Below are positions 1 through 32,000 of a DNA stretch of 32,000 nt, one piece after another. Both the position numbers and the translations under genes were made by a program. Below the pieces are notes generated by a model. The model worked only from the letters and a program-made list of their open reading frames with translations. It did not search any database and was not told where the DNA came from. The DNA is from Candidatus Saccharimonadota bacterium (GTDB lineage: Archaea > Nanohalarchaeota > Nanosalinia > Nanosalinales > Nanosalinaceae): positions 990,001-1,022,000 of the forward strand of contig NZ_CP107255.1 in assembly GCF_029232205.1 (NCBI RefSeq). Direction: 5' to 3'. Numbering within the stretch: the first letter of the stretch is position 1; the number at the start of each line of letters is the position of its first letter.

Positions 1-193
1 TGAGTTCCTTGATTCTGGATCCTCCTCGTCCGATTACGAGGCCTGGTCTCTGTGCGTAGATTACGATTTTTGCTGATGTCGGTGTTCTGACTAGGTCGGC
101 GTGGCTGTATCCTGCGCCTTCTAGTTCTTCTTCTAGGAACTCGTGTAGTCTTACTTTACGGGCTCCTTTCTGAATGAATTTTTTCTCTTGCAT
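1..193 (-). CDS. rps3: 30S ribosomal protein uS3, N-terminal part (cut by window edge)
   Basis: My reverse-complement translation from ATG at 193-191 gives MQEKKFIQKGARKVRLHEFLEEELEGAGYSHADLVRTPTSAKIVIYAQRPGLVIGRGGSRIKEL. The KH-domain GRGG motif is typical of uS3. GAGGTGGT Shine-Dalgarno lies 6 nt upstream. Position after rpl22 matches the conserved operon order. Confidence 0.9.
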   Translation of the reverse strand, partial: MQEKKFIQKGARKVRLHEFLEEELEGAGYSHADLVRTPTSAKIVIYAQRPGLVIGRGGSRIKEL

Positions 194-248
194 TCAAAGA
201 CCACCTCGGTCTTTTGCATGCTCAGAAAATCTTTGATTTTCGCTCATA

Positions 249-659
249 TTATCGCTCTCCTACGATTATTTTTACGTGTGCGGCTTTTGTTTCTCCAGGA
301 TGTCTTCCTGGTGTTCTCATTTCGCGGCCTTTGTTTGTGATGATGTTCTGGACTTCTAGTGCTCCTGGGTTGAGGCCTTCGTGTTCTGCGTTTGATGCTG
401 CAGATCTGAGGACTTCCAGGATTTCTTTTGAGGCTTTTTCCGGGTATCTTCCGGAGTCGCCGTGTCCGCTTCTGTGGCCGACGTCTGAGTTGAATTTTGT
501 GTATGGGACTGCTAGGTCTTTCTCGATTACTTTTTCGAGTTTTCTTTCTGCTTTTTCTACGGAGTCGCCTTTGATGAAGCGTCCGATTTCTGTGCAGTCT
601 TTCCATGATACGGGCATGTTTCGGCCCTGTGCCATTGCTTGGTGTGCGTCGAGTTCCAT
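249..659 (-). CDS. rpl22: 50S ribosomal protein uL22
   Basis: 136-aa ORF with archaeal L22 character (ARGRNMPVS-like start, KFNSDVGHR). It sits between rps19 and rps3 as in the archaeal S10-like operon. Confidence 0.93.
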   Translation of the reverse strand: MELDAHQAMAQGRNMPVSWKDCTEIGRFIKGDSVEKAERKLEKVIEKDLAVPYTKFNSDVGHRSGHGDSGRYPEKASKEILEVLRSAASNAEHEGLNPGALEVQNIITNKGREMRTPGRHPGETKAAHVKIIVGER

Positions 660-668
660 GCTAGATCA

Positions 669-1052
669 CTACTTGAGTGGGATGTGTTTGGACGAACGTG
701 TTGCACCAAGTCCTGGTGCGCTGTGTTCGACTTCTTTTCGGGTTCTTGCGAATTCTCCGAGGTAGTGGCCGAGCATTTCTGGCGCGATTTCTACTTCGAT
801 GAATCTTTGTCCGTTGTAGACTTCGATGGTTTTTCCGACCATCTGTGGTACTACGATCATTCCTCTTCTGTGGGTTTTGGCTCTGTCTTTTTCCTCGAGT
901 GTTTCGAGGATTTTTTCTTCCTCTTCTCTTAGGCCTCTTTGAATCTTTCTGCGGCCTCTTGAGTTGAGGAGGTCGGCGAACTCTTCTAGTTCCATGTCTT
1001 TGAGTTCGTCGAGTGTTTTTCCTCTGAATGTGAATTCGTCTTGTTCTGCCAT
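669..1052 (-). CDS. rps19: 30S ribosomal protein uS19
   Basis: 127-aa ORF with [25 protein letters not shown] and [12 protein letters not shown], the classic uS19 core. Operon position is between rpl2 and rpl22. Confidence 0.95.
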
Positions 1053-1063
1053 GTTTGGTCACC

Positions 1064-1765
1064 TTACTGCTTCTTCTTTCCGCTGCGGCTTGCAGCGATG
1101 TTTCCAACTTTACGCCCTGGTGATGCGTGTCTGGAAACTGTCTTTGCCTTTCCTGGTTTTGCTGATCCACCGAATGGGTGGTCTACTGCGTTCATTGCTA
1201 CGCCGGATACCTTTGGATATGCTTTGCCTCTGGCTTTCATTGCCTTGGACTTGTTTCCGGCCTTTACGAATGGTTTCTCCTTTCTTCCGCCGCCTGCTAC
1301 TTTTCCTACTGTTGCACGGCATTGTGTATTCAGTTTCTTGAATTCTCCACTTGGAAGTTTTACTCTTACTCCGTCTTTTTCGTGTGTTACTACGAATGCG
1401 TATGTTCCTGAACTTCTGGCGATGTGGCCGCCGTCGTTTGGCTGTAGTTCTAGGTTGTGGATTGGTACTCCTTCTGGGAGTTCTCCTAGTGGTAGTGTGT
1501 TTCCTGGTTTTACTTCTGCGGATACTCCTAGTTCTATTTCGTCTCCTACTGCCAGGCCTTCTGGTGCTAGAATGTTTCTTTGTTCTCCGTCTTCGTATTC
1601 TACTACTGCGACTGGAGATGTTCTGCCTGGGTCGTGGATTAGGTCTACTACTGTTCCTTTTGTTTCTGCTCTTTTGGTTTCTACGTCTCCTTTGCTTTTG
1701 TGTGAGTTGGATTGGTAGTTTGGAGATCCTTTTCCTCTTCTTTGTTGTCTTAGTGGGCTTCCCAT
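1064..1765 (-). CDS. rpl2: 50S ribosomal protein uL2
   Basis: 233-aa ORF with IHDPGRTSPVA, GNTLPLGELPEGVPIHNLE and AMNAVDHPFGGS, which are conserved uL2 motifs. Confidence 0.97.
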   Translation of the reverse strand: MGSPLRQQRRGKGSPNYQSNSHKSKGDVETKRAETKGTVVDLIHDPGRTSPVAVVEYEDGEQRNILAPEGLAVGDEIELGVSAEVKPGNTLPLGELPEGVPIHNLELQPNDGGHIARSSGTYAFVVTHEKDGVRVKLPSGEFKKLNTQCRATVGKVAGGGRKEKPFVKAGNKSKAMKARGKAYPKVSGVAMNAVDHPFGGSAKPGKAKTVSRHASPGRKVGNIAASRSGKKKQ

Positions 1766-1766
1766 C

Positions 1767-2048
1767 TTACATCATACCTAGTTCGGTTGCGACGTCCATT
1801 GCGGAGTCGGTTTCTGAGAGTTTTACGTAGGCCTTTTTCTCGGCGTTTGGCGTGATGTTTGTGTTTACGTTTGTGACTGTAACATCGAACAGTGTTTCTA
1901 CTGCGTCTTCTACCTGGTTCTTGTTTGCATCGAGGTTGACCATTAGGACTAGTTTGTTTTCTTCGTCGATCATGTCCATTGCTTGTTCGGTCATGTGTGG
2001 GTTCTCGATGATTTTCCAGGCTTTGTCGTCTTCCATTTTGTGATTCAC
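1767..2048 (-). CDS. rpl23: 50S ribosomal protein uL23
   Basis: 93-aa ORF abutting rpl2 (stop 1767-1769, rpl2 start 1765). Size, position and the KAYVKL-type C-terminus fit uL23. Confidence 0.88.
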   Translation of the reverse strand: MNHKMEDDKAWKIIENPHMTEQAMDMIDEENKLVLMVNLDANKNQVEDAVETLFDVTVTNVNTNITPNAEKKAYVKLSETDSAMDVATELGMM

Positions 2049-2051
2049 CTT

Positions 2052-2810
2052 TTATTGGAAAAGTTCCTCTTCTTCAAGTTTTTCCAGTGCTTTTTCGCTC
2101 CATACTGTTAGCCGTCCTGGCTCTGCTCCTGGAGCTAGTTTTTCTGCGTTGAGCTGGTCTACTAGTGATACTTCTACGCCTGCTAGGTTGCTTCCTGCGT
2201 TTTTGATTCCTTCGTCTTCGGCGACTACTACTAGTGGACCTGATTTTCTGACGTATTTTCGGCCTCTGTTCTTTCCTTTTCCTGCTCTTACTTTCTTCTG
2301 TTTGACTCTTTCTAGTTCTTCTTCTAGGCCTAGGTCTTCGAGTTTTTCTTTGAGGTCCTGTGTCTTTTCGATTTCTTCAAGACCGTCTTCTACTAGAGGG
2401 ACTTCTCCGTCGTATGCGTGTTTCTCTGTGACAAGGCTTTGGTCTGCTGTTGCTGCGATTGCACTCCTGATTGCTTTTCTTCTTTCCTTGTCGTTGATTT
2501 CTTCTTCGAAGTCTTTCTCTGCTTTTGGAGGGTGAGCTCTGCGTCCGCCTCTTGTGTTCGGTGCTTCTGCTCCTTCTCCGTAGATCTGCATTCCTCTGCG
2601 GACTGTGATCTTACGTGGTACTCGGGACATTCCCTTTCCTTTCTGGCCTCTGTAAGCGTTCTGGCGTTTCTTCCAGTAGGTAACGTGCTTGTTACCTGCT
2701 TCTGGGTCTGCGCCGTAGGCCTGTCTTTTCTTGGATTTGATTGAGAGAGTTGCTCTCTTGACGAGGTCGTCTCTCACTCTTTCCGTAAACTGAATTGGTA
2801 GATCTGTCAT
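2052..2810 (-). CDS. rpl4: 50S ribosomal protein uL4
   Basis: 252-aa ORF with AHPPKAEKD, NDKERRKAIRSAIAATA, RAGKGKNRGRKY and APGAEPGRLTVWSE, all typical of archaeal L4. Confidence 0.92.
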   Translation of the reverse strand: MTDLPIQFTERVRDDLVKRATLSIKSKKRQAYGADPEAGNKHVTYWKKRQNAYRGQKGKGMSRVPRKITVRRGMQIYGEGAEAPNTRGGRRAHPPKAEKDFEEEINDKERRKAIRSAIAATADQSLVTEKHAYDGEVPLVEDGLEEIEKTQDLKEKLEDLGLEEELERVKQKKVRAGKGKNRGRKYVRKSGPLVVVAEDEGIKNAGSNLAGVEVSLVDQLNAEKLAPGAEPGRLTVWSEKALEKLEEEELFQ

Positions 2811-2823
2811 TGTTTTTCACCCT

Positions 2824-3795
2824 CTATTGGTCGATGTAAGTTATTTCTGGTGTTCCTGGTTTTCCGTCTTCTCTCATTGCTGTTCGCAGCCTGATCAGTC
2901 TTTCTGATGGGCCTGGTACTGAGCCTTTGATTATGATGTAGTTGGACTGGACTTCTCCGTATCCGTTGAAGCCTCCGTCTCTCTGTACGTCTTCCGGGTC
3001 TTCTCCGTGTGCGAGGATTCTCTTGTTTACTTCTGTTCTGTTGTTGAATCCTTGCTGGCCTGGCAGTGGTACTTTCCATGAAAGTGTGTCAGGGTGCCAT
3101 GGGCCTACGTTTCCGGCTTTTCTTCGTTTCTTCTGTGTTTTGTGGCCGAGTTTCTTGATTCCGTATCTTTGTACTGGGCCTTCCATTCCTTTTCCTTTGG
3201 TTACTGCTACTACGTCTGAGTATTCTCCTTCTTCGAATACCTGGTCGAATTCGATCTGTTTTCCGATCATTTCTTCTGCGTATTCAAGCTGATCTTCTAC
3301 GTCGCCTCCGATTCCTACTTCGAAGTTCTCTGCTGTCTTCTTGCTGAGTCCGGCCTGTCCTGGCTGTGTGTGGACTAGCAGTCTGACGTCGGTTATTTTG
3401 TCGGAGTTTTCTTTTGCTTTCTCCAGGTTTTCCATGTTTCCTTCTTTTGGTACGTCTACTGCTCTCTGCAGTTCTGGTGCTGGAGATTCTGTCCAGGCCT
3501 CTGTAAATACGTTTTTGCCTGTGTTGACATCTTGTGTGTAGAAGCGGGCTCCATATACTCTGAGCGGTGGTGCTTCTAGTATTGTTACTGCTTCTGCTAC
3601 TTCCTGTCCCTGTGTTGCTCCTTCTGTGTCGTCGATCATCATGACTCTGGACATTCCTACTTTGTAGCCTGCGAAGCCTAGTGGTTTTAGTTCGTCTGTT
3701 TCTTCCCAGTTGTCTATGTCTGGGTATATTCTTTCTGCTCGGACCTTTGGCTTGAATCCCAGGGATCCGCTTCTTGATCTATTTTTCTTTGGCAT
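2824..3795 (-). CDS. rpl3: 50S ribosomal protein uL3
   Basis: 323-aa ORF with GSLGFKPKVRA, FAGYKVGMS and TKGKGMEGPVQRYG, the archaeal L3 signature. First gene of the operon. Confidence 0.95.
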   Translation of the reverse strand: MPKKNRSRSGSLGFKPKVRAERIYPDIDNWEETDELKPLGFAGYKVGMSRVMMIDDTEGATQGQEVAEAVTILEAPPLRVYGARFYTQDVNTGKNVFTEAWTESPAPELQRAVDVPKEGNMENLEKAKENSDKITDVRLLVHTQPGQAGLSKKTAENFEVGIGGDVEDQLEYAEEMIGKQIEFDQVFEEGEYSDVVAVTKGKGMEGPVQRYGIKKLGHKTQKKRRKAGNVGPWHPDTLSWKVPLPGQQGFNNRTEVNKRILAHGEDPEDVQRDGGFNGYGEVQSNYIIIKGSVPGPSERLIRLRTAMREDGKPGTPEITYIDQ

Positions 3796-3996
3796 TGTTT
3801 GGTTTCAACTCCAATAGGCCTCTCATGTTACTAGAGGCATTGGTTAAACTGTACCTAGCTATGGCTAGGTGGTAAATTATTTGTCACCAGAGGCCTCCCC
3901 TACAAGTGAAGGCTTGTCCTCTCAAAGAAAATCTCCGAGAGGTATAACTGAAAACAGAAGACAAATTTTATAAATGGGTTGACTTGTCGAGGCCTT
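3796..3996 (-). promoter_or_regulatory. Long structured leader and promoter region upstream of rpl3
   Basis: 201-nt non-coding gap. Palindromic TATA-like TTTTATAAAT at 3966-3975. Perfect 6-bp hairpins at 3818-3838 (GCCTCT/AGAGGC), 3854-3869 (CCTAGC/GCTAGG) and 3918-3942 (CCTCTC/GAGAGG). Three AGGCCT copies at 3816, 3891 and 3990. Confidence 0.45.
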
Positions 3997-4350
3997 TTAT
4001 TCGAAGTAGTTGCGTACTTTTTCCCGGAATTCATCGCTCATGTCGTCGATTTGAAGGAGTATTTCGTTTCTGCCGTATTTTTCTTTGAGTTCTTCCAGTG
4101 CCTCCTCGAGTTCTGCGTTTAGTTCTTCGCCCTCTCTTAGAAGGTCGGAGTAGTATCTGAGAATGTACATGTCGAGCACTGTTTTGACATGCTCCTGGAA
4201 TTCGTCGTCGAGGTGGTCGGCCATTTCAAGGATTTCTCCCCTGGAATAGTCCTCGAAGAGATCATCTATTTCATCCTCTATCTCTTCCTCTATCTCTGAT
4301 ACGTCTTTGTCCGTTTCCTCAAACTGTCTTTCTAGATCTTCAAAGGCCAT
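3997..4350 (-). CDS. Hypothetical highly acidic protein (117 aa)
   Basis: Clean ORF immediately downstream of rtcB on the same strand. Composition is Asp/Glu-rich helical. I recognise no family. Confidence 0.55.
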   Translation of the reverse strand: MAFEDLERQFEETDKDVSEIEEEIEDEIDDLFEDYSRGEILEMADHLDDEFQEHVKTVLDMYILRYYSDLLREGEELNAELEEALEELKEKYGRNEILLQIDDMSDEFREKVRNYFE

Positions 4351-4375
4351 ACTAGGTGATTGTTCTGTGATTTAT

Positions 4376-5794
4376 TTATCCTTTGATGTTGACTACAGGC
4401 CTCATTTTGGCTACCTTGTTGCCGATTCCGAGGGCGTCGCTGACCTTGATTACTTCGTCGATGTCCTTGTAGACTCCTGGGGCCTCCTCTGCGATTGTTG
4501 AACCCGAGGCTGCTTTGACAAATATCTGGTCTCTTTTGAGTTCTTTCTGTACGTCTTCTCCCCAGTAATCCTGCTTGGCCTGTGTTCGTGACATCAGCCT
4601 TCCTGCTCCGTGTGCTGTTGAGCCAAAGCTTATTTCCAGTGATTCCTGTCCTCCGGAAAGAATGTAGCTTGCTGTTCCCATGCTCCCCGGGATTAGTACG
4701 GGTTGGCCTACGTCTCTGTAAACTTCTGGGACTTCAGGCCTTCCTGCTGGCATTGCTCTTGTTGCTCCTTTTCTGTGGACGAGTAGTTCTTTGTCCTCGC
4801 CGTCTACGTTGTGTGTTTCTTCTTTGGCGATGTTGTGGCATACGTCATAGAGAAGTTCTGTCTCCACTTCTTCGTAGATGGTACTGAGGCATTCTCTGAC
4901 TCCCTGTGTGATGGCCTGACGGTTGGCCCATGCGTAGTTTGCTGCTGCGTACATGGCCTCTTTGTAGTCCTGTGCGAGTTCGTCCTGCATCGGCGCGTAG
5001 ATCAGTTCCTTGTCCGGTATTTCTTCCACGATTTCAGGATAGTTTTTCTCGAACTTTCTAAGATAATTAGTACAGGTCTGGTGGCCGAGGCCTCTGCTTC
5101 CGGAGTGGATCATGACTACCACCTGGTCTTCTTCCAGTCCATATGCCTCTGCCTTCTGGTCGTTGTAGATTTCTCCTACTCTCTGGATTTCGAGAAAATG
5201 GTTTCCTGACCCCAGGGAGCCTACCTGGTTGAGGCCTCTTTTTTTGGCGTCTTCAGGTATTTTTTCGGGGTTGCCTGGTAGTCGGCCTTCTTCTTCGCAT
5301 CTTTTGATGTCGCTTTCCTTGGCGTGGCCGTTTTCCAGCATCCATTCCGCTCCTTTTTCAAGTATTTCTTCCAGATCTTCTTCATCGGTGTTGATGTATC
5401 CTCCTTTTCCAAGGCCGCAAGGTATTTTGTTGTATAGAATGTTTGCAAGCTGCTGCTCTTGCCCTCTAATATCTTCGTACTTAAGATCTGTCTTGAGTAC
5501 TCTGATGCCGCAGTTGATGTCGTAGCCGATTCCTCCTGGGCTTATTACGCCGTTTTCTTTGTTTACTGCTGCCACGCCTCCGATTGGGAATCCGTATCCC
5601 TGGTGGCCGTCTGGCATGACGATTGAGTATTTTTCGAGGCCTGGTAGTGTTGCTACGTTTTTGATCTGTTTGAGTGTGTCGTCCTGTCTGATTTCTTTAA
5701 GAAGATCTTCATTGGCGTAGACTCTGGCCGGTTTTTTCATCTGGCCTTCCTGTGGTATTTCGTAGATGTTTTCGGATATTTTGTTGAGTTCCAT
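4376..5794 (-). CDS. rtcB: RNA-splicing ligase RtcB
   Basis: Contains MPDGHQGYGFPIGG, GYDINCG, GSGNHF, HSGSRGLGHQ and STAHGAGR, the canonical RtcB metal and GMP-His motifs. I chose the start at ATG 5794 (MELNKISENIYEIP). The tracked start at 5857 would overlap the archease gene. Confidence 0.95.
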   Translation of the reverse strand: MELNKISENIYEIPQEGQMKKPARVYANEDLLKEIRQDDTLKQIKNVATLPGLEKYSIVMPDGHQGYGFPIGGVAAVNKENGVISPGGIGYDINCGIRVLKTDLKYEDIRGQEQQLANILYNKIPCGLGKGGYINTDEEDLEEILEKGAEWMLENGHAKESDIKRCEEEGRLPGNPEKIPEDAKKRGLNQVGSLGSGNHFLEIQRVGEIYNDQKAEAYGLEEDQVVVMIHSGSRGLGHQTCTNYLRKFEKNYPEIVEEIPDKELIYAPMQDELAQDYKEAMYAAANYAWANRQAITQGVRECLSTIYEEVETELLYDVCHNIAKEETHNVDGEDKELLVHRKGATRAMPAGRPEVPEVYRDVGQPVLIPGSMGTASYILSGGQESLEISFGSTAHGAGRLMSRTQAKQDYWGEDVQKELKRDQIFVKAASGSTIAEEAPGVYKDIDEVIKVSDALGIGNKVAKMRPVVNIKG

Positions 5795-5826
5795 ATGTAG
5801 AAAGTTTCTGTAAACTCTTTTTACAG

Positions 5827-6237
5827 TTATATGTCGAGGACTACCTGAAGTCTCCATTTTCCTTCTTCGAATGTGACTTCCATTTCGCTGTATGTGGGGC
5901 CTTTGACGTCCATTACGCTCATTGAGTTTTCTATGTTGTCGGCCCAGATCTTTGCTGTCAGTCTGTATCCGTCTTCAAGATCTTCTATTTCGAGGTCTTC
6001 TGCGTATGAGATTACGACGTTGTCGACGTCCTGTAGGAAGATGAGTTTATCCATGAAGTCGAATAGTAGTGCTTCCTGACTTTCAGATTCTACCTCTATA
6101 CTGTAGTATGTCTGGCCGTTGAAGCCTCCGACTATTTCAGAGAAAGCCTTTACTGCTTCTGAGAATGCTTCTTCCAGCGAGTCTCCTGAGGCCTGGAATT
6201 TTTCATCGGCAGTGTGTTCAAGTATTTCGTAGCTCAT
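5827..6237 (-). CDS. Archease (RtcB activator)
   Basis: 136-aa ORF starting MSYEILEHTADEKF. The EHTAD motif and size are typical of archease. It lies immediately upstream of rtcB, a well-known pairing. Confidence 0.88.
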   Translation of the reverse strand: MSYEILEHTADEKFQASGDSLEEAFSEAVKAFSEIVGGFNGQTYYSIEVESESQEALLFDFMDKLIFLQDVDNVVISYAEDLEIEDLEDGYRLTAKIWADNIENSMSVMDVKGPTYSEMEVTFEEGKWRLQVVLDI

Positions 6238-6276
6238 AACCAGTATTTCCTGTGATATTATAGGTTTCTTTCGGGT

Positions 6277-6846
6277 TTAAAGTCGCTGTTCGAGGTAGGC
6301 CTCAATTACCTTTCTCTGTTCCTCTATTCCGAGTTCTGTGTTGTCGAGTACCAGGTCGTAGATTTCCTTGTCTTCTACGTCTATGTCATAGTATCGGATG
6401 TATCTGTCTCTATTGTCGCTATCTCTTTTCTGTATTCTTTCGAGTGCTTCTTCCTGTGAGATTTCTTCTCTTTCTGCAACTCTCGATGCTCTTTCTTCGA
6501 GGCCTGCTGTAATGTATATTTTTACGTCTGCGTAGCTGCCCAGCACCCATGAGGATAGTCTTGATTCTACTACGCAGTCTTTCTGTAGGGCTTTGTTGAG
6601 TGTTCTGCGGTCTACTTCGAGGTCTGTTTCCTTGTCTGCTTTTTCTGATAGTTCTACTACTGTCATGTCGCGGTCTGCGGCTATGCTTCTGAAGAAGTCT
6701 CCTGCGGAGTAGTGTACGATATCCAGTTTTTCTGCTACCTGTGCGGCGAGTGTTCCTTTTCCTGCGCCCGATGGGCCGTTGATGCAGATAATTAGGTCAG
6801 AATTTTTGTCGCGGTCACCTTCGAATTCGCGAATGAAGCTCTCCAT
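6277..6846 (-). CDS. cmk: Cytidylate (CMP) kinase, archaeal type
   Basis: P-loop INGPSGAGKGT near the N-terminus. The 189-aa size and YSAGDFFR match archaeal Cmk. Confidence 0.8.
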   Translation of the reverse strand: MESFIREFEGDRDKNSDLIICINGPSGAGKGTLAAQVAEKLDIVHYSAGDFFRSIAADRDMTVVELSEKADKETDLEVDRRTLNKALQKDCVVESRLSSWVLGSYADVKIYITAGLEERASRVAEREEISQEEALERIQKRDSDNRDRYIRYYDIDVEDKEIYDLVLDNTELGIEEQRKVIEAYLEQRL

Positions 6847-6912
6847 AATTCAGTATTGAAGGTAGGAATTAAAACTGTGAAGCAAGTTTGAGATGAGAAA
6901 GATAAGTGGGGT

Positions 6913-6987
6913 CGCGGAGCGCGGGATTTGAACCCGCGTCTTCACCGTGACAGGGTGAAATGATGGGCCAGACTACACCAGCTCCGC
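6913..6987 (-). tRNA. tRNA-Asp (anticodon GUC)
   Basis: The minus strand reads GCGGAGCTGGTGTAGTCTGGCCCATCATTTCACCCTGTCACGGTGAAGACGCGGGTTCAAATCCCGCGCTCCGCG. Acceptor stem is GCGGAGC/GCTCCGC, anticodon loop is CTGTCAC and T arm is GCGGG-TTCAAAT-CCCGC. CCA is not encoded. Confidence 0.9.
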
Positions 6988-7010
6988 TTGTGAAAAATGT
7001 GTTGGCAGGG

Positions 7011-7023
7011 AATTTTTTTAAAC
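7011..7023 (-). promoter_or_regulatory. TATA-like box for tRNA-Asp
   Basis: The minus strand reads GTTTAAAAAAATT, centred about 30 nt upstream of the tRNA 5' end at 6987. Confidence 0.4.
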
Positions 7024-7499
7024 TAAAAGGTCCTCTGGATTAGGTCGTTGAATGTTGTGAAGTTTCTGTTTAAAGAGTCTTTCTCGAATCCGTAGCAGTA
7101 TTCCGGTACCTGGTCCATGTCTTCAAGGACTTCAACTGTTTCTCCGGTCACGTCAGCGGTTTTGTCGACGAAATACGTGAAATCTACTGTTTCTTCTGCC
7201 TGGGCCGCTACCGAGATATCGGTGTTTGCACAGCAGTTGGAGTACTGGGCGCCTGCTCTGTAGATCTGGTCGAATTCAAGCATTTCTTGGGCCTGTTCTT
7301 CTGTTATCAGGCCGTCTCCTCTTATATCGTCTAGTACTCGGTCATAGGCCTGTTCTGCGTACAGTTGTGTTTCGCTGTCGCTTGTTACTGCGTATGTATG
7401 GCCTGGAAATTCTGAGATGTCGTCAATTTTTGGTTCCAGAACTCCGGAGTCATATTTTCCGTCTGCTCTGGGATGTGTTACTAGAAGTAGCCGTTCCAC
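7023..7499 (-). CDS. Hypothetical acidic protein (158 aa, GTG start)
   Basis: Long ORF with composition consistent with the neighbouring genes. I recognise no family. Confidence 0.55.
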   Translation of the reverse strand: MERLLLVTHPRADGKYDSGVLEPKIDDISEFPGHTYAVTSDSETQLYAEQAYDRVLDDIRGDGLITEEQAQEMLEFDQIYRAGAQYSNCCANTDISVAAQAEETVDFTYFVDKTADVTGETVEVLEDMDQVPEYCYGFEKDSLNRNFTTFNDLIQRTF

Positions 7500-7560
7500 A
7501 CAAAGGTTGTTATGGAGAACATATTTCAGCTTGTAGTTTTATGGCCCTCTTGGAAGCAGG

Positions 7561-7566
7561 TTTAAA
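7561..7566 (+). promoter_or_regulatory. TTTAAA TATA box for a leaderless oxidoreductase transcript
   Basis: TTTAAA is followed by 23 nt and then ATG at 7590. The NAC gene has nearly the same spacing (22 nt). Confidence 0.45.
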
Positions 7567-7589
7567 GTTTGGAGCGTGTAAGGTTCTGT

Positions 7590-8780
7590 ATGAAAGAGTC
7601 GAAATTTTTGATTATTGGAGATGGTAATGCGGGAGCTACTGCTGCTGAAAATATTCGTAAAGAGGATGAGGAGGCCTCGATTACTGTTTTGACTGATGAG
7701 GATGAGGCTCTGTATAACAGGATTATGTTGAAGAATTTCATGAAGGGTACTTTGCCGAAGCAGTATGCTCAGGTGCATGATGAGGGCTGGTACGAGAAAC
7801 GGGATATTGATCTTCATCTTGAGACCAGAGTCTCCAGTGTTGATACCGATGAGAAGGTTGTTGAGGCCGGCGACGAGGAGTTTTCTTATGAGAAGCTTCT
7901 GGTTGCTACCGGCGGTTCTCCGAGAGAGTTTCCTGCTGACGATGATTTCGACAACGTGCATTACATGTGGACGATGCATGATGCTGAGAACATCAAGAAT
8001 GCGGCTGAGGATTCTGAGGAGGCCGTTGTTATCGGTGGAGGTCTTCTAGGGATCGATCTTGCTATTGCTTTTGCGGAGAACGGTGCCGATACACACTATA
8101 TTATTAGAGAGGATAACTGGTGGCATCGAGGCCTTGATCCGGAGGGTGCTGAGATCATTCACAGCCGGCTTGAGGATCTTGGTGTAAATATTGTAACTAA
8201 TACAGAGATAGTTGATTTTGAGAGCGAGAATAGCGAAGTTGTTGCTGCAGAGGCCTCTGATGGAGAGGTTTTCGAATGTGATAACGTGGCTGTTGCGATC
8301 GGTCAGACTCCGAACTCTGAGTTTATCGATGTTGAGAAGACCGATGGAGGCCTTATCAAGACTGATGAGTATTTGAGGACTTCTGAGGACGATGTTTTCG
8401 CGGCTGGTAACATGGTTGAGTATTATTCGCCTATTTTTGAGAAGAGGACTGTGAAAGGTTCCTGGGATCACTCCGAGGCCATGGGGGAATCAGCTGCGGA
8501 AAATATGATGAGTTCAGAAGAAGTATTTGACTATGTGAATACGTATGGCGTAGGCCACTTTGATGTTCAGTTCCTTGCTATCGGCGACTGGGGTGGAGAA
8601 GGTGTTTCCCGCAGGTACTCCGATGATGAGTATCGTCGACTGATTTTTGATGGTAATCAGCTTGTTGGAGCAGTTATGATTGGTTATACTAAGGGCCAGG
8701 AGAAGTTGAAGGACTTGATCTACGATCAGGAAGAGTTTGAGGATAAGGAGAAGTTGCTGGATAAGGATTTCTGGGAGTAA
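7590..8780 (+). CDS. FAD-dependent pyridine nucleotide-disulfide oxidoreductase (ferredoxin/rubredoxin-reductase-like)
   Basis: Two Rossmann dinucleotide motifs, IIGDGNAGATAA and VIGGGLLGIDLA, plus AAGNM near the C-terminal part. I chose the start at ATG 7590 because the tracked TTG 7569 lies inside the TATA region. Confidence 0.85.
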   Translation: MKESKFLIIGDGNAGATAAENIRKEDEEASITVLTDEDEALYNRIMLKNFMKGTLPKQYAQVHDEGWYEKRDIDLHLETRVSSVDTDEKVVEAGDEEFSYEKLLVATGGSPREFPADDDFDNVHYMWTMHDAENIKNAAEDSEEAVVIGGGLLGIDLAIAFAENGADTHYIIREDNWWHRGLDPEGAEIIHSRLEDLGVNIVTNTEIVDFESENSEVVAAEASDGEVFECDNVAVAIGQTPNSEFIDVEKTDGGLIKTDEYLRTSEDDVFAAGNMVEYYSPIFEKRTVKGSWDHSEAMGESAAENMMSSEEVFDYVNTYGVGHFDVQFLAIGDWGGEGVSRRYSDDEYRRLIFDGNQLVGAVMIGYTKGQEKLKDLIYDQEEFEDKEKLLDKDFWE

Positions 8781-8783
8781 GGC

Positions 8784-9077
8784 CTATACAGCCAGATCTC
8801 TGAAGTCTATGTCGTAGGTATCCTGTATGTATTCCAGTACTTCGTCGTTGTCTTCGAGTATCTTGTCTGCTTCCAGGCCGTGAAAGGTTCCTCCATCAAG
8901 GTATAGAAATACGTTGAAGTCTTCTGTCTGCACGAAAACATCTCCTTTATCGTATGTTCCGAAGTCTCTAGCTACTCTGTGTAGAAATTCTTCTTCGTCA
9001 ACCATGTTTCTCAGATCGTCGTAGATTGTATCGAGGTCTTTGTATGGTTCAGCGTCAAAGGAGATTGATTGCGGCAT
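8784..9077 (-). CDS. Hypothetical small acidic protein (97 aa)
   Basis: ORF only, co-directional with the upstream cluster. No recognisable motif. Confidence 0.5.
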   Translation of the reverse strand: MPQSISFDAEPYKDLDTIYDDLRNMVDEEEFLHRVARDFGTYDKGDVFVQTEDFNVFLYLDGGTFHGLEADKILEDNDEVLEYIQDTYDIDFRDLAV

Positions 9078-9128
9078 GTATCTTTATTGTAGTGAGATGA
9101 ATAAATCGAATGTTGCTGTTGGTTACAG

Positions 9129-9839
9129 TTATTCTATAAAGTCATATTCTGAGGCCTCTAGGGCATCTATCATGTCGTGGTATGGGTCGCCATCAGATTG
9201 TGTTTCATCAAGGCCTAGTAGTTCCATTACTTCTCTTTCGGCATCTATCACGCTTAAAGGATATATATCTGTGAGGCCTTCTTCATCTGGTGTTCCTGTC
9301 AGGTATGTATCTATTATGCCTGCGAATTTTCTGGTGTCGAGAGCGTCTTCTATTTCCCATGCGTCTCCTCCGAAAATGTCTACTGGTTTTCTTTCGAAAT
9401 CTCGTTCCTCGCTCCAGAAGTATTCAAGGTTGTCTGGCTTGAAATCTCTGTAGGTTATAGCGTGGTTCTGTCTAAGGTCAAACAGAAGTTCCATGTCGTC
9501 TCTTATGATATCTGGTACTGAGAAAGTTGACTGTACTTCATTTTGCGGTAGGTCTGCAGCGTTCATTCTGACCATTACAGTGTTATATGGTGCGTCGGAC
9601 TTTAGTTCATCTACTTCGACCCATGGAAATCTGTCAACAGAGTTTACTATTTCTTCCTGCTCAAAAGGATCTTTTGACTCCCAGTCATATGGAATTGACT
9701 TCACCACATAGCCTCTAGGACTCATATGAGTAGAATTAGTAGCGCCCTCACCAATCTTGCTTTCGTCATCGTATAGAGCGTCTTTATCAGTCTGAAAGCG
9801 GCGATCTAGCGCTCTTTGGTGAAGATCATTAAAACTCAT
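9129..9839 (-). CDS. Hypothetical acidic protein with a minimal protein-kinase-like motif set
   Basis: Gly-rich KIGEGATNS followed by YVVKS (a VAIK-like Lys). YRDFKPDNLEY resembles the HRDLKPxN / HGDxxxxN catalytic loop. PVDIFGGD lies about 20 residues later (DFG / IDW-like). Confidence 0.55.
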   Translation of the reverse strand: MSFNDLHQRALDRRFQTDKDALYDDESKIGEGATNSTHMSPRGYVVKSIPYDWESKDPFEQEEIVNSVDRFPWVEVDELKSDAPYNTVMVRMNAADLPQNEVQSTFSVPDIIRDDMELLFDLRQNHAITYRDFKPDNLEYFWSEERDFERKPVDIFGGDAWEIEDALDTRKFAGIIDTYLTGTPDEEGLTDIYPLSVIDAEREVMELLGLDETQSDGDPYHDMIDALEASEYDFIE

Positions 9840-9869
9840 AAAGAGTTGTTATGAAGAAGTAATAAATAA

Positions 9870-10871
9870 TTATTCGTGGTTGATTTCCACTTCGTCAAGT
9901 ACATCTAGGGCCTGTGTTGATACGAATGCGAGGTCTTGCCAGTCTTTTGTCATTCTTGGGCAGGCGCAGTTGACGTAGATGTCGATTCCGAATCCTTTGT
10001 AGTCTGATTCGAAGATTCTGTCTTCGACAAATACGTATACGTCTTTGCCGTGTTTCTCAAGTTTTTCTTTGGCGATTTTGACGGCCTGCATGTAGTTCTG
10101 GCCTTTCTTTGAGGAAGTGACGATACCCCATTTCTTCTTGTCTTTGTACTTCATGACTCTGGCGTATTCTGCTCTTTTCTCGTCGTCAAGAGAGTTAGGT
10201 GGTTCAACCCAGATGTGCTCTTCGTATGGATCTACTACGTAGACCTTTTTTCCGGTCTCCGATACCTGTGATGGGTGGAAGTGGCCGGATCCGAGGAAGA
10301 CGAAAGCGTCTACCTTGTGTGATATGTTGTGGGCCGCTCCTGCATCGCATCCGAGTACCTGGCCGACTTCTGTGGTTCTGAGGCCTGTCTTGCCTTCTAC
10401 TACTTCATATCCTTTTTCTTCAAGGAATTCTCGGGCCTCTTCTGCTCTGTCCATGTACTGTGTTACTCCTACGAGGCCGATTTTTTCGTCTTCGTCTATT
10501 TCTTCGTAGTGGTTTTCCAGAATACTCATTATGTCTCTGTCTTCTCTGTACGGAAGATAGTAGACGTTGAGGTCGTCCATGTCGGCTTTTTCTGGATGCA
10601 GGAATCTTGTGTGGCCTACGTGAATTAGCGCGTCGGCCCCCATTCTTTCTGCTTTTTCGTCTGCGATTCCGCATGCTCCGAAGGTTGAGGCCCCGATTAT
10701 TACGGTTTCGTATCCTCTTTCTTCGAGTTGTTGTGCGTAGTCAATTATCTGTGGTTTGATGCCGTCAGGGCCCTGTAGACCGATTTTTTCGTGGTCTTTG
10801 CCCTCTATTTCTTCGAGAATTTCTTCTATTGATTCGTAGTTCCACTGTGCTCGCTGGTTTTCTTCCGTCAT
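9870..10871 (-). CDS. dph2: Diphthamide synthesis enzyme Dph2 (2-(3-amino-3-carboxypropyl)histidine synthase)
   Basis: 333 aa with three spaced Cys contexts (FGACGIAD, VLGCDAGA, NCACPR), as in the archaeal radical-SAM Dph2 4Fe-4S ligands. LQGPDGIKP is at the N-terminus. Confidence 0.85.
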   Translation of the reverse strand: MTEENQRAQWNYESIEEILEEIEGKDHEKIGLQGPDGIKPQIIDYAQQLEERGYETVIIGASTFGACGIADEKAERMGADALIHVGHTRFLHPEKADMDDLNVYYLPYREDRDIMSILENHYEEIDEDEKIGLVGVTQYMDRAEEAREFLEEKGYEVVEGKTGLRTTEVGQVLGCDAGAAHNISHKVDAFVFLGSGHFHPSQVSETGKKVYVVDPYEEHIWVEPPNSLDDEKRAEYARVMKYKDKKKWGIVTSSKKGQNYMQAVKIAKEKLEKHGKDVYVFVEDRIFESDYKGFGIDIYVNCACPRMTKDWQDLAFVSTQALDVLDEVEINHE

Positions 10872-10898
10872 ATAACCTTGAATGTACGCGAAGTCTTT

Positions 10899-12446
10899 TT
10901 AATCAGCAAGTTTGTCCATGATATACTTCTTTTCTTCCCTGAGAACGGCTTTTTCAAGCGATTCAAGGTCTATCTGCGAGGCTATCACGTCGAACCTCTG
11001 TCTGACAGCGGCCCCTACAAGTGTTTGATCTGGTTGTTCTACCAGGAGAATTTTCAGTTCCGCGTCAATGTATTCTATGGCTTCTTTAAGGCCTGTGTCA
11101 GGTAGTTTTCTTGCATCAATGACTGCTTTTTCCCCGTTGAAGGCAAAGATTTCAGAGTAGTTTGTAAGATATCCTTCAGAAGGTATTGCGTCCTCTCTTT
11201 CGTATCCTACAGAGTATCCTTCTCCAAAAGGCGGCGAGAGATGTACTGCTCTGTGTTTTCCATCTATTGGAAGCACTTCTGTGGCCGAGACAGTGTCTGA
11301 AAGAGAGCTTTTTGATGATCTGTCAGCTGAGCGATGTTCGTGGCCGCGGCTTGATCTATCATGTTGTTCTTCAGTTACTTCTACTGATTGGCTTTCGATT
11401 TCTATGTTTTGGCCTTCGTTAAGATTACCTGTGTAGTTGAATATTGCAGGTTTGCCCTCTTTACGGGCTTTCTGTGCGTCCGTTGATGTGAATCCCCCTT
11501 TTCTGGAGATGAGGGTCTTGCTGTAGTCTTCTGGGGGATGTGTCTGATCTGAGAATCTTATGTCTCTTCCTACGCAGCCTTTTATTTCTCCAGAACTTGC
11601 TCTTACTCCTTTAAGCGATGGCTGTGATGTCTGGAATGGGTTGTATTCGTTTTCTGTTTTGAATACGTCTACTACGTAGAATGTTCCTCTTTTGTAGATG
11701 AATTTTATGCTGTACGAGTTTTCCGATAGTTCGTCGGCCATTTCTGTTATTTTGGAGTGTGGAATTGATGGCGAGTTGCTGCTTGTTCTTTTTCTGCGGT
11801 GTTGGCCGTTCATCGGGTTTCTGGTTATTTTTATCTGTGATTCAGGCCTTTTCTCGTCTACTACTTCTTCTCCAGATACCAGGTAGAGTTCTGGAGAAGT
11901 TATTCCCTCTTCAAGAGATATTCCAAGGCCTTCTACCGTTTCTACCAGTGTATAGTCGCCAAGGTAGCTGTTGATTGCGGCTCCAGTGTATCCTGGCTCC
12001 ACCATTTTCTGCACTATTACTGCGGGTGCTCCGGAGTTGTTTTTCTCGTAGTATGATGCTATGACTTTTTTCAGGGCGTTTTCCAGATTGGAAAGGCCTA
12101 CATTCAGTTTGTAGTCATAGATTCCTTTTGTGTCATTTGATATTCTTATTGCTACGCGGCCCGTGTCTCTCTGCCCTCCTACGAGGCTTTTTGCTTTTCC
12201 AGAGGCCTCTCTGACTTCTGAGCTCATTCCTATTTGTTTGTAGGCCGATCTTACTTCTTCGAATGTGTCTGAGGATATATCTGAGTTCAGTACCTGATCT
12301 GGGTTTCTTGCGTCTCCGATCAGTGTGTTTACATCTTTCTTTGTGAGTGTGAAGAAGTTTGGTACGTTGAGGCCTGATACCTGGTCTAGAAGTGCGGCCT
12401 TTCGTCCGGATTGTTCTTTACTGATTTCGCCTTTCCACTGAACCAT
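10899..12446 (-). CDS. PEP-utilizing-enzyme-like protein (PPDK_N ATP-grasp plus a mobile domain lacking the phospho-His)
   Basis: N-terminus GRKAALLDQVSGLNVPNFFTLT, VAIRISN and AVIVQKMVEPGYTGAA resemble the PEP synthase/PPDK nucleotide-binding domain. RKGGFTSTDAQKARKEGKPAI aligns to the GGxTSHAAIxAR swivel-domain motif with Thr in place of His. Confidence 0.65.
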   Translation of the reverse strand: MVQWKGEISKEQSGRKAALLDQVSGLNVPNFFTLTKKDVNTLIGDARNPDQVLNSDISSDTFEEVRSAYKQIGMSSEVREASGKAKSLVGGQRDTGRVAIRISNDTKGIYDYKLNVGLSNLENALKKVIASYYEKNNSGAPAVIVQKMVEPGYTGAAINSYLGDYTLVETVEGLGISLEEGITSPELYLVSGEEVVDEKRPESQIKITRNPMNGQHRRKRTSSNSPSIPHSKITEMADELSENSYSIKFIYKRGTFYVVDVFKTENEYNPFQTSQPSLKGVRASSGEIKGCVGRDIRFSDQTHPPEDYSKTLISRKGGFTSTDAQKARKEGKPAIFNYTGNLNEGQNIEIESQSVEVTEEQHDRSSRGHEHRSADRSSKSSLSDTVSATEVLPIDGKHRAVHLSPPFGEGYSVGYEREDAIPSEGYLTNYSEIFAFNGEKAVIDARKLPDTGLKEAIEYIDAELKILLVEQPDQTLVGAAVRQRFDVIASQIDLESLEKAVLREEKKYIMDKLAD

Positions 12447-12502
12447 GGAAATTATTTGTGGTTAGGCCGGATTAATAGTTAAGGGAAAAATAGGGAGAAT
12501 GT

Positions 12503-13024
12503 TTATTCTACGACTCTGACTCTGCAGCTGACAGGCATCTTGTCGCTTGCTCTTTCCAGGGCCTTTCTTGCTTCGTCGACGTCTTCTTCTCCGAGGTCAA
12601 CGCGCATGATTGCCTGGTCTTTTTCTACGAGTGCTGATCGGCCGATTGGTCGTCCGAATGGTTTACGCATACCTTCGTAGTAACGGTCTGCCTGTGCTAC
12701 TCCTGCTAGAGGGTGGTACCTTAGAACGTGGTGTGGATATGGAATAATTTTCATGAAGTACTCCTCTTCAGGATCTAGAACCTTGGATAGGTGGGAGTTT
12801 GCTGCTACACGGCCTGCTTCCAGAGCTTCGCTTCTGATCTGGCACTGTTCTTCGATTCTGAGCTCTAGAGATTTCGGGAACTCCTTCTTTCTTGCTCCCT
12901 GTTCATACTGTGTTACTCTTGGAGCTGGAGCTCCTTTGATGTAATTATCTTTCTTTTTCTGGCTCTGCCGAGTATACGGCTGACCCGGGTGCTCTCTGTA
13001 AATTCTTGCAGGCCTATCTCCCAT
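12503..13024 (-). CDS. rpl10e: 50S ribosomal protein uL16 (L10e)
   Basis: Starts MGDRPARIYREHPGQPYTR. Also contains RYHPLAGVAQADR-like and GMRKPFGRPIG motifs typical of L10e. Confidence 0.92.
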   Translation of the reverse strand: MGDRPARIYREHPGQPYTRQSQKKKDNYIKGAPAPRVTQYEQGARKKEFPKSLELRIEEQCQIRSEALEAGRVAANSHLSKVLDPEEEYFMKIIPYPHHVLRYHPLAGVAQADRYYEGMRKPFGRPIGRSALVEKDQAIMRVDLGEEDVDEARKALERASDKMPVSCRVRVVE

Positions 13025-13060
13025 TATTAATACCTCGTGAACAAAGTCGTGAACTTAAAT

Positions 13061-13068
13061 TTTATATA
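13061..13068 (-). promoter_or_regulatory. TATA box for rpl10e
   Basis: The minus strand reads TATATAAA, 36 nt upstream of ATG 13024. A GAGGT Shine-Dalgarno lies 7 nt before the ATG. Confidence 0.45.
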
Positions 13069-13076
13069 GGGTTTCG

Positions 13077-13451
13077 TCATGTTTCGGTGATTGCTTCTGC
13101 CAGATTGGTATCCGGGAAGTATTGCTGTATTTCCTCTCTACTTATTTTCTGTAGATAATCCATTCTCTCATCTGCCGGTTTGCTGTCATCGCGGGCTACA
13201 TGGTATACTGTGGCAGCGAAGTCGAAATGTTCAAGGCCTTTTGACGATAGCTGGTTGAGGCCTAGCTCCTCCACTTTTGCATCAAAATTATCTATGTTTG
13301 TCTTGTATTCTCCTTCCGTGGCCTTTACGAGAGCATAGTCTGTTACAGTCTGGTAGAAGTCCGACTTATTTTCCAGAACCGCTGAATCTTCCACTATGTT
13401 CTCTATCTGCTGGAAGGCCTTGTCTGAGTGACGGAAGGTATTCTTTCCCAT
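13077..13451 (-). CDS. Hypothetical protein (124 aa)
   Basis: ORF only, divergent from the sugar operon. No family recognised. Confidence 0.5.
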   Translation of the reverse strand: MGKNTFRHSDKAFQQIENIVEDSAVLENKSDFYQTVTDYALVKATEGEYKTNIDNFDAKVEELGLNQLSSKGLEHFDFAATVYHVARDDSKPADERMDYLQKISREEIQQYFPDTNLAEAITET

Positions 13452-13527
13452 GATATTACTTTGTTGCGAAACTTTTTATCGGAGTTGGATGACCAGAGGT
13501 TTTAATCCGCGAAGTTCAATTGTATGT

Positions 13528-14781
13528 GTGGAAACTGTAAAAGTGTATCAGATCGGTGTCGGCAGCTTTGGAAGGTACGGTTTTGAGAAGTTTGTTGATA
13601 TGCATAACCACCTTCAGGAAGTTGATGTTGAGCTGGCCGGCGTCTGCGATAAAGATTTTGAGAGACTTGAGAACGCTGAGAGTTTCGCCGAGGCCAACGA
13701 TGTAGAGGTTGAGACCTTTCGCGACACCGATGAAATGTATGATCATGCCGCTCAGCAGGACGAACGTGTTCTTGTGTATGATGCAAGCAACTCGGCTACT
13801 CACGCCACTCATATCTATGGATCACTGCAGAGAAACTTTTTCCATATAGCGGAGAGGCCTCCTTCTCTCAGTAGAGAGCAGCATATTCAGGAGAAGAAGC
13901 TTGCAGAGGACCAAGATGTAATGTGGAAAGTTGACTTTATTGAGAGAGAATCTCCTGTAGTGCAGAAGGCCCTTGAACTTGTTGAGGGCAAGAGGATTGA
14001 TTCTCTGAAGGCCTTCCGTGAGAGCACGGCCGGTGTCCAGAAGTCTTTGAATCCTGCGAAGTTTTCCGGTGTTGAAGGTGGAGATATACTTGATAAGATG
14101 ATTAACGAGGTCTACTTTCTGGATCTTCTTGAGGCCTCTGGCAATGAGTCCATGCTTGAAGTTGATGATGTGAAGTCTTTCTTTATGCCGAAAGGTGTTG
14201 ATTCAGATAGCATGATGAGTTTGAAAGGTAGCAAGACTCGAGAGATTGATGAGGCCGCTACTGCCAGGACTCACGCACGTGTTTCAGCCGGTGATACTGA
14301 TGTTGAGCTTTATTCAAGCTGGCTGGGCATATGTAATAATGCTAGAGAAGTTGAGAAGGAGCATGGCCTTGGCTTATTTAATGAGGATTATCGGAAGGTT
14401 GATGAGACTGCTTTTTCGGATGAGGAGTGTCGTTTCTTTGTTGTTGAAGGCGAGGTCAGTCTTATCGGCGACCTTCTGCACGGCCGTCTCTATAATATTG
14501 ATGAAGGCGAGGAGATTGATGTACCCGATCTCCTGCATGATCAGCTTTACCGTGTTCTGAAGAAATCTGTTCTGAATGCTGCGGGCGAGAGATCTGATCC
14601 TGTGTCGGAAAGAGAGACTGAGGAGTTCATGGAGCTGTTGTTTGATATCAGGGATGAAGCTGTTGAAGGCGCGGGAGATTACTTTGATGAGCTGGATGAG
14701 TCCCAGAGTATTATGCGTCAGAAAGTGGTTGAAGATAAAAAAATTCTTGACGCAGAGAAAAGTAGCACCATCGCCGGTTGA
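13528..14781 (+). CDS. Gfo/Idh/MocA-like NAD(P)-dependent oxidoreductase
   Basis: Rossmann start VKVYQIGVGSFGRYG and an EKP-like motif HIAERPPSLS. The start is uncertain. I prefer GTG 13528, which lies 21 nt after TTTTAAT at 13497-13503, over the tracked ATG 13450, which overlaps the divergent gene's start. Confidence 0.6.
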   Translation: METVKVYQIGVGSFGRYGFEKFVDMHNHLQEVDVELAGVCDKDFERLENAESFAEANDVEVETFRDTDEMYDHAAQQDERVLVYDASNSATHATHIYGSLQRNFFHIAERPPSLSREQHIQEKKLAEDQDVMWKVDFIERESPVVQKALELVEGKRIDSLKAFRESTAGVQKSLNPAKFSGVEGGDILDKMINEVYFLDLLEASGNESMLEVDDVKSFFMPKGVDSDSMMSLKGSKTREIDEAATARTHARVSAGDTDVELYSSWLGICNNAREVEKEHGLGLFNEDYRKVDETAFSDEECRFFVVEGEVSLIGDLLHGRLYNIDEGEEIDVPDLLHDQLYRVLKKSVLNAAGERSDPVSERETEEFMELLFDIRDEAVEGAGDYFDELDESQSIMRQKVVEDKKILDAEKSSTIAG

Positions 14782-14787
14782 TTAACT

Positions 14788-15882
14788 ATGAAAGCTGTAA
14801 TTCCCTGTGCAAAAAAGAAGGAAGGAATGTTCCCGCTCTCTGAAACAAAGCCAACAGCACTTATGCCTGTAAGAGGAGAGCCACTTGTAAAACATCTTAT
14901 TAGAAGTCTTGAGGAGATTGGAGTTGACGACATCTATCTTGTAACCAATCATCTAGAAGAGCAGTTCGAGACGATGTTCGAAGAATACACCAATATTAAC
15001 ATTGTACACCAAGAAGAGCTGGGCGGTACAGCTGATGCAGTGAAGGCCTGCGACTTTATCGAGGAAGACTTTTTCGTTGTTAACGGCGATGTGCTTATTT
15101 CTGAGGAGGATCTTCAGAATCTGAAAGATAAGCATGATGAAAGCGGCGGGAAGGCCTCTATTCTTGCAGCTCATGAGAACAAGCCGGAGAAGTTCGGGGT
15201 TCTCAGCATTCGACATGATCAGGTCAGCAGGATAAGTGAGAAACCTGATGAGGCCGATAACAGCTTGGTTAACTCCGGAATCTATATTCTTGACAATGAT
15301 ATTTTCGATGTTATTGAAGGTCTTGACACAGGTGCTCTGACAGATGCAGTCTCCGAGATTGCTGAGGATGGCGATGCCTACTTTGAGATGATTGAGAACT
15401 ACTGGATTGATATTGGAGGGCCTAGAAAGCTTCAGGAAGCTGACCGCGTCAAGAGAGATGAGATCAGCGAGACGGATATTCATCAGGACGCTGATGTCAG
15501 TCAGGAAGCCTATATCACCGGCGATTCTATTGTTGCGAAAGGCGCAGAGGTTAAGGAAGGCGCGATAGTTGAAGGCAACTGCTTTATCGGTGAGAACGCT
15601 GTTATCGGGCCTAACACCGTTGTCAGAGATTCTTCTATTGGTTCTGGCTGTCAGGTTCGGCATGCTGATGTTGATAGAAGTGTGATGTTTGAGGAGAATA
15701 TTGTGGATCCTTTTGTCTCGATTGAGGGCTGTATCATCGGTGAGGAAGGAGATTTCAAGCAGGGCTCGGTTATCAGAGAGTCGTTTATCGGGGCCAGAAG
15801 CTTTGTTGACATGAATAACTCGATTCGTGGCGTGAAGTTTGTGCCTGATGCGAGAACCGATCTCTCGGAGATCAGCAAGTAG
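14788..15882 (+). CDS. Sugar-1-phosphate nucleotidyltransferase-like protein with C-terminal left-handed beta-helix (divergent paralogue)
   Basis: GTADAV, VVNGDVL and SEKPDEADNSLVNSGIYIL are NTP-transferase core motifs. Hexapeptide repeats occupy the C-terminal third. The N-terminal signature is degenerate: IPCAKKKEGMFPLSETKP instead of LAAGxGTRxRPLT. Confidence 0.7.
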   Translation: MKAVIPCAKKKEGMFPLSETKPTALMPVRGEPLVKHLIRSLEEIGVDDIYLVTNHLEEQFETMFEEYTNINIVHQEELGGTADAVKACDFIEEDFFVVNGDVLISEEDLQNLKDKHDESGGKASILAAHENKPEKFGVLSIRHDQVSRISEKPDEADNSLVNSGIYILDNDIFDVIEGLDTGALTDAVSEIAEDGDAYFEMIENYWIDIGGPRKLQEADRVKRDEISETDIHQDADVSQEAYITGDSIVAKGAEVKEGAIVEGNCFIGENAVIGPNTVVRDSSIGSGCQVRHADVDRSVMFEENIVDPFVSIEGCIIGEEGDFKQGSVIRESFIGARSFVDMNNSIRGVKFVPDARTDLSEISK

Positions 15883-15937
15883 CAGGATTGATTAGTAAGT
15901 TAAACATTCCTCTCACATACTGGATTAAGGTGCAACC

Positions 15938-17137
15938 GTGAAGGCAGTAATACTTGCAGCTGGCGAAGGCACGCGAATGAGGCCTTTGACCGAAGACACT
16001 CCAAAACCTCTTCTACCTGTAGCCGGGAAACCAATTATTCAGCACAATATTAACTTGATCAAGGACTTTGTCGACGAGATAATAGTTGTTGCCGGCTATG
16101 AAATAGGCCAGATAGAGGATTTCTTTGAAAACACTCCTGTGAAGATTGTTGAGCAGAGAGAGGCCCAGGGTACTGCCCATGCAGCTCTTCAGGCCCGCGA
16201 ATATATTGACGACCGGACTCTGATTATGAATGGCGACGATATCTACGGAAGCTCTATTAGACAGATTAAGGAGCATGATACTGCTTTTGCTGCTGCAAGA
16301 TCGAAGAATCCTGAGAACTTCGGGGTTCTTGAGACTATTGATGGAGAGGTAAAATCCATCGTTGAGAAACCTGATGAGCCGCCGTCCAATCTTGTGAATA
16401 TCGGATGCTATCTTGTCAAGCCGCGGTTTTTCGAGCTACTTGAGAACGTCGAGGTTTCTCAGAGAGGAGAATACGAGATAACAGATGCACTGAGCATGTA
16501 TATCGCTGAGGAAGACGTAAAGTTAATTGAAACAGAGGAATGGCTTCCCTGCAGCTATCCGTGGCAGATGATAGAGGCCAATCAGAAATTGATGCAGAAC
16601 TTGAACCACAGAGTTGAAGGAGAAGTACATGAGACCGCAGTTGTCAAAGGAGACGTAGTTATAGAGAAGGGCGCTACCGTGAAGGAGCATTCAGTGATCG
16701 AAGGCCCTGCAATAATCAGATCAGGAGCTGAAGTAGGGCCTGATGCATACATTCGTGGAGGAACAGTTCTTCACAGCAATGTTGAGGTTGGAAAGGCCGA
16801 GATCAAAAACTCTGTACTTAGAGAAGAGTCAGCAGTCCCTCATTTCAGCTATGTCGGCGACTCCTACCTTGGAAAGAACGTGAATATCGGGGCTGGCGCA
16901 AAAACCGCTAACCTGCGTAACGACGATGCAACAGTTAGAATGGCTGTTAAAGGAGAGTTAATGGATACAGGCCTGAGAAAGATGGGTGCTGTAATTGGTT
17001 CGGAGGCCAAGATCGGCGTTAATACCTCTATTAAGCCAGGTCGGAAGATTGGTTTCGATGCATCTGTTGACAGCGCTGAAAAAGTCGGTAAAAATGTTCC
17101 AAGCGGCAGAACCTGGAAAGACGGCGATATTGTATGA
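15938..17137 (+). CDS. Bifunctional sugar-1-phosphate nucleotidyltransferase / acetyltransferase (archaeal GlmU-like), GTG start
   Basis: Canonical KAVILAAGEGTRMRPLTEDTPKPLLPV, GTAHA, MNGDDI and VEKPDEPPSNLVNIGCY. The C-terminal part carries hexapeptide (LbH) repeats. Confidence 0.85.
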   Translation: MKAVILAAGEGTRMRPLTEDTPKPLLPVAGKPIIQHNINLIKDFVDEIIVVAGYEIGQIEDFFENTPVKIVEQREAQGTAHAALQAREYIDDRTLIMNGDDIYGSSIRQIKEHDTAFAAARSKNPENFGVLETIDGEVKSIVEKPDEPPSNLVNIGCYLVKPRFFELLENVEVSQRGEYEITDALSMYIAEEDVKLIETEEWLPCSYPWQMIEANQKLMQNLNHRVEGEVHETAVVKGDVVIEKGATVKEHSVIEGPAIIRSGAEVGPDAYIRGGTVLHSNVEVGKAEIKNSVLREESAVPHFSYVGDSYLGKNVNIGAGAKTANLRNDDATVRMAVKGELMDTGLRKMGAVIGSEAKIGVNTSIKPGRKIGFDASVDSAEKVGKNVPSGRTWKDGDIV

Positions 17138-17619
17138 AGGTAGGCCTTGATTTTGACAGAGTGCTTTTCAGAACAGATGAGTTCAAGGAGGAAGTACTTT
17201 TTGCCGAGATAGAGAATTTTCAGGAGACTTACTCGAAGATTGATGGGGTTTACAGCCCTGAGAAACACGCCGAGAAGCTTGGCATCTCCATCGAGAAGAT
17301 TATGGAGTGCCTGGACAGGGCCTCGGAGTATCTGTATGAGGATATTGAGCTTCTGAGGGATTCGAATCACGAGTTCATTATTGTGAGTCGCGGAGATCCT
17401 GTTTTTCAGGAGGAGAAAGTTCAGCGCTCGGGCGCTCTAGATTTTGTGGAAGATCATATTATTCTTCAGGACAGAACAAAAGATGTTGAAGGAATCGAGT
17501 TTCTTGTCGATGATCTGAAGAAGGAGATTCAGAACGCAAATATTGAGGGTTTTCACTTCAAAAGACCTGAAAACTCGCTGAAAGACGTACTTAACAGACT
17601 GGAGGAGAAAGAAAAATGA
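17134..17619 (+). CDS. HAD-superfamily-like small phosphatase
   Basis: The N-terminal GLDFDRVLF fits the DxD nucleophile motif and VDDLKKE resembles motif IV. ATGA start/stop overlaps with both neighbours indicate translational coupling. Confidence 0.55.
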   Translation: MKVGLDFDRVLFRTDEFKEEVLFAEIENFQETYSKIDGVYSPEKHAEKLGISIEKIMECLDRASEYLYEDIELLRDSNHEFIIVSRGDPVFQEEKVQRSGALDFVEDHIILQDRTKDVEGIEFLVDDLKKEIQNANIEGFHFKRPENSLKDVLNRLEEKEK

Positions 17620-18926
17620 AACCAGAGAAAGTATTCAAAAGATACGATATCAGAGGCCGATACCCAGAGGAACTAGATGAAGAATTCGCAGAGAGACTGG
17701 GAAAGGCCGTAGGAAGCTTTGTAAAAAATAATTTTAACGGAAAAACAGTTGTCTGCAGAGACAATAAAGACACATCAGGCCCTCTAAAAGACAACCTTAT
17801 AGAAGGACTGCGTTCTACAGGTGTAAAAGTTTTCGACGCAGGAGTAGGCCCTACAGACTACTCTGCATACGCAGGAATGAAGAAAGAGGCTGTATCAGTT
17901 CAGGTTACATCCTCTCACTTGCCTCTGGAATTCAACGGCTTCAAGCTCACCTATCCGGAGGGCAACGGATTTATCAACGAGGATCTGAATGCTGTGAAAG
18001 ATATCTTTAGAAGCGAGGAATTTGAACAGGGTGATGGAGGCCTTGCGTATTTTGCGGACAGTATAAAGAAAGATTACAGACGCGGGCTTGTTGAGACAGC
18101 TAAAGAATACAGTGATGGCCTCTACAACAAGAAAGTGGTTGTCGACAGTCTTGGTGGCGCATCTACCGAGTTTCTGGCCGGAGCTCTCAGAGAGCTAGGT
18201 GCTGAAGTAGTCGATATTGCGGAGAGTAAAGATGAGCATCCTTACAGAGACCCTCCTAACCCAAAGCCAGAGAAACTTGAGGAGCTAAAATCTCTGGTAG
18301 AAGAGGAGAACGCCGATATAGGCCTTGCAACCGACATGGATGCCGATAGAGTTGCTCTCTACAGAGATGGCTTTGTTTCTGGCAGCGAGATTTTCTCCCT
18401 GATGGCCTTGAAAGTTAAGGGAGACGTGGTGGCCTCTATTGATACTTCTCAGGCCGTGGAGGATATTGTCGAGGGTCAGGGCGATGAGATATACTATACT
18501 CGTGTTGGCGATCCTTTTGTTATGGATAAAGCTCTGGAAGTTGATGCAGCTCTGGCTGGAGAGCCAAATGGCCATTACTCGGTGCTTGATTTTGTGCCGT
18601 ACAACTCCGGGACCTTGACTGCTCTTGTTCTTGCAGGTCTGGATATTGATTCTGCTCTGGAGGAAGTTCCTGAGTACTACGTTGAACGCGATAATCTGAA
18701 AGTGGAAGATAAAGAGGAGAAAATGGCTCTAGCTGAAGAGATTGTAGAGGCCGAGCATGAAGTAATTTCACGTGTTGATGGTGTGAAGGCCTTGATTGAT
18801 GGGGCCGAGGTTTTGATCAGGCCTTCTGGTTCTTCTCCTAAGATCCGTGTTATTTCGGAGGCCTCTGATGAGAGTGTTGCTGAGAGAGGTCTTGAGGAGG
18901 CCTTGCGTATTTTGCGGAAGGCATAA
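17616..18926 (+). CDS. Phosphohexose/phosphohexosamine mutase (PGM/PMM / GlmM family)
   Basis: FKRYDIRGRYP; the phospho-Ser loop VTSSHLPLEFNGFKL; the metal loop ATDMDADRV; the sugar loop GEPNGHY; the phosphate loop RPSGSSPKIRV. Confidence 0.9.
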   Translation: MKPEKVFKRYDIRGRYPEELDEEFAERLGKAVGSFVKNNFNGKTVVCRDNKDTSGPLKDNLIEGLRSTGVKVFDAGVGPTDYSAYAGMKKEAVSVQVTSSHLPLEFNGFKLTYPEGNGFINEDLNAVKDIFRSEEFEQGDGGLAYFADSIKKDYRRGLVETAKEYSDGLYNKKVVVDSLGGASTEFLAGALRELGAEVVDIAESKDEHPYRDPPNPKPEKLEELKSLVEEENADIGLATDMDADRVALYRDGFVSGSEIFSLMALKVKGDVVASIDTSQAVEDIVEGQGDEIYYTRVGDPFVMDKALEVDAALAGEPNGHYSVLDFVPYNSGTLTALVLAGLDIDSALEEVPEYYVERDNLKVEDKEEKMALAEEIVEAEHEVISRVDGVKALIDGAEVLIRPSGSSPKIRVISEASDESVAERGLEEALRILRKA

Positions 18927-18951
18927 AACTTTCTTTCTCCTGTTTTTGTAC

Positions 18952-19167
18952 ATGGCAGAAGTTATATTCAATTTTGAGGAAGGGCCTTACGAGGTTCTGG
19001 AGTACACTGTAAAGATGAAGGATGGTAAAGCTGTTATCGAGGTTAATGATGGAGATCTTGGGCGTTTGCCTGTAGAGGATCTTGATACTGTTGAGCAGCT
19101 GCGTGAAGCACTTGAGAAGATTGAGATGGAGTTTCAGGAAGCTGAGCGTCGTGGAGAAGAGCTTTAA
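18952..19167 (+). CDS. Hypothetical small acidic protein (71 aa)
   Basis: Internal ATG of tracked ORF 18847..19167, chosen because the upstream part overlaps the mutase gene. No family recognised. Confidence 0.4.
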   Translation: MAEVIFNFEEGPYEVLEYTVKMKDGKAVIEVNDGDLGRLPVEDLDTVEQLREALEKIEMEFQEAERRGEEL

Positions 19168-19216
19168 ACTGTAAAATAAGAGAAAAGAAGAAAATTTTGT
19201 GTCAAAGAAGGGAGAC

Positions 19217-19384
19217 TTATACGTCTCTTGCTTTGACAGTTTTACGTCCGTTTTCGTCTGCTCTTTCTACAGCTCTTGCGATTAGGTCCTTTACCTCTTC
19301 GTCTAGAGCGTCGTAGAAGTCAGATCCTACGTTGACGCCATCTGCAGCGTCACGTACTCCGGACTTCTTTAGTACGTCTACCAC
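19217..19384 (-). CDS. Small histone-fold-like protein (DUF1931-like), 55 aa, GTG start; absent from the ORF track
   Basis: My translation is VVDVLKKSGVRDAADGVNVGSDFYDALDEEVKDLIARAVERADENGRKTVKARDV. The GRKTV(K)xxD ending and xSxDAxxxLxEE pattern match histone-fold half-domains. GGTGAT Shine-Dalgarno lies 5 nt before the GTG. A TATAAAAA box (minus strand) is at 19418-19425. Confidence 0.5.
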   Translation of the reverse strand: MVDVLKKSGVRDAADGVNVGSDFYDALDEEVKDLIARAVERADENGRKTVKARDV

Positions 19385-19543
19385 GTGAAATCACCATAGA
19401 AGTATTGGCTGGCCTCTTTTTTATAGGTACGGGGAATATTCCCGCAAAAGTAACTTATCAAGGCCTGAAAAACAGTTTTTGTTATTGTGTTGAAGTGAAT
19501 AGTTTGTTCGGATTTTTTCGAATAAAACTGATTAAATTAAAAA

Positions 19544-19549
19544 TTATAA
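19544..19549 (+). promoter_or_regulatory. TATA-like TTATAA upstream of the HTH regulator gene
   Basis: AAATTATAAG begins about 25 nt before ATG 19566, consistent with a leaderless or near-leaderless transcript. Confidence 0.35.
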
Positions 19550-19565
19550 GCTCTACAAAGGATTT

Positions 19566-20099
19566 ATGGAATTAGACTTCAAAACCGTGAAGGCCTTGAG
19601 CTCTCCGACAAGGATCAAGATTTTAAGCCGTGTACTGGAGAAAGAATACACTCCTACAGACCTGAGTAATGATATCGGGAAAAGTAAGTCAACGATTTCA
19701 TCCCATCTTGAAACTCTGGTAGGTTCAGGACTTGTAGAGAAGGACTCCGAGGAAGGCAGGAAGAGAGTAGTTTATCATCCAACGGATAAGGCCCGTGCAA
19801 TTGTCAATGAGAAGGAGAAAAAGGTCAAGTTCTCCATAGTTTCCTCAACAGTTACAGGCCTTGTAGGGCTCGGATTTGTAGGCTCCACGTTGATTGAGAG
19901 GCCTCAGAAAGGTTCTCTTCAGAACTACGCGGCTGATCAGGGAGCCAGTATAATGATGGAAGGCGCCAGAAATGCTCCAAAGGCCACTGAAGCTGCTTCA
20001 AGTAATCCTGAACAGGTTTTCTTCTTCCTGGGTCTTGGCTTCCTGACAATATCTATCTCGGCGATTCTTTATGGCCTGTTAATGAGAGCTCTGGAATAA
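19566..20099 (+). CDS. ArsR-family winged-helix regulator with C-terminal transmembrane segments
   Basis: KALSSPTRIKILSRVLEKEYTPTDLSNDIGKSKSTISSHLETLVGSGLV is a typical ArsR/HTH_20 pattern. Hydrophobic stretches at about aa 95-110 and 155-172. Confidence 0.78.
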   Translation: MELDFKTVKALSSPTRIKILSRVLEKEYTPTDLSNDIGKSKSTISSHLETLVGSGLVEKDSEEGRKRVVYHPTDKARAIVNEKEKKVKFSIVSSTVTGLVGLGFVGSTLIERPQKGSLQNYAADQGASIMMEGARNAPKATEAASSNPEQVFFFLGLGFLTISISAILYGLLMRALE

Positions 20100-20121
20100 A
20101 AAGTGAGGAATAAGAGGGTTT

Positions 20122-20802
20122 TCAGGGTGTCCAGAGTCTGTTGACGCGGGCCTCTGCCTCCGAATGTTTTTCCCTGATTTCTTCTGGATTATTTTCTCCG
20201 TTGACGTTGATTAGATGGACTTTCCCACGCGTATCGGAGTATACGTCCTGGAAGTCGTAGACCACTCCTATTACATCAGTTTTCTCGGGAATATCTTCTG
20301 ATTGAAGAAGCTGGTTGATCTGCTGGTCTACGTTGTACTCTACAAGCCTGTTGACTGCTTCAGAGTCTTCCAGGCCGTCAGGAAGTTTTTCAAGGCCGTC
20401 TTCCAGCCTCTGTTTAAGGAGTTCTATGCAGTGTGTTATTCCTTCAGGTTCTTCGAGGCCTTCTGTTAGTTCTCTGTATGTTGCGGTGACTGCTCCGCAT
20501 CCTGTGTGGCCTACCACGATTACTGTCTGGGTTCCTGTGTGTTCTAAGGGGTAGAGTACGTCGCCCGAGATTTTTTCTCCTTTGCTGGTTTTCTGTGTTA
20601 CTCTGTTTCCGATGTTGCTGCATGTGAATACGTGGCCCGGGTGTTTGTTACCCCACATGTGGTCCTGCAGGACTCTGGAGTCGGAACAGCATACTGTAAC
20701 AAAATCAGGCTCCTGGCTGTCCTGCAGTTCGTCGAATTTTTCGTTGAATTTTTCTGCGTGATCCAAGTTTGATTCAAGTAGATCAATTAATTCCTGTTTC
20801 AT
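20122..20802 (-). CDS. Beta-class carbonic anhydrase
   Basis: Zinc-ligand motifs CCSDSR and VVGHTGCGAV. Confidence 0.9.
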   Translation of the reverse strand: MKQELIDLLESNLDHAEKFNEKFDELQDSQEPDFVTVCCSDSRVLQDHMWGNKHPGHVFTCSNIGNRVTQKTSKGEKISGDVLYPLEHTGTQTVIVVGHTGCGAVTATYRELTEGLEEPEGITHCIELLKQRLEDGLEKLPDGLEDSEAVNRLVEYNVDQQINQLLQSEDIPEKTDVIGVVYDFQDVYSDTRGKVHLINVNGENNPEEIREKHSEAEARVNRLWTP

Positions 20803-20956
20803 AGGTGTATTCAGTTCGATCAGATAAAGTTTTTCAACTGTTCTCTCCTGAGTTCCAACAATGCCCTTATTAAACTTTCAAGCACCTTATACAGGTAGAA
20901 GAGTTATTCGAAAAAATTTTCTAACCAACACGAAAGATTTCATCAAGTGAAAAGAA

Positions 20957-21415
20957 ATGGCTACATGTCAACTTTGCGGAGAAGAAACCGATTCAACCAC
21001 CAAGACCAAAATCGAAGGAGCAGTTCTGCAGGTATGTGACTCCTGCGCTGAAATGGGCGAAAAAGTAAAGACCAAGTCCAAAAAGAAGAAGCGCAAGAAA
21101 AAGAAGAAGTCAAGAAGACGCAGAAAACGCAACGAAGAAGTATTGATCAATGATTACGGGAAGAAAGTGAAAGAGGCCCGTGAATCAAAGCAGCTTTCTA
21201 TCATGGAGCTTGCTGACGACCTGAATGAGAAGGAATCTCTTCTTAAGAAGATCGAGCAGCAGGAGCTGAAACCTGAGAAAAGCCTGGCCCAGAAACTGGA
21301 GAAAAAATTCAACCTTGAGCTGTACACTATTCCAGAGGCCTGGGATCAGGAAACAGACTCCGGAGACAGTAGATCAGCTACTCTTGGCGACGTCGCAGAA
21401 GTCAAGGAAGACTAG
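20957..21415 (+). CDS. mbf1: Archaeal multiprotein bridging factor 1 (aMBF1): zinc ribbon plus XRE-type HTH
   Basis: N-terminal CxxC...CxxC (CQLCGEE...CDSCAE). C-terminal HTH YGKKVKEARESKQLSIMELADDLNEKESLLKKIE. An unusually long poly-Lys/Arg linker joins them. Confidence 0.9.
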   Translation: MATCQLCGEETDSTTKTKIEGAVLQVCDSCAEMGEKVKTKSKKKKRKKKKKSRRRRKRNEEVLINDYGKKVKEARESKQLSIMELADDLNEKESLLKKIEQQELKPEKSLAQKLEKKFNLELYTIPEAWDQETDSGDSRSATLGDVAEVKED

Positions 21416-21882
21416 GTAATTTTGAACTCCTGGTCAAGCGTCAGGTGAGAGAATATTCCCAAGGCCATTGCTACTCCTGGTAGCGGTGAGGCAAAGCTGT
21501 AGACACTTCCCACTACTACTCCCGAGCTGACCAGCGCTAGGAATGTGAAGGAGTGGGTGAATCCTCTGTGCTTCATTTTTATTGATGAGAAACCGACGTA
21601 GGACAGCAAAAATATTGCTGCTGCTATTGCAAATCGGTGGTGCAGCGGAAGAGGTAGGTAAACTACCCCAAGTATTGCAAGGCCTATGCTAAAGAATGCC
21701 TTGGCAGCCCTATGCACGTAGGCATTTTTATGGTCTATATCTGGCAGTACTGAGCCTACTACAATTGCTATTGACGACACCATTGTTTCTACAGGGGTTA
21801 AAACTAGCATATCTTTCAAAAAGTAGCTTACTATTGCAGCGGCCAGAAAGCCGAACAGTACGTGTTCTCTGAAGTCTCCCAT
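21412..21882 (-). CDS. Membrane-bound metal-dependent hydrolase-like protein (YdjM/DUF457 family)
   Basis: Multi-TM protein with LPDIDH, RGFTHSF and HLTLD His/Asp motifs. Confidence 0.72.
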   Translation of the reverse strand: MGDFREHVLFGFLAAAIVSYFLKDMLVLTPVETMVSSIAIVVGSVLPDIDHKNAYVHRAAKAFFSIGLAILGVVYLPLPLHHRFAIAAAIFLLSYVGFSSIKMKHRGFTHSFTFLALVSSGVVVGSVYSFASPLPGVAMALGIFSHLTLDQEFKIT

Positions 21883-21920
21883 CTCTGTATTTTAATTGCA
21901 GACGGGTTTAAATTAATCTT

Positions 21921-22502
21921 TCATTTCCTGACTTTGTGGCAGTGCCGGCAGCGGGCCTCGTAGCTTTCCTCTGCACCGACCATAACCGTTGGATCATCGA
22001 CATGGGCCGGTTCTCCGTCGATAAGTCGCTGGTTTCTTGTCGCAGGTTTGCCGCACTGCGTGCAGATAGCTCTGAGTTTTTCAACGTATTCTGCAGAGGC
22101 CATTAGCTGTGGTACAGGTTCGAAAGGTTCTCCTCTGAAGTTCTGATCTATTCCCAACACAATCACTCTTTTTCCACTGTTTGCAAGTTGCTGGCATACG
22201 TTAACTAGGTCTTTCTGGAAGAAGTTGGCCTCATCTACCGCGACTACATCAGCCTCTACATCTTTCATTTCCTCCAGGCCTTCTGATGCATCTACTACCT
22301 GTGCCATCCATTTGCGGCCGTTGTGCGAACCTATTTCTTCCTCTCCGTATCTGTCGTCGACCTCCGGTTTGAATACCTCTACTTCCTGGCCCGCTATTTC
22401 TGCCCTGTTAAGTCTTCTGATCAGCTCCTCTGTTTTTCCCGAGAACATTGAACCAGTTATTACTTCGATATGGCCTTCGGTAGATACCTCTGTAGAACTC
22501 AT
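21921..22502 (-). CDS. tdk: Thymidine kinase
   Basis: P-loop [18 protein letters not shown], and the zinc lasso CTQCG...CRHCH. Confidence 0.93.
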
Positions 22503-22584
22503 TGTATTCTGATTGGAGGCCTAGAAATTTATCTTTCGAACTACTCCAGAAATTGATTAAAGTGGAGAATTGCAAGTACTTGCC

Positions 22585-22863
22585 ATGGTTGTTTTAGAAC
22601 AGTATCTTCCTCATATCGCCGCGACAATTATGGCCCTGATATTTTATCGTAAAGATCGTCAGGCCTTTCTGGCAGGGAGCGTTACAGCAGTTGTTGCTGG
22701 CGGTTCAGGGTATTTCCTGGCGATGCAGTTGAATCCAGAGCTTGTTAATTATACTATGATTGTTGCTGGCGGCGCTGCAATGTTTTCCGGTTATATTGGG
22801 TCGCATCTTCGTGCTGAGAGACTTGTTCTTGATGCATTAATCGATAAAGTTCAGGGAGAATAA
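22585..22863 (+). CDS. Small membrane protein (92 aa from ATG 22585)
   Basis: Three hydrophobic helices. The tracked TTG 22570 is possible but ATG 22585 is preferred. Confidence 0.5.
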   Translation: MVVLEQYLPHIAATIMALIFYRKDRQAFLAGSVTAVVAGGSGYFLAMQLNPELVNYTMIVAGGAAMFSGYIGSHLRAERLVLDALIDKVQGE

Positions 22864-22866
22864 GTT

Positions 22867-22897
22867 AAGCGCCGGGGCCGGGTACGAAAATCCCGGG
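22867..22897 (-). pseudogene. Partial duplicate of the tRNA-Ser 3' end (acceptor 3' strand plus degenerate T arm)
   Basis: The 16-nt string AAGCGCCGGGGCCGGG at 22867-22882 is identical to 22979-22994. It continues as a CCGGG-N9-CCCGG hairpin, where the intact tRNA has CCGGG-TTCGAAT-CCCGG. No matching 5' acceptor strand is present. Confidence 0.55.
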
Positions 22898-22910
22898 ATT
22901 TTCTAGAGCA

Positions 22911-22931
22911 GAAGTTCTCGATGAGAACTTC
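22911..22931. other. Perfect 9-bp hairpin between the tRNA-Ser and its 3' duplicate
   Basis: GAAGTTCTC-GAT-GAGAACTTC, followed by the palindromic ATTCGAA-CC-TTCGAAT at about 22935-22950. Confidence 0.4.
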
Positions 22932-22981
22932 AAGATTCGAACCTTCGAATCCTGCAGTAGAAATTATTTGTAAATTAGAAG

Positions 22982-23068
22982 CGCCGGGGCCGGGATTCGA
23001 ACCCGGGCGGACTGCAATAGCCCAATGGCTTAGCAAGCCATCGCGTTAAGCCACTCTGCCACCCCGAC
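22982..23068 (-). tRNA. tRNA-Ser (anticodon GCU), class II with long variable arm
   Basis: The minus strand reads GTCGGGGTGGCAGAGTGGCTTAACGCGATGGCTTGCTAAGCCATTGGGCTATTGCAGTCCGCCCGGGTTCGAATCCCGGCCCCGGCG. The anticodon arm is ATGGC-TTGCTAA-GCCAT, the T arm is CCGGG-TTCGAAT-CCCGG, and the acceptor stem has one G-U pair. Confidence 0.9.
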
Positions 23069-23123
23069 TTTGTGGTGTAGTATAGTTGTGGATGGTCAGT
23101 CTTTAAAATTCAACCTTGAGTTT

Positions 23124-23534
23124 TTACTGCATTCTTAGGCCTGTGATCATGTACCGTGTTTTGATGACTGGTAGTTTGTATAGGAAGTAGAATGTGTGTT
23201 TGTCTGAGCTGTGGAAGGCCTTTTCCATTACTGGTTGGTGTCTTTCCCGGTATTTTTCGTATAGTTTGCGGGCTTCTTCTCCTTTGAGGCCTTGTTCTTT
23301 TTTCTGTTTTTCTTTGATTATTTTTCTTTCCAGTTGTTTTCTGTTCTGGATGAATCCGTTGTGGTCGAGTTCTTCTTGCTGGAATTTTTCTGCTATCTGG
23401 TTGAGGTCTTGGGCTATCTGGTTCCATTCGTTCTGTGTCAGACGGCCGTTTCTGAGGAGGTCTACTACGAGTCTTCTTTCTGCTCTCAGGTATGCGTCTG
23501 TGAATCCTTTGACTACTTTGTTTCTCAAGCCCAT
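23124..23534 (-). CDS. Hypothetical basic, Lys/Arg/Gln-rich helical protein (136 aa)
   Basis: ORF only. Its composition contrasts with the acidic neighbours. No family recognised. Confidence 0.5.
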   Translation of the reverse strand: MGLRNKVVKGFTDAYLRAERRLVVDLLRNGRLTQNEWNQIAQDLNQIAEKFQQEELDHNGFIQNRKQLERKIIKEKQKKEQGLKGEEARKLYEKYRERHQPVMEKAFHSSDKHTFYFLYKLPVIKTRYMITGLRMQ

Positions 23535-23642
23535 TATGTATTACTGTTACACCGCTAAGAGTTAAAACCTGAGGGCCTCGGTTTTACCAAATTATTTAAG
23601 TCTCAGACTGTTTATTTGAGGTATAAGGAGTTGTAACAAAAA

Positions 23643-23918
23643 ATGTCAGAGAATATCATCGATTTTTCGGATGTCGAGAGCAAGGACGTCTTCACGAAAA
23701 AAGGATCTTACTGTGGAAAAGTTAAAGATGTAGAACTTAATCTCGGCAAGTTTGCCGTTAGAGCAGTTGTAGTTGCAGCTGAACCAGGTTCTTACCTAGC
23801 TCAAAAGGTTGGCGGCTCCAAGAACGTTGTAATTCCATATAACATGGTCCAGTCTATTGACGACATCATTATTATCAGCGATTTCCAGACAAGTGACGTA
23901 GGAGACAGCGAAGAGTAA
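23643..23918 (+). CDS. PRC-barrel domain protein
   Basis: 91 aa with GKDVFTKKGSYCGKVKDVELN and the VVIPYNMVQSIDDIIIIS pattern, typical of small archaeal PRC-barrel proteins. Confidence 0.72.
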   Translation: MSENIIDFSDVESKDVFTKKGSYCGKVKDVELNLGKFAVRAVVVAAEPGSYLAQKVGGSKNVVIPYNMVQSIDDIIIISDFQTSDVGDSEE

Positions 23919-23919
23919 G

Positions 23920-24216
23920 ATGCTTCAAACACTGGTAGCTATAGGCCATGAAATAGTTAGGTCAAGCTGGATAGCAGCTTCAGTTCTTGTAAAATACTAT
24001 CTAGCTGCTACAGTACTTTATCTTCTGTACAGGAAAGATCTCAATATTGAGAGTTTTCAGGAGAACCTTGTAGATAATTCACGAACAGTTATTTTCAGTC
24101 TTCTAGGCCTTGGTATTGTCCTTGCTGTTTCAGGCCTTCAGATTTCGCCTGTTTTTGGTGATGTCAGCCAGTTGATCGCGCTGGGTTATCTGGCGTATCT
24201 TTTCTGGGTTTACTGA
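23920..24216 (+). CDS. Small membrane protein (98 aa)
   Basis: Three predicted hydrophobic helices. The start is 1 nt after the PRC-barrel stop. Confidence 0.5.
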   Translation: MLQTLVAIGHEIVRSSWIAASVLVKYYLAATVLYLLYRKDLNIESFQENLVDNSRTVIFSLLGLGIVLAVSGLQISPVFGDVSQLIALGYLAYLFWVY

Positions 24217-24536
24217 AGTTTGGACTTTACTTTGTTGTGCCAGGAGTCGAGGGCCTGTTTTGCGATGTTTTTGAGTTCTTCGAAGGGTAGTGTGGTGTAT
24301 ACGTAGTATACTGTTTTGTCGGTTTTTCCTTCTCTCATGATGATATCTTTGTTTAACATGTCTTGTAGGGCTCTTTGAACTGTTGACCTGTTTCTGTCGA
24401 CTTCTGCGGCCAGTTCCTGTACTGTTAGTTGTTTATTCTTTAGTTCGTCGAATATCTGCTTCTGTAGCGAGTTAAGGTCGAATATGTCGAAGATTATATC
24501 TTCGTCCTCCTTCCCCTCCAAATCAAAGAACTCCAT
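24210..24536 (-). CDS. Winged-helix transcriptional regulator (TrmB/ArsR-like)
   Basis: LQKQIFDELKNKQLTVQELAAEVDRNRSTVQRALQDMLNKDIIMRE is an HTH followed by a wing (KTVYYVY). Confidence 0.68.
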   Translation of the reverse strand: MEFFDLEGKEDEDIIFDIFDLNSLQKQIFDELKNKQLTVQELAAEVDRNRSTVQRALQDMLNKDIIMREGKTDKTVYYVYTTLPFEELKNIAKQALDSWHNKVKSKLQ

Positions 24537-24573
24537 ATAGAGAAATTTCTGTTAGGCTAGTAATAAAAATATA

Positions 24574-24786
24574 TCAGCCGCCGGCGATTACATCGAATAC
24601 TCTGATCGTATCTCCGTCTTCAAGTTCGTGTCTGCTTGAGATTATAGTCCCGTTCTTCGATACGAGAACTTCTTCAACAGGTATGTCCTCATCTTTCAGG
24701 AATTGCTGAACAGAGATATCTCTATCGACTTCTACCTGTCTCTCGACTTCCTCTTCCAGATCATCCCTTACGAGTGTGATCCTGAT
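24574..24786 (-). CDS. Ubiquitin-like beta-grasp protein (SAMP2/ThiS-like) ending in Gly-Gly; no canonical start codon
   Basis: My translation is IRITLVRDDLEEEVERQVEVDRDISVQQFLKDEDIPVEEVLVSKNGTIISSRHELEDGDTIRVFDVIAGG followed by a stop. The frame is open only from 24792. It contains no ATG, GTG or TTG. GGTGAT Shine-Dalgarno at 24797-24792 lies 5 nt before ATC 24786. The stated 5' boundary is provisional. Confidence 0.5.
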   Translation of the reverse strand: MRITLVRDDLEEEVERQVEVDRDISVQQFLKDEDIPVEEVLVSKNGTIISSRHELEDGDTIRVFDVIAGG

Positions 24787-25088
24787 CCTGCATCACCTTT
24801 CTCATCTATTCTTCTCTCGTATTTTTCCATTGCCCTCTCGAAGGCCTTCTCCGCATCTATATCCAGCGAGTCTGCTACTGCCAGGATTGAGAAAAGCACG
24901 TCACCTATCTCATCCTCTTTAACATCCAGTTTTTCTCGGGCCCCTCCGTATTCAGCGGTTTTTACCGCGTCCTTCACTATTTCTCCGGCCTCTGATATGA
25001 AATCCATTATTCTGAACTCTGGTGGGGCCTGCATGTCGTTTTCTTCAAGAAATTCTGATACTCTGTTTTGTTGTTGGCGGAGAGACAT
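24768..25088 (-). CDS. MazG-like all-alpha nucleoside triphosphate pyrophosphohydrolase
   Basis: 106 aa with EAGEIVKD ... EDEIGDVLFSILAVADSLDIDAEKAFERAMEKYERR, the EExxE/D metal motif pattern of small MazG proteins. Confidence 0.72.
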   Translation of the reverse strand: MSLRQQQNRVSEFLEENDMQAPPEFRIMDFISEAGEIVKDAVKTAEYGGAREKLDVKEDEIGDVLFSILAVADSLDIDAEKAFERAMEKYERRIDEKGDAGSGSHS

Positions 25089-25091
25089 CCT

Positions 25092-25991
25092 TTATTCGAC
25101 CTCTATATGTCCTTTTCTTGCGGCGTGAAAGATATATTCCTGGGCATAACCAGAGTACTCGCCGAAGTGTTCTCTCATGTTTTCAGATAGTTGATCGTAT
25201 TTATCAGCGTAGAGATCCTCAAAATGACTTTTCAAGGCCTTATCTGCCCACGTATCGATTGGGTAGGCCTCGTAGAATCCTAGAGAGAAGAGAAGTACGC
25301 AGTCCGCTACTTTGTCTCCTACGCCGTACAGTTTCTTCATTTCTTCGCGGGCCTCGACGTACTCCATTTCTCCGACTTCTTCAGCTTCAAAGCTTTCTTC
25401 CTCCAGAATTTTGAGAGTTTCTACTATGTATTTTGCTCTGTAACCTGTTCCCAGTTCTCTGAGTTCTTCTTCAGAGGCCTGTGAAAGTTCTTCCCTAGTA
25501 GGGAATCTTAGTAGTTCTTTTCCATTGATTTCTCTTGTTTCGCCGTATTTTCTGGCGATTTCGTTGTGCATTTTCTTGATTCGTGGTATTCTCATCTGTG
25601 GCGAAAGCAGATAGGAGATAAGACATGGGAAGAATTCGTCCTGTACAATTCTGAGGCCCCAGAGATATTCTTTTGCCTCTGAAAGTTTCTGATTTTCCGG
25701 AAATGTCTGGAAGATGTCTTCCAGATCGTGATGTATTCCGAGGGCCTCTTCTACTTCTTCTCTTGGCAGTTCTGTTTCTACAATTATTTCGTTGTCTTTT
25801 TCCTCTACTATTATCGGTTTCTTGTTTCTGAATGTGTAGAACCGGGAATTCTTTTCGGATTCAGAAGATTCTTGGTCTTCGGATGCTTCTTCGTAGAGTT
25901 TGCCGTTTACTCGATGCCAGCAGAATGTCTGGCCACAGGTCATTGTCTGTTCCAGGTCGAAGTCTTCCGCCGGTATCGAGAATTTTTGCAT
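25092..25991 (-). CDS. ogg: 8-oxoguanine DNA glycosylase/AP lyase (OGG, HhH-GPD family)
   Basis: OGG_N-like TMTCGQTFCW. HhH-GPD LYGVGDKVADCVLLF carries the catalytic Lys context, followed by YPIDTW (Asp). Confidence 0.85.
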   Translation of the reverse strand: MQKFSIPAEDFDLEQTMTCGQTFCWHRVNGKLYEEASEDQESSESEKNSRFYTFRNKKPIIVEEKDNEIIVETELPREEVEEALGIHHDLEDIFQTFPENQKLSEAKEYLWGLRIVQDEFFPCLISYLLSPQMRIPRIKKMHNEIARKYGETREINGKELLRFPTREELSQASEEELRELGTGYRAKYIVETLKILEEESFEAEEVGEMEYVEAREEMKKLYGVGDKVADCVLLFSLGFYEAYPIDTWADKALKSHFEDLYADKYDQLSENMREHFGEYSGYAQEYIFHAARKGHIEVE

Positions 25992-26018
25992 GGAATATCT
26001 AGTGGTGAGAAAGAGTTT

Positions 26019-26213
26019 TTAGTCCGAGTCCTTCTTCGAGTACTTGAAGAATCCTGTACCTTTTTCCTCGTCGTAGTCGTCGCTCTTGTCTTTGGTCTTC
26101 TTTGCATCTCTTTTCAGGTAGCTGCGGCCGCATTGGTGGCATTTTACTCTTTTCTGGGCCTTGCTTCGCTGTTTGTAGCCGCAGTCCGGGCACTGGTAGA
26201 AGACCTTTGACAT
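26019..26213 (-). CDS. Small zinc-ribbon protein with Lys-rich/acidic tail
   Basis: CPDCG ... CHQCG are two CxxC knuckles in 64 aa. The gene lies between the DUF123 and ogg genes. Confidence 0.6.
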   Translation of the reverse strand: MSKVFYQCPDCGYKQRSKAQKRVKCHQCGRSYLKRDAKKTKDKSDDYDEEKGTGFFKYSKKDSD

Positions 26214-26215
26214 GT

Positions 26216-26590
26216 TTATTTCTCCTTTGCTGAATGTGTTAAGCTCTTCGGTATTTTGAACAGATGTGAGTTTTTACTGGAGTCGGAGGCCCCGAATTCC
26301 GGTACCGGTTCTGCTATTTTCTCCATGATGGAGGCCATGATTTGTTCGTATTCCGAGGTTTCCGGCAGTATGAAGTAGTCGTAGGTTGAGGCCTTTTCTG
26401 TGAGGTAGTCTATGTGCCAGTGTAGTTTTTTGTCGCTGGAGAAGTGTCTTTGCAGTCTTTTTTCGACTGAGTTCTGTGCTGATCCGATGTATGCATAGTG
26501 GCCTTTGGAGAATTTTATTTGGCCTAGAGCTCCTACTTCGATTTCTCTGTCTTTTTCTAACTCTATGAAAAGCATGTAGACTCCTTTCAT
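26216..26590 (-). CDS. DUF123 / GIY-YIG-superfamily nuclease-like protein
   Basis: GVYMLFIEL, GHYAYIGSA, RLQRHFS and KKLHWHIDYL match the DUF123 signature. I prefer ATG 26590 to the tracked TTG 26608. Confidence 0.75.
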   Translation of the reverse strand: MKGVYMLFIELEKDREIEVGALGQIKFSKGHYAYIGSAQNSVEKRLQRHFSSDKKLHWHIDYLTEKASTYDYFILPETSEYEQIMASIMEKIAEPVPEFGASDSSKNSHLFKIPKSLTHSAKEK

Positions 26591-26631
26591 CACTGCACGT
26601 TTTAACAAATTGGCTGCGAGTTTTTAGTATT

Positions 26632-26919
26632 ATGAGATCGGAGCTGCGTGATGGTCTTATCTACGGTCTTTTTCTTGCAGGCCTGACTTTTCTGACTGTG
26701 AAGGTTCTCGGTTTCAATCCTGCTTCTCTTACTGTTCTGCTGTATCTTAACGTGTTGATGGGGTTAGTGATCAATCTCAGGTCTGAGAATCTGGGTCTCG
26801 AATCTGTTTTCGGCCAGTTGATGGTTGCCGTTGAAGGAGAAGAGCAGAAGGTTAAGAGAGTTTTTACCGGCGAAGAGTATGTTTTGAACGGCACGATGGA
26901 GAAGATTGAGGAGAATTAG
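26632..26919 (+). CDS. Small membrane protein (95 aa)
   Basis: Two hydrophobic helices followed by an acidic tail. Confidence 0.5.
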   Translation: MRSELRDGLIYGLFLAGLTFLTVKVLGFNPASLTVLLYLNVLMGLVINLRSENLGLESVFGQLMVAVEGEEQKVKRVFTGEEYVLNGTMEKIEEN

Positions 26920-27701
26920 CTGTAGGTTATCTCCGCGTATTTCAGGCCTTCATCTGTGTAGACTGTTAGTTTTCCTGAGTCGCTGTACAGTGTCATGCCT
27001 GTTTCGTATACCGCGTCGACATTCATAGGGCCTTCTCCCGTGTAGAAGCTGTAGGTCTGACCTGGCTCTATTTTCACTTCTTTTATGTTGTAGCTATCGC
27101 TGTAGCTTGGTGATGCACTGTGTAGTCGCCAGCCTGAAAGATCTACTGCTTTCTCGGCCTTGTTGGTTATGTTTACGTATTCCTGTTCGCCTTCGACTAT
27201 ATCGAATTCTAGTTCTGGTAGTTCTGATCTTATGGCCTTTGTCTCGCGTTTTTCTAGCTCTTTTACTTTGTTATGTATTTTTTCTTTGATGTCGGCCCTG
27301 ATTTTTTCTACTTTTGTTCTGTTGAGGCCTTCAAATTTTTCGAATCTTCTTCCTTTTCTTACTCCTGTTGTTAGTGTTCCGTAGGGTGTTGTTATTCTTT
27401 CTTTTCTCATGGATGCGTTGGATAAAGTGATTTTGAGAGTGGCTCGCGGCGTTCTGTACTTCGTTACCTGTTTCTCCGGGCTTTCTGTTTTCTGTATCGT
27501 GTAATCTGTTGTTTTCATCTCCGAGTTTCTTGTTGCGTTGGAGAATTCCAGGCCGAACGTGGATCCGAATTTTCCTTCTTCATTTATTTGGAAGAATTTA
27601 TTTGATTGAGAGCTTATTTGGACTGTTTCTGCAGCTGCCGGAATAGATATTACAAGCGTGATAAGTAGTGCTGTGATTATAGAGTCTCTTTTGAGGCCCA
27701 C
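26916..27701 (-). CDS. Secreted or membrane-anchored protein with C-terminal lamin-tail domain (LTD)
   Basis: N-terminal signal/anchor ITALLITLVISIPAAA. The C-terminal EYVNITNKAEKAVDLSGWRL ... IEPGQTYSFYTGEG ... DSGKLTVYTDEG matches the LTD pattern (EfVEl.N ... vdLsGW.L). Confidence 0.7.
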   Translation of the reverse strand: MGLKRDSIITALLITLVISIPAAAETVQISSQSNKFFQINEEGKFGSTFGLEFSNATRNSEMKTTDYTIQKTESPEKQVTKYRTPRATLKITLSNASMRKERITTPYGTLTTGVRKGRRFEKFEGLNRTKVEKIRADIKEKIHNKVKELEKRETKAIRSELPELEFDIVEGEQEYVNITNKAEKAVDLSGWRLHSASPSYSDSYNIKEVKIEPGQTYSFYTGEGPMNVDAVYETGMTLYSDSGKLTVYTDEGLKYAEITYS

Positions 27702-27741
27702 TTTACCTAAAAGTAAAAATAGAGGATTTTTTAAGTCTGGC

Positions 27742-28743
27742 CTAGAGTTCGCTGTAGTTGTTGTTGAATACTACCAGAGTTGATCTGAGAACCCCCAGGA
27801 CTATTGGGCCCAGGAAGAGGCCTGCTGCTCCGAATAGGTATACTCCGCCAAGCACTCCGATAATTATTACTGCAGGATGGAGTTCTGCGGATTTATCTAC
27901 GACTATCGGCCGGAGGAAGTTGTCTGTGAGGCCTACTACTACCAGTCCATAGGCGAATAGTATCATTCCTTCGAATACGTGGTCGATCATTATGAGGTAT
28001 ACTGCTGCAGGCCCCCAGATGAGGAAGGATCCTACTATCGGTAGGAATGCCAGGATTGTCATGACGAATGTCCAGAAGTACGGGTTTGGTACTCCTGTGG
28101 CGTAGAGGCCTATTCCTGCGACGAGTCCCTGTGCGATGGCGACGAGTACGTGGCCTTTGACTACGGCCCACGTGGTTTTGTTTGTTCTTTCCAGCAGGCT
28201 ATCCTGGATGTCGTGTGGTAGCGGGAATACGTCTTTCATCCATTCTATGAGTTTGTCGCCGTCTTTGATGAAGTAGTAGAGAAGGAAGAGCATCAGTGAG
28301 ACTCCTATAGCAAGATTTGCGATTACGTTGAATATTTGGGATACGTTTCCAAAGGATATTGTTGAGAATTTTCTGATTATTTCTCTGACATTTTGTTCTA
28401 CATTTAGATCTTCTCCTGTTATCTGTTCAAGCCTCGAGTCTATTCGGGAGAGATCAATTGTTTCAAGATCCCCTATTCTGGCTGATAGATCCTGTGCATC
28501 GTCAACTACCACGCTTGCTGCCAGAACCATAGGTACGATCGCGAGAAATATCGCCAGAAATACCAGAAATCCTGCGCTAGCAACCTGGCCTGTCATTGGA
28601 GCTATTCTTTTGTGGAGAGGCCTTAGAACAAACGCAAGTATTGCAGCTCCGGCAATGTACGGCAAAAATGGTTTCACCATTAGGCCTGCGATCGCGCCTA
28701 CGACTGCTATTAGAAGAAGTAAGAAGCCTCTCTTTTCATTCAT
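27742..28743 (-). CDS. AI-2E family transporter (PerM/UPF0118)
   Basis: 333-aa polytopic membrane protein with the DNFLRPIVV motif and the typical topology. Confidence 0.85.
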   Translation of the reverse strand: MNEKRGFLLLLIAVVGAIAGLMVKPFLPYIAGAAILAFVLRPLHKRIAPMTGQVASAGFLVFLAIFLAIVPMVLAASVVVDDAQDLSARIGDLETIDLSRIDSRLEQITGEDLNVEQNVREIIRKFSTISFGNVSQIFNVIANLAIGVSLMLFLLYYFIKDGDKLIEWMKDVFPLPHDIQDSLLERTNKTTWAVVKGHVLVAIAQGLVAGIGLYATGVPNPYFWTFVMTILAFLPIVGSFLIWGPAAVYLIMIDHVFEGMILFAYGLVVVGLTDNFLRPIVVDKSAELHPAVIIIGVLGGVYLFGAAGLFLGPIVLGVLRSTLVVFNNNYSEL

Positions 28744-28766
28744 GGATATAACTGCGTTATACAGTT

Positions 28767-29957
28767 TTACATAATTACTCCGGTTCCAGCAAACATAAGC
28801 AGGGCTGGAATTATCAGCACCGACATTACTACAGCATTCTGATCATGTGTTCTGGCGGCAAATCCTATTGCTGAGGCTGTTGCGAGAACCAGTAGACCAG
28901 GAAGGCCTGTAAACAGGCAGGTTATAGAGATGAGAAGTAGAAGTGTTGCGGCCGTTACCTTTCTGTAGTCTATTTTCTGGATTATGTCAACGTAGCTGTA
29001 GGATACTTTCAGACAGATGAAGTAGGATAAAATTGCCGAGATCAGGGCCACTGCAGTCATTTTAAGCATCAGGCCTTCTGAAATTTCTGTCAGCTGGTTT
29101 ATGGCAACTGATGCCCCACTCCTTGGAGAACCTATAATATAGAGTGCCAGCAGAGAAGTTACGATGTCGGAAGAGTTGACTCCACCAAGCGCGGTGATGA
29201 AGTCATCCTTTTTTCTTGAGATAGGTGTCAAGAACGTTGTGGAGATCGCTGGGCCTATCCCGGGTACTATCCCTGCAATCAGGCCTGCTAGCGCACCAAT
29301 CACCCCCGAGAAGTAGGTTGTATCTGTTTCAAATTCTCTTTCTTGTTCAGGTAGTTCTGTGTCTTCTCTGATTGCTGTTGTCATGGCTGGTACTGCGAAG
29401 AGACCTGTGAATACCGGTATGAGTACAAAGTTCTGGTTGACAGGCAGGTTGAATGAGTAGATTCCGAGCAGGCCTGATGCCGCCGCCAGCTGAAGTGATT
29501 TTGCTATGTCTTCCGTGTTGATTACTGCAAATATCAGGAAGAAGAATAGTATGTAGAACATGTGCGGGCTTATAATCGAGTAGACTGTTTCAAGGCCTAG
29601 AAGGAGTACTGGTGAGAGGATCAGTATGAATATTATTGCTGTGAGGCCTCCTTTTGCTGTTTTCTGGAATGCTTTGAGGCCTTTTCCATTTTTTACTGCT
29701 TTTGCTCCCGGTATTGTGGAGAGTGCTGTAGTTGCGTTTGGGGCGTGAAGAAATATTGCCGGTAGGAAGTCGTGGAATGTGTGGGAGACCGAGATTGAGA
29801 TGATAAATGCTAGATAGATTGTGAGGCCTATTGACGATTGCAGATAGTATGGCAGGCTTATGAATACTACTGTGTTGGGGTGTATTCCTGGTGTAAGGCC
29901 TGTTATTGTTCCTGCTAGTGTTCCTAGTATAATTATTGGTATTATTTCTGGGCCGAT
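28767..29957 (-). CDS. DUF112 / TctA-like membrane protein; 5' end lacks any canonical start codon
   Basis: The tracked ORF starts at ATG 29561. The same frame stays open up to the TAG at 30033-30035. It encodes IGPEIIPIIILGTLAGTITGLTPGIHPNTVV...SHTFHDFLPAIFLHAPNATTALSTIPGAKAV, typical of DUF112 N-termini. There is no in-frame ATG, GTG or TTG between 29562 and 30032. I place the provisional start at ATC 29957. Confidence 0.65.
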   Translation of the reverse strand: MGPEIIPIIILGTLAGTITGLTPGIHPNTVVFISLPYYLQSSIGLTIYLAFIISISVSHTFHDFLPAIFLHAPNATTALSTIPGAKAVKNGKGLKAFQKTAKGGLTAIIFILILSPVLLLGLETVYSIISPHMFYILFFFLIFAVINTEDIAKSLQLAAASGLLGIYSFNLPVNQNFVLIPVFTGLFAVPAMTTAIREDTELPEQEREFETDTTYFSGVIGALAGLIAGIVPGIGPAISTTFLTPISRKKDDFITALGGVNSSDIVTSLLALYIIGSPRSGASVAINQLTEISEGLMLKMTAVALISAILSYFICLKVSYSYVDIIQKIDYRKVTAATLLLLISITCLFTGLPGLLVLATASAIGFAARTHDQNAVVMSVLIIPALLMFAGTGVIM

Positions 29958-29982
29958 GTTTGTGTTTGATCGGGCAAGTGGA

Positions 29983-29988
29983 TTTAAA
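29983..29988. promoter_or_regulatory. Shared palindromic TTTAAA box between divergent NAC and DUF112 genes
   Basis: 22 nt to ATG 30011 on the plus strand and 25 nt to ATC 29957 on the minus strand. Confidence 0.45.
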
Positions 29989-30010
29989 GTGCAGGGTGTA
30001 ATGTTTGGGT

Positions 30011-30319
30011 ATGTTTGGCGGACAGGATATGTCTAAGATGATGAAGCAGATGGGCATGGATATGGAAGAGATCGATGCCGATCGCGTAGTAGTAGAAATC
30101 GGAGATAAGAAAATGGTTTTTGAGAACCCTCAGCTCTCCAAGATATCGGTTCAGGGCCAGGATATGTTCCAGCTTCAGGGAGATTACTCTGAAGAGGAAG
30201 ATGTCAGCGGCGAGGACGTGCAGCTGGTTATGGAGAAGACCGGTGCTTCCGAGGAAGAAGCGAAGAAGGCCTTGGAAGATAATGACGATGTTGCAGGCGC
30301 AGTAATGGACCTGCAGTAA
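30011..30319 (+). CDS. nac: Nascent polypeptide-associated complex protein (archaeal NAC alpha, with UBA domain)
   Basis: MFGGQDMSKMMKQMGMDMEEIDA, the NAC domain VVVEIGDKKMVFENPQLSKISVQGQDMFQL, and the C-terminal UBA VQLVMEKTGASEEEAKKALEDNDDVAGAV. Confidence 0.9.
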   Translation: MFGGQDMSKMMKQMGMDMEEIDADRVVVEIGDKKMVFENPQLSKISVQGQDMFQLQGDYSEEEDVSGEDVQLVMEKTGASEEEAKKALEDNDDVAGAVMDLQ

Positions 30320-30348
30320 TTTCTACTTCTCAAATTTTTTCTCTAATT

Positions 30349-31998
30349 TTACTTTTCCTTCTCAATGTACTCCACGTATTTGGAGTATGCAGGCCTTGTG
30401 ACTGTGATTCCGATCAGGATTCCGAGGATTGTTGTTGCTGCGAATCCGTGGATTGTCTGAAGTGCTGCGCTGGATGGGCCTACTGCTGAGGTTACTATTG
30501 ATACTGCTAGCGCCATGCTTCCGATTGCTACGAAGCTGTAGTTTGTTCTTCTGCTGTAGAATGCGTAGCCTATGAGGCTGGCACCCGCGATTCCGATCAG
30601 TATGCTTGCTGTTCCTGCGCTTAGGATTGGGAACATTGCTCCGATTGTTGAGGCTGCGGATGTGAAGATTACGAAGAATGCTCTCTTCATTCTTTCTGAG
30701 ACGCTTCTTACCTGTTCTTTACCAGATTCGTCCGTAATAATAATCTGGTCGTCGACTCCCGTACCTACCGCGGCGATAATTCCAGCGATTGCGGACAGGC
30801 TGATGCTGCCTAGCTGTGTGAACCAGCTCCAGAATCCGAAGAGGATGTAGACTTCCGAGGCCCCTGTCAGAACGATTGGAAGTGCGTATCTTATGTCGTC
30901 ATATCTTACGAAGACCAGCAGGCCTACAGCTACTAGCGATCCTATAATTGCAAGGATTGAGGCCAGCATGAACTGCGATCCCAGTGCTGCTGATATACGG
31001 GACACGCTTTCGATCTGTACAGGCACAGGCAGTTTACCTGATTTGAGTATTGTTTGAAGTTCTCTGGCGTTGTCACGGGCCTCTGATGGGCTTGCTCCTG
31101 TTGCTGAGATGGAGGATCTTGTGCTGTAAGGTTCTTCTCCGAGGCCTGATGCTACTGTTAGTGCATTTCTTAGTTCGCCGTCGACGTAAAGTCTTAGTCT
31201 TGCTGGGCTGCCGTCGTCAAGCTGTAGCTGTGAGTTTTCGCTTGTAATAGATGGCAGGTAGTTGCTGAAGATTAGGCCTGTGTCCATTGCTGCTTCTTTT
31301 TCTAGCTGGATTGGGAAGCTTGTTCTGAACTGGCTTCCTGATCCTCTTGTTCTTCTTTCGTTCCAGTTGACTGAGAGGATGTCTTCTCCGTTGTATGCTA
31401 TTACTTCAAGTCTGCTGACGTCTTCCGTCGAGTTCTCATAGAAGAATGTTGTTTCAGCTGCTGTGAATCTGTCTTCTGGCTGGAAGACTCCTATCTGGTT
31501 GAGGTTGCCGTTTGTTACTCTGCTTACTGTTACGTTCGAGCCTTGTTTCTGGAAGTTGAGCTGTGTTTCGTTCTGATAGTTTACTGTCAGATTCTTTGAG
31601 TCTCCGACGTTAAGTGGCATTCGGGCCTCGAAGCTTCCTTGCTGGCTGATAAGTTCTCGTAGCTTGGTCTGGTTAGTATTTGCTGTCTGGAGCTGTATCT
31701 TGTACTGGCCGTCTCCCAGGTCGACTACTCTGACCTGTGCATCTCCCAGATCGGAGCTTGCTATTCTCAGGCCTAGCACGTCTTTAACGTCTGTTGCCAC
31801 GCTCTGTAGTTCCTGGCCTGTGGCGTTGGTCTGTGGTGTGAGGAGCATTCTTGTTCCTCCGGAGAACTGGATTCCTGTTCTATCCTCCAGCTGCGTGGTC
31901 ATTACTACGTCTCCGTTCCTATTTTCGTATGATGGGCCTATCCACAGTGTTGAGATTCCGAGTGCTAGAAGTAGTACCCAGATTCTCCATTCTTTCAT
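30349..31998 (-). CDS. secD: Protein-export membrane protein SecD
   Basis: N-terminal TM, a large periplasmic-type domain, then six TMs with AAVGTGVDDQIIITDE typical of archaeal SecD. The TCATGA at the start suggests an ATGA overlap with an upstream gene (probably secF) outside the window. Confidence 0.82.
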   Translation of the reverse strand: MKEWRIWVLLLALGISTLWIGPSYENRNGDVVMTTQLEDRTGIQFSGGTRMLLTPQTNATGQELQSVATDVKDVLGLRIASSDLGDAQVRVVDLGDGQYKIQLQTANTNQTKLRELISQQGSFEARMPLNVGDSKNLTVNYQNETQLNFQKQGSNVTVSRVTNGNLNQIGVFQPEDRFTAAETTFFYENSTEDVSRLEVIAYNGEDILSVNWNERRTRGSGSQFRTSFPIQLEKEAAMDTGLIFSNYLPSITSENSQLQLDDGSPARLRLYVDGELRNALTVASGLGEEPYSTRSSISATGASPSEARDNARELQTILKSGKLPVPVQIESVSRISAALGSQFMLASILAIIGSLVAVGLLVFVRYDDIRYALPIVLTGASEVYILFGFWSWFTQLGSISLSAIAGIIAAVGTGVDDQIIITDESGKEQVRSVSERMKRAFFVIFTSAASTIGAMFPILSAGTASILIGIAGASLIGYAFYSRRTNYSFVAIGSMALAVSIVTSAVGPSSAALQTIHGFAATTILGILIGITVTRPAYSKYVEYIEKEK

Positions 31999-32000
31999 GA

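Follow-up and report, generated by a model that had tools for sequence, protein, structure and literature searches.

AGGCCT in nanohaloarchaeal DNA, a HIP-type iterated palindrome

HIP1 (GCGATCGC) of cyanobacteria is a short GC-rich palindrome and its genome's most over-represented word; it occurs within and between genes in any frame, its sites are conserved above background, and it has been lost in some lineages (PMC5861425, PMC4390886). Alternate cyanobacterial HIPs, including GGCGCC (O/E ~15), are found together with cognate methyltransferases, and where they deviate by one nucleotide, the change tends to fall on an outer base (PMC4390886). For the GGCGCC of Calothrix PCC 7103, an origin via the cognate methyltransferase and methyl-directed repair has been proposed (Elhai 2015, PMC4390886). 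DUS of Neisseria and USS of Pasteurellaceae are lineage-specific words that occur both within and outside coding sequence, are less common in DNA acquired recently and are thought to spread by transmission bias (PMC1939737). In the Dcm/Vsr system of E. coli, known for its CCWGG-related bias, repair tied to a methylated palindrome shifts word frequencies genome-wide. Genomes normally avoid the target words of active restriction systems.

We analysed a window, the whole 32-kb stretch of DNA considered here, from a nanohaloarchaeon, a tiny salt-loving archaeon of the DPANN. It contains exactly 96 copies of AGGCCT, or 1 per 333 bp, where the sequence-only reading had estimated about 95. Their start positions are:

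39, 373, 931, 1554, 1829, 2326, 2717, 3495, 3816, 3891, 3990, 4397, 4736, 5088, 5232, 5637, 6189, 6297, 6500, 7346, 7672, 8129, 8251, 8348, 8780, 9152, 9211, 9274, 10381, 11089, 11844, 11926
12094, 12203, 12370, 13010, 13234, 13258, 13415, 13855, 14009, 14132, 15044, 15152, 15980, 16969, 17142, 18038, 18320, 18787, 18819, 18859, 18898, 19461, 19591, 19856, 19899, 20456, 21336, 21680, 22276, 22517, 22661, 23137
23216, 23287, 24105, 24132, 24842, 25235, 25265, 25475, 26389, 26679, 26944, 27325, 27818, 27929, 28106, 28618, 28682, 28903, 29071, 29281, 29470, 29593, 29644, 29677, 29824, 29896, 30267, 30391, 30920, 31142, 31274, 31769

The likeness to HIP1 that the same reading had drawn proves to be the right comparison. 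AGGCCT has every one of the HIP1 properties listed above. Unlike HIP1, it measures 6 nt instead of 8, has no GATC/CGATCG core and resides in a DPANN archaeon. Its density is 3,000–5,000 per Mb, against ~500–2,500 per Mb reported for HIPs, whereas its fold excess is lower (~12–20x compared with 15–300x) because the baseline of a hexamer is higher. A periodicity of 10–90 kb has been reported for HIP1. With GGCGCC, AGGCCT shares the form of a sporadic palindromic hexamer that deviates at its outer positions. However, alternate HIPs occur in single genomes, whereas AGGCCT is common to many lineages of two clades, with nested losses. AGGCCT is thus a HIP-type iterated palindrome of certain Nanohaloarchaeota lineages, favoured by a bias that acts on the DNA itself. 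In archaea it is the equivalent of the highly iterated palindromes of cyanobacteria, which are themselves still unexplained; we found no earlier report of AGGCCT iteration in the literature. Our leading explanation, to which we give roughly even chances, is that the bias is imposed by a recognition protein, most probably a methyltransferase, and is not a T:G-only drive.

Among the 4,096 hexamers of the window AGGCCT ranks first, followed by TTCTTC with 85 copies, and the second-ranked palindromic hexamer reaches 22. One-mismatch relatives are rarer, as had been claimed (TGGCCT 28, GGGCCT 28, CGGCCT 11, AGGCCG 18). Base composition predicts 6.0 copies and Markov models of order 1 to 4 predict 7.6, 21.7, 47.9 and 85.4, while 100 dinucleotide-preserving shuffles gave 7.31 ± 2.58 with a maximum of 14. 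Genes were called with a heuristic caller written for this analysis; shuffling their synonymous codons with the protein kept (n = 1000) yielded 17.7 ± 3.5 coding copies (maximum 29) against 86 observed. This z of 19 is the highest of all hexamers, and the runners-up all overlap AGGCCT, which is thus a single outlier and not one of many unrelated, equally enriched words. Counts and shuffles together uphold the earlier claim of a real, large and word-specific enrichment.

There is a negligible probability that the excess is a by-product of nucleotide or amino-acid composition or of codon usage, or that the sites are copies of a repeat element. TACTAC and other codon-pair words likewise lie several-fold above order-1 expectation in the window, and the order-4 (maximal-order) ratio of AGGCCT is only 1.12. 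The sequence-only reading had named a Markov-corrected ratio near 1 as a sign against the enrichment, and formally this value is one. The order-4 model is, however, blind to the word, because it derives its expectation from AGGCC and GGCCT, both inflated by the hexamer itself: in enriched genomes GGC, GCC, GGCC, AGGCC and GGCCT stand at 1.05–1.83x what their own maximal-order models predict, and in controls at ~1. Nested sub-words thus account for the order-4 ratio, the synonymous shuffle leaves the excess in place, and a comparison of flanks around the sites found none that were conserved. Moreover, the close relative L054 has the same GC content (46%) and the same proteins as its enriched relatives and only 0.27 sites/kb. 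The by-product explanation is refuted by the synonymous shuffle, the sub-word test and the occupancy of permissive positions described below.

The placement of the sites points in the same direction. In the window, 49 sites read xxA GGC CTx, 27 read xAG GCC Txx and 10 read AGG CCT, the other 10 lying outside genes; genes of both strands and intergenic spacers carry them. All three phases occur within one gene, as the sequence-only reading had noted, and the four sites that it had called non-coding all lie outside called genes:

18819–18824, plus strand: phase-0 site AGG CCT (Arg-Pro), phosphoglucomutase-family gene 17616–18926
18787–18792, plus strand: phase-1 site AAG GCC TTG (Lys-Ala-Leu), same gene
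18038–18043, plus strand: phase-2 site GGA GGC CTT (Gly-Gly-Leu), same gene
3816–3995, no strand assigned: three sites (3816, 3891, 3990) in the 200-bp upstream spacer of the gene for ribosomal protein L3 (2824–3795, minus strand)
19461–19466, no strand assigned: intergenic site between 19384 and 19566

Density is 3.49 sites/kb in coding sequence and 2.72/kb in short intergenic spacers, compared with 0.48/kb in control spacers, so that the spacers of enriched loci stand 5.7-fold above those of controls. The signal is independent of frame, strand and coding status; it therefore acts at the DNA level, and codon usage does not suffice to explain it, as had been argued.

At positions where the protein permits the word, AGGCCT is present in 66% of cases in the window, and in 64% of 1,730 positions across 23 enriched loci compared with 8% of 1,019 across 24 non-enriched nanohaloarchaeal loci. 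Within the window, Arg-Pro is spelled AGG CCT in 10 of 14 instances, though AGG makes up 45 of 482 Arg codons; 27 of 50 permissive [K/E/Q]-Ala-[F/L/S/Y/C/W] positions and 49 of 66 X-Gly-Leu positions are occupied. Protein composition also responds. The O/E of Arg-Pro is 1.57 in enriched and 0.76 in non-enriched loci, and that of Gly-Leu 1.40 and 0.96, whereas the reversed dipeptides (Pro-Arg, Leu-Gly) show no change. The pressure for AGGCCT therefore also alters proteins. The odds of the word are raised roughly 6–14-fold in spacers and 20–40-fold at permissive positions. Read as an equilibrium of mutation with selection or conversion, this would correspond to an advantage of ~2–3.5 scaled units.

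The fixation bias favours AGGCCT itself over any other sequence; each of its six positions is subject to the bias, whatever the frame or strand, and sites in spacers are too. GGC, GGT, GGA and GGG occur 523, 62, 38 and 14 times at permissive positions of enriched loci and 36, 77, 111 and 28 times in controls, and relative to the motif every other Gly or Ala codon is 18–46-fold suppressed. Neighbours that are one synonymous change away stand at 0.34–0.79 of expectation at every one of the six positions. Those one-mismatch variants that are enriched differ at the outer positions, so the GGCC core is strict and the outer A and T are softer.

These figures bear on the mechanism that the sequence-only reading had proposed, in which an AGGCCT C5-methyltransferase is coupled to Vsr- or Mig-like T:G repair that turns AGGTCT/AGACCT into AGGCCT. 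GGCC methylation is paired with a T:G glycosylase in Methanothermobacter, and among the alternatives that remain, AGGTCT shows a 2.35-fold excess (p = 0.0008), with nothing comparable at the outer C; this is consistent with a methylated inner C and gives a faint hint that the base is hypermutable. AGGCCT is also a known R-M specificity (PMC12128166). However, the predicted depletion of AGGTCT/AGACCT is absent genome-wide (O/E 1.13; AAGCCT/AGGCTT 1.05), suppression is stronger for GGA (42-fold) than for GGT (18-fold), and depletion extends to the outer A and T, which T:G repair cannot reach. Dcm/Vsr predicts a modest excess and the loss of T-containing neighbours only. A drive from T to C would at most pool the four AG[GA][CT]CT words and could not produce a 12–20-fold excess while leaving them normal. 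We therefore reject it as the main cause, since every synonymous alternative is suppressed at every motif position, and consider it very improbable.

Within Nanohaloarchaeota the trait is bimodal, at ≥2.5/kb (to ~5/kb) or ≤0.9/kb with few intermediates. Enriched genomes include SG9 (CP012986.1), VS9-1 (NZ_CP180230.1), M3_22 (CP046106.1) and NHA29, and non-enriched ones NHA25 (JALDAJ01) and the MAGs of L054 and L052. In a single-protein neighbour-joining tree of RtcB, built without support values, enriched loci fall into two parts, with the non-enriched L015, L054 and L032 nested among them. L005 shares 2 of 21 sites with its closer relative L054 and 30 of 53 with the more distant, enriched L004. 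Bimodality, patchiness and nested losses point to a determinant that can be gained and lost. Some related contigs avoid GGCC (L089, 0 versus 16 expected; L023, 3 versus 52).

Once present, sites persist beyond neutral expectation: 13/19, 9/9 and 9/9 are kept between genomes, where 7.7, 3.9 and 5.0 are expected, and enriched pairs at synonymous saturation still have 42–57% of aligned sites in common. An alignment with L002 shows that L3-spacer sites 3816 and 3891 are kept in strain M3_22 and 3990 is not. Conserved sites are also seen in the following gene:

4376–5857, minus strand: RtcB tRNA-ligase gene (Pfam RtcB) with five sites (4397, 4736, 5088, 5232, 5637)

All five sites are kept in M3_22, and as many as 11 further nanohaloarchaeal lineages, from two clades, have the word at the same codons, positions 1455, 620, 709 and 764 being common to 8–11 loci. 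RtcB exteins carry the word at 10 of 13 permissive positions and the mobile inteins in the same ORFs at 1 of 9, so that the word accumulates slowly on resident DNA. In M3_22, 7.9 kb of surface-protein genes contain 3 sites.

Scarcity in mobile or foreign DNA, lineage specificity, presence in coding and non-coding DNA and preference for the whole motif against all else would also suit an uptake or recombination drive, in which AGGCCT fragments are preferentially imported and spread without benefit to the cell, as for known uptake sequences (PMC1939737). DUS and USS are, however, 9–12 nt long, non-palindromic, present at ~1/kb and often paired at terminators, whereas AGGCCT is a palindrome of 6 nt at 3–5/kb, spread evenly along genes with a flat profile around start and stop codons. 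A hexamer discriminates little, and the interference described next, on a scale of 30 bp, is unexpected for a signal needed once per fragment. To our knowledge, natural transformation is not known in Nanohaloarchaeota. We regard this explanation as improbable.

Of 124 pairs of permissive positions separated by less than 30 nt, 28 have the word at both, where 56.8 would be expected; this negative interference has no effect beyond 60 nt. Gaps below 50 bp are in deficit, and spacing is otherwise near exponential. Methyl-directed repair in E. coli has a range of ~1 kb. The interference below 30 bp counts against repair of this kind and fits a protein footprint better.

A less probable competitor is that an abundant dimeric protein binds AGGCCT as an operator-like site, independently of methylation; it would be a nucleoid or architectural protein, or one that acts as a loader in segregation or repair, with selection keeping ~1 site per 200–350 bp. 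The exact palindrome with its strict core and softer outer bases, the uniform distribution indifferent to gene features and the conservation of sites all agree with this, and the short-range interference and gap deficit suit a footprint of ~30 bp with redundant neighbours. Xu et al. favoured a nucleoid-structure reading for HIP1 (PMC5861425). However, selection on thousands of sites, each of them nearly redundant, would call for an effective population so large that it is doubtful in an obligate ectosymbiont, and a trait gained and lost in patches among close relatives points to mobile R-M or methyltransferase genes more than to core chromatin proteins. The spacing shows neither a deficit of long gaps nor a regular array.

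Under the preferred, HIP-type reading, a lineage-specific protein that can be gained or lost and that recognises AGGCCT, with a strict GGCC core and softer outer A and T, would impose the bias. By likeness to the alternate cyanobacterial HIPs, this recogniser is most probably a DNA methyltransferase of the StuI/HaeIII type. StuI-type R-M has the same recognition word and offers a plausible class of reader protein, and AGGCCT-specific R-M or methyltransferase systems exist (AgGCcT in Alcanivorax borkumensis; PMC12128166). Unlike StuI-type R-M targets, AGGCCT is driven towards saturation in enriched lineages. Once methylated, sites may tilt mismatch correction in favour of the strand that carries them (Elhai's ratchet), or their density itself may be selected; the present data fit both per-site selection and a conversion or repair bias. 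The word builds up slowly in resident DNA, is kept once present and reshapes dipeptide usage, and newly arrived mobile DNA is without it. For the GGCGCC HIP a matching methyltransferase gene was identified. The 32-kb window encodes no candidate methyltransferase, endonuclease or other AGGCCT-binding protein, and screening 969 proteins encoded by 47 nanohaloarchaeal loci for motifs gave no candidate either, which also weighs against the DNA-binding-protein explanation. The one nanohaloarchaeal methylome that we found, that of Ca. Nanohalococcus occultus, shows GDGCHC and not AGGCCT methylation (PMC10266531, PMC11001535), which would weigh against AGGCCT methylation if this species were an enriched one.

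Five sites lie in the 5' third of one transporter gene:

28767–29957, minus strand: TctA-family transporter gene (TctA profile match from position 130)

A reading of these sites as five Arg-Pro pairs proved to be an artefact of a spurious overlapping ORF (29590–30057). The five sites in the 5' third (29562–29957), at 29593, 29644, 29677, 29824 and 29896, are all in phase 2 of the true frame and encode X-Gly-Leu.

The palindromic hexamer AGGCCT occurs 96 times in the window, close to the roughly 95 copies counted in the sequence-only reading, and ranks first of all 4,096 hexamers at a G+C content of 45.5%. Base composition predicts 6.0 copies and an order-1 Markov model 7.6, corresponding to an order-1 observed/expected ratio (O/E) of 12.6 in the window (8-20 across 23 related loci). 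Dinucleotide-preserving shuffles of the window contain 7.31 ± 2.58 copies, with a maximum of 14, and the second palindromic hexamer by count has 22 copies. The other words leading in order-1 excess all overlap AGGCCT (GAGGCC, GGCCTT etc.); GC-rich words in general are not in excess.

To account for codon usage, codons were permuted within each gene, keeping the proteins and the per-gene codon usage. Whereas 86 coding copies are observed, the shuffled genes contain 17.7 ± 3.5 (maximum 29 in 1000 trials; z = 19), so that the ratio stays well away from 1 and the excess survives. This expectation is conservative, since the codon pool already holds codons recruited by the motif. In a run on an earlier gene set, AGGCCT had the highest synonymous-shuffle z among all hexamers. 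A maximal-order Markov model, which the sequence-only reading had also proposed as a check, gave a ratio near 1 (1.12). However, each nested sub-word of AGGCCT carries part of the excess (1.05-1.83-fold above its own maximal-order expectation in enriched genomes, about 1 in non-enriched relatives); we therefore judge this model uninformative, and the enrichment stands. Neither base composition nor codon usage explains the AGGCCT excess.

The strength of the pressure was measured at permissive positions, meaning those at which a choice among synonymous codons would suffice to write AGGCCT without altering the encoded protein. Of 130 such positions in the window, 86 (66%) are occupied by the hexamer, including 10 of the 14 Arg-Pro dipeptides, though AGG makes up only 9% of Arg codons. 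Occupancy is 64% in 23 enriched loci (1,113/1,730) and 8% in 24 non-enriched nanohaloarchaeal loci (82/1,019). The pressure affects the proteome too. Arg-Pro has an O/E of 1.57 in enriched and 0.76 in non-enriched loci (p = 1e-9), and Gly-Leu one of 1.40 and 0.96, respectively (p = 9e-17), whereas the reversed dipeptides Pro-Arg and Leu-Gly are the same in both. The odds factor for AGGCCT amounts to ~20-40 at permissive positions and ~6-14 in spacers. Under a mutation-selection-drift or biased-conversion equilibrium, we infer from these odds, rather than measure, a scaled advantage of ~2-3.5.

Sites of the window fall into all three codon phases, with 49 in xxA GGC CTx (X-Gly-Leu), 27 in xAG GCC Txx and 10 in AGG CCT (Arg-Pro); a further 10 lie outside called genes. 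The individual examples in the sequence-only reading, both of the three phases within the gene at 17616-18926 and of non-coding sites, proved correct. Within genes, the density is 3.49 sites/kb (302 kb of non-redundant enriched loci). Short spacers (20-250 bp) contain 2.72/kb in enriched loci and 0.48/kb in non-enriched relatives, figures that rest on gene calls from our own ORF and codon-score heuristic. The density does not change around start or stop codons. Around the 96 window sites and ~1,050 pooled sites, the flanks are at background composition, the sole signal being a weak avoidance of A directly outside the hexamer. Copies of dispersed repeats such as REP or MITE elements, which have sequence beyond a core and defined ends, are thus ruled out, as nothing beyond the hexamer is shared.

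Within the 32 kb, gaps between sites are near-exponential with the expected long tail, which does not support regular spacing or selection for even coverage. There is a deficit of gaps below ~50 bp. In line with this, permissive positions less than 30 nt apart are both occupied in 28 of 124 cases, with 56.8 expected, and no interference is seen beyond 60 nt.

Relatives were sampled via the RtcB neighbourhood of 80 species-representative genomes and the phosphoglucomutase neighbourhood of 31 metagenome contigs. Sequence was fetched ±10 kb around the chosen genes, so that each relative stands for 4-21 kb and not for a genome. Near-duplicate enriched loci were dropped from the pooled dipeptide, density and flank, start-stop, interference and spacer tests, and kept in the 1,113/1,730 occupancy and the codon counts. 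The trait is bimodal. Approximately two dozen nanohaloarchaeal loci, among them SG9, Ca. Nanosalina VS9-1, NHA29 and many brine contigs, have 2.5-5.1 sites/kb, and most others have no more than 0.9/kb. Few loci are intermediate (M3_22, 1.6; L019, 1.2; L037, 1.0 per kb). The phosphoglucomutase scan added 12 enriched metagenome contigs, and no relative in it exceeded 70% protein identity. Nanohaloarchaea are DPANN ectosymbionts of haloarchaea; the Halobacteria, with hosts of these symbionts among their members, have 0-0.2 AGGCCT/kb. No nanohaloarchaeal virus was recognised among the IMG/VR matches listed with three close AGGCCT copies, which were unrelated tandem repeats and GC-rich contigs.

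In a neighbour-joining tree of RtcB, a single gene without support values, the enriched loci form two groups, and the non-enriched L015, L054 and L032 are nested in one of them. This nesting implies gains and losses of the trait. The enriched L005 has 2 of 21 aligned sites in common with the closer but non-enriched L054, and 30 of 53 with the more distant, enriched L004. Active removal of sites in L054 cannot be claimed from this comparison, as four-fold degenerate sites between L005 and L054 are nearly saturated. In RtcB, up to 11 lineages across both groups carry sites at the same codons, which is expected if the pressure fills whatever places a conserved protein offers. Some loci have the opposite signature, a near-total avoidance of GGCC (L089, 0 copies with 16.3 expected; L023 of the Halorutilales, 3 with 52; L042, 0 with 18.7; L075, 0 with 7.2), suggesting HaeIII-type restriction pressure in these lineages. 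One further contig, L046 (JBLGBK010000001.1, 129,637 bp), is titled 'MAG: Colwellia polaris' but encodes a nanohaloarchaeal RtcB with an intein and groups in the tree with the nanohaloarchaeal L028; the contig or MAG looks mislabelled or mis-binned.

Existing sites are also maintained. Between the window and M3_22, which share 84% DNA identity, 13 of 19 aligned window sites are intact, compared with 7.7 expected from all hexamers. Nine of nine aligned sites are intact between the window and L003 (3.9 expected), and again nine of nine between M3_22 and L003 (5.0 expected); with 9-19 sites each, these tests are small. Enriched pairs with saturated four-fold degenerate sites still have 42-57% of aligned sites in common, approximately what independent filling of common permissive positions would give, so that the pressure is still acting.

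The word is missing from recently mobile DNA. In many nanohaloarchaea, RtcB is interrupted after residue ~102-114 by a ~470-aa intein (Pfam Intein_splicing/Hint). The intein-bearing genes and a motif-poor region of M3_22 are located as follows.

L030, 5673-8519: RtcB gene with intein
L043, 5047-7890: RtcB gene with intein
L038, L040, L046 and L053: RtcB genes with intein
L002 (strain M3_22), 1-7898: three large secreted or surface-protein genes with Laminin_G_3 and carbohydrate-binding-like domains

In two enriched genomes with an RtcB intein, 10 of 13 permissive positions are occupied in the exteins and 1 of 9 in the inteins (one-sided hypergeometric p ~0.004). The inteins of enriched genomes also have a G+C content below that of their exteins. 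An intein is transcribed and translated together with its host gene and yet is motif-poor, which argues against expression level as the cause. As inteins in AGGCCT-rich genomes are nearly motif-free and the exteins filled, AGGCCT marks resident versus mobile DNA. The surface-protein genes of M3_22 contain 3 AGGCCT in 7.9 kb, whereas neighbouring housekeeping genes have ~2.5/kb. The surface-protein genes may have been acquired recently or may evolve fast.

The sequence-only reading had suggested, among possible causes, a C5-methyltransferase coupled to a T:G mismatch repair drive, which can convert only AGGTCT and AGACCT into AGGCCT. Genome-wide, these words are not depleted (O/E 1.13), which does not bear this suggestion out. 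The sole DNA-repair gene of the window is not of the MutY/Mig T:G type:

25092-25991, minus strand: OGG-type 8-oxoguanine DNA glycosylase (OGG_N and HhH-GPD domains)

Genome-wide counts of one-mismatch neighbours are diluted by protein-fixed positions, and we therefore used permissive positions split by codon phase. At A-GGN-CT, the codons GGC/GGT/GGA/GGG are used 523/62/38/14 times in enriched loci and 36/77/111/28 times in controls. Relative to the motif, GGA is thus suppressed ~42-fold and GGT ~18-fold. GCA, GCT and GCG, the alternatives at the adjacent C, are suppressed 27-, 23- and 46-fold. At each of the six motif positions, one-mismatch neighbours that are synonymously convertible are depleted to 0.34-0.79 of what the shuffle predicts, whereas protein-locked ones reach 0.9-2.6-fold, with the peak (2.6x) at positions 1 and 6. 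A very-short-patch (Dcm/Vsr-type) bias predicts depletion of the C-to-T neighbours only. This prediction fails, since GGA is suppressed more than GGT and all six positions are pulled. AGGTCT is 2.35-fold over-represented among the alternatives that remain (p = 0.0008), whereas the outer cytosine shows nothing comparable; this hints weakly at hypermutability of the inner cytosine.

As all synonymous alternatives are suppressed and convertible neighbours are depleted at six positions, these data show a bias that favours the exact hexamer over every alternative, with a strict core and softer outer bases. Genome-wide, the outer variants (NGGCCT/AGGCCN) have an O/E of 1.9-2.4 and the inner variants one of 0.9-1.35; this preference for outer variants is strong in the window's lineage, whereas SG9-type genomes show it weakly. 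GGCC itself is in excess in the window (269 versus 68), as well as in M3_22, L003 and L082/L083 of the same lineage, and AGGCCT accounts for ~1/3 of GGCC copies there versus ~70% in SG9-type genomes. The extra copies in the window's lineage are mainly AGGCCN or NGGCCT where the protein forbids the sixth base, which points to a recognition that is graded around a GGCC core.

Three models remain compatible with these data: selection acting on the individual sites, a repair ratchet with strand bias at a methylated site, and a bias in uptake or recombination. We favour a process that would be linked to a methyltransferase, because every cyanobacterial alternate highly iterated palindrome (HIP) is accompanied by a cognate methyltransferase (PMC4390886), methyltransferases commonly recognise AGGCCT or GGCC (PMC12128166, PMC10609329), and the trait is patchy in the manner of restriction-modification systems. 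Such a process could take the form of a strand-biased repair ratchet around methylated AGGCCT, as proposed by Elhai for HIPs (PMC4390886). A search for C5 and N4/N6 methyltransferase motifs by regular expression in 969 predicted proteins of 47 loci yielded nothing beyond a chance SPPF match in a PPDK_N-like protein, and Pfam searches of 30 window proteins revealed no methyltransferase or other candidate gene. A model in which AGGCCT is the site of a binding protein with a ~30-bp footprint is kept alive by the 30-bp interference between sites, which fits such a footprint. Taken further, in an idea that we consider possible but rather doubtful, AGGCCT could be a chromosome-wide functional mark read by a dedicated protein in part of the Nanohaloarchaeota. 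The mark would be either a methylated signal for self-DNA or strand discrimination, or the site of a nucleoid protein with the ~30-bp footprint, and might help the ectosymbionts to distinguish or manage their own DNA in a cytoplasm shared with a host in whose genome AGGCCT is nearly absent (0.05-0.2/kb).

The closest known systems are HIP1 and the alternate HIPs of cyanobacteria, such as GGCGCC in Calothrix. HIPs are short GC-rich palindromes that are the top over-represented word of a genome, at an O/E of at least ~15 and a density of hundreds to thousands per Mb (PMC4390886, PMC5861425). AGGCCT, with 2,500-5,000 copies per Mb in enriched nanohaloarchaeal loci, resembles them in rank and size of excess, in its occurrence in any frame and between genes beyond peptide or codon usage, in its deviations at the outer positions and, on small samples, in the conservation of sites. 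HIP1 also has a 10-90 kb periodicity along the chromosome (PMC5861425). DNA uptake sequences, in contrast, have a 9-12-nt non-palindromic core that is often found as inverted pairs at terminators; AGGCCT lacks extended flanks and is flat at stop codons. Targets of active Type II (StuI-type) restriction are avoided in the host genome, whereas AGGCCT is enriched 12-20-fold. On their defining features, very-short-patch bias, avoidance of restriction sites, uptake sequences and repeat elements all predict something other than what AGGCCT shows. The methylome of a cultivated nanohaloarchaeon features a different motif, GDGCHC (PMC10266531, PMC11001535). In the literature searched, we found neither a link between AGGCCT and nanohaloarchaea nor a report of an archaeal iterated palindrome.

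To our knowledge, neither a mechanism nor a function of cyanobacterial HIPs is generally accepted ~30 years after they became known. With an independent case in archaea, the phenomenon is no cyanobacterial peculiarity. This case is useful, with two-thirds of the synonymous opportunities filled and dipeptide usage shifted. The genomes measure ~1 Mb, and several are complete; SG9 (CP012986.1), Ca. Nanosalina VS9-1 (NZ_CP180230.1) and M3_22 (CP046106.1) are complete and enriched, whereas NHA25 (JALDAJ010000001) and the MAGs of L054 and L052 are non-enriched. Since the trait was lost from, or never arose in, sister lineages, it is plausible that comparative genomics could find the responsible factor. 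If AGGCCT is indeed read by a dedicated protein, its gene could be found by presence/absence comparison of complete relatives with and without the trait, and would open a first mechanistic way into iterated palindromes as a class. Moreover, AGGCCT density cleanly parts resident from recently acquired DNA such as inteins and surface-protein genes, and is a strong binning and taxonomic signal for hypersaline metagenomes. Analyses of codon usage and selection in these organisms must allow for it.

The window contains a ribosomal-protein cluster, RtcB and archease, diphthamide synthase, sugar-nucleotide enzymes, phosphoglucomutase, thymidine and cytidylate kinases, the OGG-type glycosylase, transporters and two tRNAs. 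Its RtcB shares 93-94% identity with that of 'Candidatus Nanohaloarchaea archaeon M3_22', which places the window in a nanohaloarchaeon. A 13.9 kb Logan contig (L001) from the same organism differs by one base, lacking one A of a short A-run at window 17628-17630, near the start of the phosphoglucomutase gene. The missing A cuts the gene call to 349 aa and is probably an assembly or homopolymer error, the alternative being a real frameshift variant. The phosphoglucomutase-family gene also contains a 32-nt direct repeat (18036-18067 and 18896-18927, 91% identical, 860 nt apart). Both copies start with GGAGGCCT, and the end of the second coincides with the stop codon; the first, translated in the other frame, would yield an identical C-terminal peptide (EALRILR...) and then a stop. 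Two genes lie next to each other near the end of the window:

28767-30008, minus strand: ORF of a TctA-family transporter, open ~150 codons upstream of the first ATG/GTG/TTG (29561)
30029-30319, plus strand: NAC gene

Upstream of 29561, the transporter ORF encodes the N-terminal third of the family profile, which a protein started at 29561 would lack. The true start is thus either a non-canonical codon or located 5' of a sequencing error or frameshift. A minus-strand ORF at 29590-30057 overlaps the transporter ORF and was rejected as spurious; taken as a gene, it makes five Gly-Leu sites resemble Arg-Pro.

Other words of the window also depart from expectation. AAAAAA is strongly under-used in coding sequence (24 versus 59.6 by synonymous shuffle, z = -4.9) with Lys AAA abundant, and genes seem to avoid six-A runs. 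Words rich in GTA, such as TACTAC (GTAGTA when read on the coding strand), exceed order-1 expectation several-fold. The AT skew is very strong, down to -0.55, in 1-13000 and 23000-28000, which reflects mostly minus-strand genes with purine- and A-rich coding strands (GAAGAA-type words, acidic proteome).

Follow-up and report, generated by a model that had tools for sequence, protein, structure and literature searches.

A probable AUC start codon, conserved in Nanohaloarchaeota, of a ThiS/SAMP2-family ubiquitin-like protein gene that overlaps the gene of MazG

Introduction

Small ThiS-type ubiquitin-like proteins (Ubls) of Archaea, such as SAMP2 of H. volcanii (HVO_0202) and of P. furiosus (PF1061; 5lda_B, 1rws) and MTH1743 of M. 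thermautotrophicus (1ryj), are approximately 66–77 residues long, have a beta-grasp fold, and end with Gly-Gly. The Ubl of the nanohaloarchaeon Ca. Nanohalovita haloferacivicina BNXNv described here shares these properties, and it belongs to the same Pfam family, ThiS, as the bacterial proteins ThiS and TtuB. Its gene has a conserved AUC at the start position and is located next to the genes of 8-oxoguanine DNA glycosylase (OGG) and MazG; neither feature has been reported for SAMP2.

AUC has performed poorly as a start codon in every case measured, and conserved non-canonical starts are rare. The best understood of them, that of the bacterial IF3 gene infC, is regulatory. The near-cognate AUH start of infC is kept lineage-wide and is not a sporadic mutation (PMC5499595), and in this respect the Ubl gene resembles infC. 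The two differ in that the start codon of infC senses IF3 in autoregulation, whereas the Ubl is not an initiation factor. Furthermore, the Ubl gene belongs to an archaeon with aIF1/aIF2 machinery, and its codon is preceded by a strong Shine-Dalgarno (SD) sequence and falls within the upstream gene that overlaps the Ubl gene. In E. coli, AUC initiates with Met at 1–2% of the AUG level (10.1101/063800). One archaeal study by ribosome profiling put near-cognate sites aside as possible false positives (PMC7261190). Our literature search found no archaeal gene described as having a phylum-wide conserved near-cognate start, and a search for nanohaloarchaeal Ubls, SAMPs, and E1 enzymes and for archaeal AUC starts found no description of the MazG–Ubl arrangement.

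Pairs of co-directional overlapping genes translated by termination-reinitiation occur in haloarchaea and bacteria, and, as in the MazG–Ubl pair, the upstream gene contains the SD of the downstream one, shortly ahead of its start codon (PMC6728339). In haloarchaea, SD motifs function in termination-reinitiation at such overlaps (PMC6728339). Typical coupled pairs overlap by 4 nt (ATGA) or 1 nt and have canonical starts, whereas MazG and the Ubl overlap by 10–19 nt with a putative AUC restart. We consider it likely that BNXNv has a functional 70-residue ThiS/SAMP2-family Ubl that is translated from the conserved AUC (24786-24784) behind a GGUGA SD embedded in the MazG gene.

Results and discussion

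Organization of the OGG–MazG–Ubl locus

The window, which is the whole stretch of 32,000 nucleotides analysed, originates from BNXNv, which is a nanohaloarchaeon (DPANN) and not a haloarchaeon. All the features for which coordinates are given below are on the minus strand. The Ubl gene (24574..24786) is formed of 70 codons and a TGA stop, and its frame reads TGA (24795-24793) TGC AGG ATC (24786-24784) AGG ATC ACA at the 5′ end and GCC GGC GGC TGA (24576-24574) at the 3′ end. The translation of the ORF is IRITLVRDDLEEEVERQVEVDRDISVQQFLKDEDIPVEEVLVSKNGTIISSRHELEDGDTIRVFDVIAGG, followed by the stop. An earlier note, made from the sequence of the window, had described a Gly-Gly-terminated ThiS/SAMP2-like frame of 70 codons without a canonical start that overlaps the end of the MazG gene, and this description holds in all its parts. 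The codon scan of the whole ORF found no in-frame ATG, GTG, or TTG, and the TGA (24793..24795) closes the frame two codons 5′ of the ATC (24784..24786), which is the predicted near-cognate start codon.

The ATC is preceded by the SD sequence AAAGGTGAT (24792..24800), encoded by MazG codons for K-G-D. As the earlier note had it, the GGTGAT within this sequence (24797-24792) lies 5 nt ahead of the ATC; from the GGTGA core the spacing is 6 nt. The same GGTGA-N6-start geometry is found at two other ORFs in the window. The note had also pointed to an ATG (24791..24793), which is indeed offset from the Ubl frame by one nucleotide. The frame of this ATG encodes MQDQDHTRKG followed by a stop, and the codon has no part in the mechanism proposed below.

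The MazG-like NTP pyrophosphohydrolase gene (24768..25088; Pfam PF03819, 35.8 bits) ends with a TAA at 24770-24768 and overlaps the Ubl gene by 19 nt. Its last seven codons contain the ATC and the first four codons of the Ubl. The OGG gene (25092..25991; Pfam OGG_N and HhH-GPD) is positioned upstream, and the synteny of the OGG–MazG–Ubl run is kept in the loci L001-L010. The stop codon of the Ubl is immediately followed by the T-rich sequence TATATTTTTATTA (24561..24573), a putative oligo-T terminator that may also provide the TATA box of the next gene; TTTTTATT is found again 3′ of the Ubl stop in relatives. The next gene encodes a TrmB-like winged-helix regulator (24210..24536; Pfam TrmB, 36 bits), which is the downstream neighbour in nearly all loci and is probably leaderless. 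The 22 window ORFs scanned, which include every predicted ORF of at least 190 aa, contain no ThiF/MoeB, JAMM, or NcsA-type domains, in line with the claim of the earlier note that the window has no E1-like gene. Searches of the window for Rfam families and tRNAs detected only tRNA-Asp and tRNA-Ser, and no rRNA gene.

Beta-grasp fold and family of the protein

The ORF at 24786..24574 encodes a real ThiS-family beta-grasp Ubl ending with Gly-Gly. Residues 12–70 match the Pfam family ThiS (PF02597) with 35.3 bits, relative to a cut-off of 22.5. The AlphaFold2 model (pLDDT 88.5) has the beta-grasp fold anticipated in the earlier note, with beta-strands formed by residues 2–8, 13–19, 40–44, 47–49, and 60–65 and a helix formed by residues 26–32. 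A Foldseek search with the model identified MTH1743 (1ryj) as the best match, together with TtuB (5gha, 5ztb; TM-scores 0.72–0.76), ThiS (1zud, 1f0z), SUMO, and ubiquitin. A profile search of the PDB agrees, since the P. furiosus SAMP2/MTH1743 group is matched with E-values of 6e-8 to 1.6e-6 (MTH1743 6e-8, SAMP2 5lda_B 1e-6), and ThiS and TtuB are also matched. SAMP2 of H. volcanii (4hrs, 2l32) is only distantly related to the Ubl (E-values of 0.18–0.24), and the Pfam family SAMP2 (PF21965) has no more than weak or faint precomputed matches in the relatives.

The Ubl differs from ThiS proper. Its score against the NCBIfam ThiS equivalog TIGR01683 is 27.3 bits, below the cut-off of 37.45, and thiamine genes are absent nearby, where the neighbours are OGG, MazG, and the winged-helix regulator. 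The scores against the MoaD profiles TIGR01687 (20.4 vs 49.5) and NF008347 (15.9 vs 94) are also below the cut-offs.

The family comprises 69 homologues, and every one with a named source is from Nanohaloarchaea. In the alignment of 22 homologues, the C-terminus DVIAGG is invariant and is directly followed by the stop. The absence of a canonical start, and database entries in which several family members are annotated as 61–66 aa proteins starting at residue 5–6 or later, would fit a decaying or untranslated relic, or an internal start that gives a truncated Ubl. However, the ratio dN/dS between ATC-start orthologues is 0.04–0.10, with synonymous sites close to saturation even between the window and the genome M3_22, and the length is 70 codons in 57 of 58 sequences, the exception being L014 with 69 codons. 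Among the orthologues, the position of the first in-frame ATG, GTG, or TTG ranges widely, between residues 3 and 63; the window has no such codon. In addition, a protein initiated internally would lose beta-strand 1 (residues 2–8, block pLDDT 92). A relic or a truncated product is thus highly improbable.

Conservation of the ATC in orthologous loci

The comparison included the locus of Ca. Nanohalococcus occultus SVXNc and 58 distinct orthologous loci, which were taken from genomes and metagenomes of Nanohaloarchaeota. ATC is present at the exact start position, 6 nt 3′ of the GGTGA core, in 36 of the 58 loci and in SVXNc; 32 of the 36 have MazG upstream and four do not. The ATC of the window aligns with the ATG or GTG codons of the orthologues that have canonical starts. 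The TGA inside the SD is found in all 18 tabulated genome loci with ATC (17 distinct sequences), and in the tabulated MazG-linked junctions it shuts the Ubl frame two codons ahead of the ATC. The exceptions to this closure are L068 and L050, which have a TAA or TAG within one codon, and L064, in which the frame is open for 25 codons.

The earlier note had offered three explanations for the missing start: near-cognate AUC initiation, a 1-nt indel in the assembly, and a +1 event after initiation at the out-of-frame ATG. The first is supported by the 36 orthologues. An indel that splits the ATG (24793-24791) from the Ubl frame was suggested by the position of the ATG, one nucleotide off frame and beside a short repeat, and it would make the real gene start with MRIRITLV. 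However, 36 distinct sequences, which come from many assemblies, and SVXNc share the ATC and its SD geometry, so an assembly indel is rejected. The junction is seen in the independent complete genomes M3_22 (CP046106.1), where it is identical to that of the window, SG9 (CP012986.1), and Ca. Nanohalococcus occultus (CP104395.1). Most relatives read GGTGATCC at the junction and have no ATG whatever; the ATG is limited to the minority of loci in which MazG has Ala (GCN) and not Pro (CCN) at that codon. In addition, the ATG abuts the SD with zero spacer, and the starts of the orthologues align with the ATC residue. The chance that an assembly error created this arrangement is negligible. The tandem CAGGAT-CAGGAT that the note had placed next to this site does exist, but it is not an indel scar, because it is common to a whole clade (the window, L001, L013, L017, L020, L041, and L059), where it is made up of codons 1–3 (ATC AGG ATC) and the preceding AGG. 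The N-terminus is corrected accordingly from MRIRITLV to the predicted M-RITLV, comparable to MEITLV and MKVTLV of orthologues.

Internal SD sequences can stimulate frameshifting in bacteria, as in prfB and dnaX. The frame of the Ubl is offset by −1 from that of MazG, and the MazG tail, GDAGSGS, resembles a linker, so that ribosomes could conceivably slip by −1 within the final codons of MazG and make a MazG–Ubl fusion, or initiate at the ATG and then shift by +1. The +1 event is rejected because the ATG is missing in most relatives. As for the fusion, the stretch from the in-frame TGA to the ATC has no X XXY YYZ slippery site, and neither does the general form GAT [GC]CN GGA TCN. The sole candidate slip, from GGA to NGG, needs N = G, but the NGG codon between the TGA and the ATC has A, C, G, or T as its first nucleotide across the loci. 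Furthermore, loci such as L068, which have the ATC and lack MazG, offer nothing to fuse with. Recoding of either kind is hardly credible. The comparison of the loci indicates that the AUC start is ancestral and selectively maintained across Nanohaloarchaeota and does not result from an error.

MazG codons and the Shine-Dalgarno sequence at the junction

The synonymous sites of MazG beneath the SD and beneath the A of the ATC have zero variation in the 32 MazG-linked loci. The Gly codon under the SD is GGT in 32 of 32 junctions, whereas GGT makes up 30% of the Gly codons elsewhere in those MazG genes. The Gly codon under the A of the ATC is GGA in 31 of 32 junctions (third position A in 32/32) vs 39% elsewhere. 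The third position of the adjacent Pro or Ala codon is randomised (A11/C6/G10/T5). In L008 and L010, where the Ubl is in another frame with another start, the same Gly-Ser of MazG is written GGC AGT.

The need of MazG for Gly-Ser at that spot could force part of the ATC conservation. Taken further, the start would be passive: the Gly-Ser overlap (GGA TCN) bars ATG, GTG, and TTG, and AUC is merely the best MazG-compatible codon, at which initiation proceeds de novo from the SD in the ordinary way, neither coupled nor regulated. For a canonical start in the Ubl frame, MazG would have to use a TGN codon, for Cys or Trp, or as a stop. Moreover, the MazG protein retains Ser behind G-[DE]-[PA]-G even in L008 and L010. 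The very strong SD and the starts of loci that have lost MazG, which are almost always ATG or GTG, also fit this reading. Nevertheless, the MazG tail after the Ser is variable in sequence and length (K, R, G, N, or GSHS before the stop), and yet the single C-to-G change that would give a classic ATGA stop/start overlap is seen at this position in 0 of 32 junctions. Four lineages free of the MazG coding constraint (L068, L064, L050, and L071) still have ATC. The ATG of MazG-less loci is mostly positioned where the start of MazG itself sits, which fits a deletion that fused this ATG to the Ubl and not a selective conversion of ATC to ATG. On balance, a purely passive start appears unlikely.

The mean energy of the SD duplex is −16.5 kcal/mol in ATC loci vs −10.1 kcal/mol in ATG/GTG loci (p = 4e-8), in a comparison that takes the 16S 3′ tail usual in Archaea as the presumed anti-SD, as the window has no rRNA gene, and a statistic that ignores phylogeny. 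Among the ATC loci, the window itself has one of the weaker SDs (GGTGATGC, −12.4 kcal/mol). No conserved RNA hairpin was found at the junction (z = −0.28 for the window); the SD-sequestering hairpin GUGAUCC/GGAUCAC occurs only in the SG9 clade (L017; z = −2.6). The palindrome GATCCNGGATC was considered as a functional DNA site and rejected. The window, M3_22, L013, and L015 do not have it intact, and it is accounted for by the succession of the SD, GG, and ATC.

Translation coupled to MazG and function of the Ubl

The overlap of MazG and the Ubl is 10 nt in most relatives and 10–19 nt overall, with the SD within the K-G-D codons, and the MazG stop is located at +7 to +16 relative to the ATC. 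Three of the four MazG-less loci with ATC have comparable arrangements: L071 and L050 contain a relic mini-ORF of 10–12 codons ending at +7, and in L068 the OGG stop is 12 nt upstream. The AUC start with its strong SD is probably coupled to upstream translation. In the proposed mechanism, the initiator tRNA would place Met at the AUC, giving M-RITLV, and the unusually strong SD would make up for the weak codon. Initiation would be performed mainly by ribosomes fresh from MazG, terminating 7–16 nt past the AUC. By termination-reinitiation, or by initiation that depends on upstream translation, the output of the Ubl would be linked to how much the OGG–MazG operon is translated. However, ATG-start orthologues, too, have an upstream stop no more than 8 nt away, and the comparative data thus do not discriminate the coupling model.

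Tentatively, the AUC may be a coupling-only or fidelity-sensing start, so that the Ubl comes solely from ribosomes that have just translated MazG or a relic mini-ORF, or is made only when the stringency of aIF1 is relaxed. AUC would then be too weak for initiation by free 30S subunits, and the relic mini-ORFs would have been retained for that purpose. If this is the case, the supply of a modifier or sulfur carrier is tied to translation of an operon for the repair of oxidised nucleotides, and Archaea have a first described example of a regulatory near-cognate start with deep conservation, a counterpart of the AUU/AUC of infC.

The genome of BNXNv is reported to contain a MoeB homologue annotated as BNXNv_0396, outside the window, and its cofactor synthesis has been described as ‘virtually absent’ (PMC10266531). 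The supplements of that paper have no text entries for ThiS, MoeB, or MazG. A MoeB/UbaA-type E1, by the annotation of the paper, and the lack of thiamine and molybdopterin pathways are as expected of a Ubl for tRNA thiolation or conjugation. The Gly-Gly end would be activated by this orphan E1, and because the two pathways are absent, the activated Ubl may act as a sulfur carrier in tRNA thiolation and/or as a protein modifier. The survival of a MoeB-type E1 and a single small Ubl in a DPANN genome of approximately 1 Mb without these pathways is a functional lead that points to a minimal Urm1/SAMP2-like system, encoded beside OGG and MazG. The locus is also a natural test case, in which AUC initiation and SD strength can be compared across species in co-culturable organisms (BNXNv, SVXNc).

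The comparison enables correction of annotations, as members of the Ubl family are wrongly entered as truncated proteins of 61–66 aa or extended ones of 82–87 aa, or are missed by gene callers limited to ATG, GTG, and TTG. The truncated entries start at residue 5–6 or later. The GenBank records behind P0001, P0004, and P0041 already place the start at the ATC.

Ubiquitin-like ORF in the window

The ubiquitin-like (Ubl) ORF occupies positions 24786..24574 of the minus strand and has 70 codons, with the product IRITLV...DVIAGG. Its frame reads TGA (24795-24793) TGC AGG ATC (24786-24784) AGG ATC ACA CTC GTA at the beginning and GCC GGC GGC TGA (24576-24574) at the end, and the entire ORF contains no in-frame ATG, GTG, or TTG. 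The Shine-Dalgarno (SD) sequence GGTGAT (24797-24792) is separated from the ATC by 5 nt. The ATG at 24793-24791 (minus strand) belongs to a different frame, which reads MQDQDHTRKG before a stop. Ubl overlaps by 19 nt with the gene of a MazG-domain protein (25088..24768, minus strand, 106 aa, TAA stop at 24770-24768). The 8-oxoguanine glycosylase gene (OGG) lies upstream of MazG, and a TrmB-like winged-helix gene is downstream of Ubl. Re-reading of the sequence confirmed the start-less ORF, and the earlier note had described the missing canonical start, the SD, the out-of-frame ATG, and the MazG overlap accurately.

The proposed Gly-Gly-terminated ubiquitin fold is supported by sequence and structure comparisons. 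The Ubl matches Pfam ThiS with 35.3 bits (cut-off 22.5), whereas in NCBIfam it does not reach the equivalog cut-offs of ThiS proper, MoaD, or SAMP1. A profile of 22 homologues matches the PDB entries of MTH1743 (1ryj, 6e-8), P. furiosus SAMP2 (5lda_B, 1e-6), PF1061, ThiS, and TtuB. Structural modelling, which the earlier note had suggested, returned a confident beta-grasp fold (AlphaFold2, pLDDT 88.5), in which residues 2-8 form beta-strand 1; Foldseek matches to the model are MTH1743, TtuB, SUMO, ubiquitin, ThiS, and SAMP1. All 69 sequence homologues are proteins of ~70 aa, and every one with a named source is from Nanohaloarchaea. Seventeen columns of the 22-homologue alignment are invariant, including R7, D8, L10, E39-V42, and D65-G70. 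The dN/dS of 0.04-0.10 shows, at the level of sequence comparison, that the gene is under purifying selection; the dS between the window Ubl and that of M3_22 is already ~1.1.

The Ubl would most likely have a Urm1/SAMP2/TtuB-like role in tRNA thiolation and/or protein conjugation, since Ca. Nanohalovita haloferacivicina BNXNv reportedly encodes BNXNv_0396, a homologue of MoeB, and its cofactor synthesis is described as “virtually absent” (PMC10266531), and since no E1, JAMM, or NcsA-type domains were found among the window ORFs scanned. The earlier statement that the window lacks an E1-like gene thus holds for these ORFs.

Start codon of Ubl in related genomes

A start-neutral search of GTDB species representatives with C-terminal motifs identified 29 loci, and a metagenome scan 36 further ones; pooled with earlier loci, they provide 58 distinct Ubl sequences. 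In 36 of the 58, including those of SG9 (CP012986.1), NHA25, and contig NAR1_11, an ATC stands where the alignment places the ATG or GTG start in the remaining orthologues. Beside these 36, a separate look-up found ATC at the same position in Ca. Nanohalococcus occultus SVXNc. The comparison of orthologous loci, also suggested previously, shows the frame and the ATC to be kept in many relatives. The GGTGA-N6-ATC spacing is fixed in 18/18 tabulated ATC genome loci (17 distinct sequences), in which the TGA within the SD closes the Ubl frame two codons before the ATC. The codon between the TGA and ATC is NGG (AGG, GGG, CGG, or TGG), and because it varies, it is not coding in the Ubl frame. The earliest canonical in-frame codon of the tabulated loci falls anywhere between residues 3 and 63, and some loci lack one. 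According to the model, a start at residue 5-6, as in several database entries, would remove beta-strand 1.

Three explanations had been proposed: near-cognate AUC initiation, a +1 event after the out-of-frame ATG, and a 1-nt assembly indel. The junction gagaaaggtgatgcaggATCaggatcaca is identical in the independent complete genome of M3_22 (CP046106.1), and ATC is present in 36 distinct sequences, which speaks against an indel. Frameshifting is disfavoured by the comparative evidence, and the junction sequence has no slippery site. As judged from sequence, AUC initiation is the explanation that stands, and both alternatives are rejected.

In SVXNc (L076:1483-1503), the junction variant is AAAGGGGATCCTGG-ATC with a weaker SD (GGGGAT). 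The in-frame TGA is positioned six codons before the ATC, not two, still without a canonical start. Transcriptome data exist for SVXNc.

SD strength and proposed initiation mechanism

The mean SD duplex energy, calculated with an assumed archaeal 16S tail as the anti-SD, is -16.5 kcal/mol at ATC loci (n=36) and -10.1 kcal/mol at canonical-start loci (n=20; Mann-Whitney p = 4e-8, a statistic that ignores phylogeny). An SD of at least four nucleotides precedes only 12/36 window genes, with a background of 22%. GGTGA-N6-start also occurs before the window ATG gene at 1052 and, as noticed earlier, before a 55-codon minus-strand ORF (19217-19384), where it reads GGTGATTTCAC-GTG with the start 6 nt past GGTGA.

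Met-tRNAi probably initiates Ubl at AUC, a codon that in E. coli yields Met-initiated protein at 1-2% of the AUG level (10.1101/063800), and the strong SD probably offsets the weak codon. Initiation is probably coupled to the end of translation on MazG or on a MazG relic, which fits the participation of haloarchaeal intragenic SDs in termination-reinitiation (PMC6728339).

No conserved RNA structure was found at the MazG-Ubl junction. In SG9 (L017:2477-2506) and its relatives L020, L041, and L059, base-pairing is possible between GUGAUCC of the SD and GGAUCAC of Ubl codons 2-4, a segment identical to the assumed 16S 3' tail. The hairpin would sequester the SD and AUC (-14.4 kcal/mol, z = -2.6 in L017); it is confined to this clade, and the window has only a weak form.

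Selection at the MazG-Ubl junction

The MazG junction codons (n=32) are GGT (32/32), GAT (29/32), [CG]CN, GGA (31/32; third base A in 32/32), and TCN (32/32), whereas glycine codons in the rest of the same genes are GGT in 30% and GGA in 39%. The Pro/Ala codon beside them varies at its third, synonymous base (A11/C6/G10/T5 at the 32 MazG-linked junctions). Thus, where synonymous sites coincide with the SD or with the A of AUC they do not change, and the site next to them is random. The same Gly-Ser is written GGC AGT in L008 and L010, whose Ubl uses the other frame and has a GTG available 7 nt past GGTGAT. Codon comparison shows that the ATC, SD, and spacing are kept more strictly than MazG coding requires.

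L008 (2501-2749) and L010 (2501-2764) belong to one clade. Their Ubl is in the +1 frame of MazG, not -1, with an N-terminal extension of 8-12 residues and an in-frame ATG besides the GTG. Their MRKVMQ... start is homologous to the out-of-frame ATGAGAAAGGTGATGCAG of the window.

Loci that lost MazG

The ATC is kept in four lineages without MazG. In L068, AGGTGGTAAACC-ATC comes after the OGG stop TAG, and a TAA lies in frame one codon before the ATC; L064 reads AAGGTGGTCTTC-ATC. The other two contain MazG-relic mini-ORFs, MKFSKQGGLRSK of 12 codons (L050:1467-1510) and MKFKGDLGSK of 10 codons (L071:1342-1378), which retain a start codon, SD, and stop. The stop is at +7 from the ATC, as is that of MazG in most species. 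The mini-ORFs look homologous to each other and, from their arrangement, may be kept as coupling uORFs.

The MazG ATG is positioned 0-21 nt (mostly 2-8 nt) past the OGG stop (TAA AGG ATG in the window). At MazG-less loci, the Ubl ATG or GTG overlaps the OGG stop or is 1-8 nt from it, behind an OGG-encoded GAGGT; L002 reads TAA G ATG GAG ATC ACG. The simplest history would be that the MazG body was deleted repeatedly, which left the MazG start codon joined to codon 2 of Ubl. In a rough NJ tree, ATC with MazG is spread throughout the family and ATG/GTG variants are nested many times, so ATC with MazG looks ancestral, as far as the short alignment indicates. L029 (2437-2500) contains a 19-codon ORF ending ...EEKGDAGNE, which appears to be a degraded MazG; its Ubl ATG is four codons before the usual position.

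Annotation and precedents

GenBank already starts Ubl at the ATC in the records behind database entries P0001 (BNXNv), P0004 (M3_22), and P0041 (SVXNc). P0028 is shortened, starting at TTG of codon 5, and P0044 and P0058 are lengthened. Annotation is also inconsistent for P0013, P0022, P0031, and P0036; shortened entries have 61-66 aa (internal TTG, GTG, or ATG start) and lengthened ones 82-87 aa, because gene callers require a canonical start. No published description of a conserved AUC-start Ubl was found in the literature. The nearest precedent is the conserved AUU/AUC start of infC (PMC5499595); conserved near-cognate starts are thus known, and what is new is an AUC start kept throughout the phylum, behind a strong SD that lies inside an overlapping gene. 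Of the putative alternative initiation sites from ribosome profiling of H. volcanii, ~30% were near-cognate, and these were discarded (PMC7261190).

Other features of the window

The window has 45.5% GC, and the BNXNv chromosome (1,046,959 bp) 45% (PMC10266531). At 669-3795, 4376-5857, and 9870-10871 (minus strand), among other places, the window carries genes of L3-L4-L2 ribosomal proteins, RtcB, and diphthamide synthase, two NTP-transferase/hexapeptide genes, PGM/PMM, beta-carbonic anhydrase, and thymidine kinase, none with an evident connection to Ubl. Immediately past the Ubl stop, TATATTTTTATTA (24561-24573, minus strand) lies ~29 nt before the winged-helix gene ATG (24536), and probably acts both as an oligo-T terminator for an OGG-MazG-Ubl operon and as a TATA box for the winged-helix gene, whose mRNA would be leaderless; TTTTTATT is found again at this site in relatives. 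A 64-aa protein encoded between DUF123 and OGG (26019-26213, minus strand) has two CxxC pairs (CPDC...CHQC) and is probably a zinc ribbon. A gene of 61-64 aa is kept at this site in L001, L008, L009, and L010, and is not called in L002-L007.
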